The notes under the pieces: generated by a model
Database searches by the model: none
Told to the model about the DNA's origin: nothing
Seen by the model: only the letters and a program-made list of their open reading frames with translations
In this document: one piece after another, positions 1 through 41,494 of the stretch
How the letters are laid out: each line of letters begins with the position of its first letter
How positions within the stretch are numbered: position 1 is the stretch's first letter
Program-made: the position numbers and the translations under genes
Source of the DNA: a virus
Length of the DNA stretch: 41,494 nucleotides
Direction: 5' to 3' (one strand)
Virus genome (UHGV): UHGV-1357485

Positions 1-1058
1 CCGCACGTTATCTGATTTCCTTCGTAAATGAAGTCGATAGCGCGGTACACATCGTCATACAGGCCTGTTTTCAACACACACCATTGCGGACCATTGGCGC
101 TTGAAGATGCGTCGTACACAAGTACATGGCGCGGAAGATGGATAATCAGCAACTCATGAGCATCAAATCGCAAAGATTCCATCACGCCATCAGCCAGTTC
201 ATCAGCAGTGTAGGAGCGTAGTATTTTCTCAATGCTCGCGCTGGCGATTGGTGATACCTGACCGGAGCCGATGATGTACACAGACGGCGCACCTGTTGCC
301 GGATTGCTGATAAACGCATAGGAATCAGCAAACGGCGTTTTGCAGTAAGTTCCGGCGATGCCTTTTTGCACCATCAGCGATGGCTGTGCGACATACAACG
401 CGGCACCAACAGTGGTTGCACCAGTGAGGGAAAAATATTCAATCGTCGATGAACCAAAGCAGACGATGAAATCTCGCCATGTGCCGATACCGATTATTCC
501 GTCAGGCTGTGATTCTGCCCGATATTGTGCGCTGTAGCGGTCAGGATGCGATTCGTCTTCAAGGTCAGTGATAAACCATGAATCGGTGCCGTCTTTTGAC
601 CACGCATAACGCCCACGTAATCGCGTAATGTCGCGGACTGAGCCTAACTCATACTGCGTGAATCCGCTGTCTGCAGGCCAGTTTGAGACGGTTTTAACCG
701 TGCCATCATAGCGATACTCGACCAGTTGACCATTAACGCCTACAGCCTGAGATGTCCGACCATGAGCCATTGATACGCGACCACTTCCGGAAACATCACC
801 GACTTCGCTTTCGCCCTTATACAGCTTGCCCCCACACACGCGATAAACAGCACTCTGCGCCATGTTGTACTCGACGCCGCGCGATACACCGTTCACATCA
901 GAGCGTTTGGCAATGCCCGGGAATGAGCGAAGATATCCGCTGCTGTTAAGGATTTCTTTGGGTGTAGCCAACATATTCACTGGCAGATAGTCGATATAGT
1001 CAGCGTTTCTAAAGTCTTTGCCGACACCTTTCATAAGCGGAAGTTGCTGAATAGGCAT
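1..1058 (-). CDS. P22 gp10-like head-completion/tail-hub protein, 5' portion (about 352 codons); gene continues at window end
   Basis: Minus-strand ORF, ATG at 1058 overlapping the gp4 stop, open to position 1 with 2 nt of a split codon left; sits in the P22 5-4-10-26 gene order. Confidence 0.7.
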   Translation of the reverse strand, partial: MPIQQLPLMKGVGKDFRNADYIDYLPVNMLATPKEILNSSGYLRSFPGIAKRSDVNGVSRGVEYNMAQSAVYRVCGGKLYKGESEVGDVSGSGRVSMAHGRTSQAVGVNGQLVEYRYDGTVKTVSNWPADSGFTQYELGSVRDITRLRGRYAWSKDGTDSWFITDLEDESHPDRYSAQYRAESQPDGIIGIGTWRDFIVCFGSSTIEYFSLTGATTVGAALYVAQPSLMVQKGIAGTYCKTPFADSYAFISNPATGAPSVYIIGSGQVSPIASASIEKILRSYTADELADGVMESLRFDAHELLIIHLPRHVLVYDASSSANGPQWCVLKTGLYDDVYRAIDFIYEGNQITC

Positions 1059-1558
1059 TATTCGCTCCCGTTATCGCAAGGTTCCTTTCGGTGGAAGTAA
1101 TTCCAACCATTCCACTTCGCCAACTGGTTACCACTACCAACAGGCATACGGTTTGGATAACCGGACTTACATTTAGCTTCTTTTGCCCTGTCCATTGCAG
1201 ACAGTTTGACGAGTCGCTCTTTCCCGTATCTGGCAGTGGTTATAAGTTTTGCAGACGCTTCCAGCGCATAATCTGGAGCAATTCGGCAGGCAAGGTTGAA
1301 AATGACGGCATTGATAGCGTTATTTGATAAACCGTGCTCATCGCCCGGATCCGGAGCAACATCTGCATCAGCAAAAATGTAACCAACGTTGATACCAGGT
1401 GACGCATCACCGCCAAGCCATTCAGCCATCATCATTTCAAGGTCGTTGACGCCGTCTTCCATAGACTGCGGTTCGACATCGGTTAACGTGGCATTTGATG
1501 CCACACCGAGCTTACGTAATGCCGCAAGAACTAAATCACCCTTCGTTGTCAGGTTCAT
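1058..1558 (-). CDS. P22 gp4-like head-tail adaptor protein (166 aa)
   Basis: ORF track; size and position between coat and gp10 as in P22. Confidence 0.65.
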
Positions 1559-1784
1559 CTGCTGCCGCCTTAGGTTTTCGACCAGGCTTTTTACGCTGTT
1601 TTTCTTCTGGCTCTAGCTCTGGCTCTGGCTCTGGCTCTGCAACATCCTTCAAAAGGTCATCAGGATGTGAAAACCAGCCAGCATCCAGATATTCCTGAAG
1701 CTCTTCGGCTTTCACGATTTCAAAGTCGTAGCCAACGCCTTTCCACTTCTTCATGTCGCCATGACGAAAGATCATGTGTGTCAT
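1536..1784 (-). CDS. small acidic protein with (Glu-Pro)n repeat tail
   Basis: ATG at 1784 preceded by GGAGA; contains [11 protein letters not shown] encoded by a hexanucleotide repeat; start uncertain (GTG at 1832 is the alternative). Confidence 0.4.
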
Positions 1785-1796
1785 GCTTGTCTCCAG

Positions 1797-1820
1797 ATAA
1801 AAACGGGAGCCGAAGCTCCC
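1797..1820 (-). terminator. intrinsic terminator just after the coat gene
   Basis: GGGAGC-TTCG-GCTCCC hairpin followed by a T-run on the minus strand. Confidence 0.45.
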
Positions 1821-1828
1821 TCTGGTTA

Positions 1829-3124
1829 TCACGCGGTCTGGTTAGGCAGACCAACACCAATTGCCTCTGGCCGTACAGCACATGCTGAATACCACACAGC
1901 AATACGGCACTTACCAGACAGAGTATTGATATCACCCTGCGTTGCGAAGATGCCGTTAACACCAATACCAGGAATGCTGAAGGAAGACGTTTTCATGCCA
2001 GCAAACAGTTCATGGGTTACCGGAATCGGCTGAGACAGCAGGCGGATTGAGTCATCAGCCCAGAACACGTTAGCGGTGGTTGTTGCCACGTTCAGAACGT
2101 TTACCGTAGTGGAATCAGCAAGAGAGGTGTTTACGTTAGCGTAAGCCTTCTCTTCTTTTGTCAGTGAAGAGTCATCAAGCGCAATCGGCTTCGGCGTGAT
2201 TTCGATGTGAGTACTATCGATCACACGGGTGATTGAGAAAGTCGCATCATCAGTCAGCACATTCTTCGCCATCTGAGACAGGAATTTCACACCAGTGAAG
2301 CTGATTTTGTCGCCGCGCTTAAATCCGGTGGTGGAGGATACGGTCACCGTTGCAACACGGTTGTCGACGTTCTCTTTGTTACCATCGGTATCAAGGGTGT
2401 ATGCCTGCGGCTTAAACTTCTGCGCACCAGAAACTGTTACACCAGTAGCGGTTGACTTGGTAACAGCCGGAAGTTTCGGTGAGCGAAGAATTTCATCAAA
2501 GCCAGCAATCTGACGCTGAATGGTACCGTTGCGATACGCTTCTTCAGGAACGCGCCCGAAGATGTCACCATCTACCAGGTTGCGGCCTGCTTTGCGGTAA
2601 TCGTCAGGGTTCAGGAAGTAACTGATGCCCATATCGCGGTTTAGCTCACGGGAGAACATCAGGCGCTCTGCATCAGACACAAAATCCCAGCCAGACAGGC
2701 CAGTAGATGGACCAATTGCGCGGGTATCGTGAACAACAAGTGAGCCCATTTCGGTTGCCTGTTTGGCAATTGCTGACTCAATGTTATTCGCCAGTTTTTT
2801 GGCGGATGCCTGGATGCGGCGACGGTAAGAACGCTCATCACGCAGGTCATCTGCACGAAGCTCGAAGAAATCGTTATCCGGATCACCCATGTTGCATTTC
2901 ACGGAGAGTTCCAGAATCCCAGTAGCTTTGCCAGTTAAATCCCAGCCAGTCTGAGTTGGCGCTTCCTGCTCAACAGGCATCCACACGGTGTTGCTTGAAC
3001 GCTGCATGGATTCTGCCGGAGGGGTGTATTTTGTCACTTTGGACGCCATTGGCGTCAGGTTCTGGACGGTTTCGATGATTTCATCCAGAGCATACGTGAC
3101 CAGTTGACCTTCATTTAATGCCAT
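1829..3124 (-). CDS. major capsid (coat) protein, P22 gp5-like (431 aa)
   Basis: Begins MALNEGQ... and matches recalled P22 coat protein along its length; 430-431 aa. Confidence 0.9.
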
Positions 3125-4035
3125 TATCGAATTCCTTTATTCAGTTGCGCCTTGAGCTTGCGGTACGTCTCTACATCCCCTTTGTTTGCTGCCGCTTCCA
3201 TCTGCTTTTCAATCGCAGAGATATTTGCAGCAACAGCGTGTCCCTGAATGGGTTCATCAGGTAGCGGGGCTTCTGAAACAGGTTTGGCTCGAGGCTTGAG
3301 AGTTAAACGTTCTGACAGTCGAGTGAGTTCAATCAGCGCGGATTGCCCGTCCATCGCCAGCAACTGGCGTGTTTTCTCAGGATTAGCACCAAGGTGATAC
3401 ATGAGTGCAGCGGATTTCTCCGGGAAGAGGCGCATGATGTCGGCACCGACTGCTGGCGGCACCAGTTGCATGAATGCGTCCTCTTTCTCCTGATAGTCAG
3501 GGATATTGAGCTTTTCCGCTGCGTCGTAGTGCTTACGGGCTGCCTCGACGTATTGCGCTGATTGCTGGGTGAACTCCTGAGTTTTGCGGCCCTGCTCGGC
3601 GACAGCCTGGCTTCGTGCGTCCATAGCCTTGATCTGCCATTCACTGTTTGCCTGCTGGAAGGCAGCCAGTGCGCGGCTCTGGTCATAGTCGTACTTAGCC
3701 AGTGCGTCTTCGGAAAGATAATCGTTAGGGTCTGGTTGTTTTGGTAACTCAGGGTTCACCCGCAGGTGCTCCGGCAACTCCCCTCGCTTAACCGCTTCCA
3801 TCTGCTGCTCAAGCTCACGCTGGCGTTTGCGTTCGATGCGGCGACGGGCAAATTCAGCATTAGTTGCCGGGTCTTGTTTTGGTTTCTCATCGTCTTTCAG
3901 GACAATCTCGAAGCCTTCTTCCTGACCTGCGTTGTCGTTGGCATTATCGACAACTAAGCCATCAGCAGATGCCGCTGCATGATTGCCGGGCAGGGTTAAT
4001 TCTTCAGAAGCCTGAATGTCGGTGGTTTGGTCCAT
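3124..4035 (-). CDS. scaffolding protein, P22 gp8-like (303 aa)
   Basis: Position between portal and coat; charged helical protein; same length as P22 gp8; stop/start overlap with coat gene. Confidence 0.75.
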
Positions 4036-4048
4036 GATTAACTCTCTC

Positions 4049-6214
4049 TTATTGAGGTGTCTCGGCTACTCCGCCGGAGGGGATTTGAACTTGACGCATA
4101 AGATTCGCGAAATCCATGCGTTGTGAATGAGTCTGGTCTGCATCTTTAAGAAGCAGCTCAGCGTTAGCACGAGCGTCTTTGCTGCGCTGTTGCTGGAATT
4201 GACCTACGAGCTTGAGGTACTCACGCAGTTCTGCCTGCTTGTCGAGGTCCATATTGTTGAAGATTTCTGCAATCTTCGCGGCGTTGAGTTGGTTTTGGGC
4301 TTCAACCTTGGCGGCTTCAACCTGAATCTGCGCCTGTTGGTTCTCTGCCTTGAGCAATTCAGCCTGACCTTGCAGAAGGATACCCTGCGCCTGAATTTGC
4401 TCTGCTGATGGCTGCTGCGGCTGCTGTTGAGCCTGCTGTACCATCTCCATCTCTTCAGGTGTTTCTGGTTTCTTCAGCCCCATCATCACCAGTTGCTTGT
4501 TCGCGTACTCTCGCATCATCTCGACGCCTTTACCGTCAAGCAGCGTGAAGTATTGCAGCATCAGCATCTGGAACTCTGGAGTACCTTGTGGAACCTTGGT
4601 GAGTAACTCCTGAATCTCTGCGCGGTTCTGTTCCTTCATACTCTGGAAGGATGGTCCAACGTCTGTATAGCACTCATAGCGACCGCGAATGTCGTTGAGT
4701 GTGACCACATTGCCGGACTGGTAATCTACAACTTGCGCGTAGAGTTGAACGTCTTTCTCGCTTCCGTCTTCAAGAGTCAGCGTTACATGGCGAGGAACGT
4801 CATAAATATCGTTGACCATTGAGGCATAAATCTCGCCATCACGTCGCATTGCGGTAGCCAGGTTATCCTGAAACACGTATGTCTCAAGGTCTGCCCGCAT
4901 GTTCAGTTGATTGACGGTATCGAAAGCGACCTGACCATTTGCCGCCTGCGCATCCACGCCAAGACTAGCCACCTCTTTCACTGCGTTGGTGGCTGCCTCA
5001 AGCATGTAAGCGTTGGCTTGAGGCACTTCAGGGTTTTCCATGTAGGAGATTGGACCAATCGGAAGGTCGTTACCGTTTTCATCGGTCCTGTTCTGCAGAT
5101 AGTACGGATAGTCATCATTTCCACCGTACATGTATTCGTAGCCTTCGATTTGCTCAGGGAAGAAGGTCGGTTTCTTCTTCGGTGAACGAGCAACAATATC
5201 GGCGTTGAACGACATGATCATGTTACGAAGGCGTTGACCATCTTTCGTCAGCCTTACCACTCCTTCGTAGCACTCCTTGTCACCAGCGAATGACCATTCG
5301 CCATACACTGGAACGATTGGAATATGCTCTCCGGCTATCTTCTCGCGGTCTTTCAGTATCTGCGTGCAAGTGATGATCGACTTATACACACGCCGACGCT
5401 TCACCTTGCGCTCTGCTACCTTAATGAATCCACGATTAGCCAGGTCGTCGATAACGTCTTTAATATCCTGCTGGTAATAGCTGACCGGCTCACCTGTCAG
5501 CGGGTCGCGGTAGATGAAAACTTTCTCTTTCTTCTCTTCTACCTCGTAATACTCAGCGACGTAGACGACATCATTCGATACCCACGGAAACAGCCATGTA
5601 TCGTTCGGATTCTGGAAAGATGGCAGGGTGTCAGGATCAATACCGTAATCCTCTGCGAACTCTTTCCATCCATTGCGTGACAAAGCGTTAATCACCGTGC
5701 AGTGCTTAGCGTCGCTCTTATCCATCTGCTTGCTGTTGGCGTCCCATATGACGTGTGAGCAGGCTTCATGGATTGGCAGGCGTCTGATTACCTGGTTGTT
5801 GCTTGTTGGATCGTTGTCTTCGTACTGTGTGACCAGACGCCATGCACCAACGCCGGACTCTATCTGCTCACGAACGCCAACGTTAACGGCAATTTTTGCC
5901 GTGTTATGGCGCATATCGGTACGATACATTCCCATCAACACATCGGCAGCATCAGGATTAGCTCCGTCTTTTGGTCTGAAGAGAACGTCGATAGGGTTAC
6001 GGCGCATCTCTGCGACCAGCTTCCTGACCACCGGGCGAACAACATCGAATTGTCCGCGATATTGCAGGGTAGTGTAGTTTGATAGCCAGTCATCCCATTG
6101 CGACACTCGGCTAAAATACAGGTCATTTGTCGCCTCGGTTCTGGCTTCATCGCTCGCCATCCAGTCCGCGTCAAACTTACACAGAATGGAATTGAGTCTG
6201 TTTTCGTCGGCCAT
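4049..6214 (-). CDS. portal protein, P22 gp1-like (721 aa)
   Basis: Size and position after terminase; Q-rich C-terminal helical barrel region typical of P22 portal. Confidence 0.85.
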
Positions 6215-7714
6215 TTAAGTTCTCCGTGCGATGGGCCTGATTGGGGCTGGTATCTTTTTCTCTTTTGGTTTTTTGATGTCGCGCATCATTTTGGCGAAGC
6301 GGCGCATCATGTATGCATAGCGAACGGCGGATAGCACGTCGTCGTTAAGCTTGACGATCTTCCCGTTTTCATCACGGTGATAGAGGCGGAACTCCTCAAA
6401 GAATGGCTCACAGGTGTTGAATACTTTGAAGCGACCATCAAGCATCATGTCGCGCAATTCAGTGATTCCAGGCTCCACAGCGTTACCGCCATCAGGCCAT
6501 GTCGCATGCTCCTGCAACATCATAAAACCAGCGTCCGCGTACTGCCCTTTGAGCTGCTCACCGCCGCCCTTCTCATGCTGGTTTCCGTCATGAGGCCATG
6601 CGGTTGGCACTTTATGCGCCCATGATTTAACAGCTCCCCATGCCTGAACAGCTGTTTTTTCTTTCGCCTTCCACACGCGTGAAACGTAGATTGTGTCTGC
6701 GTCCTTATCCCACCAAAGCTGAACCTGCGCCTGTGGGTGATCCCATCCGAAATCCATCCCACCAATTACGTAGAAGTGATCAGGACACTCGAACGGCTGA
6801 CACTTAATAGTCTCTTCCGGTATCTGGAAGATTCGACCGCTACCCATCGTAGGAATACCGCGAGCACGCGCCTCTCTCTCATGCTCGGGATAGGATGCGA
6901 TGATTTGCTCTTTCTGCTCGTCGGTGTAGTGCTCAGCGTCATAGATGGTCATGTTGACCACTTTCTGCGACTTGCTGGGATTCTTCAGGAACTTGGTAAC
7001 AACGTCAGACATCCCCATCAGCGGGGTAAACGTCAGAATTGAGAATTGCCCGTATTTGTTGGTACGGGTAAGGCCTTCGCCATAAATGCTGTATGGTGGC
7101 TCTTCGTCAAACCACACGCCGTGGATTGTGTCACCCTGCCAGCGAGCGCGACCTTGCGAGTATGGTTTGAAGTAGCAGATTGAAATGCCATCTTCAACGC
7201 CATCAGCCGTGTGATGCTTAACCAGAAGATGATCAACAAGGTTCGGAAAGAAAGGAGACTTCTTCCAGCTAATGATGTCTTCTTTAGGTATGGAACCGTA
7301 GCCTGGCTCATCATTCTCTTCGATACGACCACACAGGATGCGTTGAGTCGTTTTGGTTACAGTCTCGTTTGTCTCGCCGCCAATCCAGAAGACAACAGGC
7401 TCATAGAAACGCTTACCTTTCCACTCCCCACCATATTTACCATCAGCCGGATAGCCTTTTGTTCCCGGATAACGCCCGGTAAGGTGAAACGCGACTTCAG
7501 CAGCCCCAGTAAATGACTTACCAAGCTGGTTACCAGCCATAAAACAGCGCTCTGGATAGTCATGCCCGGCATCGATGAACTCACGCTGTTTGCTGTATGG
7601 CGTAAATTCATATAGCAGGTGTGTGTTCCGGTAGTTCTCTTCTTCTTCGAGTAGCTCGAGCAACTCGATTTGCTCTTCGTCGCTCAGGTTATCAAGAATC
7701 GCGTCCAGTTCCAC
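6215..7714 (-). CDS. terminase large subunit, P22 gp2-like (499 aa)
   Basis: 499 aa as in P22 gp2; immediately upstream of portal; overlaps small terminase. Confidence 0.85.
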
Positions 7715-8180
7715 GGTTGAATAGCTCCTTGATACGAGAGCGCCGCTTATCGCGATCTCCCTTATCAGGTGTCACGTCTTCAACTTGCGACTGCTCTTTG
7801 AGGCCCAAATCACGGGCGATGATGTTAGCGTTGAGAAGGTCAGCGGCTGCGCCAGAGAATTTCTGGTCGTAGATGATGTCTTCCGCTCGTGATGTGACGT
7901 CAGAAAAACCTTCCATTGACCGGAAGGTTCCCCATGTTTGCCTGGTGATATCAAGGAAGGTACACAATCCTGAAATAGTCATGGCTCGCATCTTAGGGAC
8001 ATTAGCCTTAATTATTTCTCCCTGATATGAAAATACCTTACCCTCCCATAGCGGGTTATCATCAGCCCACTCGAAGTATTCACAACAAGCAGCCCACAGC
8101 GCCTCAGGCGATTCGAATTTAGGGTTTCGCCCATGACTACTGCGGGCCTCCCAGAATCGGTTGCCCTTTGGTGCTGCCAT
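7692..8180 (-). CDS. terminase small subunit, P22 gp3-like (162 aa from ATG 8180)
   Basis: [20 protein letters not shown]... N-terminus as recalled for P22 gp3; track ORF begins two codons earlier. Confidence 0.75.
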
Positions 8181-8215
8181 ATTCATCTCACTTAATCGTT
8201 ATTTCAGGTTGAGCA

Positions 8216-8470
8216 TCATGCTCCGGTGGTGAACAGGTCTAACGCTTCCTTCGATTTACGCACCGCTTCAAATGTGCGGATCGTGATATCTGAATTAGCG
8301 CCACCTGACTGGAAGTGAATTTTGAATAGCTCAAGCTTCAGTTCGTCAGTGCCAATGAATTGAAATGCTTCTTCTGCGGCTGCGTTCTGGTTCATGACCA
8401 GTTTGTAAATCTCTAACTGGAATTTCTGTTCTTCAGTCATGGGAATAATCTCTGCCATTGTTGGCTCCAT
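8216..8470 (-). CDS. hypothetical late-operon protein (84 aa)
   Basis: ORF track only; start uncertain. Confidence 0.35.
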   Translation of the reverse strand: MEPTMAEIIPMTEEQKFQLEIYKLVMNQNAAAEEAFQFIGTDELKLELFKIHFQSGGANSDITIRTFEAVRKSKEALDLFTTGA

Positions 8471-8752
8471 TTATCCGTTAAAAGGGATATCAGTTAAGTT
8501 ATCCCGTGTAGGGTATAAGCCATTGTCGAGACCACTCATTGAATGGCCTCTGCAATAACCGATGTCTTTCCATCAGTCCGCCACCACAAAGAATCTTTTT
8601 TGCCATAAGGCTGGAGGTTCATCTTTCAGTGGCTGCCAGTGTTATTTCCCCACTTACTGGCTTGGGTTGTTTCGCTGTACTGCCGTAACTGGTTACCAAG
8701 AATAAATTTTGGTTTCATTATCAAGCCCATCCGTAGATAGGCTTTGTAATGG

Positions 8753-9016
8753 CTACTTCACTTTTGCTTTTGCTTCCGCTCGCTTACGCCGGCGCTCTTC
8801 TTTCCTCTCGGCTTTTGCCATGTCCATGAATGCCTGCATGATCGAGTTCCGCATCATGTAGCTAACAAAGTGATGATTGACACAGCCGTTGAGGCGCAGC
8901 TGCTCGCCAAACTCATCCACCGAGGCCAATGCTTCCATCATGCCCTTCTCGCCTTTCATGAACTCTGAGAAGTCGCGCCCCGCTCTGGAGGCGCATTCAA
9001 TGACACGATCACTCAT
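8753..9016 (-). CDS. hypothetical protein (87 aa), translationally coupled to the KilA-N gene
   Basis: ATG overlaps the stop of the upstream KilA-N ORF; basic C-terminus. Confidence 0.4.
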   Translation of the reverse strand: MSDRVIECASRAGRDFSEFMKGEKGMMEALASVDEFGEQLRLNGCVNHHFVSYMMRNSIMQAFMDMAKAERKEERRRKRAEAKAKVK

Positions 9017-9510
9017 CCCGGAAGCCCGGGGATCGTAATCTGCAGCTGGTTAGCCAGGGAGTTAATCTCAGCGACCAACACTGGCTTCGTATAGCGCCAT
9101 GCCGCCAGCCCTTGTCCGCAGAAGCTCGCCATGTCTTTCTTCTGGTCAAACTCATGACATTTCATGTTGAGCTGCGCACTTAAGCTGTTGCGATGCTGAA
9201 GTTCTCCGGTGAAGTAGTCATCGAGGACTTTATAGGCCGCGTACTTGAACCCGGGGTTTAACCAAGCCGCATAATCGTAAGCAACAAACTTCCCGCCATA
9301 TGTTCCACCGTGTACACCGCGCTCAGTAAAAACCACAGATTCGTGGTTTTTCTCCAGCTCGGCTAAGAACTCTTTGGTCTGCTTGTTTCGCAGGTAGTGG
9401 TAAGGCGATTCAGATTCACTTTTACCACTGGCTTTCCACATATCAGTGAGGCAGATCATGCCATCTTCACCGATACGAATTGGTTTATTGAAGAGGGTTA
9501 ATGATTTCAT
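9013..9510 (-). CDS. KilA-N domain protein (165 aa)
   Basis: N-terminal region resembles the KilA-N DNA-binding domain. Confidence 0.55.
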   Translation of the reverse strand: MKSLTLFNKPIRIGEDGMICLTDMWKASGKSESESPYHYLRNKQTKEFLAELEKNHESVVFTERGVHGGTYGGKFVAYDYAAWLNPGFKYAAYKVLDDYFTGELQHRNSLSAQLNMKCHEFDQKKDMASFCGQGLAAWRYTKPVLVAEINSLANQLQITIPGLPG

Positions 9511-9655
9511 AGCGTGTACCTACTCTTTGAAATGAACCTTTGCCGCACAGGAAACCAGCCCACCGAGGCTCGCCAGCACTAACTGGTATCCTCAAAGGCC
9601 CATTCCAAAGGGGCAGGTTCGGTGTAAAAAACATGCGTTGCGGTACGCATTTATT

Positions 9656-9679
9656 GCAAAAAGCCCCGCATCGCGAGGC
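9656..9679 (-). terminator. intrinsic terminator downstream of the lysis cassette
   Basis: GC-rich hairpin followed by a T-run on the minus strand. Confidence 0.45.
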
Positions 9680-9711
9680 TCATTAAATTGACTTTGTGAT
9701 TTGAAAAATAA

Positions 9712-10149
9712 TTATTTCATGCATTGCGTCCTGATGTACTCCTGCAGGTAGTTAACCTGCGCGGTTATCTTGTCGATTCCACTTCGGAGACGGTAATAAT
9801 TGAGTTCAGCATCTGCTGTAAGTCTTGGGCTTTCTCCATCGCCCATGCTGCTGGCTCCGGTCGTTGACTTTGCACAGGTGGCGGCGACTTGCAGGCGCTT
9901 ACGACCAGCAGAAACATCAGCACGGAGACTTTCGATAGTCGCGTTAGCATCAGCAAGCTCCTTTGTGTATCTGGCGTCGAGTTCTGCTACATCACGTTGA
10001 CGCTTCTGCATGTCAGCGATGATGTACGTGGCTTTATCGCGCTGTTCTTTATAGGCGATGGCGTTATCACGGTAATGATTAACAGCCCACGACAGGCAGA
10101 CGATAATGCAGATAACCAGAGCGGAGATAATCGCGGTTACTCTGCTCAT
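9712..10149 (-). CDS. Rz: i-spanin Rz (145 aa from ATG 10149)
   Basis: [31 protein letters not shown]... near-identical to recalled lambda Rz N-terminus; start overlaps endolysin stop. Confidence 0.85.
9765..9956 (-). CDS. Rz1: o-spanin Rz1 lipoprotein embedded in +1 frame of Rz
   Basis: Embedded ORF with lipobox (LLVVSAC) and Pro-rich mature region. Confidence 0.65.
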
Positions 10150-10649
10150 TGTTGCCCCCACAAACAGACTTCACGCTCAATCTCACGGCGAGTCATCAGC
10201 CCTTTCCATTGCTTACCGCCAGCATATGTCCAGCGACGCAGCTGATCACATGCGCCTTTGATATCGCCCTGGTTTATTTTGCGAAGAAGCGTCGATGTTC
10301 TGAAATTGCCAGCACCCACGTTGTAAACGAATGAGTAAAGAGCGCCGCGCGTTGTTTCCGGTATATCGACTTTGATGTACGGGTTAATTTGTCTGGCGAC
10401 AGTGGCAAGGTCTTTATTCAGAAGGGCTTTGCATTCTGCTTCGGTATACGTTTTACCGAGCATGATGTCTTTTCCGGTATGTCCGTGACATACAGTCCAT
10501 ACACCAACAATATCTTTGTATGGTATGTAGCTGACACCTTCCAGGCCATCGTTACCACTTGGTCCAGTGATTAACACAGATGCTATAGCAATAGCCCCGC
10601 CACTTATCGCCGCTATTACGCTATTTCGTAGTGCCGGTGACATTGCCAT
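10146..10649 (-). CDS. SAR endolysin (phage-21 R-type lysozyme, 167 aa)
   Basis: Gly/Ala-rich weakly hydrophobic N-terminal signal-anchor, then a T4-lysozyme-like catalytic region. Confidence 0.8.
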
Positions 10650-10824
10650 TCAATCTGTCCTCGCGCTCTTTGCGCTTGTAGTACCAGTTGATGCAAAATG
10701 TGCCGACAGTACAAAGAATACCAATGATGACAGCCCAGTCATTCAGGGAGAGAATGCCACCCATCGCAGTCAGTCCTCCGAAGCTGTAACTGAACCATTC
10801 TCTGATTTTGTCCATACGGTACAT
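10621..10824 (-). CDS. class II holin (pinholin-like, 67 aa)
   Basis: Two predicted TM segments, dual Met start (MYRM), charged C-terminus; overlaps the SAR endolysin start. Confidence 0.7.
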
Positions 10825-11222
10825 GCTCTACCCCTTCATTGAGGGGATTTGCTCTATTTAATTAGGAATAAGGTCGGTTACTGGTAGAACAAATCCAGGC
10901 TACTGTGTTTAGTAATCAGATTTGTTCGTGACCGATATGCACGGGCAAAACGGCAGGAGGTTGTTAGCGCAGCCTCTTGCCACCCGCTTTCACGAAGGTC
11001 ATGTGTAGAAGGCCGCAGCGTAACTATCACTGATGAGTTCAGAATAGCCAGTGGCTACGGATCAGTTTGGGTTGTGCTGTTGCTGGGCGGCGATGACGCC
11101 TGTACGCATTTGGTGATCCGGTTCTGCTTCCGGTATTCGCTTAATTCAGCACAACGGAAAGAGCACTCGGTGCATTTAAGCCAAGCCCCATAAGGGAGAA
11201 TGCTCTTACCTGTTACACAGAT

Positions 11223-11283
11223 ATAAAAAATCCCGAAACCGTTATGCAGGCTCTAACTATTACCTGCGAACTGTTTCGGGATT
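11223..11283 (-). terminator. tR'-like terminator
   Basis: AATCCCGAAAC...GTTTCGGGATT inverted repeat followed by TTTTTTAT on the minus strand. Confidence 0.6.
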
Positions 11284-11417
11284 GCATTTTGCAGACCTCT
11301 CAGCCTGCGATGGTTGGAGTTCCAGACGATACGTCGAAGTGACCAACTAGGCGGAATCGGTAGTAAGCGCCGCCTCTTTTTATCTCACTACCACAACGAG
11401 CGAATTAACCCATCGTT
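11223..11417 (-). ncRNA. late leader / 6S-type RNA between pR' and tR'
   Basis: About 195 nt between the pR'-like promoter and the tR' hairpin; resembles recalled lambda sequence. Confidence 0.5.
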
Positions 11418-11423
11418 GGGTCA

Positions 11424-11452
11424 AATTTACCCAACTTTATTCAAAAAGTCAA
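11424..11452 (-). promoter_or_regulatory. late promoter pR'-like (-35 TTGACT, 17 bp spacer, -10 TAAATT)
   Basis: Sigma-70-like hexamers on the minus strand immediately downstream of Q. Confidence 0.5.
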
Positions 11453-11494
11453 TATCATGCCGTTAATATGTTGCCATCCGTGGCAATCATGCTG

Positions 11495-12118
11495 CTAACG
11501 TGTGACCGCATTCAAAATATTGTCTGCGATTGACTCTTCCTTGTGGCATTGCACCACCAGAGCGTCATACAGCGGCTTAACAGTGCGTGACCAGGTGGGT
11601 TGGGTAAGGTTTGGGATTAGCATCGTTACAGCGCGATATGCGGCGCTTGCTGGCATCCTGGAATAGCCGACGCCTTTGCATCTTCCGCACTCTTTCTCAA
11701 CAACTCTCCCCCACTGCTCTGTTTTTGCTATATCAACCGCACGACCTGTACCGTGGCAATCTCTGCATCTTGCGCCCGGCGTCGCGGCACTACGGCAATA
11801 ATCCGCATAAGCGAATGTTGCGAGCACTTGCAGCACCTTTGCCTTAGTATTTCCTTCGAGCTTTGCCACACCACGGTATTTCCCCGATACCTTGTGTGCA
11901 AATTGCATCAGATAGTTGATAGCCTTTTGTTTGTCGTTCTGGCTGAGTTCATGCTTACCGCAGAATGCAGCCATTCCGAATCCGGCTTGTGATTGCGCCA
12001 TCCCCATAGCAGCCATCACATCAGTACCGGAAAGAGAGTCAGAAGCCGTGGCCCGTGGTGAGTCGCTCATCATCGGGCTTTTTGGCGAATGAAATTTAGC
12101 TACGCTTTCGAGTCTCAT
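11495..12118 (-). CDS. Q: late antiterminator Q (lambda-type, 207 aa)
   Basis: Same length as lambda Q; Cys-rich zinc-binding motifs (CRDCHGTG, CGRCKG); directly upstream of pR'. Confidence 0.85.
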   Translation of the reverse strand: MRLESVAKFHSPKSPMMSDSPRATASDSLSGTDVMAAMGMAQSQAGFGMAAFCGKHELSQNDKQKAINYLMQFAHKVSGKYRGVAKLEGNTKAKVLQVLATFAYADYCRSAATPGARCRDCHGTGRAVDIAKTEQWGRVVEKECGRCKGVGYSRMPASAAYRAVTMLIPNLTQPTWSRTVKPLYDALVVQCHKEESIADNILNAVTR

Positions 12119-12303
12119 CGTCTTCCCCTCTTGCCCTGTTTGACCATCAGGACGCCGTTAACTATTACGTGACGCTCGCCTTTGCTGTCTCGGTTGTACT
12201 TGAGCACAGTTCCTCTTGCGCAGGAAAGCATCCTCGCCACTTCGGTCTGATTGCCTCGTGTCTTGATAAGAAGCTCTGGTATCGTTTGAATTGTGGCGTT
12301 CAT
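12115..12303 (-). CDS. ninH: NinH-like protein (62 aa)
   Basis: ...YGNQTEVAR...CARGTV... resembles recalled lambda NinH; adjacent to Q. Confidence 0.6.
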   Translation of the reverse strand: MNATIQTIPELLIKTRGNQTEVARMLSCARGTVLKYNRDSKGERHVIVNGVLMVKQGKRGRR

Positions 12304-12662
12304 ACGTTCTCCAGTTCGGTGATTTTTATTCCAAACCGTCCGCCTGGTACTTTCACACCACGAATTACGCGAATGTCATCGAATTGCTCGTCGTCTTCCG
12401 CAAATCCGGCATGGATAAGGGAGTCGAGTAAACCTTTCAGGATGTTATCGAGGTCGCGGCGGCGGGAGTCTGGAACGTCTGCGATGACTTTTATGCGGAG
12501 TCGTGATTTGGTGAAAATGTCTAACTTGAGTTGGCGGATGATTTGCTGAACGTCTTTTCGGTATTTCTGGCCTTTATCGCTGATGTAGTATTGGCTTCCC
12601 CGTCTTCGCCAGTAGGTGTTCACCGACGGCGGGTATGGAAGCACAAACTGATATTCGTTCAT
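12300..12662 (-). CDS. rusA: Holliday junction resolvase RusA (120 aa)
   Basis: 120 aa; conserved RRRDLDN motif; prophage nin-region position. Confidence 0.85.
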   Translation of the reverse strand: MNEYQFVLPYPPSVNTYWRRRGSQYYISDKGQKYRKDVQQIIRQLKLDIFTKSRLRIKVIADVPDSRRRDLDNILKGLLDSLIHAGFAEDDEQFDDIRVIRGVKVPGGRFGIKITELENV

Positions 12663-12949
12663 GACTTAATCTTCCCCTCCTTCAGCAGTATCGCCTGCGT
12701 CCTGATCACGCCTTCGAGGTGGTAAAGTCTGGCGTCTTTGTTGTCGAGGTTATGGGTGCGTCGGTCGATTTCATCGTGACACGCGCTACAAGCCCATGCG
12801 CCGATCAGGTCGTCAGGCTTCATTCCCGTTCCGCAAATTCCAGCCATCCGGTAATGTGCCAGAACTGTAGTTTCAGGATTACCATTGCATATGCCGTAAA
12901 TACGTACCTGGCATTCTCTGCCGCGCGCTTCTTTGCGTAGATTAGCCAT
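12659..12949 (-). CDS. YbcO-like (DUF1364) protein (96 aa)
   Basis: Cys-rich motifs (CQVR...CNGNPET...CSACHDEIDRR) resembling E. coli DLP12 YbcO; sits upstream of rusA as in DLP12. Confidence 0.6.
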   Translation of the reverse strand: MANLRKEARGRECQVRIYGICNGNPETTVLAHYRMAGICGTGMKPDDLIGAWACSACHDEIDRRTHNLDNKDARLYHLEGVIRTQAILLKEGKIKS

Positions 12950-13168
12950 TTAATACTCCAGTTCAGGGTCATTTTTTAGGTCATGTTTTTTGCAGAATTG
13001 CTGCCACTCTCTTTCCAGCCGCTTACCTGTAAATTTCACTCTGCATTTTGAGTAAGTGCTAATGGCATTAAATGGTGCTGAGCCTTCAAGAAATCGAGAG
13101 CGGAATACTTCTGCCACAGGTACTAAAACCAAATACAAATAATCAGAGCTACTAAACGAATCACTCAT
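12950..13168 (-). CDS. nin-region hypothetical protein (72 aa)
   Basis: ORF track; overlapping start/stop coupling with neighbours. Confidence 0.4.
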   Translation of the reverse strand: MSDSFSSSDYLYLVLVPVAEVFRSRFLEGSAPFNAISTYSKCRVKFTGKRLEREWQQFCKKHDLKNDPELEY

Positions 13169-13337
13169 CGTCTTCTTCCTCGTACATTGAGCTATTCGGA
13201 TCGCTCATCAGTTCTGCGCAGCAGTGCTCACACACGTGAACTTCCAGCACATGCAGTTTCTGACCGCAGTTAGCGCACGTTAAAGCTCGCTCGACGCTTT
13301 CTTTCTGGTATTGAAGGGATTGGGATGGGCTAAGCAT
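13161..13337 (-). CDS. small zinc-finger nin-region protein (58 aa, below the track size cut-off)
   Basis: Hand-translated: [58 protein letters not shown]; 8-nt overlaps with both neighbours. Confidence 0.5.
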
Positions 13338-13677
13338 TATTAGCGTCCTGCATCATGAGAAAGACAATCATGGCGGCGCGGAGAGGTCTGGTATCAAATA
13401 TTGGGCTTACGCCTTTTGCATCCACACACCATTCAGTTAACTGGTCTAAGATAGAAATCCTGTGTTTCTCAATAATCGGCCATGAGGCACTCGGATCATT
13501 GCAGTAGTCAGGTAAAGGGTTTAATGGCTCAAAAGTTGTATCAGCATTTCCGTAATACCATTTGTTGGTGTTATTCCCTGACGTTTCCGGTTTACATGCC
13601 CAAAGGCCTTTAAAAATTATGTCTCCTACCATTCTGTTAATTTCAAAATCACTTAACTTTGAATAATCCATTGTCAT
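13330..13677 (-). CDS. nin-region hypothetical protein (115 aa from ATG 13677)
   Basis: ATG at 13677 overlaps the ninE stop; Trp/Cys-rich. Confidence 0.45.
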
Positions 13678-13850
13678 TTCCTCGCACGATTTCTTAGCCA
13701 CCGGATATCCCACAGGTGAGCCGTGTAATTGAAGGTTTTTACGTCAGATTCTTTTGGGATTGGCTTGCGTTTATTTCTGGAGCGTTTCGTTGGAAGGTAT
13801 TTGCAGTTTTCGCAGATGATGTCGGTGATACTTCGTCGCTGTCGTCTCAT
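13674..13850 (-). CDS. ninE: NinE-like protein (58 aa)
   Basis: [23 protein letters not shown]... resembles recalled lambda NinE; ATG overlaps the ninB stop. Confidence 0.6.
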
Positions 13851-14257
13851 TCGTACCTCCTGTCGGTAAATCTGACGCCCTGACCAATAGCCCATGCTGT
13901 CGTGTACTCAATCAGACTTGCCATACGCTTCACACTCATCTGCGCGCTACTTTCGCGAATGTTGACGTATTCGCCTTCAAGGCCGGTCAAAACATCAGCT
14001 TCCTGTTTTGTTGCCACTGCATGACCGCTGATCAACAAAACCTTCCATTGTTCTGGTTTTAACCATTTGCCGCACCATTGAACCTGACGAGCGATATCCG
14101 CCAGCATCGCGTGAAATTTTGCGTTCTGGTCAAGGTTGCGCTTGTAGTCAGTAATGCGGATGGTGACTGGCTTGTCTTTATCGAGTGGTGTTGCGAGGAT
14201 GGCATTTATTGCAGCTTGCTGTTGTTGCTTAGTTCGGAGGAAGATTGTTTGCTTCAT
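13847..14257 (-). CDS. ninB: NinB/Orf-family recombination mediator (136 aa)
   Basis: Conserved ...RNLDQN...QWCGKWL... pattern as in lambda NinB. Confidence 0.75.
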
Positions 14258-14264
14258 TGTCACC

Positions 14265-14471
14265 TCAACTAACAAAACGCCACGCCACTTTTGCTACGAC
14301 AACAGGCATAACACCGATAATCACCCACAGGAAAATGCTACCGAAAAGCACACCAACCAGGTCTTTACCTTCGCCTACCAACCGGACAAAACTGCTGGCA
14401 ACCACAATGAACGTCGCCACCATCCACATAGCACCGAGAATCCTCAATGCAGAGAAAATCAACTCAGCCAC
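14265..14471 (-). CDS. small hydrophobic protein (68 aa)
   Basis: ORF track; two predicted TM segments; weak support. Confidence 0.3.
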   Translation of the reverse strand: MAELIFSALRILGAMWMVATFIVVASSFVRLVGEGKDLVGVLFGSIFLWVIIGVMPVVVAKVAWRFVS

Positions 14472-14543
14472 GATTTACTCTCCCCCAAATAAAAAGGCCT
14501 GCGATTACCAGCAGGCCTGTTACAAGCTCAGTGATGTAGATGA

Positions 14544-14813
14544 TCATTGCTTCATCTCCCTTTCCATTTCATCAATGTCAACGTCATCAGGAAGATGGGA
14601 GCAATACGCCGCTATACCATGATGATTTATCTCATACCCTTTGAACGTTACCATCTGGTGCGTAATCTCAACTTCGTTCAGGAATCCGTCATCGCATAAC
14701 TGCCTGGCTATTTTCGATTTGGTCTGGATTATTGGTAGTGCCTGTTCTTTCAAAGCGCATGATATTTGTGCATCCCATGCCTTTTCGAGAATGGCTAATT
14801 GTTTTTTATTCAT
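14544..14813 (-). CDS. hypothetical protein (89 aa)
   Basis: ORF track; immediately downstream of the helicase. Confidence 0.4.
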   Translation of the reverse strand: MNKKQLAILEKAWDAQISCALKEQALPIIQTKSKIARQLCDDGFLNEVEITHQMVTFKGYEINHHGIAAYCSHLPDDVDIDEMEREMKQ

Positions 14814-16249
14814 CAGAATCCTCCTTTCTTCTTGGACTGCGGTTCCTCGCGTTCACGGCGGCGCATTTCAGCAGACTGTTGGTCTGTGTCATAAATAGCG
14901 CCATTTGCCTGAATGCAATACACCGTGCCGGTATTGCCATGACGATTGAGGCGAAGGATTAGTTCGGTTTCACCAGGAGGAACGCTGTCATCAAAAGCAC
15001 CTTCACGATGGATCCCCACCCAATAATCGCAATCCTGTTCAATCTGCCCTGTATCTCGTGAGTCACTTGGTAATGGGCGTTTATTGGTTCGGCTTTCCAG
15101 TGCGCGGTTAAGCTGTGTCAGAAGCACAACAACGCAATCAAGCTCTTTGGCAAGGTTCTTCAGTCCTTTGGTGATCATGCCGTAAGCAAGGTCGTTGCGA
15201 TCGGCCTTTTCAGCGGTCATTAGTGTCAGGTAATCGACCAGAATCATGCCAACACATCCTTTTTCTCGCTTGATTCGACGGCTTTCGCTGACGATTTGAG
15301 CCAGAGATAATCCCGGCGTGTCGTCGATGTAAAGCATGTCGATTTCACTCAAGCGATTAGCTGTTTCGATCGCCCTGTTGAAGTCACCATCGTAATCACC
15401 CTGATAGCCGTCATCAGCGTCATTTGTCGCCGGAAGGTAAAAAATATTCGGGTTAACACCTGACTTCTGTCCTACCAGTTTTTCCAGTATCTGGTCACCG
15501 GGCATTTCAAGGCTGAACATCAGAGCGGGCTTTTTCTCATGCACTGCGCAGTTGATTGCCATCTGGCTGTATAGCGTCGTTTTCCCCATCTTAGGGCGAG
15601 CGCCAATGACAAACAGAGAGCCTTTCACCAGACCTTTCGGTGACAGCATCCTGTCCAGCGATGGGATCCCTGTGCTCATTCCTCGTTGTTCGCCTGACGG
15701 GTCAAATCGCTTCTCAAGGTCGCTAACCCAGTCTTCCATGACCTCACCAAATGAGCGAAGGCCGCGACGCGATCCGGTTTTTGCATGGTCTGTCAGTTGC
15801 GTGAAAATCAACTGAATAGCTTCGTACTTCTGTGTTGCAGTCATTCCGTTGCGGGAATAGAGCAATTCCGTCGCTTCAGTCATGCGGTTGATGGCGTAGC
15901 GTTCCATTGCGGTTTCGCGAACCTGCATTGCATAAGCAACGATGTTTGCTGCGCTTGGCGTGTTCTTTGCGATCTCAGCGATATAAGCAAAACCGCCAAC
16001 AGACGCCGTTAACGATTTACGCTCCAGTTCATCGAAAAGCGTCAGGCCATCTACTGGCTTTTGCTCACGGTGCATTCTGGTTATTTCTTCGAAAATGATT
16101 TTGTGTGGTCGGCTGTAAAATGAATCAGGCTTCAGCATCGCCAGAACTTTCTGGACGCGCTCACTGCTGTCATCATCCAGAAGCAATCCACCAATCACCG
16201 CCTGCTCTGCCTCGATACTATGGGGCGGCGCATAAAAATTATCGGTCAT
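14813..16249 (-). CDS. replicative DNA helicase, DnaB family (P22 gene 12-like)
   Basis: Walker A GARPKMGKTT; DnaB N-terminal ...SIEAEQAVIGGLL...; ATG 16249 preceded by GAGGGTG. Confidence 0.9.
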   Translation of the reverse strand: MTDNFYAPPHSIEAEQAVIGGLLLDDDSSERVQKVLAMLKPDSFYSRPHKIIFEEITRMHREQKPVDGLTLFDELERKSLTASVGGFAYIAEIAKNTPSAANIVAYAMQVRETAMERYAINRMTEATELLYSRNGMTATQKYEAIQLIFTQLTDHAKTGSRRGLRSFGEVMEDWVSDLEKRFDPSGEQRGMSTGIPSLDRMLSPKGLVKGSLFVIGARPKMGKTTLYSQMAINCAVHEKKPALMFSLEMPGDQILEKLVGQKSGVNPNIFYLPATNDADDGYQGDYDGDFNRAIETANRLSEIDMLYIDDTPGLSLAQIVSESRRIKREKGCVGMILVDYLTLMTAEKADRNDLAYGMITKGLKNLAKELDCVVVLLTQLNRALESRTNKRPLPSDSRDTGQIEQDCDYWVGIHREGAFDDSVPPGETELILRLNRHGNTGTVYCIQANGAIYDTDQQSAEMRRREREEPQSKKKGGF

Positions 16250-17129
16250 CGTGTTCACCCTCACGAACTTTCAGGTAGGTATTATCGTTAAGCAGGAAAT
16301 CAAATCCCTTTTTGTGCCAGACGGTTCCGCGTTGATGGTTTGGGCGCTCTTCGAACATCCATCGGCAATTTTCGCCTACGTAGCTCAAATAATTTCTCCA
16401 GTCCTGCATCGTGAACCCATGCCCGTCAAGCTGGCGGGTTATCACTCCGGCTTTGCGCCAGAACGTTCGGATCTGGTTTTTACGCTTGTCATTCAGTGCG
16501 CGGATTCTTGGCGCTTCAGGAAGGATTTCGTGGTAAGCATCGACAACATCCTGACAGCTAACGGAAGGTTTTTTCTTGTCAGACTTTTTGTCTGCTGCGG
16601 TACTCTCTAATACGTCAGTATTAGAGATATTATTTATATTATTGTTTATGGACAACCGTTGGACATCCGTTGGACAATCTCCCCTTAGAGCGGCGCCATT
16701 ACTGGGGTTTGCGTTGGACAACCGTTGGGCAACCGTTGGACAATTTTTTGCCTGAAAATCGTCATATTTAACAATTGTAAACAGGCTAAATTTCTTCCCC
16801 ATCGAGCAAATATTAAGCATCCCTTTCGACTCAAAAGTCCGTAATAAGCTCCGAACTTTGTTGTCTGGGATGAATGTTTCTCTGACCAGCGACGGGCGTC
16901 CAGTTATCATCTGACCGCGATCAACAGTTATCGGACCGATATCCGTATTGACGACAGTAGATTCGTGATTAGCCTTGAGGATTAAGTGAAGCCAAAGATG
17001 TACTGCCTGAGAGTCCTTATAGAGCCTGCTGTCCATAAACTGGCGGTGTATAGAGACATACCCCATACTGGATGCCTCCTGATGTTGTACAGGGTTATGC
17101 CTGTAATCAGCTAACTTAACGACGCCCAT
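16239..17129 (-). CDS. replication initiator, lambda O / P22 gene 18-like (296 aa)
   Basis: Precedes the helicase; iteron cluster and AT-rich tract lie inside the gene as in lambda O. Confidence 0.7.
   Translation of the reverse strand: MGVVKLADYRHNPVQHQEASSMGYVSIHRQFMDSRLYKDSQAVHLWLHLILKANHESTVVNTDIGPITVDRGQMITGRPSLVRETFIPDNKVRSLLRTFESKGMLNICSMGKKFSLFTIVKYDDFQAKNCPTVAQRLSNANPSNGAALRGDCPTDVQRLSINNNINNISNTDVLESTAADKKSDKKKPSVSCQDVVDAYHEILPEAPRIRALNDKRKNQIRTFWRKAGVITRQLDGHGFTMQDWRNYLSYVGENCRWMFEERPNHQRGTVWHKKGFDFLLNDNTYLKVREGEHDDR
16651..16745. repeat. origin of replication iterons
   Basis: Five or more copies of CCGTTGG(A/G)CA(A/T) at about 11-bp spacing in two clusters, flanked by an AT-rich tract at about 16620-16650. 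Confidence 0.7.
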
Positions 17130-17277
17130 GTTTCACTCCTGCTTTGGCTAGTCTGTAAACACCAACAAGGCGCTCTGCGAACGCCCTGTTATTTGCTGCG
17201 GCTACCACTAATCCCTCAGGTGAATCAGGGTGTCGAATCTCTTCTTTTTCCTGGTATTTCTTACGACGTTTTGTCAT
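17116..17277 (-). CDS. small basic protein (53 aa) between cII and the O-like gene
   Basis: ATG at 17277 preceded by AGGAG; stop overlaps the O-like start; hand-translated. Confidence 0.3.
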   Translation of the reverse strand: MTKRRKKYQEKEEIRHPDSPEGLVVAAANNRAFAERLVGVYRLAKAGVKHGRR

Positions 17278-17311
17278 AATTACTCCTGTGGATTGATCCA
17301 GTCTTTCTACA

Positions 17312-17590
17312 TCAGGCCTCGAAGAATTCGCCGTTCTTCGGGGCTTTTTCTTTTGTCAGCATTCTGGCTACTTTCTTAGCCAGTTCCGCCAACTCCTCGT
17401 CTTCAACACCCCATTCAAGAACAGCCAGAAGCATGGCCATCTTTGGGATAAAGCTGTCTTTCCATCGCGAAATTTGCGATTCATTAATCCCTAACGCGTC
17501 GGCAACCTTTCGCTGACCACGTACAGCAATTCGATTCAGGATGTTGCTTGTAATTGCATTCGCTTTCTTGCGAGTACTTGTAAGTTGCAT
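17312..17590 (-). CDS. cII: transcriptional activator CII (92 aa)
   Basis: ...SQISRWK...IPKMAMLLAVLEWGV... closely resembles lambda CII. Confidence 0.85.
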   Translation of the reverse strand: MQLTSTRKKANAITSNILNRIAVRGQRKVADALGINESQISRWKDSFIPKMAMLLAVLEWGVEDEELAELAKKVARMLTKEKAPKNGEFFEA

Positions 17591-17648
17591 ATGTAAGTAT
17601 TTCCTTAACTAATAAGAAGTTATGCGCATCAACTTATGCGCGTTGTAT

Positions 17649-17692
17649 TCCCGCATTTCGGCGGGAATGAGGACCATGGCTGTTAAAGAGCG
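17649..17692 (-). promoter_or_regulatory. nutR (boxA CGCTCTTTAA plus boxB hairpin)
   Basis: Between cro and cII on the minus strand; boxB is the reverse complement of the nutL boxB. Confidence 0.6.
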
Positions 17693-17698
17693 GTGTTA

Positions 17699-17893
17699 CT
17701 ATTTGTTTTTCTTGTTGCTTGGGAAAGGACGAACTTCCTCTCCAATCACACTGCCATCAGGCTTTACCGTAACCATAATGTTACGGCCTGCCAGAATGGC
17801 CTTGCTGATAGCGCACTGGATTACACCAAAGTCACTGGCTGCTTTAGCCTGTCCATGGATTTTGGCGTAATCGGCAAGTGTCATTCGAATCAT
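17699..17893 (-). CDS. cro: Cro repressor (64 aa from ATG 17893)
   Basis: [24 protein letters not shown]...VKPFPSNKK resembles lambda Cro. Confidence 0.85.
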
Positions 17894-17924
17894 ATGCACT
17901 CTCCGTTATTAACCATGAACAAAG

Positions 17925-17988
17925 AATACTACAGGTATTCAAAGCAATCAATACTCAGGGTATTTTTAGTTTAAGTACCTTAGCTATT
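17925..17988. promoter_or_regulatory. OR operator region (three sites) with divergent pR/pRM
   Basis: Three 15-bp near-palindromes of type AATAC-N5-GTATT at about 17925-17939, 17950-17964 and 17974-17988. Confidence 0.6.
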
Positions 17989-17999
17989 AGAATTAAGCT

Positions 18000-18716
18000 A
18001 TGGAAAATAAAAAATCACTGACGACAGAACAGCTCGAAGACGCTAAGCGGCTTAAGGCTTTGTATGAGTCAAAAAAGAAAGAATTGGGAATAACCCAATA
18101 CTCAATCGCTGATGAACTGGGTATCACCCAAGGAGCGGTAGGGCATTATCTTAATGGCAGAAACGCGCTAAACGTTGAGGTTGCATCTGGTTTTGCACGA
18201 TTGTTGCAAGTCTCAATTGCTGATTTTAGCCAGTCAATTGCTGCCAAGGTTGCAGAACAGGCAGAAAGCCTTAAGAGCGATGCCAACGTAAGGTATGCAG
18301 GGGAATACAGAGCAGGAAAGAGGTATCCGGTGTTAAGCAGTATCCAGGCTGGCTCGTGGTGTGAAGCATGCGAACCATACACCATTAAAGACATAGATGT
18401 TTGGCTTGAGTCTGACGCGCATATTCAAGGTAATGCGTTTTGGCTTAAAGTGGAAGGTGATTCAATGACGGCACCGGTTGGGTTAAGCATTCCAGAGGGA
18501 ACATTCGTTCTTTTCGATACCGGAAGGGAGGCGATCAACGGCAGCTTGGTCATAGCAAAACTTTCTGACTCTAACGAAGCAACATTCAAGAAGCTGATAA
18601 TCGACGGCGGAAATAAATACCTCAAGGGACTTAATCCTGCATGGCCTCTCGTGCCAATCAATGGAAACTGCAAGATTATAGGCGTTGCAATTGAGACAAA
18701 ACTAAGGCTGGTTTGA
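18000..18716 (+). CDS. cI: CI repressor (lambda-type, 238 aa)
   Basis: N-terminal HTH and C-terminal LexA/S24-type autocleavage domain (FWLKVEGDSM...FKKL...). Confidence 0.9.
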   Translation: MENKKSLTTEQLEDAKRLKALYESKKKELGITQYSIADELGITQGAVGHYLNGRNALNVEVASGFARLLQVSIADFSQSIAAKVAEQAESLKSDANVRYAGEYRAGKRYPVLSSIQAGSWCEACEPYTIKDIDVWLESDAHIQGNAFWLKVEGDSMTAPVGLSIPEGTFVLFDTGREAINGSLVIAKLSDSNEATFKKLIIDGGNKYLKGLNPAWPLVPINGNCKIIGVAIETKLRLV

Positions 18717-18733
18717 TCACGCAAGGGGCGATT

Positions 18734-19102
18734 ATGGTTGGAACCGCTATAGCAAGCTTTTTTGGGATGTTGGCAATCTCGACAATTTACGTCTTAGCGC
18801 ATGCTTTTATTGCGAAATCTCTATCAGAAAAAATAAGCCAGGCTTGGGCGCATAGATCAGCTCGTTTCATGATTCTTGTGATCATAGCAATACAAGGGAT
18901 ATCTGCATTTATCCTCTATGGATCAAGCTTATACCTATTGTATCAAGGCGCGACATTTACGCCTTACACCAGTGATTACGGAACTCTATACGATGGTAGT
19001 GAAGACATCACTGTGGCTTGGATCGTCTTTGGTTTATCTATGGCCGTGTCTGTTGTAGCAGACATCATTAAGGTAATTCTCGTCTTAACCTTCGCTGACT
19101 AA
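18734..19102 (+). CDS. lysogeny-operon membrane protein (about 122 aa, three predicted TM helices)
   Basis: Directly downstream of cI with AAGGGG before ATG 18734 (TTG at 18713 overlaps the cI stop); AT-rich; occupies the rexAB position. Confidence 0.5.
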   Translation: MVGTAIASFFGMLAISTIYVLAHAFIAKSLSEKISQAWAHRSARFMILVIIAIQGISAFILYGSSLYLLYQGATFTPYTSDYGTLYDGSEDITVAWIVFGLSMAVSVVADIIKVILVLTFAD

Positions 19103-19188
19103 CCCATAATCCCGGCAGCAATAGCTATCGGGATCCACTTCACATATCCCGCATAAAAATCACTGAACAAGCAGACAGCGAAAAAATA

Positions 19189-19273
19189 AATATCCTTTGT
19201 ATTCATTTGTTTATCATTATTTCATCAAAAATAAATACCTTGGGTATTTACACAATAAAATACCTACAGTATT
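19189..19273. promoter_or_regulatory. OL operator region (three sites) and pL
   Basis: AATATCCTTTGTATT, AATACCTTGGGTATT and AATACCTACAGTATT, same consensus as OR. Confidence 0.55.
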
Positions 19274-19321
19274 CTTTAGCCATCAGCAGGACGCTGGAAG
19301 CCAAACGGAACAGATTGGCAG

Positions 19322-19362
19322 GCTCTTTAACATTGATGGGATTGTCCCGCCGAAATGCGGGA
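19322..19362 (+). promoter_or_regulatory. nutL (boxA GCTCTTTAA plus boxB hairpin TCCCGC-CGAAAT-GCGGGA)
   Basis: Downstream of OL, upstream of N; same boxB as nutR. Confidence 0.55.
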
Positions 19363-19629
19363 ACCAAAGAGTAGTTGGCTTTGGGGTGTGGTGAAGCCAG
19401 CTAGTCACTGGCAAGTGCTTACCTACTGTTGAGCGGTGAAGCGCTCCCAACGCTAGCAATAGCGTGGACGAGATGGGGAGCCGCGGGCGATAAGGCCGCC
19501 ATAACGCGCACGTTGTCGCATGGAAAAATCGCTGGGGTGCCGGTTATACCCCTCCGAATGAGACTCAACAAGCTGGAGCTAGACTACCAGCCACCACACC
19601 ACCAAAGCTAATCATCTGAGGAACAGAAA

Positions 19630-19749
19630 ATGTTAGACATCATGACCAACCCAATTCTCGGTGGTTTAGTTACCACATTCGCCATCTGCTTCGGTTTCAC
19701 TATCTGGTCTGAAGTAGATGACTGGATGTGGGAACGCAAAAACAAATAA
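19630..19749 (+). CDS. small hydrophobic peptide (39 aa) in the pL leader
   Basis: GAGGA-N7-ATG; hand-translated MLDIMTNPILGGLVTTFAICFGFTIWSEVDDWMWERKNK; one predicted TM. Confidence 0.3.
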   Translation: MLDIMTNPILGGLVTTFAICFGFTIWSEVDDWMWERKNK

Positions 19750-19789
19750 TCATCGACACACAAGGATGTGCACCTACCCGGAGGTCAAC

Positions 19790-20062
19790 ATGACAGTAGT
19801 CATTACATATCTGGCTGACGATAACGCCAGATATCGCCGCAGAGCACGCAGACAGGCTCAACGTGAACAGGCAATGCAAGAACAGCGACTGGCGCGAAAG
19901 ATTGCGCTAAAGCTCTCTGGTTGCGTCAGAGCAGATAAAGCAGCATCACTCGGAAGCCTTCGCTGCAAGAAGGCAGATGAATGCAGTGGAAGTATTTGCC
20001 TGCCAAACGTAGCCATTTACGCGGCAGGCTACCGGAAATCAAAACAACTGACGGCGAGATGA
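19790..20062 (+). CDS. N: antiterminator N (P22 gene 24-like, 90 aa)
   Basis: GGAGG RBS; N-terminal Arg-rich motif NARYRRRARRQAQ; C-terminus ...LPNVAIYAAGYRKSKQLTAR resembles recalled P22 gp24. Confidence 0.75.
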   Translation: MTVVITYLADDNARYRRRARRQAQREQAMQEQRLARKIALKLSGCVRADKAASLGSLRCKKADECSGSICLPNVAIYAAGYRKSKQLTAR

Positions 20063-20078
20063 TAAATTAATTTGCTAA

Positions 20079-20660
20079 TTACTTGTTTTTGCCATGCTTA
20101 TCCTGAGCGATAAGTTCATCCATAAGACTGTCTTTCTTCCCAGCAAACCTAATGTAGCACTCATTTCTATAGCGTTCCGGGATAACAAAACGGTCGATTT
20201 CAGGATATCCAGTAGCAGAAGGTACCCGAATAAGAAGCCCTTTTTCGAGCAATGAGATTGCTTCAGGGCTTCCCTTTTCTGTCTTTAGCTGGTTATTAGC
20301 GGCTACAGCGAATGCCAAATACGCTCTTTCTCCAAGAGTTAACGAATCAAACAAATCTTGCACGTATTTCTCTTCTTTAGATTTGCGCTTCTGAGCAGCG
20401 AATATCTCAATTCTTTCAGTCACAGCGTGATAAGCGGAATTAACAACGCCGTTAAGCACATAGCTAACGCAAAACAACAGGATGTAATACATCCAGTAAT
20501 GAGGAAGGATTTCTGGATTATGCAGGTTTATCCATTCTTTTACGCTTACAGGCATAACAATAATCAATATGATCAGGATGATTAGCATATGAATCAACTG
20601 TTTAAGTGTCATTCCTTGCAGGAAAAAATGCATTAGTTCCTGCCACCATGAGTTGTTCAT
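20079..20660 (-). CDS. sieB: superinfection exclusion protein SieB-like (193 aa)
   Basis: Adjacent to N on the opposite strand as in lambda/P22; N-terminal TM segment; AT-rich. Confidence 0.55.
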   Translation of the reverse strand: MNNSWWQELMHFFLQGMTLKQLIHMLIILIILIIVMPVSVKEWINLHNPEILPHYWMYYILLFCVSYVLNGVVNSAYHAVTERIEIFAAQKRKSKEEKYVQDLFDSLTLGERAYLAFAVAANNQLKTEKGSPEAISLLEKGLLIRVPSATGYPEIDRFVIPERYRNECYIRFAGKKDSLMDELIAQDKHGKNK

Positions 20661-20873
20661 CGGCGTTTCTCTTTTGCTCTCTGTAGGGGTGAATAGAGTT
20701 TATCCGATTTCTCGCTGTAGGGGTACACGAGAACCACCGAGCCTGATGTGGTTAAAAGACAGGCATACTAATAAACACTGCACTGTGTATTCATTCCAAC
20801 GAGTGAATACACGGAGCAATGTCGCTCGTAACTAAACAGGAGCCGACTTGTTCTGATTATTGGAAATCTTCTT

Positions 20874-20901
20874 TGCCCTCCAGTGTGAGGGCAATTTTTT
20901 T
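20874..20901 (+). terminator. intrinsic terminator (tL-like) before the pL accessory genes
   Basis: TGCCCTC-CAGTGT-GAGGGCA hairpin followed by ATTTTTTT. Confidence 0.5.
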
Positions 20902-20913
20902 GACGGAGGATAT

Positions 20914-21867
20914 ATGAGTGAAGTAACAGATTTAGTTGTTATTGAAAAAGCAAATGCAATGACTGTATTTCAGTCTGCCGACCAGATTGAAGAAATCCTT
21001 CAAAAGGTTGAACGTGAAGTTATGTCCTTTGTGCCTGATATCACAACGGCAAAGGGCAGAAAGGAGATCGCTTCTCTGGCGTATAAAGTTGCGCAGACGA
21101 AAACATATCTCGATGGTCTTGGCAAAGACCTTGTTGCTGAACTGAAGGAAATTCCAAAGCTAATTGATGCTAACCGCAAGACAGTGCGTGATCGCCTTGA
21201 TGAGCTGAAAGCCAAGGCGCGCCAGCCTCTTACTGATTATGAGGAAGAACAGGCGCGGATTAAAGCCGAAGAAGAAGCTAAGGCAGCAGCTGAAGCTCTC
21301 GCAAAGCAAATTGAGTCTGACCATGAAATAGCTATTTTGATGGATCGCGAATTTGACCGCCAAAGAGAAGAGGCAAGACTCAAAGCGGAGCAGGAAGAAC
21401 GATTAAAAAGAGAAGCTGAAGAGAAAGCCAGAGCAGAAGCCGAAGCAAAGGCAAAAGCCGAAATTGAAGCAGCAGCAAGGCGAGAAGCAGAAGCTAAGGC
21501 CGCAGCGGAACGTGCAGAGCGTGAACGCATTGAAGCCGAGCAACGAGCACAGCGCGAAGCAAAAGAGGCAGCAGAACGAGCTGAAAGAGAAAAGCAGGCA
21601 GCAATTGAAGCAGAACGCAGAAAAGCACAGGAGGAGGCTGAACGAATCCGGCGCGAGGCTGAAGCAAAAGAGCAAGCCAGAATAGCAGAAGAAAAAAGAA
21701 TCAAGGAAGAAGAAGAGCGTAGAGCAAAGGATAAAGCTCACCGGAAAGAAGTAAATAACAAAATACTTGCTGACCTTATCAAGGTTGGCGCATCAGAAGA
21801 TGTTGCTAAAAATATCATAACAGCCATCGTAAAAGGCGAAGTATTCGCAACAAAAATAACCTACTAA
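20914..21867 (+). CDS. coiled-coil protein with A/E/K/R-rich TolA-like central repeat (317 aa)
   Basis: GGAGGA RBS before ATG 20914; about 150 aa of low-complexity helical repeats between distinct N- and C-terminal regions. Confidence 0.6.
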   Translation: MSEVTDLVVIEKANAMTVFQSADQIEEILQKVEREVMSFVPDITTAKGRKEIASLAYKVAQTKTYLDGLGKDLVAELKEIPKLIDANRKTVRDRLDELKAKARQPLTDYEEEQARIKAEEEAKAAAEALAKQIESDHEIAILMDREFDRQREEARLKAEQEERLKREAEEKARAEAEAKAKAEIEAAARREAEAKAAAERAERERIEAEQRAQREAKEAAERAEREKQAAIEAERRKAQEEAERIRREAEAKEQARIAEEKRIKEEEERRAKDKAHRKEVNNKILADLIKVGASEDVAKNIITAIVKGEVFATKITY

Positions 21868-21891
21868 TAAAACCAACATAAGGAACCACCC

Positions 21892-22023
21892 ATGATTTAC
21901 GCAATCGCGGGAGGCGCTCGCATGGGTGCCTTCCAACTAAATGAATCTTTACTTGAACGAATCACCCGTAAATTACGTGACGGATGGAAAAGAGTTGAGG
22001 TCTTATTATGCGCAATGAAATAG
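21892..22023 (+). CDS. cIII: CIII-like protein (43 aa)
   Basis: ...ESLLERITRKLRDGWKR... matches the recalled lambda CIII core; AAGGAA RBS. Confidence 0.65.
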   Translation: MIYAIAGGARMGAFQLNESLLERITRKLRDGWKRVEVLLCAMK

Positions 22024-22160
22024 CCATCAATCACCAGATGCTTCGTGCAGCACAAAACAAAGCAGTAATAGCCAGATTTATTGGTGATTCAAAAATGTGG
22101 CTTGAAGCAAATAAAGAGATGAAATCAGCTATCAACCTTCCGTGGTATCGCAGGAAATGA
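22008..22160 (+). CDS. kil: Kil-like small protein (50 aa)
   Basis: Overlaps the cIII 3' end; ...IARFIGDSKMW... resembles recalled lambda Kil; uncertain. Confidence 0.4.
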   Translation: MRNEIAINHQMLRAAQNKAVIARFIGDSKMWLEANKEMKSAINLPWYRRK

Positions 22161-22315
22161 GTTTTACAGATAACTGGTCAGACGAAGAATTCATTCGTCA
22201 GATGAAAGAATTAATCGGTAACGAAGGAGATATTCATGTCACTTGCAACCACAGTGAAGGAGAGCAAGTTACAGAGACGCATGTACACGCAGAAAGCTCT
22301 CTGGTATCGCCATAA
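22157..22315 (+). CDS. small acidic hypothetical protein (52 aa)
   Basis: ATGA overlap with the preceding ORF; hand-translated; weak. Confidence 0.3.
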   Translation: MSFTDNWSDEEFIRQMKELIGNEGDIHVTCNHSEGEQVTETHVHAESSLVSP

Positions 22316-22416
22316 TGGCGACCGCGAAGGAATGCGGGCATGCCTTAATTTGTCCCGAGTCGAAGTATTAAATCAGCGTTATTTTCTTGGGCCGTGTCCA
22401 TTCTGAGATCAAACAT

Positions 22417-23022
22417 ATGAGCAAAGAATTTTATGCAAGGCTGGCAGCCATTCAGGAGAATCTGAACGCGCCAAAGAATCAGTACAACTCATTCGGCAAA
22501 TATAAATACAGAAGCTGCGAAGACATTCTTGAAGGCGTTAAGCCGTTACTGAATGGCCTGTTTTTATCAATCAGCGATGAAGTTGTGTTGATTGGTGATC
22601 GGTATTACGTGAAAGCCACGGCAACTATTACCGATGGCGAAAACAGTCATACGGCAACCGCTCTTGCACGAGAGGAAGAAAGCAAGAAAGGAATGGATTC
22701 TGCACAAGTTACGGGAGCTACAAGCTCTTATGCACGCAAGTATTGCCTCAATGGTTTGTTCGGCATTGATGATGCGAAAGATGCAGATACCGACGAGCAT
22801 AAACATCAGCAGAACGCAGCAGCAAAGCAATCAAAACCATCACCTACACCTGAACAGGTTCTAAAAGCATTCACTGACGCAGCAATGCAGAAAAACACCG
22901 TAGAAGAGCTTAAACAGGCGTTCGCCAAAGCGTGGAAGATGCTCGAAGGCACACCGGAGCAGCACAAAGCGCAGGACGTTTACAACATCAGACGAGACGA
23001 ATTAGAAGGAGCGGCTGCTTAA
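22417..23022 (+). CDS. erf: ERF-family single-strand annealing protein (201 aa)
   Basis: N-terminus MSKEFYARLAAIQENLNAPKNQYNSFGKYKYRSCEDILEG... typical of P22 Erf-type recombinases. Confidence 0.8.
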   Translation: MSKEFYARLAAIQENLNAPKNQYNSFGKYKYRSCEDILEGVKPLLNGLFLSISDEVVLIGDRYYVKATATITDGENSHTATALAREEESKKGMDSAQVTGATSSYARKYCLNGLFGIDDAKDADTDEHKHQQNAAAKQSKPSPTPEQVLKAFTDAAMQKNTVEELKQAFAKAWKMLEGTPEQHKAQDVYNIRRDELEGAAA

Positions 23023-23405
23023 TGGCACATTCGATTACTGTAAGACTAAACAAGCCCGCAAGAGAGTTTCAGGCCGGGGAAAATATCGGATTCAACATCC
23101 GTGCTGGCGTTCAGTATTACGATCGCCAGACAAAAAAGAAAGAATGGACAAACTACAGCGCCGTTGTATTTGCCAAGCCGGGAGCGCAAGCGGATTACTA
23201 CCGTAGTGTTCTTGTTGAAGGTTGTATTGTGGAAATTACCGGAGAAAACATCAGGGTTGATGTTTATCAGGGGCAAAATGGTCAATCAATCACTCTTGAA
23301 TTACTGAATGCAAAGATTGGATTTGCAGATTCAGGAAATGGCCCGCAGCAGCAAAGTAGTAACCAGCAGAACACTCCTGTATACGACGATTCCATCCCAT
23401 TCTGA
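23022..23405 (+). CDS. ssb: phage single-stranded DNA-binding protein (127 aa)
   Basis: Acidic C-terminal tail ending DDSIPF (SSB signature); ATG overlaps the erf stop with AGGAG RBS. Confidence 0.7.
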   Translation: MAHSITVRLNKPAREFQAGENIGFNIRAGVQYYDRQTKKKEWTNYSAVVFAKPGAQADYYRSVLVEGCIVEITGENIRVDVYQGQNGQSITLELLNAKIGFADSGNGPQQQSSNQQNTPVYDDSIPF

Positions 23406-23428
23406 TTTAGAAAAATAAGGATTCCATT

Positions 23429-23722
23429 ATGCCAGCGCCTCTGTATGGTGCGGATGACCCGCGCTGCTGTTCCGGCAATTCCGTATCGGAGGTGCTGGAT
23501 AAATTCAGAAAAAACTACGACAGGATAATGTCTCTACCGCAGGAAACGAAAGATGAAAAGGAATTTCGCCACTGTATATGGCTTGCAGAGAAAGAAGAAC
23601 GCGAGCGAATTTACCAGACATCAATCCGACCATTCCGCAAAGCCACATATACCCACTTCCCTGAAATTGACCCGCGCCTGCGTAATTACCGCTCACGCTA
23701 TGGCGCTATCAGTAATGACTGA
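23429..23722 (+). CDS. hypothetical protein (97 aa)
   Basis: ORF track. Confidence 0.45.
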
Positions 23723-23732
23723 GGAATTTACC

Positions 23733-23900
23733 ATGAGAGGACTTGCATACAATCCCGGCATTCTTCCGGCAGAAATGATTATTCGCCAACGCGCAAAGCC
23801 AATGCCATCGAGAGAGGAATTACTTAAGAGAAAGAGTTTCGGTTCTGTTAATGACAACAAATATCTGAATGCGATGTTGCGCAAAGGAGGCAACCAGTGA
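23733..23900 (+). CDS. hypothetical small protein (55 aa)
   Basis: GAGGA RBS before ATG 23733; track ORF extended upstream from an alternative start. Confidence 0.35.
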
Positions 23901-24463
23901 GCAAGATTGACTATCAGGTACTGCGTGCTAAGGCAGAAAAAGCAACGTGTGGCGAGTGGTCGCTCGAATATGGAGAGAGCCGATTTGATGGTGATGATGC
24001 GCTAATTCATCGTGAAGTTGCTGGATATATTCCCATTTGCAAAATTGAAGGAGCGCATCCAGAAAGCGGTTTCGATGAAGATTTCCAAATGGAACAGCAG
24101 GCCAATGCTGAATTCATCGCCGCAGCCAATCCGGCTACCGTCTTGGCGCTGCTTGGCGAGCTGGAAGCAGCAAAAAAGCGCATAGCAGAACTGGAAGCCG
24201 AACCTGTAAGCCAAACTTGCAAGTTGAACGATCCATCGGGCAACTCTCCGGTAACTCCGGGTGGTTGGATAAGCTGTAGTGATCGAATGCCGGAAGACAC
24301 CAAAATGTTACTGGCATTTAGTCAAGGTGAAATCGTGGCCGCATATTGGAACTGGGTTGTAAATCCAATTGATTACAAAAAATATAGAGCTTTCACGTAT
24401 TTATCAGGAAATATCTTGGATGACGTAACTCACTGGATGCCGCTACCAGAGCCTCCACTTTGA
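23897..24463 (+). CDS. Ead/Ea22-like protein with C-terminal DUF551-like region (188 aa)
   Basis: C-terminal ...[10 protein letters not shown] motif common in lambdoid early-region genes; ATGA overlap with upstream ORF. Confidence 0.55.
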
Positions 24464-24559
24464 AAGCGAAGCTTATACATATCTTTTACATCAGCAATCT
24501 ATTGTTAATCTCCAATCAATGTTACGTTGTCATCTCACTCATGCTTTGGAGGTAGTGAT

Positions 24560-24682
24560 ATGTCTTGTCCAAAATGCGGTTCTGGAAATATTGCAAAAGA
24601 AAAAACAATGCGTGGATGGTCTGGTGATTATGTGTGCTGCGATTGCGGATACAACGACTCGGTAATGACTCCAACTTATTGA
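24560..24682 (+). pseudogene. zinc-ribbon small protein gene truncated by IS1 insertion
   Basis: GGAGG RBS, CPKCG...CCDCG; reading frame enters IS1 at 24661; original 3' end (about 59 aa total) resumes after the IS at 25438-25517. Confidence 0.55.
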
Positions 24683-25179
24683 TAGTGTTTTATGTTCAGA
24701 TAATGCCCGATGACTTTGTCATGCAGCTCCACCGATTTTGAGAACGACAGCGACTTCCGTCCCAGCCGTGCCAGGTGCTGCCTCAGATTCAGGTTATGCC
24801 GCTCAATTCGCTGCGTATATCGCTTGCTGATTACGTGCAGCTTTCCCTTCAGGCGGGATTCATACAGCGGCCAGCCATCCGTCATCCATATCACCACGTC
24901 AAAGGGTGACAGCAGGCTCATAAGACGCCCCAGCGTCGCCATAGTGCGTTCACCGAATACGTGCGCAACAACCGTCTTCCGGAGACTGTCATACGCGTAA
25001 AACAGCCAGCGCTGGCGCGATTTAGCCCCGACATAGCCCCACTGTTCGTCCATTTCCGCGCAGACGATGACGTCACTGCCCGGCTGTATGCGCGAGGTTA
25101 CCGACTGCGGCCTGAGTTTTTTAAGTGACGTAAAATCGTGTTGAGGCCAACGCCCATAATGCGGGCAGTTGCCCGGCAT
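24676..25179 (-). CDS. insB: IS1 transposase InsB (167 aa)
   Basis: Matches recalled IS1 InsB. Confidence 0.9.
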
Positions 25180-25373
25180 CCAACGCCATTCATGGCCATA
25201 TCAATGATTTTCTGGTGCGTACCGGGTTGAGAAGCGGTGTAAGTGAACTGCAGTTGCCATGTTTTACGGCAGTGAGAGCAGAGATAGCGCTGATGTCCGG
25301 CGGTGCTTTTGCCGTTACGCACCACCCCGTCAGTAGCTGAACAGGAGGGACAGCTGATAGAAACAGAAGCCAC
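25098..25373 (-). CDS. insA: IS1 protein InsA (91 aa)
   Basis: Matches recalled IS1 InsA (zinc-finger/HTH). Confidence 0.9.
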
Positions 25374-25579
25374 TGGAGCACCTCAAAAACACCATCATAC
25401 ACTAAATCAGTAAGTTGGCAGCATCACCCAACGACTCTAAAGACGCATTTGGAGAGCGTGGTAAAAACGAGTTTGTCAAAATTAATAAAGATCGCGAAGG
25501 CAACGGAAAAAGCTAATTTATTTATTCATATATGAAAACAATGTAACCAATATTCGAATTGAAGAACTGAAAGAACACC

Positions 25580-25603
25580 AAGCCGCCTGATGGCGGTTTT
25601 TTA
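25580..25603 (+). terminator. intrinsic terminator
   Basis: GCCGCC-TGAT-GGCGG hairpin followed by TTTTTTATT. Confidence 0.5.
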
Positions 25604-25616
25604 TTGGAGACAAGAA

Positions 25617-25961
25617 ATGTCAGATTTGGCTATGAAGGTTTTGAAATGGCAATCAACTGGCGATGTCGGTATCAGTAGCGCAACTCTTGCCTCAATCGCA
25701 TGTGGGCTGAAAAAGAATATCTATGGTCATCACTTCGGCGCTCCACATGACGCAGCCGATTTCAGACGATGCGTTGCACTTGTTGAGCAGATTCCAGAAA
25801 TCAGAGATTCATTCGACAAGGTTGCAAAGCGCGTTCCGGCATTCAAAGGCATCCTCACCGAATGGGATTCCCTCGTTGCTCTGTTGAAGTCTGAAATGAA
25901 GATACACGGAAACAAAGCACCAGAGACTTACAGAAGAATTAGCGAGTTACGCAAGGACTAA
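25617..25961 (+). CDS. hypothetical protein (114 aa) flanked by terminators
   Basis: GGAGA RBS before ATG 25617; no family recognised. Confidence 0.5.
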   Translation: MSDLAMKVLKWQSTGDVGISSATLASIACGLKKNIYGHHFGAPHDAADFRRCVALVEQIPEIRDSFDKVAKRVPAFKGILTEWDSLVALLKSEMKIHGNKAPETYRRISELRKD

Positions 25962-26018
25962 CCACAGCCTCACACTCGATGAGGCATTTTCATTTATCAA
26001 GATATCCAGACCTACCAT

Positions 26019-26042
26019 CGCCGCATCAATGCGGTTTTTTTA
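26019..26042 (+). terminator. intrinsic terminator
   Basis: CCGCAT-CA-ATGCGG hairpin followed by TTTTTTTATT. Confidence 0.45.
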
Positions 26043-26086
26043 TTGCCTGATTTGCAGGTTCGATTCCCTATTCGGAGATAGCACTC

Positions 26087-26287
26087 ATGCAACACGAACT
26101 ACAGCCTGATTCACTGGTTGATTTGAAATTCATCATGGCCGATACTGGCTTCGGTAAAACCTTCATCTATGACCGGATTAAGTCCGGGGACCTGCCTAAA
26201 GCCAAAGTTATCCACGGGCGAGCAAGATGGTTATATCGTGACCATTGTGAATTCAAAAATAAGCTCTTAAGCCGCGCCAATGGGTAA
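26087..26287 (+). CDS. AlpA-family excisionase / transcriptional regulator (66 aa)
   Basis: Small HTH protein of AlpA type immediately upstream of the P4-type integrase; GGAGA RBS. Confidence 0.7.
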   Translation: MQHELQPDSLVDLKFIMADTGFGKTFIYDRIKSGDLPKAKVIHGRARWLYRDHCEFKNKLLSRANG

Positions 26288-26536
26288 AATAGCGGGTAAA
26301 ATATTTCTCACATCTAAAAAACATCATTCCAATCAATCCCCTGCCGCGCCAAGTAGATGTCTGCAGGGGACACCATTTATCAGTTCGCCACCATCCGTGC
26401 CAGTCCGCAAAATCCCCTGAATATCAAGCCTTCCGTATATTCACGGTTCGTCATGGTTCGCGTCAGATCGTTGACAGCCGCACACCATGACGGGTAAAAA
26501 GTGGATAAAATAATTTTACCCACCGGATTTTTACCC
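26281..26536. repeat. GGGTAAAA direct and inverted repeats around the att core (candidate arm-type Int/Xis binding sites)
   Basis: At least three direct GGGTAAAA copies and two inverted TTTTACCC copies in the xis-int interval. Confidence 0.4.
26361..26375 (+). other. attP core candidate: 15-nt match to the 3' end of tRNA-Arg(CCU) argW (CTGCAGGGGACACCA)
   Basis: Identity to the recalled argW 3' terminus, about 160 bp upstream of an IntS-like integrase in the same orientation. Confidence 0.5.
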
Positions 26537-27694
26537 ATGCTCACCGTTAAGCAGATTGAAGCAGCAAAGCCGAAAGAAAAACCATACCGCCTTCTCGATG
26601 GTAATGGCCTGTACCTTTATGTCCCTGTGTCAGGGAAAAAGGTATGGCAGCTTCGCTACAAGATTGACGGTAAGGAGAAAATCCTGACCGTCGGAAAATA
26701 TCCGCTTATGACTTTGCAGGAGGCAAGGGATAAAGCATGGACCGCGAGGAAAGACATCTCGGTTGGCATCGATCCAGTAAAAGCGAAAAAGGCTTCGTCT
26801 AACAACAATTCCTTTAGCGCCATTTACAAGGAATGGTACGAGCACAAGAAGCAAGTCTGGTCAGTAGGCTATGCAAATGAACTTGCAAAAATGTTTGATG
26901 ACGACATTTTACCCATCATCGGCGGCCTTGAAATTCAGGATATTGAGCCGATGCAACTTCTTGAAGTAATCCGCAGATTTGAAGATCGCGGTGCAATGGA
27001 GCGAGCCAACAAAGCCCGCAGAAGATGCGGCGAGGTTTTCCGTTACGCTATTGTCACTGGTAGGGCTAAATATAACCCGGCACCTGACCTTGCTGACGCC
27101 ATGAAGGGATACCGCAAGAAAAACTTCCCGTTTCTTCCTGCAGACCAGATCCCGGCATTTAACAAAGCACTGGCAACATTTTCAGGAAGCATCGTATCGC
27201 TCATTGCGACCAAAGTTTTACGCTACACAGCCCTCAGAACAAAAGAGCTTCGTTCCATGCTATGGAAGAACGTCGATTTTGAAAACAGGATTATCACCAT
27301 CGACGCCAATGTGATGAAGGGACGCAAAATTCATGTGGTTCCTATGTCAGACCAGGTAGTTGAACTTCTCACTACGCTAAGCTCAATCACTAAACCAGTG
27401 TCAGAGTTTGTTTTTGCCGGGCGCAACGATAAGAAGAAGCCAATCTGCGAGAACGCGGTATTACTTGTGATCAAACAAATCGGCTATGAGGGTCTGGAAA
27501 GCGGTCACGGATTCAGGCATGAATTCAGCACGATTATGAACGAGAACGAATGGCCTGCTGATGCTATTGAAGTGCAACTGGCACATGCCAACGGCGGTTC
27601 TGTGCGTGGAATTTACAACCACGCTCAGTATCTTGATAAGCGCAGAGAAATGATGCACTGGTGGGCGGACTGGCTTGATGGGAAGGTGGAGTAG
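26537..27694 (+). CDS. int: tyrosine integrase, P4/IntS-type (385 aa from ATG 26537)
   Basis: N-terminal arm-binding region MLTVKQIEAAKPKEKPYRLLDGNGLYL...; C-terminal catalytic ...HGFRH...; resembles recalled E. coli IntS. Confidence 0.9.
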   Translation: MLTVKQIEAAKPKEKPYRLLDGNGLYLYVPVSGKKVWQLRYKIDGKEKILTVGKYPLMTLQEARDKAWTARKDISVGIDPVKAKKASSNNNSFSAIYKEWYEHKKQVWSVGYANELAKMFDDDILPIIGGLEIQDIEPMQLLEVIRRFEDRGAMERANKARRRCGEVFRYAIVTGRAKYNPAPDLADAMKGYRKKNFPFLPADQIPAFNKALATFSGSIVSLIATKVLRYTALRTKELRSMLWKNVDFENRIITIDANVMKGRKIHVVPMSDQVVELLTTLSSITKPVSEFVFAGRNDKKKPICENAVLLVIKQIGYEGLESGHGFRHEFSTIMNENEWPADAIEVQLAHANGGSVRGIYNHAQYLDKRREMMHWWADWLDGKVE

Positions 27695-27867
27695 TTATTA
27701 CAACGATTCTTATAAAAAAGAAAAGCCTTGCACATATAGCAAAGCTTTTCACTTCTCGGGATTTCTTACACCAAGAAACCCTCAACAATAACAAAATGCA
27801 ATTTTATATGTTAACTACATATGCATTTCATTAAAACCAATCATAAATGCTTATCATACTTTAATTG

Positions 27868-28995
27868 CTATAATTGATTGCCTTCTATTTTTTCAACTCG
27901 AGTGGTTGAAACATCATTCTTAAATCCACTCCACCATTTTCTTAGCTTATTGTTTATTGGCTTTTCAAAAAACAAATACATCATTATTGATATAAATAAT
28001 GAAGAAAACAGAGCCATTACTATAAATTTAATTACACTTATAGCACCAAGACCAGAAACATTAAAGAACTTGCTCAATGTACTGATTACTATAGTGTGGA
28101 CCAAGTAAAATGAAAAAGAAGCATCACCTAAAAGTATCATAACTTTATTTGATATTATTTTTGAAATAATACCACCATTAAACGAAAACACTAATATTGA
28201 AAAGGCCATTGATGGTATAAAAAGCGCATCATACTGTAATCCATTGCCATTTTGACTTTTTGCCACCATATAGACAGACATTAGGATAAAGACTACAGAT
28301 GATATTTCAGCAAATGATAGAACTAAATATGACGGCTTTGACTTAAACTCAAAATATAGTTTACACAATATAATACCGATTAAAAAGTCAGGCAACCTAT
28401 TAAAAGGGTTTATGTAAAAGAACCAGTGAGAGAACGCATCACTAATTTCCCCATAGCTTGCCATGTAAATAATATTAATTAAAATTAACGCAGCAAACAA
28501 AGCGAGCATTCTTTTTCGCGCAAAAATTATAAAACAAAAAGAAACATAAAAGAACATTTCTACAGAAATGCTCCAGGATACTGCATTGAATGAGAAATAG
28601 TCTTCCTTATCTACTGAGTAAGACTGAATTAATAGTGCATTTTTTATTATAGACAATATATTTGGTGAGAATCCACCACCTAATATTGAGTGTCCAACTA
28701 TAAACACAGTCAAGCAAAGCAAATGTACTGGATATATTCTAAATACTCGATGCGCAAGAAAATCAACAAAACTTCCGTTGCCATTACGCAATGAAATAGT
28801 AAAACTATATGTTAATATAAACCCAGATAAAATAAAAAAGAAAGTAACACCAGAATACCCAAGTTTAAAATATTCAAATGATGAAGCAAAATCTCTATTA
28901 CTTGAATTTTGTATTACCGCCATGTGGCTAAAAAACACCCCAAGGGCTGCAAATGCCCTTAGGGATGTCAGGCTATTTAGTCTTTCTGCGCGCAT
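27868..28995 (-). CDS. acyltransferase-3 family membrane protein, probable O-antigen acetyltransferase (lysogenic conversion)
   Basis: N-terminal ...RLNSLTSLRAFAALGVFFSHM... and about ten TM segments; AT-rich; between tailspike and att/int where Sf6 carries oac and P22 carries gtrABC. Confidence 0.75.
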   Translation of the reverse strand: MRAERLNSLTSLRAFAALGVFFSHMAVIQNSSNRDFASSFEYFKLGYSGVTFFFILSGFILTYSFTISLRNGNGSFVDFLAHRVFRIYPVHLLCLTVFIVGHSILGGGFSPNILSIIKNALLIQSYSVDKEDYFSFNAVSWSISVEMFFYVSFCFIIFARKRMLALFAALILINIIYMASYGEISDAFSHWFFYINPFNRLPDFLIGIILCKLYFEFKSKPSYLVLSFAEISSVVFILMSVYMVAKSQNGNGLQYDALFIPSMAFSILVFSFNGGIISKIISNKVMILLGDASFSFYLVHTIVISTLSKFFNVSGLGAISVIKFIVMALFSSLFISIMMYLFFEKPINNKLRKWWSGFKNDVSTTRVEKIEGNQL

Positions 28996-29104
28996 GATAC
29001 ACCTATGTTTTAATGCACAAAAATGCAACAAAAGATTGATGATACCATAAGCAACAGAAAAATCACATGATCACTTACTCACGTTCAACTTGTACCATCA
29101 GAAT

Positions 29105-31645
29105 CTAAATTATCTGCGTCACTGACAATGCTTTCTTTAACACCACTCCTCCGCTCGTTGTTGCTCCCTTTGAGTACTCAAAGGAGATATTGGCTGAAAT
29201 GCCAAGATTCTCATCAGGACAATACCACCAAATTCCAATAGGGAGCACAGATGCCTTGTCATAACTGACAGTGCGATCATACGACGACTGGTACCCATTG
29301 AAGTCATACCATTTAAACCCAGTAATTGCGTTGCCAGCAATCATGCAATCAGTGCTCATAACTACACCAAACGCATTCTCAATATTAGATGCAACTAATA
29401 TGGCACTCATTGCGATATTCCTAAAGCTACATGACGTCACAGAGTATCCATTTGTATTTGCGTTTATAACTCCTATTTCTCCAAGGAAAGTCGTTGTCCT
29501 TATAGATCCATTAAAAAAAGATGTTGATTTTGTCCCTCTAAGACACACTCCCACATCAGACTCAAACGCGCTATCAGATATATCGATATACGTTGAACTT
29601 ACTGATGGATTATTCTTATAAAAGCTAACTCCGTAATTTAGATTATTGAAATTACAACTATTAACCCTTACAGATGCTACTCTTGCATCATATAAATAAA
29701 GGCCTGCCGTCATCCCTTCAAGGTGTGTGTCGTTTAATGGAAATACTGCATTATCCCCAGCCTCGTTAGGATCATTCATTAATGTTTTAGGGTTTGTGAA
29801 TTTATTTTTAATTATCGATGTAAACTCATCACAAAAAAAGTCATGTGATGCGCTATTAATTACCTTAAACCCTGAGAATCCGAATGGCTTCCCACCAGAG
29901 ATTATTGCCAAACAAAATGCTTGCGCCCCACCGCGTATTCTATATTGATTTGATTTTGATTCAAATTTAAAATTGCCTTGTAATGTTGAGTTGGTGATAC
30001 AACTAAAAGAGTTACCTATGTATGATACGTTATTATTATATGATGACGTTATGCTATAGCTGTTTACTTTATTTCCAGATATAAGAACATTATCACAAAA
30101 AAATTGAGCACATATCCCTGATTTTGATGTAACAACATTATCAGACATTATGCTATGAATAACCATTGAGTGAAAAGTTATGCCCCAATGACCATGGCTA
30201 TACGAAGTTGATATTAATGGATCGTTTATTATATTTCCAGTGCAGTTAACATAACAAACTTGCCTATATACTCCTATTGTTGAATCATTCAAACCAAGAG
30301 TTGAGCAAATGTTATCTTTAATAGAGCAAACAGAACTTGATGTGGCATAGCTAAACATAGCTTCTGGGATATTCCCTGTTAATCTATTCCTCTCGAATCT
30401 ACCAGAATAACAATAATATCGCATCTCAACATGGACATTATGGAAGTTACAACCAATCACTTCTGGCTCGATCTGAGACAAAAGCATGATTCTTCTTAGA
30501 GCATTGCTACTGCTTTTCATCGTCACACCATCTTTAATTTTGAATGGCGTAAGGTTACCTGTTGGGAACCCAAATTTCGCAGTCCCAGCCACCTGATTTA
30601 CCACCAGAGGTTGCGCCAAAATAGCCTTATTGGTAGTTGTATGACCTATAATTTTTGTTACCTGAATGAACTGAGATTGGTATCCATTCAAGTTAAGTGT
30701 AAGTGCCAACCCATCTATGCTGTCAGCAGGTGTGGTGGATTTTTCCGCTTCATCAATACAGAACGGATATCCATTATCAATGACGACATATTGCCCTGTG
30801 CGATCTACACCATCGAGATATACCTCAGAGTGCCCTGCAGATGCAGGCTGAGAAAAAACTGTCATAGTTGGGAAGTCATATGGCTCAACCCTAAAATGAT
30901 TACCCAATGTTATTGTGCCACGACCATATATACCTTTTGCCCCGGCTGGCGCTGTATAATCTGTTGTGGTGGTAAGGTCAGCTCCTGTAATGTTTACTTC
31001 TTCTCCGAAGTTAAACGCTGCCGTCAGTGCCTGCTCGGTTGTTACAAACCTATTGGTGTAGTTAAGGATATGGTTTAAATCATATCCGTTAAGATTCCCT
31101 ACAGACTTCCAGTTTGAATCTGGTGAACTACCAGGAGGGACAGTTAATGGAACTGACAGATCACCAGTATAAATGTAATACCACCCAGTTGATGAATAGA
31201 ATAGTGCCTGATATTTACTTGTTATCGTTGCACCAGAAGCAAAGGATACATTTTGCAGGCGTTTATAAACATTAAATCTAAAATTTTCATTAGCGTATAA
31301 AGAAAACTGATCTGGGTCGTACCCTAAAACATTAGGGAAGTAGAACTGCTGCATGCCGTAAGAATCGTATACCGCCATAGAATGGCCTTTCACAGTTACG
31401 AATTTGGCAATCTGCCCGTTATATACAGGATACCCGCCAGAGTTAATGATGATTGGCTGTGCAACAGGAACGTGAGAACCATCTTCGTTCTCCACATAAA
31501 CCTGAATCTGGTTTTCAGGATTTACTGGGTCAGTATCAATTTTACCGATATAAATTTTGCCATTGGCTACGGCTTTAAAAGAACGCGCCATAGTGAAGAG
31601 TTGCGAAGGCATCGACACGATCACATTGGCTGTAATGTCTGTCAT
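29105..31645 (-). CDS. tailspike protein: P22 gp9-like head-binding N-terminus plus divergent beta-helix receptor-binding/depolymerase region (846 aa)
   Basis: N-terminus [13 protein letters not shown]...[23 protein letters not shown]... resembles P22 tailspike; distal two-thirds AT-rich, Asn/Ser/Cys-rich. Confidence 0.85.
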
Positions 31646-31703
31646 TTAATTTGCTCCAGATGAAAGGAATCGCCGCAGCATGGCTACGGTGAATTTTGGG
31701 CAT

Positions 31704-31734
31704 AAAAAACCCAGCCGAAGCTGGGTTGGTTTTT
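31704..31734. terminator. bidirectional intrinsic terminator upstream of the tailspike gene
   Basis: AAAAAA-CCCAGC-CGAA-GCTGGG-TTGGTTTTT, works on either strand. Confidence 0.55.
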
Positions 31735-31748
31735 ATAAAAAGATTTAA

Positions 31749-32474
31749 TTAGGCTGCGGTAGAAACATTAACCAGATTTCTCAATACTTCAACTCCTTTT
31801 GAGTTGTAGCGGAACGCCTCTACCTGTTTGCTGGAATGCGCAGATTTATCTAGGAAGAACTTGCCGTACTGCTCAGTTTTGAGGTTGTTTGCGTTAGCAA
31901 TGCGACCAATCTTGTTGGCCGTTACTCCCAGCTGCTCTGCAACCTCCCCTGCTGAGTAGTAATGCTCTTCTATTGCTGGAAGAGGTATTGCATTAAAACC
32001 AACGATCGGGTTGATTATGCTTGCTGCCGCAGTCTGCTTTGCTTCCGGCGCAAGATTTGGCATCAAATCGAACAGATTGGTAACAGCGTCAACCGTCATT
32101 TTCAATGTTCGCGCCTGGCGATACTCAACAAGTCCACTCGCTGATTTACCGCTTTTAATGTGCGCTTCCTGCATACTTTCAAGTTTGTCTACAAGTGTTC
32201 GGCGAACTGCTTTAGATTCGCGAGCAGCAACACGAAGCGCCTGCTTGATAGTCATGGAGATAACATCAATGTCAGCCCCGTTTTTCCGACCTACACTTTT
32301 TGTGTAGGTCTCGCCTTCCAATTCATCCTCAATTTTCTCGATGAATTTGTTGTTACGTACTGATGGCTCTCCACATAACTTGCGAGCTTCATTAACCATC
32401 ATCAGAAGACTTTGGCTGTCAATGGTTTTATCCGTGACAACGGATCCGATGTTTGCTACATTCTTAAAAGTCAT
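31749..32474 (-). CDS. antirepressor C-terminal (ANT/KilAC-like) module, 241 aa; in frame with the upstream Ant ORF across a TGA
   Basis: C-terminal ...HYYSAGEVAEQLGVTANKIGRIAN... resembles ANT domain; track ORF starts directly after the Ant stop in the same frame. Confidence 0.45.
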   Translation of the reverse strand: MTFKNVANIGSVVTDKTIDSQSLLMMVNEARKLCGEPSVRNNKFIEKIEDELEGETYTKSVGRKNGADIDVISMTIKQALRVAARESKAVRRTLVDKLESMQEAHIKSGKSASGLVEYRQARTLKMTVDAVTNLFDLMPNLAPEAKQTAAASIINPIVGFNAIPLPAIEEHYYSAGEVAEQLGVTANKIGRIANANNLKTEQYGKFFLDKSAHSSKQVEAFRYNSKGVEVLRNLVNVSTAA

Positions 32475-32561
32475 TAGGCATTCCTTATGTGGTAGTAAGG
32501 GTGTGACATAGGCCGCCAGCAGCACACTGGCGGTTTTCTTTTGCGCCGTCCTGTGCACCAA

Positions 32562-33200
32562 TCAATTAATCCATTCCTCGCCGCGAAGTTTTTCCAGCAT
32601 TGGCTGAGCGTTCTTTACGACAAAATTGTTGGTATCAAGATTCTTCATTTCACGAAGAAGCGATTTCTTGGTTTCTTCTGACATGTAGCGAGTCTCATAT
32701 GCAATATCGTAAATCCTTCCTGAAAGCTCAGAACCAATTTGCTTCATTCCTGGGTAGATGTGTTTGCACATTTGTTGACTCTTCTCCATCCACAATTGTA
32801 AGTAGCAGAGATTAACCAGCTCTTCGTCAGTGAACTGTTTTGCAATCGGTGAGCATTCTGCCTGCCGCTCCAAAATATCCAGCACCCAGCGGCGGAACTC
32901 TTTAGCCTTGGGCGTAGAAGCAAACATCGCCACCAAGTGAGCGCCTCGGAGCGAGTAAACTCTGACCGATTTGTTACGTAAGCTATTGTTTATCCCGTTG
33001 ACCTTCATATTGAGGGTCAATGACATTGAGTCGGAAAACTCGTCAGCATTACGGGCATAAATTTGGCTGATGGCATCAGTTTTTTTATAGCCGAGAGCCT
33101 TAGCTAGTTCGGTGGAGGTAAACCAGATAGACCCACCCTCTGTTACAGGGTTAAAGGTGAATCCTTGGAAGTTATAATCTGATTTTGCTACAATGTTCAT
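32562..33200 (-). CDS. ant: antirepressor Ant, BRO-N/AntA N-terminal module (212 aa)
   Basis: ...WFTSTELAKALGY...AKEFRRWV... resembles AntA/Bro-N; AAGGAAA RBS before ATG 33200; follows arc as in P22 immI. Confidence 0.6.
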   Translation of the reverse strand: MNIVAKSDYNFQGFTFNPVTEGGSIWFTSTELAKALGYKKTDAISQIYARNADEFSDSMSLTLNMKVNGINNSLRNKSVRVYSLRGAHLVAMFASTPKAKEFRRWVLDILERQAECSPIAKQFTDEELVNLCYLQLWMEKSQQMCKHIYPGMKQIGSELSGRIYDIAYETRYMSEETKKSLLREMKNLDTNNFVVKNAQPMLEKLRGEEWIN

Positions 33201-33273
33201 GTTAGTTTCCTTGCATACGGTTACTGACATAGAGGCCCGGTTTGTGTTCGCGCACTGCCGGGCTTCACTATTT

Positions 33274-33447
33274 TTACTGGGCATTAACTCTTTCCTCTCT
33301 CAGGCTTTTAGCCAGTCGCTGCACAATCGCAGAGTTGATAGAAATTCCATCCATTTCAGCAACACGTCTAATCTCCTCCTTCATTCGCGCTGGCAAACGA
33401 AGCTGGAAACTTTGACTTTTACGACCTGTGTAAAGCACATCTTTCAT
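33274..33447 (-). CDS. arc: Arc-like ribbon-helix-helix repressor (57 aa)
   Basis: ...FQLRLPARMKEEIRRVAEMDGISINSAIVQRL... RHH signature; GGAGG RBS before ATG 33447. Confidence 0.7.
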   Translation of the reverse strand: MKDVLYTGRKSQSFQLRLPARMKEEIRRVAEMDGISINSAIVQRLAKSLREERVNAQ

Positions 33448-33469
33448 AAGTAATCCTCCCACAATGATA

Positions 33470-33485
33470 CCAACTTGGTTCTAGA
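33470..33485. promoter_or_regulatory. 16-bp perfect palindrome TTGGTTCTAGAACCAA in the divergent arc/mnt promoter region (candidate operator)
   Basis: Perfect inverted repeat between divergent RHH genes; coordinates approximate. Confidence 0.45.
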
Positions 33486-33558
33486 ACCAATTTAACACCA
33501 TTTATTTTGATGTCAAGTTGGTGCTATTGTTTAGCGAACATCTTTACGTTGAGGTCAT

Positions 33559-33879
33559 ATGAGCAAGTTCCCTAGTCATGAAATGGATAGGTTCAATATC
33601 AGGCTTCCGGCAGGAATGCGGGATGCTATAGCTGAACGAGCCAAACGTAACGGCAGATCAATGAACTCAGAGATTGTTCAGATACTGGAAGATGCCTTGA
33701 ATGCAGAAAATACACTCGGGGAAATAGCAGATAAAATCAACAGCGTCTCGGTTCCGCTAAATGTTGATGCGCTAGTTCAACTTCAAGCCCAGGTTATCGC
33801 CATGCAAAAAGAAATACAGGAAAAGTTCAGAGAGCAGAACGAAAAGTTGAGAGAACTGCTAAACAAAAAACCCACCTGA
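33559..33879 (+). CDS. mnt: Mnt-like ribbon-helix-helix repressor (106 aa)
   Basis: ...FNIRLPAGMRDAIAERAKRNGRSMNSEIVQILEDAL... resembles P22 Mnt; divergent from arc-ant. Confidence 0.7.
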   Translation: MSKFPSHEMDRFNIRLPAGMRDAIAERAKRNGRSMNSEIVQILEDALNAENTLGEIADKINSVSVPLNVDALVQLQAQVIAMQKEIQEKFREQNEKLRELLNKKPT

Positions 33880-33896
33880 CGGTGGGTTAATTTTTG
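33865..33896. terminator. bidirectional terminator overlapping the mnt stop
   Basis: AAAAAA-CCCACC-TGAC-GGTGGG-TTAATTTTT. Confidence 0.5.
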
Positions 33897-33977
33897 CCTT
33901 TTTTGGACCATATTGACTACTCATAAAATGAGATCAATATTTAATCGCCCAATAACGGGTGCATGTTGAGGTATATC

Positions 33978-34157
33978 ATGGCGAAAAAACCAGGTGAAAA
34001 CACAGGAAAAAACGGCGGAATATACCAAGAAGTTGGCCCACGCGGCGGTAAGAAAGACAATTTTGCCACCGTCAAGGACAACGAAAGGCTTCCACCAACA
34101 ACAAAGCCAGGTCATGGCTGGGTATTAGATAAGCGAACTCCAGACAGCAAAAAGTAA
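33978..34157 (+). CDS. small Gly/Lys-rich protein (59 aa), possibly YjzC-like
   Basis: Own promoter-like TTGACT at about 33913; GAGGT RBS; MAKKPGENTGKNGGIYQEVGPRGG...; family assignment tentative. Confidence 0.45.
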   Translation: MAKKPGENTGKNGGIYQEVGPRGGKKDNFATVKDNERLPPTTKPGHGWVLDKRTPDSKK

Positions 34158-34170
34158 TAATCAAGCCGGG

Positions 34171-34536
34171 TCACTCCGGCTTTTTGATATGTCGCTCGCA
34201 GAACTCAACAAGCCTGCTCATTAAGTAGCAGTAAGTCTCGTTGGCTCTTCCTGGTTCAACATCAACACCGACCCTTGAGCAGATATCGAATGCCATGTGA
34301 GCGCACTCATGGGCAATAGTAGATAGTTTGCCATTGAACACACCTATCACATGCAAAACACCATTCTCGCTGCTCATTGTATGAGACGCTCCGTTGGCAT
34401 CCGAGTCCTGCACGTCCACGCCAAGTTTTTGATGCAGGCGTTGCCATTCTGGAAAGTCTCTGCAAAACACAATCGTACCGCTCTCAAAGAGCGGTACGAG
34501 CATCTTTGGTACGTTTCCAATGTTAACTTTTTTCAT
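34171..34536 (-). CDS. hypothetical protein with HECAH (HExxH-like) motif (121 aa) at the P22 sieA position
   Basis: ATG 34536 preceded by AGGA; motif IAHECAHMAFD; follows the ejection genes on the late strand. Confidence 0.45.
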   Translation of the reverse strand: MKKVNIGNVPKMLVPLFESGTIVFCRDFPEWQRLHQKLGVDVQDSDANGASHTMSSENGVLHVIGVFNGKLSTIAHECAHMAFDICSRVGVDVEPGRANETYCYLMSRLVEFCERHIKKPE

Positions 34537-34566
34537 GGTATCCTGCGAAAAACTAAGGAGGTTGGT

Positions 34567-34956
34567 GTGAAGCAATTTCTTGCTGCTATGTTCTTATTCA
34601 TATCTTTTGGGGCTACAGCAGAGTGCTGGGTCGTTGGAGATATGCGCGGAATAAGCTATTCAGAGCGAAATAATTTCCATCCGGAAGAAGATGGTTTTAG
34701 TGGAACATTTATCATTAAGACAAGCGGTGAAGATGCCAGCATCACATATTCTGGGACGGATGCTGGCGGCATGGCTTACAAAGCATTGTCTAAAAACTCC
34801 ATCATAGGAATCGGCGCGAATGGCGAAACTCAACGAGTTATCGACTCATGGGTAATACATCCTAATGGAACAGTTTTAATGTCGAAAACCATTTCCGGTT
34901 ATGGAAATATGGATTCAACCAAAGCTTTTGTTGGAAAAGTAAAAAGAAAATGCTAA
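34567..34956 (+). CDS. secreted protein with signal peptide (129 aa, GTG start)
   Basis: AAGGAGG 5 nt upstream of GTG 34567; N-terminal K-then-hydrophobic stretch ending ATA-E (signal-peptidase-like). Confidence 0.55.
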   Translation: MKQFLAAMFLFISFGATAECWVVGDMRGISYSERNNFHPEEDGFSGTFIIKTSGEDASITYSGTDAGGMAYKALSKNSIIGIGANGETQRVIDSWVIHPNGTVLMSKTISGYGNMDSTKAFVGKVKRKC

Positions 34957-34966
34957 GGATGTTGAT

Positions 34967-35173
34967 ATGAAAAAATTTACTATTGGGTTATTTGCAATCT
35001 TTTTACTTGTTTTGTCTGCATTTACTGGTTATGGGGTTAAATATTCATCAATAACTGACGGTAACAAGATTGAATGTAAATACCTAAGCGCTTCTGGAAA
35101 ATTCTCCAGAAATTATTGGTACTCGGATAATGGGATCATGGGGATTAGCAATTGTCCTTTAGTTGACAGATAG
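34967..35173 (+). CDS. small secreted protein/lipoprotein candidate (68 aa)
   Basis: MKKFTIGLFAIFLLVLSAFTG... signal peptide; AT-rich; 10 bp after the previous gene. Confidence 0.5.
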   Translation: MKKFTIGLFAIFLLVLSAFTGYGVKYSSITDGNKIECKYLSASGKFSRNYWYSDNGIMGISNCPLVDR

Positions 35174-35233
35174 CCATCCTTGGCTTTATGGGGATTAACA
35201 TGGTAACGGTTGGTTGGATTATCTCGTTCCTTG

Positions 35234-37387
35234 TTACATCTTTTGGTCGCCGTCACTGGCTGTAGTATCTTGCTGAGATAACCATGTAATAATCCCAGTG
35301 CGAGCAATGGTTTTTGCTTCATCTGTTGATAGGGTTTTCTCCCATCTCTTAAATACCCCAGATTGCATCAGTTTCCTTTCTATTGCGCGTCTCACTTCTG
35401 CTCTGTCTACTGGTGCGTTTTGCAGGCGAAATAGCATTGATTTAAACTCAGGAGAAGACAGTAGAGCATCAGCAGCCTTTATCCTGCTTGTTTTCCCTGA
35501 CATCAATGCGGACGTTATCACCCCTGTTGCACCTACACCAGGAAGACCAGATAAGCTTGTAACACCTTCCGCCGCAGCAGCTTTTGAGGCTATTCCATAA
35601 ATTTTTGCTAGACTACCCTTTTCCTTCAGAAAGTTATTAACTTGCTGATCCACAAGGCTGCTAGCATACTGCTTACCAGTATTGAGTCTATTCATAGCCT
35701 TGGCTGCTTGATAAATCGTATCAAGGCGCTTTGATGCATCTGTGCCAATAGCATCACGGAGAGCCTTCATATTGGCCCCATTGCGTGACATTCCGTTATA
35801 CCATTTTACAAATCCATCAACCCCTAATTGCTGACCTGGTGATTTAGCATAGCTGGTAAATGCTTTATTCATTGAGGTGAGCGCAACTTCCTGCCGCATA
35901 TCCTTTGGAATTGACTTCATTAATTGCCTAAAGTCACCACCGTTTCCTTTTGCCATATTAACAACGGCACTTTCAACTTTTGGAATTGCTGATTGCTGAA
36001 GTTTTCTACCCAAAACGGTTACGGCATCATCTTCAATGGATTTTCGTGTTTTTACCAACTCCTTACCAAGCGTCCATAACTCCCCTGCGCCATATTTTTC
36101 TGCGACAGCCTGTTGGTCATCTGTTATAGCTGCATATAACTTTTTAAGAACACCTGTTTCTTCATCCTTGAATGGGCCAGAGCCTTTGCCAATAGCTTGC
36201 CCAACCTGCTTTCTAGCGAGATCTAAACGCCCATACGTTGGCAAGGTGTTTGGATCAAGTCGGTTCAATGTCCGCTTCATTATTGGAGATAATTCATCAA
36301 TTCCACCTATGTCATCAGCAAAATCCTCTAAAAAATTCAATGTATTGGTTGCCTCAATACGGTCTCTTACTGGAACCTTTTCGGCAATTTTGTTGTAGAT
36401 GTTATCTGACTGATTTTGTAATGATGAAATGGTTTTATCAAAATTATCTGCAAGCCTGTCAGAAACCAGTTGCTTATCAAGGTTTCCCCCAAATGAAGTT
36501 ATCATTTCATCAGCTTTTCTTCCTAATTCAGTAATAAAGCGCTTATGCGCCTCACTAATCTCTGTTCCAGGGAGGCTTGCCACTGCATTATCAAGAGCCC
36601 TGACAGCAGGATTATTAGAGATCATTCCTGGAGTGGCATAATTTTCCAGTTCTAGCTCACGGATGGCATTTATCGCGTTAAAATCAGGATTAACTTCATC
36701 GGCGAAACCTTGAATAGCTCGTTGTCCGCCAATAAATTTATTATCCATTGCGCCAGCAGCTTTCTTTAACGTTGCTTTAGATGATTTACTCCCCATCCCT
36801 ACGGATGAGCGATAAATATCCCCGGCACTATTTTTAATTTTTCCTGCAATCTTCCCAAGCGCTGGACCAACAATCTCGGCTACAGGGCCAGCCACAGCGC
36901 CAATAGCAGCGCCGGAAGCAACATCGCTATTTGTTCCATTGGCTACAATAGCCCCTTCTCCAGCACCAAGCCCTGCGGCGGCAGCCAGCCTTGCCGCTCC
37001 TTTCGGAACCTGAGAAATAATCCCACCACCACTAACAAATGGCGCTGCTTGTCCAACAAACTCACCAACATCTTGTGCGGTTGATGGTTTTGCCGCTAAC
37101 TTCTGCTGTAGAGACTGAATTGCGGCTTGCTCTTCTGGTGTCATATCCTGAAACAGGCCAACACCTTTACCAACATCCATCAATCCACTGAGAACGCCAT
37201 ACATAAAACGGTCGAAACCGTTAGCATTATTAACAACATTTTCCTGTCTGGAATTTTCCTCTGGTGAAACCAAAGGAGATTGCTGCTGTTCTGGTTGGGA
37301 ATCAAGCACAAAGCCATCAGGAAGTTGTGAGTTATCAGGCTGTTCATCCAGAACAAACCCCTCTGGTAAACCTACATTGGTTGCCAT
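35234..37387 (-). CDS. ejection (internal virion) protein, P22 gp16-like (717 aa)
   Basis: Position and order 26-14-7-20-16; Ala/Gly-rich. Confidence 0.65.
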
Positions 37388-38721
37388 TGTCCGTTCCTGT
37401 AAATAATTTTCTGACCAGTTTTAGGATTTTTCGCGGTCATACCTTCTCGAAATGTTTGACCGCCAGATGTTGCTTGTTGTGTCTGTTGTTGCGCAGGCTG
37501 CTGAATATCTTCATACAGCTTGGCTTTTCTGGATTGCAATTGCTTAGTTAGTCCGCTGGGGAGAGAATCTCCATAAGTTGAAAGATAATCATCCATTTGC
37601 TGATTAAACTTTTCGCCTTCAGTATTTGCCATCAGTTTTGAGGTGTTGATTAAGTCCTGGACTTGCTCATTATTCAGCATCTTGCCGTTAGATAATTGGC
37701 TAACATAGTTACCAAGTGTGCCGAATATTCCATCAGTGCGTTTTACCTGCACTTGCTCACCTTCGCGTACCACAGATTGCGGATCCAGCGATTTCATATA
37801 GTTGAAAATCATTCCCAACTGCGCGGCTGGAGTGTTGCGCTTCCCAAGGGCTTGTAGGTTGTCAGAAGCACTGCGCATTGCAGAATAATTCTTTGAGAAC
37901 CCATTAATATCACTATTCAGATCTCGAACAAGTTTTGGGTCAATCTTTCCGCTTTCCTGTTGTTTCATCCCTAATTCCTGCAACTTCAGGGCTACGTTAT
38001 CATTATGCATTTGTGCCCGCTGAGCCCTGTCTAGTTGAGCGTTCTGGATATTTGCCCATCCTCTCGCATTCTCCATGTCAGCCTGACGGATGCTTTCATC
38101 CAATCGCCCTTTCTCAAGTTGGCGACCAGCCATCTTGTCCTGAACAGCAAACGCCTTTTCTGGTCCAAGCGCACCGAGAGACATAGTAGTCAACATGTGT
38201 GATAGCTGCTCTGGATTCTGGATACCTGTCTGAATCATCCAGTCAGCATTCGCCCCCACGCGATTTAACCTGTCCTTGTTGTCAGTAATGAATTTACTGT
38301 AGGCTTCCGGTCCCTGAGAAAGAGCGACGTTAGCCCTCATGGCTAAATCGCCCATATCGTTGCGTTGCTGCTCATTAAGACCGGAAAACGCCTGTTGTGC
38401 CTGCGCCACAAACGCTGGATTTTCCTGGGCAAACTTAAATAGTCCCGATGGATCACCAGAAGCCCATGCATCAGCGTGAACCTTATTGAACGCACTAATA
38501 GCTTTCTGTTGCTGTTCCTGATTGTAAATATCAGCAACTCCAGCCAGACCACGTAACGCGGTCAGGCCAACGTTATTTGCACCTGAGCGAGCCAGTTCAT
38601 TGTTTTCGCGGATCAGACCAAGCGTTGCGTTAATGTCGCTTGCCTTTGGCGCATTCTCATTTTGCGTACCGATGCCAGCCAGAAAACCACCAGAATTAAT
38701 ACCCTGTTGCCACGTAGCCAT
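37372..38721 (-). CDS. ejection protein, P22 gp20-like (449 aa)
   Basis: Position and size. Confidence 0.65.
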
Positions 38722-38731
38722 TGATTACCCC

Positions 38732-39427
38732 TTAATAAAGCAGTGAACCAAGCAGACCGATACCAGCACCGATACCAGCACCCCACGGAGTTGATGAACC
38801 AATTAATTTCGCAAGTCCAGCCCCAGCAATAGCACCAGACGCACCTCCGCCAATAGCAGATTGCATTGCTGATGGTCTGTTGGCATTTGCCGCTGCAAGA
38901 GCCGCACTTTGCTGCGAAATCTGACTCATGTTGTTGGCATATGTCTGCCCGGCGTTTGCCTGACCTTGCAGTGCGCCAAGACCAATATTTGCCAGATTCT
39001 GGTAGTTGTTCATCTGACCAGATAGCCATTGCTGACCAAGCGTTGGTGCGATTGTTGCTAACTGATTACCGGTTGCAGTGGAACCCAATCCACCTGTTGC
39101 TTCCGCTGCCGCCAGACTCTGATAGCGAGCCTGACCAGCAAGATCTTTGTACTGCTGAGAGTTGTAATACTGGTTAAGTGCCTGACCTTGCCCTTCCAGA
39201 GACGATAAGTTCTCGAGGCTGCCGACATACTTATCAGCCAGAGGAGTAAACGGCTTCAGGTTGTTCATGATGGTGTTGAACTGCTGATTTTGCAGGTCTG
39301 CGGAATACTTCTGGGCTTCTGCGGCATACTTTGCGCTTTTATCAGAACTGCCACCTTTCCCGCCTTTTTCAGGGCAATAAGGTTCCTCGCCGCGCAGTTT
39401 TCTGCCCAGCTTAAATGCATATAACAT
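38732..39427 (-). CDS. ejection protein, P22 gp7-like (231 aa)
   Basis: Size as P22 gp7 (229 aa); Gln/Ala-rich with Gly-rich C-terminus. Confidence 0.65.
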   Translation of the reverse strand: MLYAFKLGRKLRGEEPYCPEKGGKGGSSDKSAKYAAEAQKYSADLQNQQFNTIMNNLKPFTPLADKYVGSLENLSSLEGQGQALNQYYNSQQYKDLAGQARYQSLAAAEATGGLGSTATGNQLATIAPTLGQQWLSGQMNNYQNLANIGLGALQGQANAGQTYANNMSQISQQSAALAAANANRPSAMQSAIGGGASGAIAGAGLAKLIGSSTPWGAGIGAGIGLLGSLLY

Positions 39428-39429
39428 GG

Positions 39430-39885
39430 CTATCTCCCGTGATTCAGGAAGTCGATTAGTTCTTCGCGTGTGGCGCTGTAAAAAGTCACGTCATCCACGC
39501 CTTTAAAGTATTTCTTGATGGTTCCGACACGCTTAAGGCCAATCATTGCGCAGTAAATCTGCCCGTGGCGGAATTTGCGTGCGGCGAACGATGTGACGCA
39601 CTGAACGGTGGTGTTAGTCAGAATGTATCGCCAGAACGCCAGCCCTATTTCTTTGCTGAAGCCGCGAATCTCTGGCAGGTACATGGCGTGGCAATCGAAT
39701 GTCAGCGGCTGAATCTCCTGATAGTAAACAATGCCGCCAAACTGACCGTGCACGTTCACCTCAAAGTAACGGCAATCAGGTTTGTAGTCGTATCCATCGC
39801 CGTTGTTGCTCCCGGCAATAATGTCAGGGTGATTTCCGACTGCTTCTATCAGGTCGATGTTTCGCGTTGGTTTGAATGTAATCAT
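39430..39885 (-). CDS. virion-associated protein at the P22 gene 14 position (151 aa)
   Basis: Position between tail needle and gp7-like genes; identity uncertain. Confidence 0.45.
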   Translation of the reverse strand: MITFKPTRNIDLIEAVGNHPDIIAGSNNGDGYDYKPDCRYFEVNVHGQFGGIVYYQEIQPLTFDCHAMYLPEIRGFSKEIGLAFWRYILTNTTVQCVTSFAARKFRHGQIYCAMIGLKRVGTIKKYFKGVDDVTFYSATREELIDFLNHGR

Positions 39886-40586
39886 CAGTCAATCAGCCCA
39901 TGTAATCTAAGTGCCGTTTCAAGCGCCAGAATACGCTGCCGCGCCTGCTGCAAACCTGTAGCGAGAGTTGCGACTTCGGATTGTGTGTACGTAGTGCCGA
40001 CAGTGTATGACTGGTTAGCGTTGAATGAGCCGAGGAGTGCCGTTCCGGTTGCTGCTGTCCATCCTGTCTGACGAGCACCGATAACCTTGGTGCCGCCGAC
40101 TGAATAGGATGTTGTTACGTTGAGGGGGGATGCCAGCGATTGTGTTGCTGTGGCTGTTTTCGATACGTAATCGTCCTGCAATGCAGAAATATTTCCTTCA
40201 GCCTCCGTCACTCTACCATCGAGAGCACTGACATCAGCCTGCAAGGTGACTATTTCACCTTCAGCCGTGGTTAGTCTGACATCCAGCGACGCGATTGCAT
40301 TGGTATTTGCAGTAATACGGATTTCATGGTCGTCTACGTCGATGCGGAGCTGACGAATTCTTTCTTCGTGATCGACCAGAATCACATCCTGCTCATCGTT
40401 CCTGACTTGTGCGTCATAAGCGCCCTGTCCGGCCTCGTTGGCCTTGTTCGCCACGTTACCAACATCAGTACCCTGTGCGATAACGTACAGCAGATATGAC
40501 TGCGAGAAGATATTGCGTGGAAGGATTGATGTATCGAGCCGCGTCGCCTGAACAATAACAGGGGTGTTGAGATTCGAATCAGCCAT
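39885..40586 (-). CDS. tail needle protein, P22 gp26-like (233 aa)
   Basis: [25 protein letters not shown]... then trimeric coiled-coil heptads; GGAGG RBS; same length as P22 gp26. Confidence 0.8.
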
Positions 40587-41112
40587 TAACATGCCTCCAT
40601 GCCTTGCCATTTACAATTCTACTAACCTTTGAATTGTGAATTCCAAATAATTTAGCAACTTCACACTGAGGAAATCCATTGGCAACCATTTCTTTTATCT
40701 TTATGACATCATCATTAGATATTTTAGAATTACCATTCCTTTCTCCTTTTACATTACCTCTCGACTCCAATCCATATGAGTGTGAGATATTTCCTGATGG
40801 AGTAACCCATTCAAGATTTAGATAGTTATTATTATATTTATCACCATCTATATGATTTACCTGTAACCCTTCAGCAAATCCACCAACAAAGTGAGATGCA
40901 ACAAGCTTATGTATTAGTATGTTCTTTTTTACGCCATCCTTATATAAACACACATACTTATATCCATTTACGTTATGATTATGCTTCAGCCACCTACCCT
41001 TAATAAGACGTCCCCTCAAATTTACTCTTGAATGCGAGTAAACTCTACCATCATTAGTGATGGCGTACAGTCCTTCATATCCTTCGATATCTTTTGCGTT
41101 TTCACTTAACAT
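40579..41112 (-). CDS. HNH homing endonuclease (177 aa)
   Basis: N-terminal ...[15 protein letters not shown]... (NUMOD4-like), HNH region ...[10 protein letters not shown]..., C-terminal HTH-like; AT-rich; AAGGAG RBS; inserted between gp10 and gp26. Confidence 0.75.
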
Positions 41113-41133
41113 ATCTACTCCTTGAGTTTCGAT

Positions 41134-41494
41134 TTATGTTACACGAATAGAAAGGCCTGATAATGTGACAGGACCTTTTGCAATAACCCTGAATTTAAAT
41201 CCAATGAGGCGTCTAACTCGACCAACCTTTCGCCATAAAACGCGATTGTCATATACAAATGGTTTTTGTAATACGACCATTTGCTCACGACCGTAACTAA
41301 TTCCATCTGTAGTGGCTGATATAAATATTTTATCTATTCTATCACACACGCCGCCCGATGTTTCTAATTCAAGGTCATTTATTAAAGCGTTATCTGCCTT
41401 TATTAGAGGGGAATATAAAATATGCTCTTGTTGTTTTTCGTATTGTGAAGATATATCGAATTGCAATTTCCCGGTCACCGATTCCAGTTTGTCG
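41134..41494 (-). CDS. P22 gp10-like protein, 3' portion (C-terminal about 120 aa); ORF open to window end
   Basis: Minus-strand ORF running off the window end with 1 nt of a split codon; joins in frame with positions 2-1 to give 1,419 nt (472 codons plus stop). Confidence 0.7.
   Translation of the reverse strand, partial: DKLESVTGKLQFDISSQYEKQQEHILYSPLIKADNALINDLELETSGGVCDRIDKIFISATTDGISYGREQMVVLQKPFVYDNRVLWRKVGRVRRLIGFKFRVIAKGPVTLSGLSIRVT

Follow-up and report, generated by a model that had tools for sequence, protein, structure and literature searches.

A 41,494-bp sequence that very probably represents the whole genome of a temperate P22-like podophage, with its circular map opened inside gene 10

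Phage P22 carries its pac site inside gene 3 and packages its DNA by the headful, which gives terminally redundant, circularly permuted DNA (PMC8022706, PMC10345575), and its head has a capacity of 43.4 kb (PMC10345575). For the P22-like phage L, the genome assembly was circular because of the terminal redundancy and circular permutation of its DNA (PMC8022706). In the element KplE1, the attachment core is the 16-mer CTGCAGGGGACACCAT, and the int and RDF genes flank att on opposite sides (PMC2951348).

The sequence analysed here, which we call the window, is a stretch of 41,494 bp, and its size of 41.5 kb falls inside the 38-42 kb spanned by its relatives. It is very probably the whole unit genome of a temperate P22-like podophage of the genus Lederbergvirus, with a circular map opened in gene 10. 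The source phage is a P22/HK620-like coliphage whose host is Escherichia or a close relative, and it is a new mosaic member of Lederbergvirus, among the P22-like E. coli phages of the HK620/IME10 group.

P22 (BK000583) is the architectural prototype, with amino acid identities of 92.6% for TerL, 82% for TerS, 78% for the portal, 73% for the coat and 85% for the scaffold. The immunity, replication and tailspike modules of P22 are unlike those of the window, and its attP lies outside int-xis, next to gtrA, whereas the attP of the window lies between xis and int and has argW as its target. The integration target of P22 is thrW. HK620 (NC_002730) has its genes in the order seen in the window, a 16-nt attP core likewise separates int from hkaC (TorI), and the two share closely similar proteins (Int 97.4%, TorI 100%, cI 99.6%, cro and cII 100%, P 99.6%, Q 99% and gp10 91%), and both genomes are handled as circular maps. 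However, the head and packaging genes of the window are of the P22/IME10 type and those of HK620 are APSE-like: identity is only 33% for the portal, and no HK620 hit at E 1e-5 is obtained with TerL or coat. The window also has another tailspike receptor domain, an acetyltransferase in place of the O-antigen polymerase hkcF, and an extra HNH cassette and IS1, and only 38% of it aligns with HK620 at the DNA level.

The best overall matches are IME10 (NC_019501) and HZ41 (OM022251), both with an IntS integrase, and their head and packaging block is 96.7% identical to positions 1-8559, although their lysis, nin and ea regions, tailspike, conversion gene and gp16 differ from those of the window. 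IME10, which lacks the HNH cassette and IS1, aligns with 48% of the window overall. KplE1 (CPS-53) of E. coli K-12 has the identical core, an IntS integrase and a TorI excisionase, but it is a 10-kb defective prophage, whereas the window holds a phage genome of full length, in attP form. Within positions 1-25000, IME10 and HZ41 are 97% identical over 66% of the sequence and HK620 is 96% identical over 42%; no record matches at least 80% of the window, and the nucleotide pattern is that of a mosaic, with joints throughout the window against any relative.

Each P22-like module is present once in the window and, round the circle, the modules are collinear with those of IME10, HK620 and P22. The single-copy functions comprise terminase small and large subunits, portal, scaffold, coat, gp4, gp10, gp26, gp14, gp7, gp20 and a gp16 equivalent; immI (mnt, arc and antirepressors), tailspike, int, xis, the recombination genes, sieB, N and cI; and cro, cII, O, P, the nin genes, Q and the lysis genes. 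Both BLASTP best hits and gene order place the virion assembly genes in the P22-type order 3-2-1-8-5-4-10-26-14-7-20-16, and the Pfam families GP3_package, Terminase_6N/6C, P22_portal, P22_CoatProtein, P22_Tail-4 and Phage_stabilise all score above their cut-offs. Assigned genes make up 86% of the bases of the window. The main modules other than those discussed further below are these:

1058..6214, minus strand: head genes (portal 4049-6214, scaffold 3124-4035, coat 1829-3124, orf69-like 1536-1832, gp4 1058-1558)
9712..12118, minus strand: lysis genes and late regulator (Q 11495-12118, holin-like ORF 10621-10824, lysozyme 10146-10649, Rz 9712-10161, Rz1 9765-9956)
14813..17129, minus strand: replication genes (O-like 16239-17129, P/DnaB-like 14813-16264)
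16649-16755: origin iterons, inside the O-like gene
17312..20062, both strands: immunity region (cII 17312-17590, minus; cro 17699-17899, minus; cI 18000-18716, plus; hkaS; N 19718-20062, plus)
31749..34575: immI-like region (antirepressors 31749-32561 and 32562-33284, arc-like 33274-33462, mnt-like 33559-33879, and homologues of orf59a and hkcC)
35234..39885, minus strand: ejection-protein genes (14 at 39430-39885, 7 at 38732-39427, 20 at 37372-38721, gp16 equivalent at 35234-37387)
39885..40610, minus strand: gene 26 (tail needle)

The position of gp16 is filled by a variant annotated as "DNA transfer protein" (PHROG 6704/770). Apart from the origin iterons, the window holds no repeats of at least 30 nt; its ends do not overlap, and no 12-mer is shared between the 500 nt at either end.

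The evidence that the two ends are contiguous comes from gene 10, whose two parts lie at opposite ends of the window:

1..1058, minus strand: gene 10, 5' part (packaged-DNA stabilisation / head-closure protein), 1058 nt, codons 1-352 and 2 nt of codon 353, start codon ATG at 1058-1056
41134..41494, minus strand: gene 10, 3' part, 361 nt, the last nucleotide of codon 353, codons 354-472 and the stop codon at 41134-41136

Translation of the minus strand from the ATG at 1058, with the end of the window joined to its start, gives one open frame of 1419 nt (472 codons plus stop). The original prediction was that a gp10-like gene leaves position 1 with two nucleotides of a codon outstanding and resumes at the other end with one, and codon 353 (GGC, Gly) is split exactly in this way, between its second and third bases. 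Neither a frameshift nor a stop occurs at the join, the frame being open through all 472 codons, and the joined length, predicted to be the size of P22 gp10, was confirmed against the P22 annotation (6788-8206); gene 10 is also 1419 nt long in HK620 (26516-27934) and IME10 (26453-27871). Aligned over 471 residues (subject length, 472), the joined protein shares 91.3% identity with gp10 of HK620 and 87.0% with that of P22, the comparison that had been proposed, and it covers positions 1-468 of the 469 in the Pfam model PF11134 (Phage_stabilise) with 935.7 bits.

At the nucleotide level, 579 of the 600 positions centred on the junction are identical in the prophage of E. coli 20AR0354, with 0 gaps. 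The alignment across the junction is gapless in five independent records, with HK620, IME10, P22 and the 20AR0354 prophage in register. In 36 complete E. coli genomes, a single place accounts for 80% or more of the joined 2-kb sequence, the best matches being single ungapped pieces of about 96-97% identity, and the exact 42-mer across the junction is present in an unrelated IMG/VR contig. This evidence for closure is far beyond chance. Two further statements of the original prediction thus stand: the ends are contiguous with nothing missing or duplicated, as seen in the joined frame and the gapless junction alignments, and the window is one genome equivalent linearised inside gene 10, with each module present once and collinear with the relatives. 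The opening point itself has no biological meaning. The 39,646-bp genome of IME10 is found in two GenBank records, each opened elsewhere, which indicates that such starts are arbitrary.

The integration region had been described as having xis, att core and int in the phage arrangement, and this order is literally right: as in HK620, the core sits between the two genes.

26087..26287, plus strand: excisionase xis (TorI/HkaC type), 66 aa, 100% identical to HkaC of HK620
26361..26376, plus strand: attP core CTGCAGGGGACACCAT, 16 nt, the first 15 nt being the 3' end of tRNA-Arg argW
26537..27694, plus strand: integrase IntS, 385 aa, 97.4% identical to Int of HK620 (Pfam Phage_integrase, Phage_int_M and Arm-DNA-bind_3)

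The core 16-mer has a single exact copy in the window, and a tRNA-Arg 3' end that matches it is seen in loci L001 and L002. In the prophage relatives, the two genes lie at opposite ends, intS next to argW/yfdC and torI next to dsdC. In the comparison with the 20AR0354 prophage, its attR side corresponds to the sequence left of the core and its attL side to the sequence right of it, and the two matching stretches overlap in the 16-nt core. Since the left arm resembles attR and the right arm attL, the site is attP and not a prophage end; it is an intact, unrecombined attP of the HK620/KplE1 type, made up of xis, the 16-nt argW core and intS, and the module as a whole belongs to the argW integration type of KplE1, HK620 and Sf6.

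It had also been stated that the window holds no host DNA. This is true of flanking chromosome, because neither tRNA genes nor flanking host genes were found in the window, but an internal insertion sequence in the ea region had been overlooked, and it is the sole non-phage element present:

24661..25428, minus strand: IS1, 768 bp, with 23-nt terminal inverted repeats at 24661-24683 and 25406-25428 (DDE_Tnp_IS1, E = 5.9e-78)

The element interrupts an eaG/hkaD-like gene and is bounded by the 9-bp target duplication CAACGACTC at 24652-24660 and 25429-25437 (start-to-start spacing, 777 nt). Its flanks overlap by 9 bp on the sequences of HK620 and P22, where the target is contiguous. The IS1 shows passage through a bacterial genome.

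Next to int lies a further region in which the window departs from its described relatives:

27868..29031, minus strand: Acyl_transf_3 O-antigen acetyltransferase-like gene (predicted lysogenic conversion), GC 32%
29105..31645, minus strand: tailspike, 846 aa, with a P22-type head-binding domain at residues 1-113

The N-terminus of the tailspike matches Pfam Head_binding over residues 1-113 (E = 1.3e-64), and residues 1-115 are 90% identical to gp9 of HK620. The receptor-binding part is rare, with 57.8% amino acid identity to that of Hafnia phage TS33 and 99% to that of one IMG/VR prophage; a look-up of the exact tailspike protein did not yield the source contig. The tailspike and acetyltransferase pair had no close DNA match by megablast among 5,426 complete E. 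coli genomes, and the int-acetyltransferase-tailspike block has a 98.4% identical counterpart in a prophage of an IMG isolate genome.

The packaging genes bear on how the circle arose.

7692..8186, minus strand: gene 3, terminase small subunit (Pfam GP3_package), 82% amino acid identity to P22 gp3, 491/495 nt identical to gene 3 of IME10
6215..7714, minus strand: gene 2, large terminase of the P22 headful clade, 499 aa, with 92.6% identity to P22 gp2 over 497 of 499 aa, and with Pfam Terminase_6N and Terminase_6C

All that the sequence shows directly is a circular map with an arbitrary opening; homology to the P22-type terminase suggests that the virion DNA would be circularly permuted. In the proposed mechanism, the phage would replicate to concatemers, gp3 would recognise pac in gene 3, and gp2 would cut and translocate the DNA until heads are filled with slightly more than one genome length. 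Because filling would exceed one genome, virion DNAs would show terminal redundancy and circular permutation, and reads from them, or from an excised or replicating circle, would assemble as an endless circle that software or a depositor may open anywhere. If the head capacity equals that of P22, the terminal redundancy would be about 1.9 kb (4.6%), or about 2.7 kb without the IS1. The counterpart of the P22 pac 22-mer, at 7892-7913 inside gene 3, agrees with it at 15 of the 22 positions only, and a copy with up to 5 mismatches is found nowhere in the window. In its central part, gene 3 belongs to the IME10 type, and the IME10 record likens its gp3 to those of LP7, PS3 and PS34.

The alternative that survives best is that the circle comes from an excised prophage, a replicative intermediate or an in-silico circularisation, and not from permuted virion DNA. 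It would still be a complete genome, and both explanations yield the same circle, so that the sequence alone cannot separate them. An intact attP is what excision by Int and TorI regenerates, the IS1 indicates a stay in a bacterial genome, and a counterpart of the int-acetyltransferase-tailspike block is carried by the isolate prophage mentioned above. On the other hand, a circle made by hand from attL and attR would more naturally have been opened at att than in gene 10, and a P22-type terminase predicts permuted virion DNA anyway. We regard this origin as rather unlikely.

A second alternative, that the window is a chimeric assembly whose ends come from different related phages and close only apparently through their common gene 10, draws on a mosaic joint in gene 10 that lies only about 16-40 nt from the junction. 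Some 16 nt from the end of the window, identity to the 20AR0354 prophage drops from 100% to about 95%, and from about 41452 downwards, about 40 nt from the junction, gene 10 continues as a divergent, AT-rich, foreign C-terminal module (GC 29-40%). This nearby joint could reflect a break in the assembly graph. However, the change in identity is off the junction itself and the same joint is continuous in independent prophage and E. coli chromosomes; moreover, the core genes are single-copy, their order is canonical round the circle, and mosaic joints occur throughout the window. A chimera is therefore very improbable.

An incomplete linear contig, which would start and stop in gene 10 by chance and lack, or carry twice, some multiple of 3 nt at its ends, is less credible still. 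It is a mere default for any contig, with no result in its support, and it is refuted by the gapless alignments across the junction to P22, HK620, IME10 and the prophage, as well as being at odds with the exact 1419 nt of the joined gene, the nearly complete Pfam match, the occurrence of the junction 42-mer elsewhere and the ends without overlap. The idea that a prophage was cut out of a bacterial chromosome to give the window, perhaps with flanking host DNA, deserves almost no credence: IS1 is a host-type element and the close relatives are argW prophages in many E. coli genomes, but this reading is refuted by the attP arrangement, in which xis and int face each other across one core copy, and the tRNA gene, the host genes and a second core copy are all absent from the window, while the IS1 represents simple insertion, with 9 bp duplicated, at a site contiguous in HK620 and P22.

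The divergent end of gene 10 is accompanied by an additional gene:

40579..41112, minus strand: free-standing NUMOD4 and HNH_3 endonuclease, 177 aa, between gene 10 and gene 26

Its Pfam domains are NUMOD4 (5.1e-13) and HNH_3 (5.1e-10), with a C-terminal HTH_23 below the cut-off (0.0016), and it also matches PHROG 59, "HNH endonuclease" (2e-49). In a three-genome comparison it was missing from P22, HK620 and IME10, and it goes together with a gene 10 whose last ~106 codons have been replaced by divergent sequence. We tentatively suggest, as a possible rather than a probable reading of this arrangement, that the ~0.86-kb AT-rich cassette (~40589-41452), made up of the NUMOD4/HNH gene and the foreign gp10 end, may represent an intronless homing element that is active in P22-like phages. 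In relatives that are co-infecting or resident, the endonuclease would cut gene 10 at its ordinary 3' end; the divergent C-terminus of gp10 would be a co-converted flank that is immune to cleavage.

Circular assemblies are routine and expected for headful-packaging phages, and the closure in itself touches no open question. For annotation, the window can be used as a complete genome in which gene 10 should span the origin instead of being given as two fragments; a conventional opening point, such as gene 3 or int, would serve the record better. The genome adds to the HK620/IME10 group a mosaic member that combines a P22-type head and terminase block with the immunity of HK620 and an argW attP. 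If the homing reading is true, the cassette, the private IS1 and the rare tailspike/acetyltransferase pair would represent three independent mobile acquisitions in one phage.

When the end of the window (41494) was joined to position 1 and the junction translated, gene 10 was recovered on the minus strand as a single open frame of 1,419 nt (472 codons plus a stop), which starts with the ATG at 1058, terminates at 41134-41136, and contains neither a stop nor a frameshift. The window start holds 1058 nt of the gene (352 codons and 2 nt) and the window end 361 nt (1 nt, 119 codons, and the stop), exactly the two and one outstanding nucleotides described in the original prediction; the codon divided by the junction is GGC (Gly353). 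The size stated there for P22 gp10 is also correct, since P22 gene 10 is annotated at 6788-8206 (1419 nt), and the genes of HK620 and IME10, two other reference P22-like phages, are each likewise 1419 nt long. The joined gp10 is 91.3% identical to HK620 gp10 and 87.0% identical to P22 gp10 (471 aligned residues; subject length 472), and it covers positions 1-468 of the 469 of Pfam PF11134 (Phage_stabilise) with 935.7 bits.

The same junction is present in bacterial chromosomes. The 2 kb centered on the junction is covered to at least 80% by one place in each of 36 complete E. coli genomes, and the best matches are single pieces with 96-97% identity, annotated in order as packaged DNA stabilization protein, NUMOD4 domain-containing protein, and tail needle knob protein. 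The central 600 nt are identical at 579 of 600 positions, with 0 gaps, to a prophage of E. coli strain 20AR0354, and the comparison of register at the junction revealed no shift in HK620, IME10, P22, or this prophage. An unrelated IMG/VR contig, which is a degraded prophage with 93.6% identity across 1.1 kb over the junction, contains an exact copy of the 42-mer made up of the final 22 bases of the window and its first 20. The terminal overlap left by circular assemblers is absent, with 0 shared 12-mers within 500 nt of each end. Judged from these sequence comparisons, nothing is lost and nothing is doubled at the junction.

The region next to the junction contains an insertion that the reference phages lack, since P22, HK620, and IME10, unlike the window, have nothing between genes 10 and 26:

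40579-41112, free-standing NUMOD4 + HNH_3 endonuclease gene, between genes 10 and 26
about 40589-41452, HNH cassette

The last ~106 codons of gene 10 (41134 to about 41452) are an AT-rich replacement, with a GC content of 29-40% versus about 50% upstream, and share about 60% nucleotide and about 65% amino acid identity with HK620/P22, versus 100% identity with the 20AR0354 prophage, which also has the HNH gene. The HNH gene and this C-terminal module look like a putative homing-endonuclease cassette with a co-converted flank. The NUMOD4/HNH gene was found in 36 of 5,426 E. coli genomes, counted as those with at least 80% of the 2-kb query that contains it, and among 50,697 phage records a part of the cassette was found in HZ41 only. 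The joint between the module and the rest of gene 10 falls at about 41453-41478, 16-40 nt from the junction, a proximity that raised the possibility of a chimeric closure; we rejected it, as the joint is off the junction and unbroken in independent chromosomes. The position of the junction ~40 nt from the cassette edge is probably a coincidence or an assembly-graph effect.

BLASTP comparison of all ORFs with the proteins annotated in P22 and HK620, together with Pfam and PHROG scans, gave a canonical P22-like gene map, which runs on the reverse strand:

Head and packaging block, reverse strand, in map order: gp10, gp4, orf69-like ORF, coat, scaffold, portal, TerL, TerS
After TerS: hkbM/L/K, then Rz/Rz1, lysozyme, holin
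Q and nin genes: ninH, rus, HkbD, ninF, ninX, ninE, ninB
Replication and immunity: P, O, cII, cro; then cI, hkaS, N (plus strand); sieB (minus strand)
Recombination and early genes: c3, erf, ssb-like ORF (named from its position only; no database match), abc2, ea genes; then xis, attP, int
Beyond int: acetyltransferase, tailspike (minus strand); two antirepressors, arc, mnt
Closing the circle: hkcC, gp16 equivalent, gp20, gp7, gp14, gp26, HNH gene, then gp10 again

Each module is present once in the whole window, and the DNA alignments are collinear all round the circle with IME10 (48% of the window), HK620 (38%), and P22 (40%); the DNA that does not align to them consists of the usual mosaic replacements. 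The assigned genes hold 86% of the bases, the gaps correspond to the usual regulatory regions, and the length of 41,494 bp falls inside the 38-42 kb size range of the relatives. The gapless junction, the single-copy modules, and the collinear circle support the original prediction of a whole genome linearised inside gene 10. The break in this gene is an arbitrary opening point and not a packaging end, because ~7 kb separate it from gene 3; the one IME10 genome likewise has two GenBank records that are opened at different points.

The sole set of repeats of at least 30 nt in the window is an array of 11-nt iterons at 16649-16755, within the O-like gene, whose units are similar to CGTTGGACAAC and which was reported as four overlapping 30-nt copies; this cluster is likely a lambda-type replication origin, expected at this place. 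Two different antirepressor-type genes, a PHROG 1726 "anti-repressor" gene and a Bro-N/P22_AR_C gene, are arranged in tandem at 31749-33284, where P22 has a single ant. The gene 16 position (35234-37387) is occupied by a 717-aa protein for which PHROG 6704 is an end-to-end match and PHROG 770 "DNA transfer protein" a weak one, with no BLASTP match to P22/HK620 gp16 at E 1e-5; related prophages label it a lytic transglycosylase-domain protein.

The order xis, att core, int, which had been taken as the phage arrangement, is literally right for the HK620/KplE1-type family, because the core is identical to that of KplE1 and the HK620 annotation likewise places a 16-bp "attP core" between its int and hkaC/TorI; in P22, unlike the window, attP lies outside int-xis. 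The 16-mer CTGCAGGGGACACCAT is the reported KplE1 core, and the KplE1 recombination module is common to HK620, Sf6, and CUS-3 (PMC2951348). In the window, homology to the attL side of a prophage begins at 26361, with the last 15 nt of argW, and runs into intS. The opposite end of this prophage, adjoining dsdC, is matched by 26020-26376, which comprises torI/xis and the arm as far as the core. The two matches overlap in the core, at 26361-26376, which is present as a single copy. In prophages int and xis are at opposite ends, whereas here both flank one core copy, and the integration site thus arranged is attP, in the free-phage form. The int region matched E. coli chromosomes as far as "tRNA-Arg" and looked like host DNA at first; a prophage origin, suggested by such matches in O157:H7 chromosomes, was discarded, given that the match begins only with the last 15 nt of argW and that phage xis DNA lies across the core from it. 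Neither tRNA genes (ARAGORN) nor Rfam families were detected in the window, so neither a complete argW nor any host RNA gene is included.

A decayed P22-like prophage sits at argW in O157:H7 strains (our database match L001; strain PV15-279, NZ_AP018488.1 3246401-3252703), in which intS is joined straight to a truncated ejection-protein gene, followed by genes 7 and 14, a partial tail needle gene, and IS1203 at the end. Window positions 26361-28355 are 96.6% identical to it, and the match therefore passes int into the intergenic DNA and the start of the acetyltransferase gene of the window.

The claim that the window contains no host DNA holds for flanking chromosome, with no tRNA, Rfam match, or host gene found in it, and fails for one internal element:

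24661-25428, complete IS1 of 768 bp, with an ORF matching DDE_Tnp_IS1 (E = 5.9e-78)

This IS1 ends in 23-nt terminal inverted repeats, is flanked by a 9-bp target duplication, CAACGACTC (whole span 24652-25437), and splits an eaG/hkaD-like early gene; when its flanks are placed on the HK620 and P22 sequences, which lack the interruption, they overlap by exactly 9 bp. In a 200-nt query across the junction, half phage DNA and half IS1 (100 nt each), the IS1 half matched 4,982 of 5,426 E. coli genomes, and the same IS1/eaG junction was found in 0 of the 5,426 genomes and in 0 IMG/VR contigs; the insertion is thus private to this genome. As a mobile element from a host and not flanking chromosome, it leaves the conclusion unaffected.

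P22-like phages start packaging at pac in gene 3 and fill their heads beyond unit length, which produces terminally redundant, circularly permuted DNA, so that a circular assembly is expected (PMC8022706; PMC10345575). Here TerL is 92.6% identical to P22 gp2 and TerS 82% to gp3, and the portal and coat belong to the P22 Pfam families. A terminase of this type would carry out headful packaging from pac in gene 3 and yield permuted virion DNA. The genome had been described as complete and circularly permuted: the complete circular map stands, and the permutation of the virion DNA would follow from terminase homology. If the head holds 43.4 kb, the capacity of P22 (PMC10345575), the terminal redundancy would be ~1.9 kb. 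The counterpart of P22 pac in gene 3 (7892-7913) matches at 15 of 22 positions (7 mismatches), and a search of both strands of the window with the P22 22-mer, allowing up to 5 mismatches, gave no match. Gene 3 shares 491 of 495 nt with that of IME10, whose record likens it to LP7/PS3/PS34 gp3. Because of the partial pac match and this IME10-like gene 3, the pac specificity class is probably other than that of P22. In its central third, gene 3 has diverged from that of P22 and is almost identical to that of IME10.

In the 846-aa tailspike, the head-binding domain is all that is retained of the P22 type. The receptor-binding part (29105-31285, GC about 38%) has its nearest phage relative in Hafnia phage TS33 (57.8% amino acid identity), no near DNA match among the complete E. 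coli genomes (5,426), and no confirmed relative of the receptor domain in a pattern scan of 185,579 species-representative genomes. The counterpart in an IMG/VR prophage (UViG 2545824644_000015) is 99% identical, and this prophage shares the int-acetyltransferase-tailspike block at 98.4% nucleotide identity; another IMG/VR match (L008), with 70% protein identity yet no DNA in common with the window, was set aside. The receptor-binding part is, on these searches, rare. Beside it lies:

27868-29031, Acyl_transf_3 / O-acetyltransferase-like gene, between int and tailspike, GC 32%

It encodes 387 aa from a TTG start, although the true start may be further in, and is a probable O-antigen-modifying lysogenic conversion gene. 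HK620 has an O-antigen polymerase at this position, and Sf6 has oac there.

None of the phage records covers 80% of either half of the window, and the best ones, HZ41 and IME10, are 97% identical to the window over 66% of its left 25 kb. The head and terminase block is of the IME10/P22 type and the immunity and replication genes and the argW integration module are of the HK620 type; the tailspike and conversion pair is its own. The genome is a mosaic and a new member of a well-known genus; the finding itself is ordinary, the circular form being routine for this kind of phage.

Follow-up and report, generated by a model that had tools for sequence, protein, structure and literature searches.

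The open reading frame at positions 18734–19102 of the window (the whole 41,494-nucleotide stretch of viral DNA analysed here, UHGV virus genome UHGV-1357485) is hkaS, a gene already annotated in coliphage HK620. Its product, HkaS, is almost certainly a real membrane protein, and the explanation which best accounts for the data as a whole, proposed here tentatively, is that of a solo inner-membrane superinfection-exclusion factor belonging to the cI operon. Two elements of this picture are already known, namely the hkaS annotation in the HK620 record and the published idea of a "defence slot behind cI".

Identity, distribution and conservation of hkaS

The deduced protein is the same as AAK28867.1 of HK620, where the product is given as "unknown", and as AFH20797.1 of HK630; identical proteins are on record elsewhere as "HkaS protein" or "hypothetical protein". 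At the nucleotide level, the region 18600–19300 is 100% identical to HK620 (AF335538) and HK630, and 97.6–99.9% identical to HZ41, mEpX2, HK140, HF4s, vB_EcoP-611R6, phi296 and phi367, as well as to two Stx2c-converting phages. Identity to HK620 is 99% over positions 17268–19402 (offset +15599 to AF335538) and resumes at gene N (19779). Taken in its entirety, the window is P22-like and mosaic, and about 47% of an 8–32 kb stretch of it is common to HK620. Nothing distinguishes HkaS of the window from HkaS of HK620 and HK630: it is the same gene in the same place, between cI and tIMM/OL. Along its full length (residues 1–122 of 122), the protein matches the profile of phrog_6534, a family with no assigned function, with an E-value of 1.1e-78.

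The coordinates and anatomy of the ORF (18713/18734 to 19102, plus strand) given in a preliminary description of the window agree with the ORF list, although that description had not linked the ORF to the HK620 gene. A TTG codon at 18713 does overlap the cI stop codon (TGA, 18714–18716), and the ATG at 18734 is indeed preceded by the ribosome-binding site AAGGGG at a spacing of 5 nt. Since the start M-[VI]-G is found at the equivalent ATG in all full-length homologues, each having its own AAGGA-type Shine–Dalgarno motif, the ATG at 18734 can be taken as the start codon and the product as a 122-aa protein. The same description overstated the base composition in calling the gene markedly AT-rich relative to cI: the GC content of hkaS is 41.7% versus 45.3% for cI, a small and unremarkable difference, and the GC3 values are 40.7% and 43.5%, respectively. 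The GC content of the window is 46.1%, and that of neighbouring 300-bp windows ranges from 38% to 56%.

Among 5426 complete E. coli genomes, hkaS was found in 146 (about 2.7%), always on the chromosome, Stx-converting prophages included; it was also detected in Salmonella, Enterobacter, and Hafnia. No hkaS locus was found in the GTDB species-representative genomes. The gene resides in strain-variable prophages.

All 80 copies of hkaS in IMG/VR are intact; they represent 35 nucleotide alleles, and the amino-acid changes between them are all conservative. In the comparison with an 82%-identical homologue, dN/dS was 0.15 for hkaS and 0.03 for cI; with homologues of 52–60% identity, pN was 0.27–0.33 and pS was saturated at about 0.8. 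The conservation of the Shine–Dalgarno motif and the ATG, the low dN/dS and the intactness of the IMG/VR copies identify hkaS as a real gene. Literature searches for hkaS, for exclusion, repressor and transmembrane genes of HK620, and for phages mEpX2, HK630 and HK140 returned no report of function, expression or phenotype, nor did they turn up a transcriptome that includes hkaS.

The immunity region and the slot behind cI

The layout of the immunity region is given in Table 1. The preliminary description was right in placing hkaS in the rexAB slot, between cI and OL/pL, where lambda has rexAB. In the HK620 record the order is cI, hkaS, tIMM, OL3–OL1, pL, and nutL.

Table 1. Coordinates of hkaS and of the surrounding immunity-region features in the window
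Feature	Position	Strand	Basis
cro, 66 aa, divergent from cI	17699–17899	-	Pfam Cro PF09048, E = 3.6e-26; HK620 annotation
OR1–OR3 operators with pR	17924–17999	.	Transferred from HK620 AF335538
Putative pRM	-10 TAGAAT 17988–17993 (6 nt before the cI ATG); weak -35 TTTAGT 17965–17970		Hexamers read from the sequence, analogy with lambda
cI repressor, 238 aa (HTH_3 + Peptidase_S24)	18000–18716	+	Pfam E = 5e-24 and 8e-10; HK620 annotation
Shine–Dalgarno AAGGGG for hkaS	18723–18728	+	Sequence; equivalent AAGGA motifs in diverged homologues
hkaS, 122-aa three-helix inner-membrane protein (predicted)	18734–19102	+	HK620 identity, PHROG 6534, hydropathy/charge, AlphaFold2, purifying selection
Stable stem-loop, 7 nt past the hkaS stop	19109–19134	+	-13.7 kcal/mol, z = -3.3; no U-tract
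tIMM ("termination of cI transcript")	19184–19214	+	Transferred from AF335538; folds weakly here
OL3, OL2, OL1 and pL	19211–19282	+	HK620 annotation; pL TTTACA-17-TATTCT found at 19247–19275

The gap between cI and hkaS is 17 nt, which leaves no room for a terminator, and a hairpin follows the hkaS stop codon, so that co-transcription with cI from pRM and pRE is the natural reading of this arrangement. The layout points to hkaS as the putative distal gene of the cI operon, and HkaS is very probably expressed together with cI in lysogens. By analogy with lambda, pRM plausibly lies next to OR2/OR3, with the transcript starting at or adjacent to the cI ATG; its hexamers were not called by a simple promoter scan. 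The stem-loop behind hkaS is likely to be the 3' end or a stabiliser of the immunity transcript. In diverged homologues, non-homologous hairpins occupy the same place after the stop codon, and none of them has a U-tract. A scan for canonical terminators revealed none on the hkaS strand, so the end of the transcript is an inferred one. The OL operator half-sites are kept in all diverged homologues, and an Rfam scan of positions 17500–20700 found nothing. Two further ORFs in this region were considered and rejected as probably spurious: a 65-aa ORF at 19197–19394 (plus strand), annotated as hypothetical in HK630 and phi296, spans OL, pL and nutL, and a 35-aa hydrophobic ORF at 19099–19206 (minus strand), convergent with hkaS, overlaps regulatory sites.

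In all loci examined, which cover HkaS identities of 51–100% and include Salmonella, Hafnia-type, metagenomic and IMG/VR sequences, hkaS directly follows a cI gene of the same family encoding 238–240 aa, and a Cro of 64–66 aa is encoded opposite cI, while the N, replication and recombination modules vary. The block conserved among the 80 IMG/VR loci extends from about 17300 to 19400. The gene is present in 63 of the 64 loci whose cI is at least 99% identical, the 64th being a contig that stops 3 nt past cI. A cI of 87% identity precedes an hkaS of 51% identity, and in Salmonella the cI is 86% and hkaS 60% identical; the latter pair of values indicates that hkaS co-diverges with cI, evolving about four times faster at the protein level. 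Relatives of cI at 76–78% identity occur without hkaS. In L161, with a 76%-identical cI and the sole such locus read in detail, the slot contains a convergent gene for a 128-aa signal-peptide protein of phrog_2651. The lack of hkaS behind these cI relatives and the presence of other cargo in the slot mark hkaS as accessory cargo rather than a part of the immunity switch, and would fit a gene that is not essential. Together with hkaS, the immunity cassette has been recorded across genera, in HK620 (Lederbergvirus), HK630 (Lambdavirus), and phi296 (Traversvirus), and thus gives no hint of one target injection machinery. As to the tight linkage to cI, it could reflect mere adjacency, or lysogeny control instead of defence.

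The interval between cI and N is a hotspot of mosaic diversity and of lysogen-expressed defence genes, with rexAB in lambda and bstA in the Salmonella prophage BTP1; lysogens have a highly active repressor promoter, and bstA is strongly expressed during lysogeny (Owen et al., PMC8585504). The bstA gene, like hkaS, lies immediately behind cI, and its strong expression presumably comes from the promoter of the repressor (PMC8585504). BstA differs in not being a small membrane protein, and HkaS has no PADLOC match. In E. coli LF82, the prophage Perceval carries behind cI a two-gene cassette for proteins of 340 aa and 168 aa, the second of them a transmembrane protein. Transcription of the cassette clearly exceeds the prophage background, and the gene for the transmembrane protein, 81-fold over this background in RNA-seq, is the top prophage gene in LB (PMC9928086). 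This cassette (CU651637.1, 1178432–1180797) appears RexAB-like in its layout; it is independent evidence for expression of the slot in lysogens, and it is not hkaS. Its transmembrane protein was considered as a possible HkaS and rejected, since the 168-aa product comes from another gene, one of a pair.

A phrog_2651 signal-peptide protein of about 125 aa is also encoded in the window itself, at approximately 34570–34956 (plus strand), inside the ORF 34351–34956. It lies between gene 16 and the mnt/ant block, which is the sieA slot of P22, and its homologue in L161 (3248–3634, minus strand) lies behind cI. The occurrence of phrog_2651 in both places indicates that the two lysogeny-expressed slots share cargo families. 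No P22-type sieA was found in the window by tblastn.

Membrane topology and comparison with known proteins

Kyte–Doolittle analysis gave three hydrophobic segments in HkaS, at approximately residues 3–27, 45–70 and 93–121, and AlphaFold2 predicted three long helices, in accordance with the three transmembrane (TM) segments that had been claimed for the protein from the sequence. The loop 28–44 contains four K/R residues, and the loop 71–92 contains four D/E and no K/R residues, which according to the positive-inside rule makes HkaS an N-out/C-in protein with three TMs: the N-terminus and the acidic loop 71–92 are predicted to be periplasmic, and the basic loop 28–44 and the C-terminus cytoplasmic. 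A cleavable signal peptide in TM1 (A-H-A at 22–24) was considered and rejected, as the protein lacks a basic n-region, the homologues do not conserve the motif, and in the predicted topology it lies on the wrong, cytoplasmic, face.

The AlphaFold2 model, obtained from seven sequences only, has a pLDDT of 92.3 and consists of three helices of 28–34 residues and a short amphipathic helix at residues 31–38, while the periplasmic loop contains a small beta-hairpin. Comparison of the five diverged lineages showed conservation to be highest in the cytoplasmic loop (53% of positions invariant) and lowest in the periplasmic loop (18%). Among the invariant positions are three residues within the bilayer, Q54, D110 and K113, as well as the sequence ILVLTFAD, with which the protein ends directly after TM3. 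This pattern is best explained if the constrained surface of HkaS is the cytoplasmic one, made up of the amphipathic LSxKIxQxWxHxxARF loop, the TM3 residues D110 and K113, and the C-terminus, which is invariant, the periplasmic loop being probably free to vary. Five database copies (P0004, P0005, P0007, P0008 and P0009) depart from the common sequence, with frameshifted N-termini in which TM1 is swapped for unrelated sequence, or with a cytoplasmic loop shortened by small deletions; the cause could be errors in sequencing or occasional decay.

HkaS represents a tiny orphan family. A word-indexed protein search matched 12 clusters, all with at least 52% identity, and when 1.84 billion cluster representatives were searched exhaustively with a profile HMM, two matched, one of them a 44-aa fragment. 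No Pfam family, holins and SieB (PF14163) included, was matched at E ≤ 1, and no defence family of PADLOC-DB v2 at E ≤ 10; the only match in the NCBIfam, Pfam and PADLOC scans was an insignificant one to lnt, far under the cut-off. A sequence-profile search of the PDB likewise gave no matches at E ≤ 10, and the fold search with the predicted model retrieved generic helical bundles only, with no Foldseek hits at E ≤ 0.001. The comparison of HkaS with RexB and with other prophage exclusion proteins, to which its position had drawn attention, brought out no detectable relationship: the hhalign probability was 0.7% for lambda RexB, 0.3% for P22 SieA, and 0.45% for the P22 holin gp13, and no PADLOC model was matched.

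Lambda RexB and HkaS are encoded in the same slot, behind cI and ahead of OL/pL, within what is in the case of hkaS the presumed repressor transcript, and both are small polytopic inner-membrane proteins, as far as HkaS can be predicted. However, RexB is 144 aa long, whereas HkaS has 122 aa and three predicted TMs. RexB has four TMs and needs RexA to act. In the locus studied here there is no RexA-like partner, since hkaS is followed by no other plus-strand ORF before OL.

Class I holins, such as lambda S and P22 gp13, are proteins of approximately 100–120 aa with three TMs in an N-out/C-in orientation, which is also the predicted architecture of HkaS. Unlike them, HkaS lacks a charged C-terminal tail and is encoded in the immunity operon rather than in a lysis cassette.

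P22 SieA, an inner-membrane block to DNA injection, is a small protein expressed by the prophage; it has three predicted TMs and carries its best-conserved motif on the cytoplasmic side (PMC10883804). HkaS is also small, has three predicted TMs, and is best conserved in its cytoplasmic part, but the SieA motif FxRYPxEAxxFNK (PMC10883804) is absent from it. The genomic contexts differ as well: sieA is located between genes 16 and 9 and has its own promoter, while hkaS is located behind cI, and the interval between genes 16 and 9 in the window holds other genes, not hkaS. The resemblance between SieA and HkaS is an anatomical parallel, not homology.

Possible function of HkaS

The exclusion or abortive infection (Abi) function suggested for this ORF in the preliminary description is plausible as an analogy of position alone. 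An exclusion role gains plausibility from the slot between cI and N, where defence genes expressed in lysogens are known to accumulate. An anti-phage role of any kind appears to us evenly balanced against its absence, and a block of phage entry specifically is judged less likely than not. HkaS is presumably produced at all times together with cI, under pRM once lysogeny is established and under pRE while it is being set up, and hkaS would be shut off upon induction. The protein would act alone in the membrane as a superinfection-exclusion factor, and may interfere with the passage or establishment of the incoming phage genome at the inner membrane, in the manner of the unrelated P22 SieA, HK97 gp15, and T4 Imm.

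For the characterised single small membrane exclusion proteins SieA, HK97 gp15, T4 Imm and Sie2009, a block of DNA entry has been reported or is presumed. This precedent, together with the absence of a partner gene and loops that are too short for a sensor, is why a block of entry is preferred here as the mechanism. The loops of HkaS are at most 22 aa long and leave little room for a cytoplasmic sensor domain; a gated channel of the RexB type would need such a sensor, and the entry block is therefore preferred over it. If HkaS is an exclusion protein, it joins the known polyphyletic assemblage of prophage-encoded small membrane exclusion proteins.

A different explanation, unlikely in our estimate and nevertheless deserving serious attention, is that HkaS is a lysogen membrane protein with no part in defence, which modulates a host inner-membrane protein (such as a transporter, a sensor kinase or FtsH), with consequences for host physiology, or tunes the establishment or induction of lysogeny. 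The logic of such tuning would resemble that of 434 Hex, or of the influence on proteolysis that has been reported for RexB. Many of the small membrane proteins of bacteria regulate larger ones. The strict co-inheritance of hkaS with one family of cI, cro and operators, while the flanks recombine, is in favour of this explanation, as are the zero matches of HkaS to defence models and the conserved cytoplasmic surface, which would be expected for contact with a conserved cytoplasmic partner of host or phage origin. However, the cI relatives of 76% identity that occur without hkaS indicate that it is not needed for the immunity circuit, and a rate of evolution about four times that of cI is more typical of accessory or conflict genes.

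It is considerably less probable that HkaS is a stand-alone Abi effector, oligomerising into a pore or collapsing the membrane potential in some other way once an infecting phage disturbs the membrane, i.e., delivering a RexB-like output without RexA. HkaS does share the rexAB slot; small residues abound in its TM helices, as do the invariant Q54, D110 and K113 lie within them, a pattern compatible with oligomerisation or ion conduction, and its predicted N-out/C-in topology with three TMs is that of class I holins. Yet the low hhalign probabilities reveal no similarity to RexB or to the P22 holin, the four-TM RexB depends on RexA, whereas no sensor is encoded here and the loops are too short to contain one, and the charged C-terminal tail typical of holins is missing. 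Finally, a spurious or decaying ORF devoid of function can practically be dismissed: although some database copies are frameshifted or truncated at the N-terminus and the family is very narrow, the dN/dS value, the conserved Shine–Dalgarno motif and start codon, the 80 intact copies with only conservative changes, the confident AlphaFold2 model from seven sequences, and the retention of the gene across four genera all speak against it.

A bolder version of the defence hypothesis, which we regard as rather improbable, would make HkaS the founder of a family orphan in both sequence and fold, providing single-gene, sensor-less membrane defence tied to one repressor type, either by keeping out the genomes of several virion types or by working as a self-contained Abi switch that depolarises the membrane. 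If so, 122 residues would achieve what lambda does with RexA and RexB. The space between cI and the left operator in lambdoid prophages is among the few places with a gene that is almost certainly made in every lysogen, and hkaS is a compact orphan occupant of this defence slot in HK620, a genetically tractable model phage. If HkaS excludes phages, it would represent a new minimal family of membrane exclusion proteins and offer a simple system for studying how a genome crosses the inner membrane; if it does not, it would be one more prophage membrane moron.

The exclusion factor proposed here would not be the only one in this prophage. Just beyond N, at 20079–20660 (minus strand), the window encodes a 193-aa SieB homologue (PF14163, E = 1.1e-25; phrog_1301) that is 85% identical to P22 SieB, so the prophage already has one recognised exclusion gene near the immunity region. 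The SieB segment is common to only 7 of the 80 hkaS loci.

Between nutL and N, the window contains a segment of about 376 bp (19403–19778) which is absent from HK620 and from all 80 IMG/VR hkaS loci, and which is present as a whole in only 6 of the 5426 complete E. coli genomes. The immunity regions of Sf6, HK544, HK446, HK633, mEp213, and mEp043 contain an unannotated sequence that matches the first 217 nt of the segment (about 56% GC) with 100% identity. The second half carries a 39-aa ORF with a single TM (19630–19749, plus strand) and the Shine–Dalgarno motif GAGGAA, with no match in NCBIfam or PADLOC. Further along, the early-left operon includes an ORF of 335 aa at 20860–21867 (plus strand), the product of which has a long, extremely charged centre rich in E, A, K and R (AEAKAKAEIEAAARREAEAKAAAERAERERIEAEQRAQREAKEAAERAEREKQ).

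Follow-up and report, generated by a model that had tools for sequence, protein, structure and literature searches.

The closest described counterpart of the locus analysed here is found in phage HK620, where the gene hkaD is annotated as "Eag protein, similar to eaG of P22". Homologues under this name constitute a narrow family in E. coli and Salmonella phages. The presence of IS1 in phage genomes is not novel either, and has been known for P1, SfIV and others. We found no literature report of IS1 in HK620/P22-like phages, and none on the sequencing run SRR5677833, the source of a second assembly described below. In the virus genome investigated here (41,494 nt in all, hereafter the window) these two well-known components are combined, as an IS1 element interrupts eaG. 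The insertion is real, but nothing about it is out of the ordinary, and its kind is well known. At a probability of roughly 90%, we consider that an intact IS1 from an enterobacterial replicon, most likely of E. coli, transposed recently into eaG of a Lederbergvirus phage, where it is a near-neutral passenger.

All parts of a complete element could be located (Table 1). The terminal inverted repeats, GGTAATGACTCCAACTTATTGAT at the right end and, on the minus strand, GGTGATGCTGCCAACTTACTGAT at the left end, are 23 nt long and imperfect (78% complementary according to the repeat finder), and the outer sequence of the element extends from GGTAATGACTCC at 24661 to GGCAGCATCACC, which ends at 25428. 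The length of about 768 bp, the imperfect repeats of about 23 bp and the GGT(A/G)ATG start are those of the IS1 family. A search of the whole window with the IS1-end pattern returned two matches, namely the two ends, with none expected. The coding part is just as characteristic. The Pfam domains of InsA are Zn_ribbon_InsA and HTH_Tnp_IS1, the insB' frame encodes the DDE domain, and a -1 shift at the A6C motif reconstructs a fused InsAB' protein of 232 aa; the 9-bp target duplication completes the set of IS1-family features. The left-end repeat carries an inward promoter-like site for insA (25421->25394). Both coding parts and ends are intact and the same as in widespread copies.

Table 1. Features of the interrupted eaG locus and of the neighbouring early-left region, in window coordinates
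Feature	Position	Strand	Remarks
Repressor	18000-18716		early-left region
N-like antiterminator	19718-20062	+	
ead/DUF551 gene	23897-24463	+	
Truncated eaG (hkaD homologue) ORF	24560..24682	+	34 native codons MSCPKCGSGNIAKEKTMRGWSGDYVCCDCGYNDS, 6 IS1 codons VMTPTY, TGA inside IS1 end
9-bp target-site duplication, left copy	24652-24660	.	CAACGACTC
Complete IS1, 768 bp	24661-25428	-	transposase genes antisense to phage early-left operon
IS1 right-end inverted repeat, IRR type	24661-24683	.	GGTAATGAC...; repeat finder, end-pattern search
insB' frame, DDE_Tnp_IS1	25179..24676	-	PF03400 E 5.9e-78
A6C (AAAAAAC) programmed -1 frameshift motif	25122..25116	-	insA/insB' junction
insA, 91 aa, zinc ribbon + HTH	25373..25098	-	PF03811 E 1.3e-21, PF12759 E 4.7e-31
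IS1 left-end inverted repeat, IRL type	25406-25428		GGTGATGCT... on - strand
9-bp target-site duplication, right copy	25429-25437	.	CAACGACTC
Orphaned eaG 3' remnant + stop	25438..25516	+	KDAFGERGKNEFVKINKDREGNGKS; no in-frame start of its own except TTG inside IS end
Terminator-like hairpin + T-run after eaG	25580-25599	+	-13.4 kcal/mol, z -2.6
114-aa gene, phrog_1229	25617..25961	+	absent from HK620
pI, HK620 'phage integration' promoter with cII site	26042-26080	+	exact match; downstream of IS1
xis-like gene	26087..26287	+	homologue of HK620 hkaC (annotated TorI-like)
attP core	26361-26376	.	exact match to HK620 annotation, intact between xis and int
HK620-annotated excision promoter	26471-26520		one mismatch; downstream of IS1
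Tyrosine integrase ORF	26501..27694	+	

The duplicated 9-mer directly abuts both ends of the element. In the 41.5 kb of the window, both strands included, it occurs only at these two positions, whereas the mean for shuffled sequence is 0.19. To reconstruct the uninterrupted site in silico, we removed IS1 together with one 9-mer and joined the halves. The resulting sequence aligns without gaps to phage HZ41 over 723 nt and to HK620 over 399 nt, in both cases at 99.0% identity, which is the mark of a clean transposition footprint. The same is seen when HK620 is aligned to the window directly. Positions 2911-3140 of HK620 correspond to 24431-24660 of the window and positions 3132-3309 to 25429-25606, so that the two pieces share in HK620 precisely those 9 nt of which the window has two copies and the relatives one. 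Moreover, 118 IMG/VR contigs contain a 26-mer covering the site in its uninterrupted form, hence the intact gene is the common state. The initial annotation had described a complete 768-bp IS1 with insA, insB and both inverted repeats, flanked by identical 9-mers, and had proposed a comparison with IS1-free relatives. On re-inspection both ends and the flanking repeat are in place, and the relatives HZ41 and HK620 carry an empty site that is precise to the base. As for the choice of target, IS1 prefers AT-rich sequences (Zerbib et al. 1985, as cited in PMC9330008). The GC content is 53% within the element and 36-39% in the 200-nt flanks, and such a GC island in AT-rich surroundings fits this preference.

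Might the element simply be an assembly artefact, with host IS1 reads stitched into a phage contig? Contamination of lysates with host DNA is common, and IS1 is abundant in E. coli hosts, occupying a median of 11 places per genome. The junction is also absent from the collections that we searched: its left 31-mer had no hits in IMG/VR or in the GTDB species representatives, no INPHARED phage record covers the IS1 junctions, and the same eaG::IS1 junction was not found in 5426 complete E. coli genomes. However, a perfect 9-bp duplication at both ends is not what a chimera would give, nor would it leave a base-precise empty site. In addition, the exact 40-aa truncated product led us to the Logan contig SRR5677833_834 (2697 bp), on which the same product is called. 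This contig is 100% identical to positions 23444-26140 of the window and crosses the whole IS1, so that a different assembler reproduced both junctions, with the qualification that this separate assembly may share the window's own reads and its independence as a sample is not assured. A short-read contig running through a 768-bp insertion sequence points to a sample in which IS1 had one context only, for example purified phage DNA. We find an assembly artefact barely credible.

Candidates for the same insertion elsewhere were rejected. In two E. coli records with about 99% coverage the prophage is degraded and its Eag gene is intact, with IS1 lying upstream of that gene, which is not the same insertion, and PhiR11_1_star, which seemed to share the right junction, has its IS1 in the integrase of a lambda-like phage. 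In E. coli FDAARGOS_1277 (NZ_CP070103.1, 2992837-3002055), the DUF551 gene of a degraded prophage remnant at ybhB/ybhC is cut short by an IS1, and the Eag gene that directly follows it is intact. Here IS1 has separately struck the corresponding accessory region in a related element.

What the insertion does to the gene itself is straightforward. Joining the two halves restores an uninterrupted ORF of 59 codons with the product MSCPKCGSGNIAKEKTMRGWSGDYVCCDCGYNDSKDAFGERGKNEFVKINKDREGNGKS, which matches phrog_2945 (E 2.4e-30) and by sequence belongs to the Eag family, with homologues of that name at 83-97% identity. IS1 entered after codon 34. The present product has 40 residues and ends in ...NDSVMTPTY, the C-terminal tail of 25 residues having been exchanged for six residues encoded by the element. 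The 25 codons of the tail and the stop are still present beyond the IS. The truncation of a small CxxC...CxxC gene with a surviving 3' end had been recognised before, and the start of the span at 24560 was correct; its end was put at 25517, one base beyond the correct 25516. To call the gene disrupted overstates the extent of the damage, since IS1 entered beyond both Cys pairs (C3/C6 and C26-C29), which are kept in the truncated protein; the tail alone is lost. Across the aligned family the ribbon at the N-terminus is conserved, and the tail occurs in two alternative versions. If the phage is viable, the C-terminal tail of Eag would be dispensable. It is also worth pointing out that many Eag homologues in the databases have a frameshift, lack part of the N-terminus or run on into the sequence downstream, which suggests that eaG is often degraded or poorly called in databases.

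The zinc-ribbon character of Eag is a prediction that draws on the two Cys pairs, on profile scores below threshold and on a match to Sf6 gp20. The Lar_restr_allev profile (PF14354) scores 23.2 bits with a gathering cut-off of 28.6, and the profile of the HVO_2753 zinc-binding pocket scores 21.2 with a cut-off of 33.2. All hits of Eag in the Pfam and NCBIfam profile search were below threshold, and a PDB sequence search gave only marginal zinc-finger matches (E >= 0.04, i.e. at least 0.04). Some close homologues carry a precomputed PF14354 hit. A relationship of Eag to the Lar restriction alleviation family is thus possible but not established.

Over its full 768 bp the IS1 copy shows 100% identity to many E. 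coli copies, on chromosomes as well as on plasmids, that are annotated as "IS1-like element IS1A family". One position separates it from K-12 IS1A, and ten separate it from IS1D. Because the copy is undiverged and fully coding, the evidence points to a recent insertion. The insertion would date a recent stay of the phage in an enterobacterial host that carries IS1. Passage through an E. coli/Shigella host, as suggested by the initial annotation, is plausible in view of the 100% matches in E. coli and the E. coli phages among the relatives, but it cannot be diagnosed from the element, as plasmids of Klebsiella, Salmonella, Enterobacter, Shigella and Citrobacter carry copies of at least 99% identity too. 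IS1 alone does not name the host. The likeliest donor is E. coli, since the closest relatives of the phage backbone, HZ41, IME10 and HK620, are E. coli phages.

The window itself is a closed P22-like genome. A frame of 476 aa resembling gene 10 (minus strand) spans 41134-41494 joined to 1-1070, from which we conclude that the genome is complete, circularly closed and opened inside a gene. Its left 24.6 kb matches HZ41, IME10 and HK620 at 96-97% identity over 43-67% of that part. A P22-type virion module is combined with lambdoid early regions, as in Lederbergvirus (P22-like) phages, and P22 tailspike head-binding, gp4, Erf, Abc2, SieB, Arc and Ant domains are present. The order ead/DUF551 - eaG - (114 aa) - xis - attP - int is that of HK620 except for the 114-aa gene, and erf and abc2 also belong to the operon context upstream of eaG::IS1 on the plus strand. 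The integrase probably starts some codons downstream of 26501, because the HK620 protein has 385 aa.

These features bear on another explanation, in which IS1 entered a prophage that was defective or had long been resident, and the window represents a decaying element, not a working phage. IS insertions do accumulate in cryptic prophages, and the degraded prophage at ybhC in one E. coli genome has an IS1 beside its Eag gene. On the other hand, xis, the attP core and int are contiguous in the window, which indicates the non-integrated form, the ends of the window close within the gene-10-like ORF, and the ORFs for head, tail, lysis and replication form a complete P22-like set. The lack of divergence in IS1 is likewise at odds with long decay, as would be the single IS1 context, as in purified phage DNA, suggested by the short-read contig across the element. 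We regard a decaying prophage as highly improbable.

Several other genes of this genome deserve mention. Terminator-like hairpins (25580-25599, 25967-25985 and 26020-26035) lie on both sides of the 114-aa gene (region 25607-26030), which has the appearance of a moron-type cassette located between eaG and pI/xis. A homologue of the SieB superinfection-exclusion protein is encoded opposite the early-left operon (20079-20660, minus strand), just after the N-like gene. Adjoining int (27868-31645, minus strand) is a gene for a 387-aa Acyl_transf_3 protein, located where Sf6 has its O-antigen acetylase, oac. Beside it lies a tailspike gene of 846 aa, in which the P22 head-binding domain alone was recognised (residues 1-113). 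Taken together, the two suggest a putative serotype-converting module with an uncharacterised receptor-binding domain. Finally, a 177-aa ORF with NUMOD4 and HNH_3 domains of homing-endonuclease type (40579-41112, minus strand) is located between the gp26-like tail-needle and gp10-like genes. In UPF_BP1 and Dewey, where the match ends near 40588, these two genes abut directly, and the ORF looks like a second, independent insertion of a mobile element in the late operon.

IS1 is polar in both orientations through Rho-dependent termination. Antitermination of the lambda N type reportedly relieves IS polarity, a result said to go back to Adhya, Gottesman and de Crombrugghe in 1974. Given the N-like antiterminator of this phage and such relief of polarity, we infer that transcripts from pL largely read through the element. 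A second route to an effect on downstream genes would be a promoter formed at the edge of IS1. Its ends can donate a -35 element to fusion promoters (Prentki et al. 1986, as cited in PMC9330008), and the downstream-facing end does carry TTGGCA, 8 nt from the tip. The best -10 partner at a spacing of 17 nt is TAAAGA, with three of six positions matched and the final T missing, and the promoter scan of the downstream junction returned no outward-facing promoter-like site. An outward hybrid promoter at this junction was accordingly rejected. Any transcript started in IS1 would also be without nut modification and would meet the 25580-25599 hairpin before reaching the 114-aa gene. The earlier proposal that outward promoter activity of IS1 may affect the 114-aa gene and xis-int thus finds no support in the sequence. 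With no outward promoter, a terminator before the 114-aa gene, and pI as well as the excision promoter located downstream of IS1, we would not expect xis or int to be strongly affected.

The same observations weigh on the idea that the insertion is functionally significant and has been selected, be it for the loss of the Eag tail, for a polar drop in expression of the 114-aa gene, xis and int, or for an outward promoter derived from IS1. Its attractions are the -35-like hexamer just described, the classical polarity of IS1 and the persistence of the insertion in a complete circular genome. The weak -10 and the empty scan argue against the promoter; the hairpin, which would stop transcripts not modified by N, the downstream position of pI and the excision promoter, and the antiterminator, which is expected to suppress IS polarity, argue against an altered expression of the distal genes. 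Furthermore, a single occurrence is no sign of selection. Altogether, we consider selection for such effects very unlikely. One may also picture a fully viable phage as a carrier that takes an active IS1 from host to host, and which could in addition have kept the insertion because the loss of the Eag tail, or the insulation of the distal early-left genes, benefits it; we regard this version as unlikely too.

Returning to recent transposition into a near-neutral position, the most probable course of events may be outlined as follows. A standard IS1 would have moved from a replicon of the enterobacterial host into the eaG/hkaD accessory gene of a temperate P22-like phage, making its usual 9-bp duplication in a locally AT-rich stretch. 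The genome would thereby have gained 777 bp, and the Eag tail would have been swapped for the IS-encoded residues. N-like antitermination would let pL transcripts pass the antisense element in the early-left operon, integrase and excisionase presumably keep their own promoters downstream of it, and IS1 would most likely be a near-neutral passenger in a dispensable gene, with the phage as its vehicle. Consequently, for annotation, the locus should be described as one mobile element and a split eaG pseudogene, not as two small orphan ORFs plus transposase genes. The phage also adds one more to the temperate phages able to carry an intact insertion sequence between cells. A minor point concerns packaging. 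The genome measures 41,494 bp, compared with 38.3-39.6 kb in the closest relatives, and in a headful packager the 777 extra bases eat into the terminal redundancy.

Compared with known systems, the interrupted gene and the interrupting element are both familiar. The DNA of the restored eaG is 99% identical to the region of HK620 hkaD, which likewise has 59 codons and occupies the same place between the ead/DUF551 gene and xis, and the restored product shares 73% identity with the Eag protein of 'Salmonella phage 22'. In contrast to the intact genes of HK620 and P22, eaG of the window is split after codon 34. Sf6 gp20, a Lar-like protein from the equivalent locus, shares 47% identity with Eag over 30 residues. 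Lar-like proteins and Eag both have an N-terminal CxxC...CxC zinc ribbon and both are encoded in the early-left accessory region, but Eag is much shorter. As for the element, IS1A-type copies of E. coli have the same length, 23-nt ends, insA, A6C motif, insB' and 9-bp duplication, and differ only in the site of insertion. The same element, at 98.7-99.9% identity, is found in the genomes of P1, Shigella phage SfIV, GER2 and RCS47. These, however, represent other phage lineages and other loci, none of them eaG, and the IS1 of P1 has long been fixed.

Follow-up and report, generated by a model that had tools for sequence, protein, structure and literature searches.

The region 26020-27694 (+ strand) of the 41,494-nt viral DNA analyzed here, referred to below as the window, is an argW-type attP/integrase/excisionase module of the HK620/Sf6/KplE1-type phages, which has been well studied already, and the phage itself is P22-like, of the HK620/Sf6/IME10 group, with the same module as the E. 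coli K-12 cryptic prophage KplE1. The torI-attP-intS order, the 16-nt core and the junctions inside tRNA-Arg(CCU) have been published for KplE1, HK620, Sf6 and Kapi1, and the only less ordinary point is the upstream "tRNA fragment", a conserved copy of the argW T-loop before the excisionase gene, whose function we can only infer. This string is a separate, selectively kept copy of the attB DNA immediately left of the crossover (GGTTCGATTCC), not a missing tRNA half, and most likely it would act as an operator in the torI leader for the module's own proteins, feeding back on torI expression. Taken together, the identity of the argW module and the T-loop copy as a likely operator for torI feedback form an account that we hold with slightly better than even confidence.

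The elements are arranged along the window in the order terminator, torI leader, torI, P arm, 16-nt core, P' arm with the intS promoter, and intS, so that the core is found between the ORFs 26087-26287 and 26537-27694 of the recombination directionality factor (RDF) and the integrase. The DNA identity of 26031-26560 to HK620, Sf6, IME10 and HZ41 is 96% to 98%. The first ORF (+ strand, 66 aa) is torI, also named hkaC or Sf6 gene 18, and encodes the RDF (excisionase); the protein is 100% identical to HK620 HkaC, Sf6 gp18 and K-12 TorI, for which the excisionase function is established (PMC3509656, PMC2951348), and its Pfam match to HTH_17 was weak. The Shine-Dalgarno (SD) sequence of torI, GGAG, was located by sequence at 26074-26077 (+ strand). 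The second ORF (+ strand, 385 aa) is intS, whose product belongs to the tyrosine recombinases and includes an arm-binding domain; it matches Arm-DNA-bind_3, Phage_int_M and Phage_integrase in Pfam and is 97% to 99% identical to the integrases of CUS-3, HK633, Sf6 and IME10.

Where the mosaic boundary falls, before the torI leader, a terminator scan identified an intrinsic terminator made up of GCCGCATCAATGCGG and a T-run, with TTTTTTAT at its end (26020-26043, + strand). Here the homology to HK022, HK97 and 434, in which it is annotated as a terminator, stops, while the homology to Sf6 and HK620 begins at 26031. Upstream of 26031, the phage differs from HK620, Sf6 and Kapi1 by an extra HK022-like gene, a second terminator and IS1. 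No tRNA gene was found in the 41,494-nt window by ARAGORN, and no Rfam tRNA match at E<=10 was found in 25800-26700.

The 16-nt attP core, CTGCAGGGGACACCAT (26361-26376, + strand), consists of the argW 3' end and one further base. The argW sequence was taken from an E. coli lysogen, in which ARAGORN called it tRNA-Arg(CCU), and its last bases, CTGCAGGGGACACCA, are found exactly at 26361-26375 as the sole zero-mismatch copy in the window, with the next T completing the core. A preliminary description of this DNA had recognized the 3' end of tRNA-Arg(CCU) at these positions as an att core upstream of an IntS-like integrase, and had named the gene upstream of it as an excisionase; the alignment to argW gave exact identity, the core is the published one, and the identity of TorI/HkaC agrees with the gene call. 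The same core is annotated as "attP core" in the HK620 and Sf6 records and was published for KplE1 together with in vitro recombination data (PMC2951348), and the Kapi1 paper reports the same attP and the same xis-attP-int order.

Integration of such modules at argW was further demonstrated by E. coli lysogens, in which the attL matches begin at 26361 and the attR matches end at 26375-26377. The matches break at the core in 2023 of the 5426 E. coli genomes, leaving a tRNA-Arg | intS junction at one end and torI-core-dsdC at the opposite end, so that intS adjoins tRNA-Arg and torI adjoins dsdC; these roughly 2000 genomes carry near-identical modules and are not lysogens of this exact phage. The location of attL and attR, which had been put forward as a check, is within tRNA-Arg, and neither of the two outcomes named in the preliminary description as refuting, a lack of identity to argW or lysogens integrated elsewhere, was observed. 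In modules of this type, IntS recombines the core with the 3' end of argW, which places intS beside argW and torI at the far end of the prophage.

Within 26356-26374 (+ strand), the architecture of the core predicted from sequence symmetry and junction variation is a C half-site GATGTC (26356-26361), a 7-bp overlap TGCAGGG (26362-26368) and a C' half-site GACACC (26369-26374), where C and C' form a 5/6 inverted repeat. In relatives, attP departs from attB immediately left of TGCAGG, and in diverged attR junctions the identity ends directly after TGCAGGG(G). The IntS overlap region would accordingly be TGCAGGG, and because of this placement ..TTCGATTCC would be the B half-site.

The preliminary description had also mentioned GGGTAAAA repeats surrounding the region, and these proved to be the IntS arm-type sites of the att site. 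The repeat occurs six times in the window in comparison to 1.1 expected, a number reached in 0 of 100 shuffles, and all copies fall within 26282-26914 on both strands. Two direct copies (26282-89 and 26294-301) make up the P-arm sites (26282-26301, + strand), which overlap the torI stop codon, correspond to repeats annotated "attP" in HK620 and are kept in all relatives examined; the TAAA motif of such sites has been described (PMC2951348). Farther right in the P arm, repeat analysis revealed an element formed by AATCCCCTGC followed by GCCGCGCCAA (26335-26352, + strand), with AATCCCCTGCCGCGCCA present at 26335-26351, which had been read as a second CCA-ending tRNA 3' end. This reading did not survive the comparison with relatives, which keep AATCCCCTGC but not CGCGCCA: the CCGCGCCA part is not conserved (CTGCTTCA in K-12, CATATCAGG in a Klebsiella phage), and the conserved part TCCCCTGC (26337-44) is an inverted copy of GCAGGGGA of the core. 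In addition, AATCCCCTG of this element is found again at 26411-19, and GCCGCGCCAA repeats the 3' end of torI (26271-80).

The P' arm carries five TorI boxes (26382-26472, + strand), namely AGTTCGCC (26382-89), AGTCCGCA (26402-09), GGTTCGTC (26445-52), GGTTCGCG (26455-62) and AGATCGTT (26465-72), which were placed by means of the MG1655 coordinates, the spacings and the GTTCG/GATCG/GTCCG pentamers given in the literature (PMC2951348, section 8) and then checked on the window. The intS promoter, PintS (26471-26536, no strand assigned), was recognized by sequence and repeat analysis, with a -35 box TTGACA (26471-76) and a -10 box TAAAAA (26495-500), and is overlapped by the P' arm-type sites GGGTAAAA at 26492-99 (+ strand) and TTTTACCC at 26514-21 and 26529-36 (- strand); the HK620 and Sf6 records show a pX promoter and attP repeats here. 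PintS and its autoregulation have been described, and both TorI and IntS repress it (PMC2951348).

The upstream string, T16 (TTGCAGGTTCGATTCC; 26052-26067, + strand), is identical to argW positions 46-61, which comprise the 5' strand of the T-stem, the T-loop and the first CC of the 3' strand; the match is exact and unique in the window, and the chance expectation of an exact 16-mer in 41.5 kb, on either strand, is about 2e-5. The identity to the argW T-arm had been noticed correctly in the preliminary description, which placed it one base too far to the right (about 26053-26068). Since T16 covers argW positions 46-61 and the core string CTGCAGGGGACACCA covers 61-75, the two are contiguous in argW with a 1-nt overlap, and in the window they are 293 bp apart with the 66-aa excisionase ORF in between. 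T16 lies in the torI leader, with the motif 6 nt before the ribosome-binding site, and is also present upstream of K-12 torI. Reading the motif as coding sequence was rejected, as an E. coli in-frame stop at 26048-50 precedes it and no start codon follows it; a longer GTG-start ORF annotated in Salmonella phages is not general, because the distance from the motif to the ATG shifts the frame between lineages.

To the right, T16 contains the kernel GGTTCGATTCC (26057-26067, + strand), which equals argW 51-61 and stops where TGCAGGG starts in attB, if the overlap is placed as predicted above. Upstream of torI, the part kept across the Enterobacterales is (CA)GGTTCGATTCC(C) alone, with flanks that vary, and it is sometimes duplicated and sometimes absent. 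The kernel was found before torI homologues in elements of Escherichia, Enterobacter, Citrobacter, Serratia, Pantoea, Edwardsiella, Erwinia and Salmonella, while the TTGC that stretches the match to 16 nt belongs to the E. coli lineage only; the argW match is extended leftward in E. coli and rightward in Serratia (CAGGTTCGATTCCTG), and Proteus argW has the same T-loop. The exact 11-mer was present in 36 of 86 unique torI-family leaders, 27 had one mismatch, 2 were intermediate and 21 had none of it, and shuffled leaders peak at 4 to 6 mismatches to the 11-mer. Nineteen deep lineages keep GTTCGATT(C/T)C with varying flanks and spacers to the SD, an invariance that is built in because the lineages were picked by a regular expression for that 10-mer. 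The spacing from the motif to GGAG is 3 to 6 nt in most lineages, and in Erwinia phages the motif is in tandem duplicate.

The motif is absent in Klebsiella phage Chronis, Erwinia phage EhrS_49 and about one quarter of the leaders, and it is therefore dispensable, since the modules are otherwise intact. Among E. coli phages, the motif showed no visible reduction in polymorphism relative to its flanks, with 5 single-base variants in 49 unique sequences, and the case for selection on it rests on the deep comparisons, not on polymorphism within E. coli. All the torI-family modules found target an argW-type core. A scan of viral contigs with the 14-mer CAGGTTCGATTCCCV gave more than 120 loci, mostly tRNA/att-like fragments or coding DNA, with no new gene context beyond torI leaders. 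Other IntS-like integrases (66FD, Tyrion, YeP5 and Pseudomonas F116-like phages) were set aside as comparators as their gene order differs.

The contiguity of the two strings in argW might be explained by an ancestral attP which held a contiguous argW 3' segment of about 31 nt (T-arm plus acceptor) and into which a 293-bp excisionase/P-arm piece was inserted later, leaving two halves as neutral relics. The strings do stand in the same order and orientation in the phage as in the tRNA gene, the 16-mer is hardly expected by chance, and the different flanking tRNA bases kept by different lineages (a left-hand TTGC in E. coli, a right-hand TG in Serratia and Pantoea) are compatible with a longer ancestral copy. 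We nevertheless consider this history improbable. The C side of attP in relatives reads TTCGATGTxTGCAGGGGAC, so that a T-loop-like sequence of their own, the degenerate TTCGATGT, abuts the core and nothing is "missing" there; the supposed insert holds the P-arm arm-type sites needed by attP, which would leave the ancestor without a P arm; and a neutral relic should decay like its flanks, whereas the 11-mer is kept across genera while its neighbors change and is even duplicated in tandem in some phages. The earlier view of two tRNA pieces split by the excisionase gene was thus abandoned, given the T-loop remnant in the relatives' own attP and an upstream piece of which only an 11-13-mer is conserved, being duplicated or missing in some lineages, with a TTGC specific to the E. 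coli lineage.

GenBank records mark the T16 spot in two ways: HK620 and Sf6 place a pI promoter and its cII site there, and CUS-3 an "att core". The CUS-3 annotation makes TTGCAGGTTCGATTCC itself the recombination site of the prophage, labeling the 16-mer "attL core" at 1-16 and "attR core" at 40192-40207, and in any lysogen the 16-mer does form a direct repeat, with one copy in argW and the other upstream of torI. We give this assignment almost no credence: the homology between phage and host breaks at 26361-26376 and not at T16, the published core backed by recombination in vitro is CTGCAGGGGACACCAT, an argW-T16-torI junction, searched with a chimeric query, was found in 0 of 5426 complete E. 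coli genomes, and the CUS-3 record stops before torI. As a recombination site in E. coli, T16 is already refuted by the junction data.

According to the HK620 and Sf6 annotations, the string would simply form the spacer in a pI promoter activated by CII, with TTGC repeats and a poor -35, that drives the integrase at lysogeny, and its tRNA likeness would be incidental. In the HK620 record the "phage integration" promoter, cII site included, spans 26041-26079, and Sf6 has pI at the same place; the record of phage 434 likewise shows a CII-dependent pI behind this terminator, in the corresponding position, and both the terminator and the leader recur in HK022 and HK97. The string annotated as the cII-binding site, TTGCCTGATTTGC (26043-26055, + strand), is spaced TTGC-N5-TTGC, not as the lambda-type N6, and the window contains 4 instances of the N5 pattern, 3.35 being expected by chance, while its three N6 boxes all lie elsewhere. 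E. coli phages vary in the first TTGC (with TTAC and TTTC as variants), other genera retain the motif without the box, and a consensus scan found no sigma-70-like promoter there. As a promoter spacer would also leave the 11-13-nt identity to the attB tRNA unexplained, we regard such a role as unlikely.

Another explanation places the function in RNA, where GGUUCGAUUCC in the torI mRNA leader would mimic a T-loop for enzymes that recognize the T-arm, or where UUCC would pair with GGAG to damp translation. The fixed orientation of the motif, its constant nearness to the SD (mostly 3 to 6 nt) and the lack of a predicted promoter between the terminator and torI, by which the motif is probably transcribed, are in line with this, and RNAalifold pairs AUU.CC with GG.GAU in most sequences. 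The consensus structure of 14 diverse leaders, though, has only -1.06 kcal/mol with a covariation term of zero (RNAalifold), the 3' strand of the T-stem is lost (CCC.. vs CCUGC) so that most lineages have no T-arm hairpin, and Rfam gave no tRNA-like match. An RNA element is in our judgment a poor candidate, marginally poorer than the promoter spacer or the relic.

The operator reading is favored because the motif matches the likely IntS B half-site and shares GGTTCG with TorI boxes I3 and I4. Within the kernel, a TorI-type box GGTTCGAT (26057-26064) fits the 8-nt form [A/G]G[T/A][T/C]CGNN by sequence match, and its first six bases are those of I3 and I4; TorI boxes are defined by GTTCG/GATCG/GTCCG, and TorI and IntS are known repressors of PintS, while PtorI and the torI leader were called uncharacterized in the 2010 literature on the KplE1 module. 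Either TorI might bind the motif, or the catalytic part of IntS might do so, anchored through the pair of arm sites at the torI 3' end, and binding by either protein would keep excisionase synthesis low unless excision is called for. In its most specific form, GGTTCGATTCC would duplicate the attB left half-site as a working decoy or operator, at which tethered IntS and/or TorI throttles the excisionase, so that the recombinase set gates directionality; we put this forward tentatively, as a possibility that is doubtful as it stands.

Several observations count against an operator, among them the dispensability of the motif and its polymorphism within E. coli phages, as described above. The base after GTTCG in the motif is A, which was seen in 0 of the 15 P'-arm boxes inspected, and IntS would not ordinarily be expected to target a lone half-site at a distance of 215 to 235 bp from its arm sites. 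Among the few lineages with a complete attP, phiEt88 keeps the motif with P'-arm repeats that look like GTAAC/GTTAC, and L185 and L190, with GTTACC repeats, are without the motif. To judge from these repeats, the phiEt88 motif beside non-GTTCG boxes argues against TorI as the reader of the motif.

As an annotation, the region provides a clean example of a known attP and settles two GenBank att-core conventions, of which the CUS-3 record marks the wrong 16-mer. Of the steps that control the excision of KplE1-type prophages, the silencing of torI is the one understood least, and an 11-bp candidate operator bears directly on that step. If the operator reading is true and shared by other tRNA-integrating elements, it would add an unrecognized level of regulation, based on mimicry of the bacterial target site; if the motif is inert, knowledge of these phages is unchanged.

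In comparison to HK620, Sf6 (Clark 2001; Casjens 2004) and Kapi1, the module has the same attP core, attP repeats, pI/pX promoters, hkaC/hkaB (genes 18/17) and int. With KplE1 (CPS-53 of K-12, argW-intS ... torI-attR, studied by the Ansaldi laboratory) it shares TorI, the 16-nt core, the GGGTAAAA/TAAA arm sites, five GTTCG-type boxes, a PintS which overlaps the P' arm, and T16 upstream of torI. Two differences are that KplE1 is a 10-kb remnant while the attP here is unintegrated in a complete P22-like phage, and that the terminator upstream of torI is degenerate in K-12 while it is intact here.

Similar to the lambda attP, the module combines a heterobivalent integrase with sites on both arms, phased RDF boxes and probably a 7-bp overlap with imperfect inverted core sites, the lambda side of this comparison being established knowledge. 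The module differs from lambda in that attP lies between xis and int, so that the genes part on integration, in that the RDF boxes are in the P' arm, and in that int has its own autoregulated promoter and the proposed cII box is mis-spaced; to our knowledge, an extra copy of the attB left half-site in the xis leader has no lambda counterpart. P2 Cox, 186 Apl, P4 Vis and AlpA are RDFs which also act as transcriptional regulators. The TorI-leader site differs from these in being putative, with a motif longer than a TorI box, while TorI itself represses PintS as such a regulator does, and this pattern would extend to a TorI-type box in the leader of torI.

The 3' end of argW, the tRNA-Arg(CCU) gene used as attB, was found in the window as CTGCAGGGGACACCA at 26361-26375, and a second argW string, the 16-mer TTGCAGGTTCGATTCC (T16), was found at 26052-26067. 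Both matches are exact and each is the only copy in the window, while the chance expectation of an exact 16-mer in 41.5 kb is about 2e-5. Alignment to an argW reference taken from an E. coli lysogen, in which ARAGORN called tRNA-Arg(CCU), placed TTGCAGGTTCGATTCC at positions 46-61 and CTGCAGGGGACACCA at positions 61-75, so that they adjoin and share one base, whereas 293 bp separate them in the window. The window itself contains no tRNA gene according to ARAGORN and no Rfam tRNA match even at E<=10. The preliminary description thus identified both strings correctly, and its position for the T-arm string has to be moved by one base to the left.

Its main claim, that an argW attachment core lies upstream of an IntS-type integrase gene, was tested by lysogen junctions. 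The results showed that in 2023 of 5426 complete E. coli genomes the matches to 25960-26560 break at the core (26361-26376, the 16-nt identity block of attP and attB), next to tRNA-Arg: one piece starts at 26361 in a place annotated "tRNA-Arg | intS", and the other, which carries torI, ends at 26375-26377. Both junctions were checked base by base in two strains. The published KplE1 core is CTGCAGGGGACACCAT (PMC2951348). The claim is right, and is textbook knowledge about phages of this group. Kapi1 has the same att sequence with attP between xis and int, so that the two genes come to lie at opposite prophage ends (PMC8787464). An uninterrupted torI-attP-intS stretch was also seen inside the chromosome of E. 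coli ET151, where intS is frameshifted, and of 16 other E. coli genomes; such prophages either entered at a different site or form part of a tandem or rearranged array.

The repeats described as surrounding the region were borne out, with six copies of GGGTAAAA versus 1.1 expected, all within 26282-26914. The arm-type sites of the P arm are two direct copies of GGGTAAAA (26282-89 and 26294-301) overlapping the torI stop codon, and those of the P' arm are GGGTAAAA at 26492-99 and TTTTACCC at 26514-21 and 26529-36. Five TorI boxes were placed in the P' arm from published MG1655 coordinates, spacings and the pentamers GTTCG, GATCG and GTCCG (PMC2951348), namely AGTTCGCC (26382-89), AGTCCGCA (26402-09), GGTTCGTC (26445-52), GGTTCGCG (26455-62) and AGATCGTT (26465-72), and the -35 (TTGACA) and -10 (TAAAAA) elements of the intS promoter PintS are at 26471-76 and 26495-500. 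The core reads GATGTC, TGCAGGG, GACACC, its outer hexamers forming a 5/6 inverted repeat as is usual for a tyrosine-recombinase site. In diverged relatives attP departs from attB immediately left of TGCAGG, and at several attR junctions identity ends right after TGCAGGG(G); from these two limits we infer TGCAGGG as the 7-bp overlap region, in which case the left half-site (B) in attB would be the T-loop sequence ..TTCGATTCC. A 46-aa ORF homologous to hkaB (Sf6 gene 17), at 26280-26420, extends over the P arm and the core and through the first TorI boxes; Pfam gives no match for it, and we doubt that it is a real gene. In the Erwinia phage phiEt88 (locus L118, 2100-2260) and in L185/L190, the repeats at the TorI-box positions are GATGTAACC/GTTACC, not GTTCG, and the arm-type sites read GCGGGCATA, which suggests that the excisionase and arm-binding specificities were switched while the argW core was unchanged.

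A second CCA-ending tRNA-like 3' end had also been proposed, at about 26333-26355. The string AATCCCCTGCCGCGCCA is present at 26335-26351, but only AATCCCCTGC is kept among relatives, and CGCGCCA, the source of the resemblance to CCA, is TGCTTCA in K-12 and yet another sequence in the Klebsiella phage and in further relatives. Within the string, the core's GCAGGGGA recurs in inverted form as TCCCCTGC (26337-44), AATCCCCTG has a second copy beyond the core, at 26411-19, and the 10 nt of GCCGCGCCAA also occur, in direct orientation, at the torI 3' end. The string is a P-arm element, possibly a site for IHF or Int, rather than a fragment of a tRNA.

T16 lies in the torI leader after an intrinsic terminator (26020-26043), at a mosaic boundary where homology to HK022/HK97/434 stops at about 26055 and homology to Sf6/HK620 starts at 26031. 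A similar terminator ending TTTTTTATT occurs twice, at 25582-25606, directly followed by the GGAG..ATG of an HK022-like gene (25618-25961), and at 26020-26043, while in Sf6, HK620 and CUS-3 the torI leader follows immediately on the counterpart of the first. Modules thus seem to have been exchanged repeatedly at the T-run/ATT junction, which the Sf6 annotation calls a "boundary sequence". T16 has been seen before, under inconsistent annotations. The HK620 and Sf6 records place the pI promoter here, and the HK620 record adds a cII site, but the spacing is TTGC-N5-TTGC rather than N6, a pattern expected 3.35 times by chance in the window, the first TTGC is polymorphic among E. coli phages, and a consensus scan found no sigma-70-like promoter between the terminator and torI. 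The CUS-3 record (CP000711; loci L204 and L202) instead takes T16 as the att core, with an "attL core" at 1-16, inside argW, and an "attR core" at 40192-40207. This assignment is wrong for the crossover, since the lysogen junctions lie at 26361-26376 and the argW-T16-torI scar expected from recombination at T16 was found in 0 of 5426 E. coli genomes. These features are off by 15 nt at attL and about 309 bp at attR, and because the record is bounded by the T-arm 16-mer and not by the true core, it ends just before torI, without torI and the P arm.

Homologues of torI were collected from one genome per species (24 loci), viral contigs and deposited phages. The conserved 11-mer kernel of T16 (26057-26067), GGTTCGATTCC, was exact in 36 of 86 unique leaders, had one mismatch in 27, was decayed in two and was missing in 21, while shuffled leaders peaked at 4-6 mismatches. 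The form GTTCGATT(C/T)C was found in nineteen deep lineages, including Enterobacter, Citrobacter, Serratia, Pantoea, Edwardsiella, Erwinia and Salmonella elements and phiEt88, although these lineages were chosen by a regular expression for the 10-mer and its invariance among them is thus built in. Phage phiEt88 has the motif although its excisionase is only 39% identical. Flanking bases and the 3-6-nt spacer to the Shine-Dalgarno sequence vary among the nineteen; the TTGC by which the match reaches 16 nt in E. coli is confined to that lineage, and in Serratia and Pantoea the argW match is lengthened rightward instead (..CCTG). Erwinia phages carry two tandem copies: in L114 (1755-1790), L186 and L188, AGGTTCGATTCCC is repeated at a spacing of 16 nt immediately before the xis Shine-Dalgarno sequence, the second copy being mutated in L186, and a close relative, L187, has a single copy. 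The motif is absent from Klebsiella phage Chronis, Erwinia phage EhrS_49 and several Pantoea-type elements. In Chronis (L006, 1740-1760) xis overlaps an upstream TraR-like gene, and the core is ATGCAGGGGACACTTG, a phage copy without the CCA end, so that integration would, depending on the crossover point, leave argW without an encoded CCA.

The C side of attP in most relatives reads TTCGATGTxTGCAGGGGAC, so attP has its own degenerate T-loop beside the core, decayed in the window to GTAGATGT; Proteus argW has the same T-loop. Together, the leaders, the copy numbers and the attP C side reject the proposal that two tRNA pieces were split by the excisionase gene, and indicate that the upstream string is probably a second T-loop copy, kept because it is functional. 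A coding role was discarded, with an in-frame stop before the motif in E. coli, no start after it and a frame that varies between lineages, as was a hairpin, with the T-stem 3' strand not kept and an RNAalifold energy of -1.06 kcal/mol without covariation, the sole recurrent pairing being a weak UUCC with the GGAG Shine-Dalgarno sequence.

An identity of 11-13 nt to the T-loop of the attB tRNA cannot be coincidence, and is most simply accounted for if the proteins reading that DNA also recognise the motif. The motif is identical to the inferred IntS B half-site, and its end coincides exactly with the start of the overlap region in attB. A TorI-type box is formed by the first eight bases of the motif, GGTTCGAT, whose hexamer is that of boxes I3 and I4, and in several lineages a second GTTCG/GTCCG/GATCG pentamer lies 12 nt downstream, made from the spacer and the first G of the Shine-Dalgarno sequence. 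Both TorI and IntS repress PintS, and torI control has been described as uncharacterised (PMC2951348). On these grounds we propose that the motif is most likely a candidate operator in the torI leader. TorI may autoregulate through it, or IntS bound to the two arm sites at the torI 3' end might reach back to it, looping out the 200-bp gene; the retention of the motif in phiEt88, where the P' repeats are different, favours IntS over TorI as its reader. Against the operator stand the dispensability of the motif in some lineages, E. coli polymorphism that shows no extra constraint on it, and the base after GTTCG, which is atypical for TorI boxes.

In comparison with known systems, the closest phages to the window, which is itself P22-like, are IME10 and HZ41; HK620 and Sf6 are relatives too, and the region from 26031 onward shares 96-98% identity with them. 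The 66-aa ORF at 26087-26287 encodes a protein identical to TorI of KplE1, a cryptic prophage of K-12, and the 385-aa ORF at 26537-27694 is the IntS integrase, with arm-binding, central and catalytic domains and 97-99% identity to the integrases of CUS-3, HK633, Sf6 and IME10. After int, on the minus strand (27868-31645), a 387-aa acyltransferase-like membrane ORF and an 846-aa tailspike give an int - O-antigen-modification gene - tailspike layout, as in Sf6. In the early-left region, a complete 768-bp IS1 (24661-25428) with minus-strand insA and insB lies between the copies of a 9-bp target duplication, CAACGACTC (24652-25437), and is inserted in a small zinc-ribbon-like ORF (24527-24682). 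The HK620 and Sf6 GenBank records already list the pI promoter, hkaC (gene 18), hkaB (gene 17), the 16-nt attP core, the pX promoter and int, and the HK620 record adds the cII-binding site at pI and the attP repeats. The observation is thus confirmed, its earlier interpretation is partly supported, and the locus is a near-identical member of a known system, its residual novelty being the conserved T-loop mimic and putative attB half-site copy in the excisionase leader.

Follow-up and report, generated by a model that had tools for sequence, protein, structure and literature searches.

The 41,494-nt stretch of viral DNA analysed here (the window) represents, in circular form, a P22-like coliphage that integrates at argW. 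Its host-recognition and lysogenic-conversion end combines a chimeric tailspike with an AT3 membrane acyltransferase that probably masks the spike's own glycan. A spike with an adjacent receptor-modifying enzyme in a temperate phage is the textbook arrangement of Sf6, BTP1 and phiV10, and the window has its elements, i.e., an integrase, an attP site and a modifying enzyme encoded beside the spike. Sequence comparison further suggests that the receptor-binding module of the spike and the acyltransferase are inherited and exchanged as one AT-rich cassette of ~3.2 kb. The relevant features are the following:

26362..26376, + strand: attP core CTGCAGGGGACACCA, matching the 3' end of tRNA-Arg (argW) exactly
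26501..27694, + strand: IntS-type tyrosine integrase (PF00589, PF22022, PF13356; O157 intS)
27720..27750, - strand: terminator-like hairpin with a T-run, downstream of the acyltransferase gene, between it and the integrase gene
27868..31137, - strand: mobile cassette of receptor-binding module, spacer and acyltransferase (collinear blastn)
27868..28995, - strand: AT3-only membrane acyltransferase, 375 aa (PF01757; phrog_3333)
28996..29104, - strand: spike-acyltransferase spacer, 109 nt (sequence; terminator scan)
29105..31645, - strand: tailspike, 846 aa (ORF; PF09008), a mosaic of P22-type anchor and foreign receptor-binding module
29105..31303, - strand: distal receptor-binding/depolymerase module, residues 115-846
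31304..31645, - strand: head-binding (anchor) domain, residues 1-114 (PF09008; Sf6/P22 structures)
31708..31727, - strand: terminator-like hairpin upstream of the spike gene
31749-33879: Arc/Mnt and ant-like genes
37372-38721: Inj_translocase

The phage and its mosaic tailspike

Positions 1-20000 of the window are 70-72% covered at 97% identity by phages IME10 and HZ41, and within this P22-like genome the genes for the ejection proteins and the immI region lie upstream of the spike gene. The attP core was located from the end of prophage/chromosome homology at window position 26361 and from comparison with the O157 tRNA-Arg. The integrase gene, convergent with that of the acyltransferase, probably starts at 26537, giving a 385-aa protein like those of the sibling prophages (L004 and L014-16). 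Positions 27700-31700 are at most 16% covered by any complete E. coli genome or INPHARED phage; lacking a near-identical characterised relative of this region, the specificity of the spike is not readable from one.

The conserved P22-type head-binding N-terminus that the first-pass annotation had described is confirmed by a PF09008 match to residues 1-113 (E=1.3e-64), by 87% identity of residues 1-114 to the same residues of Sf6 gp14, and by matches to the head-binding domains of Sf6 and P22 in the PDB (7sg7, 8tvr, 1lkt). At the nucleotide level, the anchor is 84-91% identical to those of the HZ41, N7, CUS-3, HK620 and Sf6 spikes. The whole protein is 99% identical to the spikes of E. coli P22-like prophages residing at argW (P0001/L004/L014-16/L022). 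Among the sibling prophages, dS is 0.06-0.27 in the anchor vs ~0 in the distal part, which indicates that the junction between the two is recombinogenic.

The distal ~730 residues model as a right-handed parallel β-helix fold. Specifically, the predicted layout comprises a neck (~118-255), a conserved low-confidence segment (258-363), the β-helix (~365-755) and a C-terminal part (~772-846) that is left unmodelled; in this monomer model, segments 258-363 and 772-846 are unreliable, with pLDDT <50 over the C-terminal 75 residues. Its closest structural neighbours include capsule depolymerases, namely the Klebsiella K1 lyase (7w1c) and K64-1 S2-4 (9k4a). Searches of the PDB (with a single sequence and a profile), Pfam, NCBIfam and PHROGs returned only matches to the anchor and neck, and the distal module is very rare (12 clusters among 5.8 billion). 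Its only known relatives, which share 37-78% identity over ~710 aa, are the spike of Hafnia phage TS33 (WQY91224.1) and proteins P0002-P0012 from metagenomes or prophages (P0003 being without a contig on record). They are carried on other N-terminal anchors and other chassis than those of the window; all bear hypothetical-protein annotations, and for none is a receptor or specificity known. Homologues occur in Enterobacter, Lelliottia and Hafnia.

The ~710-aa module is found, at 58-78% identity, on four further types of anchor: one of the epsilon15/phiV10 kind, two from prophages (a PF18668 siphovirus type and a myovirus type) and one virulent type that is Jersey-like. Thus, a single module family rides on five different anchors, the P22 type included, and this distribution together with the β-helix model bears out the earlier view of the distal spike as a swapped β-helix module. 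Within this family, E407, D454 and D518 are invariant carboxylates and are candidates for catalytic residues only. Two changes considered as inactivating, D485G and R317L, were rejected, both alignment columns being variable within the family.

The acyltransferase and the composition of the cassette

Both the spike and the acyltransferase ORFs are present exactly where they had been reported. The listed acyltransferase ORF (27868-29031, - strand) begins at a TTG codon; its true start is probably the internal ATG at 28995, which yields 375 aa and is preferred because a 99%-identical protein (P0013) and all orthologues start there. Membership in the AT3 family is well supported: PF01757 matches with 100.3 bits against a cut-off of 31 (E=1.5e-28; profile positions 3-325 of 326), and the phrog_3333 O-acetyltransferase family matches at E=6.9e-82. 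The protein has ~10 hydrophobic segments (10 hydropathy peaks) and lacks a fused SGNH domain (PF19040). The AT3 motifs are defined as R/K-X10-H in TMH1, FFXISG in TMH2 and RXXR in TMH3, and residues of the R-X10-H, FFXISG and RXXR type are essential in OafA, OafB and Oac (PMC7448272, PMC9833829). The window enzyme carries them as R13-X10-H24, F53FILSG58 and R83VFR86, conserved across all orthologues; in 24 homologues H24, R83, R86, F53, S57 and G58 are invariant and R13 is at least 90% conserved. An AlphaFold2 model of the enzyme is all-helical (pLDDT 81). A fold search with this model gave no significant PDB match and no AT3 structure, the best hit being the acyltransferase GWT1 (TM 0.37).

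The enzyme is 99% conserved over 22 contigs and shows a dN/dS of 0.06-0.09 between cassettes, a sign of strong purifying selection. The enzyme is intact and AT3-only, and the low dN/dS speaks against an inactive or decaying gene. Its similarity to Sf6 Oac is limited (25% over 157 aa, E=2e-7) and phiV10 Oac shows essentially none. By sequence, the enzyme falls outside the Sf6 Oac orthologue group (Oac, OacB, OacC, OacD) and is assigned to another AT3 lineage, the phrog_3333/TL-2011b gp49 type.

In agreement with the AT-richness noted in the first-pass annotation, GC content drops from 46.1% in the window overall, 47.1% in the integrase gene and 43.5% in the head-binding part of the spike gene to 38.2% in its distal part (36.8% in the last 1.5 kb; GC3 31.8%) and 31.4% in the acyltransferase gene (GC3 26.6%). 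In 300-nt windows, GC falls to 0.28-0.34 within the cassette vs 0.38-0.57 elsewhere in the profiled region, a difference that far exceeds sampling noise. Likewise, the reported abundance of Asn, Ser and Cys in the distal spike is moderate but genuine (8.9%, 10.8% and 2.3%, the last being 17 residues, vs 6.8%, 6.8% and 0% in the head-binding domain).

The acyltransferase gene is co-directional with the spike gene, and a scan found no terminator between the two. The spacer, identical in L004, contains a candidate extended -10 element (TGGTATCAT) and a Shine-Dalgarno sequence (AGGTG) ahead of the ATG at 28995. A clearly conserved promoter was not found in the spacers of L008 and L010, and the spacer holds no convincing conserved promoter or phase-variation signal, the number of sites in the sigma-70 scan not exceeding that in shuffled sequence. 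Since the genes are co-directional with neither a terminator nor a clearly conserved promoter between them, the acyltransferase could be expressed chiefly late in lytic growth rather than from the repressed prophage.

Linkage of spike module and acyltransferase across phages

Single collinear blastn alignments at ~70% nucleotide identity join window positions 28105-31137 to L008, an epsilon15-like phage in which the cassette rides on a phiV10/epsilon15-type anchor (66%), and positions 28105-31120 to L010, a siphovirus-type prophage of Enterobacter cloacae. The two genes diverge together: L008 and L010 are 92% identical in the spike module and 90% in the acyltransferase, and the window and L008 are 78% and 56% identical, respectively. 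Both genes are under purifying selection. In all 22 contigs that carry the intact enzyme the 846-aa spike adjoins it, and the spike-acyltransferase junction remains collinear even though the neighbour on the far side varies with the chassis (integrase, holin or S24 peptidase).

The pairing is not one-to-one. In two other types of prophage, L005 and L006/L021, the slot next to the spike is occupied by a non-orthologous AT3-SGNH acyltransferase (23% identity), and in L023 by another AT3, so that the siphovirus chassis with the spike module can carry an AT3-only (L010) or an AT3-SGNH enzyme (L006). Additionally, an orthologue of the window enzyme (58%; L012) stands alone in a chromosome. In the virulent carriers of the module (TS33, L009, L019 and L020) the acyltransferase is absent; a 384-aa neighbour of the L019 spike was considered as an acyltransferase and rejected, being a fibre-like protein. 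Overall, an acyltransferase adjoins the spike in six of six distinct temperate contexts vs none of four virulent ones, counts that are small and not phylogenetically independent. The earlier proposal of a shared receptor for spike and enzyme is thus strengthened, short of proof, by the collinear cassette, the congruent divergence and this restriction to temperate contexts.

A remnant of the enzyme is found in 309 of 5,426 complete E. coli genomes (O157:H7 and O55:H7 strains), which carry a mis-annotated "phage DNA ejection protein" that, on sequence comparison, is a fusion, by deletion, to the acyltransferase's C-terminal 161 residues. In O55:H7/O157:H7 this truncated form has become fixed, with no spike present, and as a pointer to the host serotype it is only a hint.

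Proposed function, alternatives and precedents

The reading that we consider probable is as follows. The P22-type head-binding domain would plug the spike into the virion, and the horizontally acquired β-helix module would bind, and probably cleave, a host surface polysaccharide, most likely O-antigen. The AT3-only inner-membrane enzyme would take an acyl group, probably acetyl, from cytoplasmic acyl-CoA through a pore bearing the R-X10-H and RXXR motifs, and the group would be added to the same polysaccharide during its export. The modified glycan would then no longer serve as substrate or ligand of the spike, a mechanism that we infer from the precedents of Sf6 Oac, BTP1 GtrC and phiV10 Oac. 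If expressed in the lysogen, the enzyme would shield it from superinfection, would shield its O-antigen from spikes made on induction, and would keep released virions from being lost through readsorption to sibling cells, while changing the serotype of the host.

The same logic could apply to another glycan, with the spike as a depolymerase of capsule or exopolysaccharide (K-antigen, a colanic-acid-like polymer or other) and the AT3 enzyme acylating the capsule. The capsule depolymerases 7w1c and 9k4a among the top structural neighbours, and the homologues in Enterobacter, Lelliottia and Hafnia, speak for this alternative, as does the fact that AT3 enzymes modify many glycans other than O-antigen (PMC9558356). 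A further point in its favour is phage CUS-3, with which the window spike shares its anchor. We regard this alternative as unlikely. In the P22-like phage CUS-3, a K1 endosialidase spike is paired with the capsule O-acetyltransferase NeuO.

It is quite improbable that the two genes are coincidental neighbours, the acyltransferase being an independent moron that alters a glycan to the benefit of the host (immune evasion, or defence against other phages) with no relation to the spike. The end of the late operon beside int/att commonly hosts morons, the orthologue L012 is found alone, the C-terminal fragment persists in O55:H7/O157:H7 in the absence of a spike, and AT3-only and AT3-SGNH enzymes are interchangeable beside the same spike family. 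However, chance adjacency fits poorly with a junction that stays collinear across chassis with different far-side neighbours and with the congruent divergence of both genes; moreover, three AT3 lineages were independently recruited to one slot and are absent from virulent carriers, which points to functional coupling. That the enzyme is a silent or non-functional, decaying passenger in the window phage, as the undemonstrated promoter and the fixed truncated fusion might suggest, is very hard to reconcile with its full-length frame, its intact catalytic motifs, its 99% conservation and the purifying selection between cassettes, and we give it almost no weight.

Beyond the masking of the spike's own glycan, the module and the enzyme may form a self-contained "recognise-and-mask" cassette, moved by selection as a unit between unrelated temperate lineages (P22-like, epsilon15-like and siphovirus-type), with a slot refillable by non-orthologous AT3-only or AT3-SGNH enzymes; the O55:H7 ancestor of O157:H7 would have had one copy at argW. 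We advance this broader reading tentatively, at somewhat less than even confidence.

Among known systems, Sf6 (gp14, Oac, IntS) resembles the window in being P22-like, in its anchor, in the order spike, acyltransferase, integrase, in its attP/argW-type integration and in an AT3-only enzyme with the R-X10-H, FFxISG and RxxR motifs. In Sf6, acetylation blocks the endorhamnosidase of the phage itself (PMC9558356). Nevertheless, the Sf6 spike does not align with that of the window past residue 114, its Oac has 333 aa rather than 375, and its oac gene is convergent with the spike gene and is annotated with a promoter and a terminator of its own, whereas the window genes are co-directional. Salmonella phage BTP1 is likewise a prophage of the P22-like kind whose spike has an acyltransferase gene beside it. 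It offers the best model of the mechanism and corresponds to the cassette variant with AT3-SGNH (L005, L006): its GtrC is an AT3-SGNH fusion O-antigen acetyltransferase (26% identity to the window enzyme). Its spike differs from that of the window in being an endorhamnosidase of the P22 type, with known specificity. In the Escherichia phages phiV10 and TL-2011b (Uetakevirus), an AT3 O-acetyltransferase directly follows the spike, and among phage-encoded proteins TL-2011b gp49 comes closest to the window enzyme, at 42% over 360 aa, but their receptor-binding modules are unrelated to that of the window. The phiV10 oac gene is annotated as one that "functions in superinfection immunity".

Serogroup-specific E. 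coli phage spikes have been described as modular, with a genus-level anchor and a horizontally exchanged glycan-specific C-terminal module, and their modules are common to Lederberg-, Uetake- and other viruses (Virol J 2023, PMC10408124). That study does not cover the window module, mentions no acetyltransferases and does not describe co-transfer of a masking enzyme. The window adds an uncharacterised and very rare depolymerase-type spike module, along with the enzyme presumed to mask its glycan, to the known receptor-binding proteins of E. coli/Enterobacter phages, which is of use for predicting host range, for serotyping reagents and for engineering phages. The cassette leaves the present picture of how these systems operate unchanged. 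Its co-transfer and the refilling of its slot argue cleanly, by comparison, that a temperate phage needs receptor masking fitted to its own spike. If the cassette reading is true, acquisition of a new depolymerase spike would oblige a temperate phage to gain the antidote that matches it, as in an immunity pair.

The tailspike and its distal module

Both ORFs of the minus-strand cassette were found where the first-pass annotation had placed them:

29105-31645, minus strand: tailspike (spike) ORF, 846 aa
27868-29031, minus strand: acyltransferase ORF as listed, with a TTG start

By sequence comparison, the spike is a mosaic in which a conserved anchor is joined to a rare distal module. The anchor keeps the P22-type head-binding N-terminus proposed earlier (PF09008 at residues 1-113, E=1.3e-64), matches the head-binding structures solved for the tailspikes of Sf6 and P22, and is 87% identical to residues 1-114 of Sf6 gp14. 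Nucleotide matches to other P22-like phages are limited to this head-binding end (84-91%; HZ41, N7, CUS-3, HK620, Sf6). The distal module begins at about residue 118-135. In agreement with the first-pass annotation, the distal spike (38.2% GC, GC3 31.8%) and the acyltransferase (31.4% GC, GC3 26.6%) are AT-rich relative to the window (46.1%), the head-binding part and the integrase having 43.5% and 47.1% GC, and the distal spike is rich in Asn (8.9%), Ser (10.8%) and Cys (2.3%).

For the distal 731 residues, 50,697 phage records yielded one homologue, that of the virulent Hafnia phage TS33 (58% identity), and a set of 5.8 billion proteins yielded only 12 clusters. An exhaustive search of 1.84 billion cluster representatives with HMMER recovered four full-length representatives of the module and two distant ones; the remaining matches, among the matches listed, covered only the anchors of the homologues. 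That the module was swapped, as had been suggested, is supported by 58-78% identical copies that sit on four other anchors.

Carriers of the distal module among the comparison loci
L008 (58-78% identity range): phiV10/epsilon15-type anchor
L006, L010 (58-78% identity range): PF18668 anchor, siphovirus-type prophages
L005 (58-78% identity range): myovirus-type prophage of Lelliottia
TS33, L009 (58-78% identity range): Jersey-like virulent siphoviruses
L020 (distant, 37-41%): another Jersey-like phage
L019 (distant, 37-41%): phage contig of 71 kb that has a portal gene of SU10 type; the stretch examined contains no integrase
L023 (distant, 37-41%): siphovirus-type prophage

Among the E. coli siblings, dS is 0.06-0.27 in the head-binding domain and about 0 in the distal spike, which argues that the domain junction is a recent recombination point. 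Sibling differences within the distal module are nearly all nonsynonymous (4-7 nonsynonymous vs 0-1 synonymous, small numbers), unlike those in the head-binding domain, and may reflect either fine-tuned specificity or relaxed constraint. Two substitutions, R317L and D485G, are private to the window spike (window 29105-31300) when it is set against those of four sibling prophages; D485G adjoins the invariant H486/W487.

Structure prediction, proposed earlier for the distal spike, gave a beta-helix-type region at about residues 365-755. In the AlphaFold model (12-sequence alignment, mean pLDDT 71), the confident parts are a neck (~135-255) and this long series of short beta-strands, which at the level of a model establishes the fold class as a predicted right-handed beta-helix. 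The module may act as a hydrolase, as a lyase or by binding alone; the invariant helix carboxylates E407, D454 and D518 are candidate catalytic residues only, and the C-terminal 75 residues have no confident AlphaFold model. Between neck and beta-helix, residues 258-363 (window 30557-30874) have a pLDDT of about 30 and are strongly conserved across all 12 homologues, with D278, D290, D308, D311, H335 and K357 invariant; this stretch could be an inserted domain.

The acyltransferase and its genomic setting

The probable start of the acyltransferase is an internal ATG at 28995, preceded by AGGTG, which yields 375 aa; all orthologues start there, as does P0013, a database protein with 99% identity. 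Its assignment as an acyltransferase-3 protein was confirmed over the whole length (PF01757, Acyl_transf_3; 100 bits vs a cut-off of 31). It is AT3-only, with about 10 hydrophobic segments and no SGNH domain, and its model is all-helical (pLDDT 81); a fold search with this model recovered no solved AT3 structure. The motifs R13-X10-H24, F53FILSG58 and R83VFR86 are present, and mutagenesis of OafA, OafB and Oac has shown these three AT3 motifs to be essential (PMC7448272, PMC9833829). With key motif residues invariant or near-invariant across 24 homologues and a dN/dS between orthologues of 0.06-0.09, the enzyme is intact. Orthology to the characterised enzymes was rejected, since the match to Sf6 Oac is 25% identical across 157 aa and phiV10 Oac is essentially unrelated; the nearest phage relative is TL-2011b gp49 (42%). 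A 58%-identical orthologue lies on a 2.4-Mb metagenome-assembled chromosome (L012, 8001-9167), with EAL/fimbrial genes on one side and a TonB receptor on the other. Its surroundings are free of spike and phage genes for 8 kb, so the enzyme can be maintained in the absence of the spike.

The window comprises the complete genome, in circular form, of a temperate P22-like coliphage; ~70% of positions 1-20000 matches phages IME10 and HZ41 at 97% identity. Ejection proteins are followed by immI-type genes (Arc/Mnt, Bro-N/P22_AR_C antirepressor-like), a terminator, the spike, the acyltransferase, a second terminator, a convergent IntS-type integrase and attP. The features outside the cassette are:

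37372-38721: Inj_translocase (ejection protein)
34171-34956 and 34800-35250: overlapping opposite-strand ORFs (134 aa and 201 aa), no Pfam match
26362-26376: attP core CTGCAGGGGACACCA, 15 nt, the same sequence as at the 3' end of argW (tRNA-Arg) in E. coli O157:H7
26087-26287: 66-aa ORF, no Pfam match
24661-25428: complete IS1 (InsA 25098-25373, InsB 24676-25179, 23-nt terminal inverted repeats)
24652-24660 and 25429-25437: 9-bp target-site duplication CAACGACTC of the IS1

Since the attP core lies between the 66-aa ORF and the integrase, the window represents the excised circular form rather than a prophage. Homology to integrated copies stops at 26361. Sibling prophages, 98-99% identical across integrase, acyltransferase and spike, are found at argW, adjacent to yfdC-mlaA-fadL, in one IMG/VR contig and a number of E. 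coli assemblies. Upstream of the constant spike-acyltransferase-integrase block the siblings vary: the window has Arc/Mnt and antirepressor-like immI genes (31749-33879), L004 has P63C and HNH genes (6262-7712), and L014 has none of these. The IS1 sits on the early-region side of the genome. The 134- and 201-aa ORFs, bounded on one side by the immI region and on the other by the gene for the gp16-like ejection protein, adjoin a stretch where GC falls locally to 0.35 and may be a moron.

A segment made up of the final 488 nt of the acyltransferase gene, the spacer and the integrase recurs at argW with 97-99% identity in 309 complete E. coli genomes out of 5,426; carriers with a serotype label are O157:H7 or O157, plus O55:H7 (CB9615, DEC5A). 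Beside intS, this remnant encodes a 378-aa CDS annotated as 'phage DNA ejection protein' (window 27700-28355; L001 6001-7306), in which a deletion has joined the N-terminus of a gp20-like Inj_translocase to acyltransferase residues 215-375 (98.8% identity); phrog_28221 appears to represent this chimera. Its presence in both O157:H7 and O55:H7 means that a P22-like prophage with this acyltransferase was resident, and was deleted, before the O55-to-O157 antigen switch.

Pairing of spike and acyltransferase

The 846-aa spike lies directly upstream in 22/22 contigs that encode the intact enzyme. Moreover, blastn returned a single uninterrupted alignment (window 28105-31137, ~70% identity) through spike module, spacer and acyltransferase in L008 (epsilon15-like) and L010 (Enterobacter cloacae siphovirus-type prophage), and the gene beyond the acyltransferase differs in each: integrase in the window, holins in L008 and an S24 peptidase in L010. 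L008 and L010 are 92% identical in the spike module and 90% in the acyltransferase, vs 76-78% and 56%, respectively, between the window and either of them, so that the divergence of the two genes is congruent.

Elsewhere, the slot next to the spike holds other enzymes. In L005 and in L006/L007/L021 (siphovirus prophage, L010 chassis), homology ends at the spike end, and a convergent 618-aa AT3-SGNH enzyme follows; its identity with the window enzyme is 23%, and its copies in these two settings are 75% identical. Next to the 41%-identical L023 spike comes a convergent AT3 ORF. L010 (5342-9119) and L006 (8001-12460) share a chassis and 81%-identical spike modules; the slot holds a co-directional AT3-only enzyme in the former and the convergent AT3-SGNH enzyme in the latter, a case in which one masking enzyme has directly replaced another at a single position.

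An acyltransferase adjoins the spike in 6/6 distinct temperate contexts, the enzymes coming from at least three lineages, and in none of the 4 virulent carriers, a small and non-independent sample. Together with collinearity and co-divergence, this argues for functional coupling of the two genes rather than a chance moron. The same evidence supports the earlier proposal that they represent a receptor module and a conversion enzyme for the same receptor.

Proposed masking of the spike receptor

Several precedents underlie the proposal that the enzyme acylates the glycan of the spike. Sf6 shares the order spike, oac, int with the window, and its O-acetylation blocks the phage's own endorhamnosidase (PMC9558356). 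The spike-adjacent acyltransferase of BTP1 shields the O-antigen of the lysogen against the spike of the same prophage; it also prevents infection and lowers readsorption (PMC4413052). In phiV10, oac lies beside the spike and is annotated for host O-antigen acetylation and superinfection immunity. By analogy, the window enzyme would acylate the glycan recognised by the spike; we infer the glycan, the acyl group, the blocking of the spike and expression in the lysogen alike. The two genes are co-directional, with no terminator found in a scan of the spacer between them; a clearly conserved promoter was not found there either, the window spacer having a candidate extended -10 only. The O55:H7/O157:H7 remnant hints at the spike receptor, and the predicted fold may accommodate capsule as well as O-antigen.

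The arrangement and its logic are already known, spike-adjacent O-antigen-modifying enzymes being established. Genus-level anchors with horizontally exchanged glycan-specific modules are likewise established in E. coli phages, in a study that makes no mention of acetyltransferases (PMC10408124). Specific to the present case is a distal module that is rare and wholly uncharacterised. In addition, the comparisons provide evidence that module and masking enzyme travel together, as a single cassette, among temperate chassis that are unrelated, and that the slot is refilled by non-orthologous acyltransferases.

What the first reader, a model, noticed from the sequence alone, without database searches (positions are those of the whole stretch)
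33978..35173. Four-gene cargo cluster at the classical sieA (superinfection exclusion) locus
In P22 the interval between ejection gene 16 and mnt carries sieA. Here that slot holds four genes with no recognisable structural role. One is a 121-aa protein with an HECAH (HExxH-like) motif on the late strand. Two are signal-peptide proteins on the opposite strand (129 aa with AAGGAGG plus GTG start, and 68 aa) in AT-rich DNA. The fourth is a 59-aa Gly/Lys-rich protein with its own promoter-like element and terminator. Orientation and composition suggest a moron module expressed independently of late transcription, possibly acting at the cell envelope.
Basis: partly seen in the sequence, partly recalled or inferred. 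Interest (0 to 1): 0.65.

Follow-up and report, generated by a model that had tools for sequence, protein, structure and literature searches.

The report
Hex-like exclusion gene in sieA slot
In this P22-like phage only two of the four genes replace the superinfection-exclusion gene sieA, and one of those two is a secreted relative of phage 434 Hex, a protein already known to exclude P22, so the locus is a swappable exclusion cassette rather than a new four-gene unit.

Summary
They are not one cluster that replaces sieA.

- **orf59a and the HECAH protein (HkcC):** both occur in P22 and HK620 themselves, next to sieA or hkcB. HkcC is 100% identical in both. The literature already lists them as unknown genes of the "ant moron".
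- **The true sieA slot:** it starts exactly at a GTG. That GTG follows a conserved extended -10 (TGGTATCCT) and an AAGGAGG leader. Five phages are identical up to this GTG and then encode unrelated envelope proteins.
- **129-aa gene:** it is a homologue of phage 434 Hex ("heterologous exclusion" of P22), with hhalign probability 98.2% and the same PHROG 2651. The family has a signal peptide, a terminal Cys pair and a predicted 8-stranded beta-barrel. It recurs at prophage-expressed sites: the sieA slot, just after cI, and tail-cluster moron sites.
- **68-aa gene:** it is a YobH-family protein. In other phages it sits alone in this slot, so two cassettes are stacked here.
- **HkcC:** it is a late-strand gene with an invariant HExxH-x19-NE motif and no fold match to known zincins.

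The most likely function is periplasmic exclusion of P22-like phages. This is untested.

The parts
33869..33888 (.). Hairpin after the mnt-like gene (tMNT equivalent). It marks the left edge of the block shared with P22 and HK620, which starts at 33863.
   Evidence: Terminator scan. Fold -14.8 kcal/mol, z = -4.3. HK620 annotation 'tMNT'. Homology block boundaries.
33913..33941 (+). Promoter-like site TTGACT-17-AATATT upstream of orf59a.
   Evidence: Consensus scan only, 9 of 12 matches. The region as a whole has no more promoter-like sites than shuffled sequence.
33978..34157 (+). orf59a, 59 aa, a soluble Gly/Lys-rich YjzC-like protein. It is the same gene as P22 orf59a and HK620 'HkcD'.
   Evidence: PHROG 3202 E = 7e-31. 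Pfam YjzC 19.4 bits, below the 25-bit cut-off. One residue differs from P22, dN/dS 0.14. P22 and HK620 annotations. UniRef calls it 'YjzC family protein'.
34163..34182 (.). Bidirectional hairpin between the convergent genes orf59a and hkcC.
   Evidence: Found on both strands. Folds at -12.6 and -12.1 kcal/mol. Annotated 't mnt' in P22 and 'bidirectional terminator tORF59A' in HK620.
34171..34536 (-). hkcC homologue, 121 aa, a cytoplasmic late-strand protein with an invariant HExxH-x19-NE motif (H76, E77, H80, N99, E100).
34473..34499 (-). Perfect 12-bp hairpin plus a U-rich tail inside the 5' part of hkcC, on the late strand.
   Evidence: Fold -24 kcal/mol, z = -5.8. The stem is imperfect in P22, HK620 and others. 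Function unknown.
34534..34569 (+). Conserved slot leader. It holds the extended -10 TGgTATCCT (34536-34544), the SD AAGGAGG (34555-34561) and the GTG start (34567-34569). It is the PsieA-proximal region and the left junction of the cassette.
   Evidence: Identical in P22, HK620, SBF22, L099 and the window up to the GTG, with complete divergence after it. 59 of 80 loci keep the exact -10, SD and GTG although the -100..-41 region has 31 different sequences. 85 bp upstream of sieA suffices for function in P22 (PMC10883804).
34567..34956 (+). Hex-family gene, 129 aa. Signal peptide residues 1-18 (..ATA|ECW). The mature 111-aa protein is predicted to be a periplasmic 8-stranded beta-barrel with a C20/C129 pair.
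34967..35173 (+). YobH-family gene, 68 aa. It has an N-terminal hydrophobic segment, a GYGV motif and Cys37/Cys63. It starts 10 nt after the Hex-like stop, and its SD overlaps that stop codon.
   Evidence: Pfam PF13996 39.2 bits against a 27-bit cut-off. 35% identical to K-12 YobH. A 65%-identical variant sits alone in the slot in L099 and L100. dN/dS 0.25. GC 33.3%.
35234..37387 (-). Gene 16 (ejection protein, 717 aa). It converges on the cassette and forms the right boundary of the slot.
   Evidence: PHROG 6704 and 770, 'DNA transfer protein'. 99% identical in the E. coli PSJ-36 prophage, which has the same Hex-like plus YobH-like stack.

Best explanation
The 1.2-kb interval is three independent modules of the P22-type 'ant moron'. 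It is not one four-gene unit.

1. **orf59a** is a small soluble YjzC-like protein downstream of mnt.
2. **hkcC** is a late-strand cytoplasmic protein with a gluzincin-like HExxH-x19-NE motif.

Both of these are constant companions of sieA in P22 itself.

3. **The real sieA slot** begins at a GTG behind a conserved extended -10/SD leader (PsieA). Here it carries two stacked cassettes that form a bicistronic unit: a Hex-family gene and a YobH-family gene.

**Proposed mechanism.** In the lysogen, PsieA transcribes both genes.

- The Hex-like protein is exported by Sec and cut after ATA18. It folds into a disulfide-closed 8-stranded beta-barrel in the periplasm.
- The YobH-like protein is anchored in, or released from, the inner membrane, with a roughly 45-aa Cys-pair domain outside.
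- There they interfere with incoming P22-like phages. The most likely target is the gp7/gp20/gp16 trans-envelope DNA conduit. This would functionally replace the inner-membrane protein SieA.

**Shown here:** gene structure, homologies, junctions, conservation and genomic contexts.
**Inferred:** expression, export, disulfide formation, and the exclusion activity and its target.
For: **Slot anatomy.**
- P22, HK620, SBF22, L099 and the window are identical up to the GTG and unrelated after it. The downstream products are SieA, HkcB, a 75-aa two-TM protein, YobH-like and Hex-like, all with hydrophobic N-termini.
- The leader is kept in 59 of 80 loci despite 31 different upstream contexts.
- 85 bp upstream of sieA is enough for exclusion in P22 (PMC10883804).

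**Hex homology.** tblastn gives full-length matches to 434 Hex, Sf6 gene 38, HK446, HK633 and Sf101, all beside the repressor gene. hhalign gives 98.2%, E = 4e-14. The HMM scores 58.5 bits, and 49.5 bits without the signal peptide. Both proteins fall in PHROG 2651.

**Hex function.** Lambda-imm434 lysogens of Salmonella exclude P22 and hex- lysogens do not (PMC3564112).

**Export.** Of 106 family representatives, 99 have a hydrophobic N-terminal stretch, 88 have an AxA-type cleavage site, 90 have a C-terminal Cys and 1 has a lipobox. None of the common C-terminal residues is aromatic. The published stable Hex fragment starts at E43, which is exactly the residue after the predicted cleavage site.

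**Recurrence at prophage-expressed sites.**
- Just after CI.
- A tail-cluster moron site next to the tape-measure gene, beside RexAB in one case.
- Convergent with gp16 homologues.
- Tandem diverged paralogues in one slot.

**Mutual exclusivity.** None of the 80 Hex-slot loci, nor the window, has a SieA homologue or the SieA motif.

**Precedent for host-protein co-option.** HK97 gp15 is a YebO-derived exclusion moron (PMC3594210).
Against: - There are no expression or phenotype data for this locus.
- No terminator follows the cassette.
- The barrel fold is generic and gives no hint of a ligand or partner.
- The only biochemical study of Hex assigns it a cytoplasmic role, blocking RecA-stimulated cleavage of the 434 and P22 repressors (PMC3564112). 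The stage at which Hex blocks P22 is not given in the papers I could read.
- The only phenotype reported for a YobH protein is host-cell invasion by Salmonella (PMC6726612).
- The Hex-like gene occurs with many different gp16 and gp20 types, so there is no sign of co-variation with the proposed target.
- PADLOC has no match.
Confidence: 0.55

Rival explanations
1. The two exported proteins are lysogenic-conversion or virulence cargo. They change the host's envelope or its interaction with animal cells and do not exclude phages.
For: [quoted passage not shown] The yobH-like gene is very AT-rich at 33% GC, like many acquired virulence genes. Some Hex-family members lie in chromosomal islands that are not obviously phage.
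Against: The phage protein is only 35% identical to chromosomal YobH. The Hex family has a genetic exclusion phenotype against P22. The slot otherwise holds SieA. Family members recur at classical exclusion sites, the rex position and the HK97 gene-15 position.
Confidence: 0.2
2. The Hex-like protein acts in the cytoplasm as a 'repressor protection protein'. [quoted passage not shown]
For: The sHex fragment inhibits RecA-stimulated cleavage of the 434 and P22 repressors in vitro. hex- lysogens induce 30-fold more often in recA+ cells only (PMC3564112).
Against: The signal peptide, AxA site and terminal Cys pair are conserved family-wide. sHex begins exactly at the predicted signal-peptidase site. 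Here and in 80 other loci the gene is far from the repressor and behind PsieA. Members also occur in tail-gene clusters. The paper never considers export. hex overlaps the end of cI, so polar effects on repressor level are possible; this last point is my inference.
Confidence: 0.1
3. All four genes form one co-functional module, for example with HkcC as a protease that processes the exported proteins.
For: The genes are adjacent, and the hkcC start codon overlaps the -10 of the slot promoter.
Against: The genes assort independently: 19 of 80 Hex loci have hkcC plus orf59a, and 1 of 80 has yobH-like. hkcC and orf59a accompany SieA, HkcB and other cassettes unchanged. HkcC has no export signal. 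It sits in the late operon next to terS in other phages.
Confidence: 0.05
4. The ORFs are decaying remnants with no function.
For: The region is a known hotspot of insertions and deletions with damaged genes in some phages (PMC2629481). Some loci keep only the first codons of hkcC.
Against: All four reading frames are intact. dN/dS is 0.03-0.27. HkcC has no amino-acid change across about 2.7% nucleotide divergence. The families span several genera.
Confidence: 0.03

Closest known systems
Phage 434 Hex ('heterologous exclusion' protein; annotated 'repressor protection protein'); Sf6 gene 38
   Same: It is homologous over its full length to the 129-aa protein: 27-29% identity, hhalign 98.2%, same PHROG 2651. 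It shares the signal-peptide/ECW start, the ETW motif and the FVG..G.C end. It is a prophage-expressed accessory gene, and genetics show that it excludes P22.
   Different: Hex lies in the PRM operon and overlaps the end of cI. This gene lies in the late region behind PsieA, convergent with gene 16. The published Hex mechanism is cytoplasmic, whereas the sequence features found here predict a periplasmic protein.
P22 SieA (types A, B and C)
   Same: It uses the same slot, the same promoter-proximal leader and the same GTG start position. It is a prophage-expressed envelope protein in a P22-like phage. The two are mutually exclusive in the loci examined.
   Different: There is no sequence similarity and no FxRYPxEAxxFNK motif. 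SieA is a 3-4 TM inner-membrane protein. The cargo here is a secreted beta-barrel plus a 68-aa single-segment protein.
HK620 hkcB / hkcC / 'HkcD', and P22 orf59a
   Same: hkcC is 100% identical at protein level and orf59a/HkcD is nearly identical. Their flanking hairpins are the same DNA at 97.3%.
   Different: HK620 fills the slot with HkcB, an N-terminal hydrophobic segment followed by a charged helical region, which is unrelated to either gene here.
HK97 gp15 (YebO-derived superinfection-exclusion moron)
   Same: It is a precedent for a small chromosomal enterobacterial envelope protein family being copied into a prophage as an exclusion factor. A Hex-family member occupies the equivalent site between the tail chaperone and tape-measure genes. 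yebO and yobH are near neighbours in K-12.
   Different: It belongs to a different protein family. No exclusion has been shown for any YobH-like protein.
Chromosomal YobH (E. coli b4536; Salmonella invasion factor)
   Same: It is a Pfam PF13996 member with the same N-terminal hydrophobic segment, GYGV motif and two Cys.
   Different: It is only 33-35% identical. The phage protein is shorter (68 against 79 aa), phage-borne, much more AT-rich, and sits in an exclusion slot.
Gluzincin metallopeptidases (thermolysin-type HExxH...NE)
   Same: HkcC has an invariant HExxH followed 19 residues later by NE. From my own knowledge, this matches the thermolysin spacing (H146 to E166).

Membership tests
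SieA (P22 superinfection exclusion A, types A-C) | Sequence similarity to SieA, including the conserved FxRYPxEAxxFNK motif | tested here: not met
   tblastn of P22 SieA against the window finds nothing below E = 3.6. The motif search is positive only in P22 itself, and is absent from the window and from the 80 loci.
SieA (P22 superinfection exclusion A, types A-C) | Integral inner-membrane protein with 3-4 transmembrane helices | tested here: not met
   Each of the two proteins has a single N-terminal hydrophobic segment. The 129-aa protein is predicted to be all-beta.
SieA (P22 superinfection exclusion A, types A-C) | Located between the gene 16 and gene 9 homologues of a P22-like prophage, behind PsieA | tested here: met
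   The sequence is identical to P22 up to the sieA start codon.
SieA (P22 superinfection exclusion A, types A-C) | Blocks DNA injection by P22-like phages | not testable with these tools
   This needs plating, K+ efflux and DNA-entry assays.
Hex family (PHROG 2651; phage 434 Hex) | Significant full-length profile similarity to Hex | tested here: met
   PHROG 2651 gives 5.6e-61 for the window protein and 1.4e-58 for Hex. hhalign gives 98.2%, E = 4e-14, over 128 columns. The HMM scores 58.5 bits.
Hex family (PHROG 2651; phage 434 Hex) | Family hallmarks: N-terminal signal-like segment ending before xCW, a conserved Trp (ETW/SW) and a C-terminal Cys | tested here: met
   Alignments A1 and A4. Statistics on 106 representatives.
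Hex family (PHROG 2651; phage 434 Hex) | Expressed from the prophage | not testable with these tools
   Only a conserved extended -10/SD leader and the orientation support this. There are no RNA data.
Hex family (PHROG 2651; phage 434 Hex) | Excludes superinfecting P22 | not testable with these tools
   This is known only for 434 Hex, from the literature (PMC3564112).
YobH (Pfam PF13996) | Score above the Pfam gathering threshold | tested here: met
   39.2 bits against a 27-bit cut-off, E = 7.6e-10.
YobH (Pfam PF13996) | N-terminal hydrophobic segment, GYGV motif and two conserved Cys, as in K-12 YobH | tested here: met
   Alignment A3 and BLASTP at 35% identity, E = 2e-11.
YjzC (Pfam PF14168), for orf59a | Score above the Pfam gathering threshold | tested here: not met
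   19.4 bits against a 25-bit cut-off, E = 1.3e-3, although the match covers 47 of 55 profile positions. UniRef nevertheless names it a YjzC family protein. I treat it as YjzC-like only.
Zincin / gluzincin metallopeptidase, for HkcC | Invariant HExxH with a downstream Glu as third ligand | tested here: met
   H76, E77, H80, N99 and E100 are invariant in 20 homologues and in 11 further homologues from seven other genera. Cys78 inside the motif is not invariant.
Zincin / gluzincin metallopeptidase, for HkcC | Zincin fold or a profile match to a peptidase family | tested here: not met
Moron (independent transcription unit added to a phage operon) | Own promoter, deviant base composition, and presence or absence among otherwise syntenic relatives | tested here: met
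   Conserved extended -10 leader. GC of 33-41% against 46%. Alternative cassettes at the same junction.
Moron (independent transcription unit added to a phage operon) | Own terminator | tested here: not met
   No terminator-like site lies between the yobH-like stop (35173) and the gene 16 stop (35234). In 73 of 80 loci the Hex-like stop is 24 nt from the gene 16 stop.

The most novel reading that the evidence does not exclude
Hex-family proteins, including the classical phage 434 Hex, are secreted periplasmic beta-barrels. They exclude P22-type phages by acting on genome delivery in the envelope. Phages have placed them at three different prophage-expressed sites: after cI, in the P22 sieA slot, and at tail-cluster moron sites. 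If so, the published cytoplasmic 'repressor protection' mechanism would be secondary or an artefact of using a fragment in vitro. The YobH-like partner would be a second, host-derived exclusion factor, in parallel with YebO and HK97 gp15.
Probability: 0.4. Interest if true: 0.7.

Novelty: new member of a known kind. Interest (0 to 1): 0.5.

Why it matters
SieA is found in only 22 of 66 sequenced P22-like phages (PMC10883804). What the other phages carry in that position has been left as "genes of unknown function".

This analysis shows that the slot is a precise, promoter-equipped cassette site. Its commonest alternative occupant is a relative of Hex, and that gene is present in 147 of 5,426 complete E. 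coli genomes. Two old observations from different phages, sieA and hex, both of which exclude P22, are thereby linked.

The analysis also gives a concrete and cheap test of how Hex works. The question is whether Hex acts in the periplasm or the cytoplasm, and the prediction made here conflicts with the only published mechanism.

For annotation, many database records start the gene at an internal ATG. This removes the charged N-terminus of the signal peptide.

Tried and rejected
- **PADLOC, NCBIfam and Pfam** gave nothing for the 129-aa and 121-aa proteins. Pfam on 71 family members also gave nothing consistent.
- **PDB sequence search** with both family profiles found nothing meaningful.
- **Foldseek against viral models** gave no hit at E of 0.001 or better. 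The afdb50 library was unavailable.
- **Rfam** found nothing credible in 31000-36500.
- **PSJ-36 193-aa gene:** I checked whether this gene, upstream of the cassette, is a type B SieA. It is not: it is soluble and has no similarity to SieA.
- **Linkage to gp16/gp20 type:** I looked for linkage with the Hex-like gene and found none. The yobH-like gene does travel with this gp16 type in 5 of 6 cases, but adjacency alone could explain that.
- **ImmA/IrrE-like protease:** an assignment of HkcC to this family has no profile support.
Full report
**What the window is.** The window is a complete, circularly permuted genome of a P22-like phage (Lederbergvirus type). The late genes lie on the minus strand: a Q-like antiterminator, endolysin, Rz, terS, terL and portal. 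The same strand continues through gene 20 (37372-38721), gene 16 (35234-37387) and the tailspike (29105-31645). Between gene 16 and the tailspike lies an immI-type region. It holds two antirepressor-like genes, an Arc-like gene (33274-33462, -) and a 106-aa Arc-family Mnt-like gene (33559-33879, +). The finding covers the part between mnt and gene 16.

**Check of the observation.** All four ORFs are present at the stated coordinates.

- orf59a: 33978-34157 (+).
- The 121-aa HECAH protein: 34171-34536 (-).
- A 129-aa ORF that starts at GTG 34567, with AAGGAGG 5 nt upstream, and ends at 34956 (+).
- A 68-aa ORF: 34967-35173 (+).

The two plus-strand proteins each have one N-terminal hydrophobic segment. 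Their GC content is 41.0% and 33.3%, against 46.1% for the window. orf59a has a promoter-like site and is followed by a hairpin. Each ORF matches a PHROG family with E between 7e-31 and 6e-61. dN/dS against diverged copies is 0.03-0.27. The window has no sieA or hkcB homologue.

**The cluster is not one unit and does not as a whole replace sieA.** Window 33863-34569 is 97.3% identical to both P22 and HK620. This block contains orf59a, the bidirectional hairpin, the HECAH gene and the region annotated as PsieA in P22. P22 and HK620 encode a 100% identical 121-aa protein, called hkcC in HK620. P22 Orf59a differs by one residue. [quoted passage not shown] It adds that this region is the most fluid part of the late operon (PMC2629481). 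Only the two exported proteins therefore occupy the position of sieA.

**A precise cassette junction.** An alignment of the window with P22, HK620, an E. coli SBF22 prophage and an IMG/VR contig (L099) shows identity up to and including a GTG, and complete divergence after it. The five downstream genes encode:

- SieA;
- HkcB;
- a 75-aa two-TM protein;
- a YobH-like protein;
- the 129-aa protein.

All five have hydrophobic N-termini. Immediately upstream lies CATGGTATCCTGC-N3-AAAACTAAGGAGGTTGGTGTG. This contains an extended -10 (TGgTATCCT, 34536-44), a strong SD and the start codon. Among 80 viral contigs that carry the 129-aa gene, 59 keep this exact -10/SD/GTG. Yet the -100..-41 region has 31 different sequences and most loci lack hkcC. 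In P22, 85 bp upstream of sieA is enough for exclusion from a single copy (PMC10883804). I infer that the leader is both the promoter core and the recombination joint of the slot.

**The 129-aa protein is a Hex-family protein.**

- *Search results.* Word-indexed searches found only close relatives. A full HMMER scan found 119 clusters of proteins of about 125-135 aa, with no Pfam family.
- *Homologues in named phages.* tblastn against phage genomes found full-length homologues at 27-28% identity next to the repressor gene of phage 434, Sf6 (gene 38), HK446, HK633 and Sf101. In 434 this gene is annotated "repressor protection protein" and overlaps the end of cI.
- *This gene is hex.* Lambda-imm434 lysogens of Salmonella exclude P22 and hex- lysogens do not, hence the name "heterologous exclusion" (PMC3564112, citing Susskind and Botstein 1980).
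- *Strength of the homology.* hhalign gives 98.2% probability, E = 4e-14, over 128 columns. An HMM built from the close family scores Hex at 58.5 bits, and at 49.5 bits without the signal peptide. Both proteins hit PHROG 2651, labelled "unknown function".
- *Not noted before, as far as I could see.* The 2024 SieA paper does not mention Hex or 434.

**Predicted biology of the family.**

- *Export signals.* Of 106 full-length representatives, 99 have a hydrophobic N-terminal stretch and 88 have an AxA-type site just before a conserved x-C-W. Ninety have a Cys in the last six residues and only one has a lipobox. The common C-terminal residues are not aromatic. This points to a Sec-exported, soluble periplasmic barrel closed by a disulfide, not an outer-membrane protein or a lipoprotein.
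- *A coincidence in the Hex paper.* The stable fragment sHex begins at E43 of the authors' 158-aa ORF. By my count this is exactly the residue after the predicted cleavage site ANS|ECW. That paper never mentions a signal peptide, membrane or periplasm. It does report that full-length Hex stops growth when overexpressed.
- *Annotation.* Many database records start the 129-aa gene at an internal ATG, giving 122 aa and truncating the signal peptide. A variant group that starts with ATG has the same 129-aa length, which supports the long form.

**Genomic contexts of the family.** In the sampled phage and prophage loci the gene sits apart from the lytic transcription units. It is opposite the neighbouring late or structural genes, or co-oriented with the repressor.

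- *The P22-type slot.* All 80 viral loci place the gene between immI and genes 16/20. In 73 of them the gene 16 stop lies 24 nt after its stop.
- *A distant P22-like phage.* It carries two tandem paralogues, 36% identical to each other, in the slot.
- *A giant gp16-domain protein.* One member is convergent with a 1362-aa protein of this kind.
- *After the repressor.* Two members lie directly after a CI-type repressor, the position of lambda rexAB.
- *A siphovirus tail cluster.* One member lies next to the tape-measure gene, the site of the HK97 gene 15 exclusion moron. In one contig it is beside RexA/RexB.
- *Chromosomal islands.* Some members lie in islands with no obvious phage genes.

None of the 80 slot loci, nor the window, contains a SieA homologue or the SieA motif. 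The gene is present in 147 of 5,426 complete E. coli genomes.

**The 68-aa protein.** It is a YobH-family member (Pfam 39.2 bits against a 27-bit cut-off). It is 35% identical to K-12 YobH and shares the GYGV motif and two Cys. It starts 10 nt after the Hex-like stop, and its SD overlaps that stop, so the pair is probably bicistronic.

It does not normally travel with the Hex-like gene:

- Only 1 of 80 viral loci and 4 of 147 E. coli genomes have the stacked pair.
- In L099 and L100 a 65%-identical variant sits alone in the slot, directly behind the leader and GTG, with the same gp16 type.

The window therefore stacks two alternative slot cassettes. The only experimental datum for YobH is a threefold invasion defect of a Salmonella mutant, plus a remark that the protein seems to be secreted (PMC6726612). 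There is a useful parallel in HK97 gp15, an exclusion moron derived from the chromosomal YebO family (PMC3594210). yebO and yobH are near neighbours in K-12.

**HkcC and orf59a.**

- *HkcC is a real, constrained gene.* It shows no amino-acid change across about 2.7% nucleotide divergence. Homologues occur in Xenorhabdus, Proteus, Pasteurellaceae, Kluyvera, Citrobacter, Mixta, Atlantibacter and Moraxella.
- *Motif.* H76, E77, H80, N99 and E100 are invariant, while the Cys inside HECAH is not. From my own knowledge, the HExxH-x19-NE spacing matches thermolysin-type gluzincins.
- *A late gene.* It has no export signal. It lies on the late strand, and in Citrobacter prophages it sits between Rz and terS. 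It is most likely a late lytic gene.
- *orf59a.* It is YjzC-like but scores below the Pfam threshold, and its function is unknown.

**Most likely mechanism.** PsieA drives a bicistronic transcript in the lysogen. Both products are exported. The Hex-like barrel, and possibly the YobH-like protein, then interfere in the periplasm or at the inner membrane with infection by P22-like phages. The most plausible target is the gp7/gp20/gp16 conduit that SieA also targets. The homologies, junctions and contexts are shown here. Expression, export, disulfide formation and the target are inferred.

The main counter-arguments are these:

- The published mechanism for Hex is cytoplasmic.
- There is no co-variation with gp16 or gp20 types.
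- The barrel fold is generic.

I put about 0.55 on the composite explanation. Of the rivals, I put 0.2 on a virulence or conversion role and 0.1 on the cytoplasmic repressor-protection role.

**Verdict.** The locus is a known variable region, and all four genes are already in databases as hypothetical, YobH-family or YjzC-family proteins. This is therefore a new member of known kinds, not a new system. What this analysis adds is the exact cassette junction, the link between the sieA slot and Hex, and the prediction that Hex-family proteins are secreted. That last point is directly testable.

Noticed in passing
window 34473-34499 (- strand): A perfect 12-bp hairpin (-24 kcal/mol, z = -5.8) followed by UUGUGUUUUG lies inside codons 13-22 of hkcC on the late strand. 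In P22, HK620 and others the stem has mismatches. It could attenuate non-antiterminated leftward transcription into immI and the tailspike gene.
   Followed up: partly
L122 (phage 434, OL657227) 2429-2905: The published stable Hex fragment 'sHex' starts at E43 of the authors' 158-aa ORF. This is exactly the residue after the predicted signal-peptidase site ANS|ECW of the 134-aa protein. The paper never considers export.
   Followed up: partly
window 34567-34956; database records: Many NCBI records annotate this gene as 122 aa, starting at the internal ATG (Met8). This removes the Lys-containing start of the signal peptide. The GTG start with AAGGAGG, and the ATG-starting 129-aa variants, support the longer form.
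   Followed up: yes
L115 3359-4164: A more distant P22-like phage carries two tandem Hex-family paralogues, 36% identical to each other, in the sieA slot. Such duplication and divergence is what would be expected under arms-race selection.
   Followed up: partly
L103 6001-7822 and L102 5207-6879: A Hex-family gene lies on the opposite strand inside a siphovirus tail cluster, next to the tape-measure gene. In one contig it is directly beside RexA/RexB genes.
   Followed up: partly
L101 (E. coli K-12) 4262-5165: yebO, mgrB and yobH are adjacent in K-12. YebO is the family from which the HK97 gp15 exclusion protein derives, and YobH is the family of the 68-aa slot protein here.
   Followed up: no
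window 31749-33284 (-) and 33559-33879 (+): The immI region has two adjacent antirepressor-like genes: PHROG 1726, and a Bro-N/P22_AR_C protein. Its Mnt-like protein is 106 aa, Arc-family with a C-terminal extension, against the 83-aa P22 Mnt.
   Followed up: no
L098 5225-5527 (-): In one contig the YobH-like slot gene is followed by a convergent 100-aa ORF with a lipobox-like LSGC signal, instead of gene 16. This may be another envelope cargo gene.
   Followed up: no
L004 2222-2803 and L008 5001-5579: A soluble 193-aa protein of unknown function is translationally coupled to the Arc-family gene, just upstream of the Hex-like cassette, in some E. coli prophages. It is not SieA.
   Followed up: partly
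window 33400-35700: The exact combination in this window is mnt-like, orf59a, hkcC, Hex-like, YobH-like and this gene 16. No record in the phage collection or in 5,426 complete E. coli genomes covers it at 80% or more. The closest is E. coli E7476, which shares the 701-bp cassette at 99.3%.
   Followed up: yes

Follow-up and report, generated by a model that had tools for sequence, protein, structure and literature searches.

A candidate homing endonuclease cassette with an alternative gp10 3' end at the gp10-gp26 junction of P22-like phages

Intronless homing and marker exclusion are known from the Seg and Mob enzymes of phage T4 (PMC2790892, PMC2988022), and T4 mobE also mobilizes the DNA that flanks it (PMC2790892). 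The I-HmuI-like HNH genes of lactococcal Skunavirus phages group according to their insertion sites, and marker exclusion is known for them too (PMC12724721). Homing endonuclease genes have moreover been described as adjoining essential genes and sitting at recombination boundaries (Barth, Dunham & Seed 2023, PMC10448857). We analysed a DNA stretch of 41,494 nucleotides (UHGV virus genome UHGV-1357485; hereafter the window), which is the complete circular genome of a temperate P22-like (Lederbergvirus-type) phage of E. coli, opened within gp10. It carries an HNH endonuclease gene between gp10 and the tail needle gene gp26. The best explanation, which we consider fairly likely, is that this gene encodes a functional, free-standing homing endonuclease of the I-HmuI type, which spreads as part of a cassette by homing at the gp10-gp26 junction.

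Both neighbours of the HNH gene are complete in the window. The gp10 gene encodes 472 aa and is read in frame across the window ends as a join of minus-strand positions 1058..1 and 41494..41134, with its TAA stop at 41136..41134; its 5' part (gp10 nt 1-1058, window 1..1058, minus strand) is of the usual E. coli backbone type, with 93-94% identity to HNH-less phages. The C-terminal part of the gp10 protein matches Pfam Phage_stabilise (1e-52) and the PHROG category 'head closure Hc3'. The gp26 gene (39885..40586, minus strand) matches PHROG phrog_1219, 'tail needle protein' (5.6e-126), and its true start is the ATG at 40586..40584 (MADSNL...). Between them, an open reading frame at 40579..41112 on the minus strand encodes the 177-aa HNH protein from an ATG start. 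It is preceded by a 21-nt spacer, read from the sequence as ATCGAAACTCAAGGAGTAGAT (41113..41133, minus strand), in which the ribosome-binding motif AAGGAG (41123..41118) lies 5 nt ahead of the start codon. The TGA stop of the HNH gene (40581..40579) falls within codons 2-3 of gp26, and the first 8 nt of gp26 (ATGGCTGA, 40586..40579) double as the C-terminal residues and stop of the HNH protein. These observations bear out the first-pass annotation, which had reported a 177-aa HNH gene between gp10 and gp26 with its own ribosome-binding site and a stop overlapping the first gp26 codons.

No promoter or terminator was predicted for the HNH gene on the coding (minus) strand, and its transcription is thus probably part of the late structural operon. 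A search for RNA structure masking its ribosome-binding site gave nothing beyond chance (z=-1.5), and no HNH paralogues were found elsewhere within the window. At the HNH gene there is no Rfam match to a group I or group II intron at E<=1, and the interval 40300-41494 contains no direct or inverted repeats of at least 12 nt. In the absence of both repeats and intron RNA, the element is neither a transposon nor an intron, and the description of the gene as free-standing holds. We rejected an intron- or intein-encoded origin, as the gene is located in between gp10 and gp26 and has no Rfam intron match, and a transposable element, as no terminal inverted repeats or target-site duplication of at least 12 nt were found in that interval.

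The encoded protein is, as judged from profile matches and its predicted fold, a full-length relative of I-HmuI from Bacillus phage SPO1, composed of NUMOD4, HNH_3 and a C-terminal helix-turn-helix, with the conserved catalytic residues intact. The domain search proposed in the first-pass annotation placed both NUMOD4 (PF07463, aa 7-57, E=5.1e-13, 49.5 bits against a Pfam cut-off of 23.4) and HNH_3 (PF13392, aa 67-108, E=5.1e-10, 39.3 bits against a cut-off of 24.8) above threshold, and PHROG assigns the protein to phrog_59, 'HNH endonuclease' (2e-49). The helix-turn-helix (about aa 133-168) has a weak HTH_23 match (0.0016), which is below the Pfam cut-off. This assignment is backed by the alignment with I-HmuI, which runs through the helix-turn-helix of that enzyme to residue 163, and the AlphaFold2 model predicts three helices at 133-167 with pLDDT 96-98. 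A phmmer search against all PDB sequences returned one real relative, I-HmuI (1U3E, E=8.4e-21, aa 7-174 against 4-163). The AlphaFold2 model of the whole protein, built from an alignment with 69 homologues, reached a pLDDT of 92.5, and its sole significant Foldseek match in the PDB was again 1u3e (E=1.3e-9, probability 1.00, 179 columns, TM 0.53, 31% identity), with helix-turn-helix proteins as secondary matches. The modest TM value is in line with the elongated, multi-domain shape of the protein and with the lack of DNA in the model.

The two enzymes thus share homology over their full length, with 31% identity in the fold alignment, and the same order of modules: an N-terminal beta-rich NUMOD4, an HNH beta-beta-alpha metal motif, a helical linker and a C-terminal helix-turn-helix. 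Across the 69-122 homologues aligned, H87, N99 and N108 are invariant, N86 is invariant or nearly so, and H111 is kept in 117 of 122. H87 and N108 align with I-HmuI H75 and N96, conserved in both enzymes, which we take to be the general base and a metal ligand. The residue before the catalytic histidine differs: I-HmuI has Asp74, presumably a metal ligand, where the window protein has Asn86. As Asn occupies this position in 121 of the 122 aligned sequences and Asp only in I-HmuI, Asn86 is probably the norm of the subfamily and not a lesion. The first-pass annotation had named a loss of catalytic residues as evidence against its reading; all family-invariant residues are present. Comparison with the Citrobacter orthologue yields a dN/dS of 0.13 at dS 0.47, which indicates that the coding sequence is maintained by purifying selection. 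The two genes differ in their setting, since I-HmuI lies within a group I intron of a DNA polymerase gene, whereas the window gene stands free between two virion genes.

Most relatives lack the gene. Of 74 phage records that match the region, a single one, Escherichia phage HZ41, has an HNH gene at the same site, and this allele of 181 aa shares 50% protein identity with that of the window. In Dewey, UPF_BP1 and HK620 the site is empty (GAGTAATGGCTGA) and the gp10 stop overlaps the gp26 start, which agrees with the gp10-gp26 adjacency that the first-pass annotation had assumed. Similarity of the window to HNH-less phages resumes at 40588 with TAATGGCTGA, which includes the ancestral gp10 stop. 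We further surveyed 5426 complete E. coli genomes, about 751 of which contain a P22-like gp10-gp26 junction. The empty site that had been sought in relatives is found in most of these, with gp10 abutting gp26, and about 52 of the ~751 are occupied by a NUMOD4-HNH gene (36 of the window type and 16 of the HZ41 type). The first-pass annotation had named the presence of the gene in all relatives, with phage-like composition, as evidence against its reading, and this is not what the survey shows. Of the 36 window-type genomes, 32 carry the gene at nucleotide identities of at least 99%. A gene identical at the nucleotide level (100%) is present in E. coli O111:H- 11128 and others, where RefSeq lists its product as WP_000947776.1, 'NUMOD4 domain-containing protein', and the corresponding protein cluster, named 'NUMOD4 motif-containing HNH endonuclease', has 88 member sequences. 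A protein scan of a contig collection with one genome per species gave only an irrelevant archaeal match at 40% identity. In the literature searched we found no paper describing an HNH gene at the gp10-gp26 junction and, for WP_000947776.1, only the automatic name and no account of its site, cassette structure or activity. The epsilon34 paper contains an unrelated HNH fusion in the early region, and the papers on Sf6 and BASEL mention homing endonucleases only in passing.

The GC content of the HNH gene is 0.35, compared with 0.46 genome-wide and about 0.5 in the structural genes next to it. The low GC noted in the first-pass annotation is thus real, but it extends beyond the HNH gene: the block of low GC reaches from about nt 1099 of gp10 (window ~41454) to a sharp boundary at the start of gp26. 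Delimited by GC content and by a drop in identity, the final ~106 codons of gp10 (41134..41454, minus strand) represent an alternative allele that we call gp10-C'. Its GC content is 0.31-0.37, against 0.50 in the rest of gp10. Compared with the HNH-less phage Dewey, the window is 93-94% identical at the nucleotide level over gp10 nt 1-1098 and 54-59% over nt 1099-1419, and protein identity falls from 98.6% before nt 1099 to 63% after it. The gp10-C' protein ends in ...LSIRVT, the common gp10 in ...IRIE; the match to Phage_stabilise is retained in gp10-C'.

This allele is linked to the nuclease gene. It was present in all six same-site carriers that we checked (the window, HZ41, E. coli 2017.18.04CC, Citrobacter sp. 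C411, the SRR32774198 contig and Providencia rettgeri), at 82-96% amino-acid identity in the five besides the window, and absent from all three genomes without a NUMOD4-type HNH gene at the junction, namely Dewey and UPF_BP1, both empty at this site, and E. coli A1_136, which has an HNH-AP2 gene there. Every E. coli genome listed with gp10-C' has a NUMOD4 gene under or beside the match, except for copies interrupted by insertion sequences. When an artificial 'deleted' junction was used as query, gp10-C' joined directly to gp26, an arrangement that would point to loss of the nuclease gene, did not occur among the E. coli matches listed. The left breakpoint within gp10 varies with the lineage: the window and Citrobacter have it near nt 1099, HZ41 and 2017.18.04CC near nt 1131. 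Linkage of gp10-C' to the HNH gene and varying breakpoints together form a signature of co-conversion, in the sense of a correlation. In Providencia, the entire gp10 has a GC content of 0.41-0.48, and the end of its product is 71-75% identical (aa) to gp10-C' as against 60-62% to the common E. coli end. The low GC of this gene and its likeness to gp10-C' suggest that the cassette probably came from a P22-like lineage of lower GC.

Comparisons between backbones show that nuclease gene and gp10-C' move together. According to the list of mismatches, the window and the prophage of E. coli O111:H- 11128 are 100% identical over 912 bp (40567..41478, minus strand; gp10-coordinate 1075 to 1986), from gp10 nt 1075 to gp26 nt 20. 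The flanks are clearly diverged, at 93.7-94.8% identity in upstream gp10 and 74.4% in the gp26 5' region, and such a contrast indicates that the block is a recently transferred unit. Likewise, HZ41 and 2017.18.04CC are 99.4-100% identical in the cassette, with flanks of 94% and 77%. The mobile unit as delimited by these comparisons is a cassette of ~0.9 kb, which consists of the last ~320-345 nt of gp10 (gp10-C'), the 21-nt spacer and the HNH gene, and has a conserved stretch of gp10 (nt ~1040-1100) and the conserved gp26 5' end as its borders. Contrary to the first-pass view, the unit that was inserted or moves exceeds the 534-bp gene and takes in the last ~320 nt of gp10 as well. Between the window and Citrobacter, nucleotide identity is 93% in the HNH body, 70% in the 5' 120 nt of the HNH gene, 79% in gp10-C', 72-73% in gp10 and ~59% at the gp26 5' end. 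The higher identity of the HNH body than of its surroundings shows that the nuclease gene can also be swapped within the cassette.

We infer homing from this sequence pattern, and the following course of events is proposed. The HNH gene would be expressed late, from the structural operon, and the enzyme would nick or cut the HNH-less allele of a co-resident P22-like genome, either a superinfecting phage or another prophage, at a site in or near the gp10 3' end or the gp10-gp26 junction. Repair templated by the HNH-carrying genome would then copy the nuclease gene into the recipient. Because the donor gp10 3' end is only ~55% identical to that of the recipient and homology resumes only upstream of about nt 1100, gp10-C' would obligatorily be co-converted with the HNH gene. 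The HNH-carrying allele itself would be immune, as the insertion would interrupt the target site or gp10-C' would take its place. The competitor's allele of the gp10 C-terminus would in this way be subject to localized marker exclusion.

The breaks in identity are proof of recombination but not of a causal role of the nuclease. The main rival is a passive exchange of mosaic modules at conserved flanks. Here, gp10-C' and the HNH gene would be a block swapped by ordinary homologous recombination, with the nuclease as a passenger whose drive was lost or never present at this site. P22-like genomes are known to be mosaic (PMC11990801), and the very conserved gp10 nt ~1040-1100 and gp26 N-terminal coding region that bound the block would favour such an exchange. 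In Citrobacter and the SRR32774198 contig, moreover, gp10-C' (76-79%) diverges roughly in step with the backbone (66-75%), a pattern equally compatible with long vertical residence and with homing. Against a mere passenger speak the purifying selection on the gene and its retention of every invariant catalytic residue, as well as an HNH body at 93% identity between flanks of 59-79% in the comparison of E. coli with Citrobacter. The occurrence of three different HNH genes at the same junction, with related genes at two others, is also typical of sites targeted by nucleases and less so of random joints in a mosaic. On balance we regard passive exchange as unlikely.

A nuclease that serves the phage, by aiding DNA packaging or by degrading host or competitor DNA without homing, is still less probable. 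HNH proteins adjoining terminases help packaging in HK97-like phages. That the window gene is encoded within the late structural operon and has a strong ribosome-binding site but no promoter of its own would suit such a role, as would its conserved sequence. However, the gene is missing from more than 90% of the relatives with the same assembly genes and is thus dispensable. In contrast to packaging nucleases of the HK97 gp74 type, it does not adjoin the terminase, the large-terminase open reading frame (6215..7714) being ~7 kb away around the circular genome, and it carries NUMOD4 and a helix-turn-helix, that is, the architecture of an I-HmuI-type site-specific nickase with two DNA-binding modules instead of a short packaging-helper HNH. 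An inactive relic or mere DNA-binding protein, with an intact reading frame and cleavage lost, for example through the Asn that replaces I-HmuI Asp74, has precedents in defunct homing endonucleases such as I-TevIII (PMC2790892), but is highly improbable given that this Asn is a family trait, that H87, N99, N108 and H111 are retained, that dN/dS is low and that the cassette has moved recently between backbones. Both a packaging helper and a dead enzyme are therefore unlikely, and a functional homing endonuclease remains our preferred explanation.

The first-pass annotation had called the gene recently acquired. This is true only of its spread among E. coli prophages, as seen in the identical 912-bp block, since same-site orthologues with protein identities of 87% in Citrobacter, 60% in the metagenomic SRR32774198 contig, 50% in HZ41 and 44% in Providencia indicate that the HNH lineage is old at the gp10-gp26 site. 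The 21-nt spacer and the overlap with gp26 are common to these orthologues. The spacer pattern ATCGAAAC-N3-AGGAGTAGAT is kept in HZ41, 2017.18.04CC, Citrobacter and the SRR32774198 contig, and a related form of it can be recognised in Providencia. The window-type and HZ41-type alleles of E. coli, at 50% amino-acid identity, lie in flanks that are 93-95% identical.

Other nuclease genes occupy this junction and two further sites. In E. coli A1_136, an unrelated 164-aa gene of HNH_3 and AP2-like composition is found at the same junction, with GAGTAAT at both ends of the insert and a gp10 end of the ordinary type, and strain Nord1 apparently has the same HNH-AP2 occupancy. Paralogous NUMOD4-HNH genes are present at the gp4-gp10 junction (UPF_BP1 and K56-43-un) and in the Q-holin interval (phage N7); E. 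coli K56-43-un has a NUMOD4-HNH gene on either side of gp10. We tentatively suggest that the gp10-gp26 junction could be a contested homing hotspot, where the nuclease acts as a gene drive for an alternative gp10 C-terminal domain. The HNH gene and a cleavage-resistant gp10-C', apparently of Providencia-like origin, might form one unit that overwrites the resident gp10 ends in phages of E. coli and Citrobacter. Two nuclease alleles of this unit, diverged long ago (50% aa), lie in near-identical flanks; the unit would compete for the junction with the unrelated HNH-AP2 gene and may pair with the HNH gene at gp4-gp10 to bracket gp10.

The locus shares several features with T4 SegF/SegG and MobE and with the Skunavirus HNH genes: it is intergenic, lies beside an essential gene and is present or absent among relatives, a donor flank is carried along, and localized marker exclusion would be expected. 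The 44-87% identity among orthologues at the window site parallels the grouping by insertion site of the Skunavirus I-HmuI-like genes. Unlike the T4 and Skunavirus cases, which concern virulent phages, the present gene resides in temperate P22-like phages or prophages, the flank transferred with it is an allele of a structural-protein domain that has diverged strongly (~55% nt, 63% aa), and the nuclease activity is a predicted one. As in the islands of homing endonuclease genes described previously (PMC10448857), the nuclease gene lies exactly at a boundary of high and low nucleotide identity and beside an essential gene, and the two NUMOD4-HNH genes around gp10 of K56-43-un add to this likeness. 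The block exchanged here is, however, smaller than 1 kb, whereas those islands exceed 10 kb.

As a mobile element of a known kind, it is a clear example but not an unusual one. As the concept is established in T4, SPO1, Skunavirus and ICP1, our finding extends a known phenomenon and opens no new one. RefSeq already contains the identical protein, with an automatically assigned name, and the most useful additions are the structure of the cassette and the hotspot with several nucleases. As a sharp marker, the cassette can serve to follow recombination among the prophages of E. coli, those of O111 STEC and porcine ETEC included. P22-like phages have excellent genetics, and gp10 and gp26 are well-studied genes of the tail machine. 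If the proposed mechanism is true, this junction would offer a case of intronless homing in a temperate phage that is both clean and tractable. A selfish nuclease would then compel phages of different hosts to exchange part of an essential structural gene, which would help to account for the mosaic boundaries in the P22 assembly operon.

The window represents either an entire circular genome of the P22-like type or a prophage after excision. Its two ends fall within gp10, midway along the gene, and joining them (1..1058 plus 41134..41494, minus strand) restores an in-frame gp10 of 472 aa. An IS1 transposase ORF (24676..25179, minus strand; Pfam DDE_Tnp_IS1, 5.9e-78) lies where GC content rises locally to about 0.53, and the phage genome appears to carry an inserted copy of IS1, which suggests that the sequence derives from a resident prophage. 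GC content reaches its minimum for this genome, 0.30-0.38, at 27600..30600 (minus strand), a stretch that holds an Acyl_transf_3 acyltransferase (27868..29031, minus strand), which may modify O-antigen. It also takes in the distal portion of the tailspike gene (29105..31645, minus strand), whose product has a P22 head-binding domain at its N-terminus. The integrase gene (26501..27694, plus strand) adjoins this stretch.

The junction between gp10 and the tail-needle gene gp26 looks like a hotspot for differing nucleases. In E. coli A1_136 a 164-aa gene combining HNH_3 with an AP2-like domain (2864..3358 of the compared locus L005) sits precisely at this junction, and strain Nord1 (match row H275) apparently shows the same arrangement. 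This is the third HNH gene found here and is unrelated to the others; the gp10 end beside it is of the ordinary type, and the motif GAGTAAT flanks the insert on both sides. In the Providencia rettgeri prophage, gp10 (2180..3973 of locus L011) is called at 597 aa and contains an additional internal segment of about 125 aa that the E. coli protein of 472 aa lacks.

NUMOD4-HNH genes occur at other junctions as well. Two of them bracket gp10 in E. coli K56-43-un (locus L014), one at the gp4-gp10 junction (270..995), beside a duplicated gp10 5' fragment annotated as a pseudogene, and the other, of the same type as the window gene, between gp10 and gp26 (2383..2916). Phage N7 carries a 172-aa paralogue with 45% identity between the Q antiterminator and holin genes (2501..3022 of locus L009).

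Insertion elements have entered some copies of the cassette that joins the alternative gp10 3' end to the HNH gene. An IS3-family element separates gp10 from a 5'-truncated HNH gene in E. coli ETEC6333 (1181..2409 of locus L006), and an IS1A lies somewhere within the matched cassette region of strain M160133 (match row H309). These interrupted copies show that the nuclease gene does decay in prophages.

The HNH gene of Citrobacter sp. C411 (4001..4546 of locus L007) is itself mosaic. Its 5' ~120 nt share 70% identity with the window gene and resemble the HZ41/Providencia allele, while over the other ~400 nt its identity to the window gene is 93%. About 16 E. coli genomes (including match rows H347-H360) match the HZ41-type HNH gene only over its spacer and initial ~140 nt, at 86-87% nucleotide identity, and the genes concerned are annotated as 'HNH endonuclease'. 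For at least one such 5'-only match, the distance to the 3' end of gp10, which lies downstream of it, is about 1.5 kb, a position that probably places the match at the gp4-gp10 junction. Such partial matches suggest that a common 5' module of the HNH genes may recombine between insertion sites.
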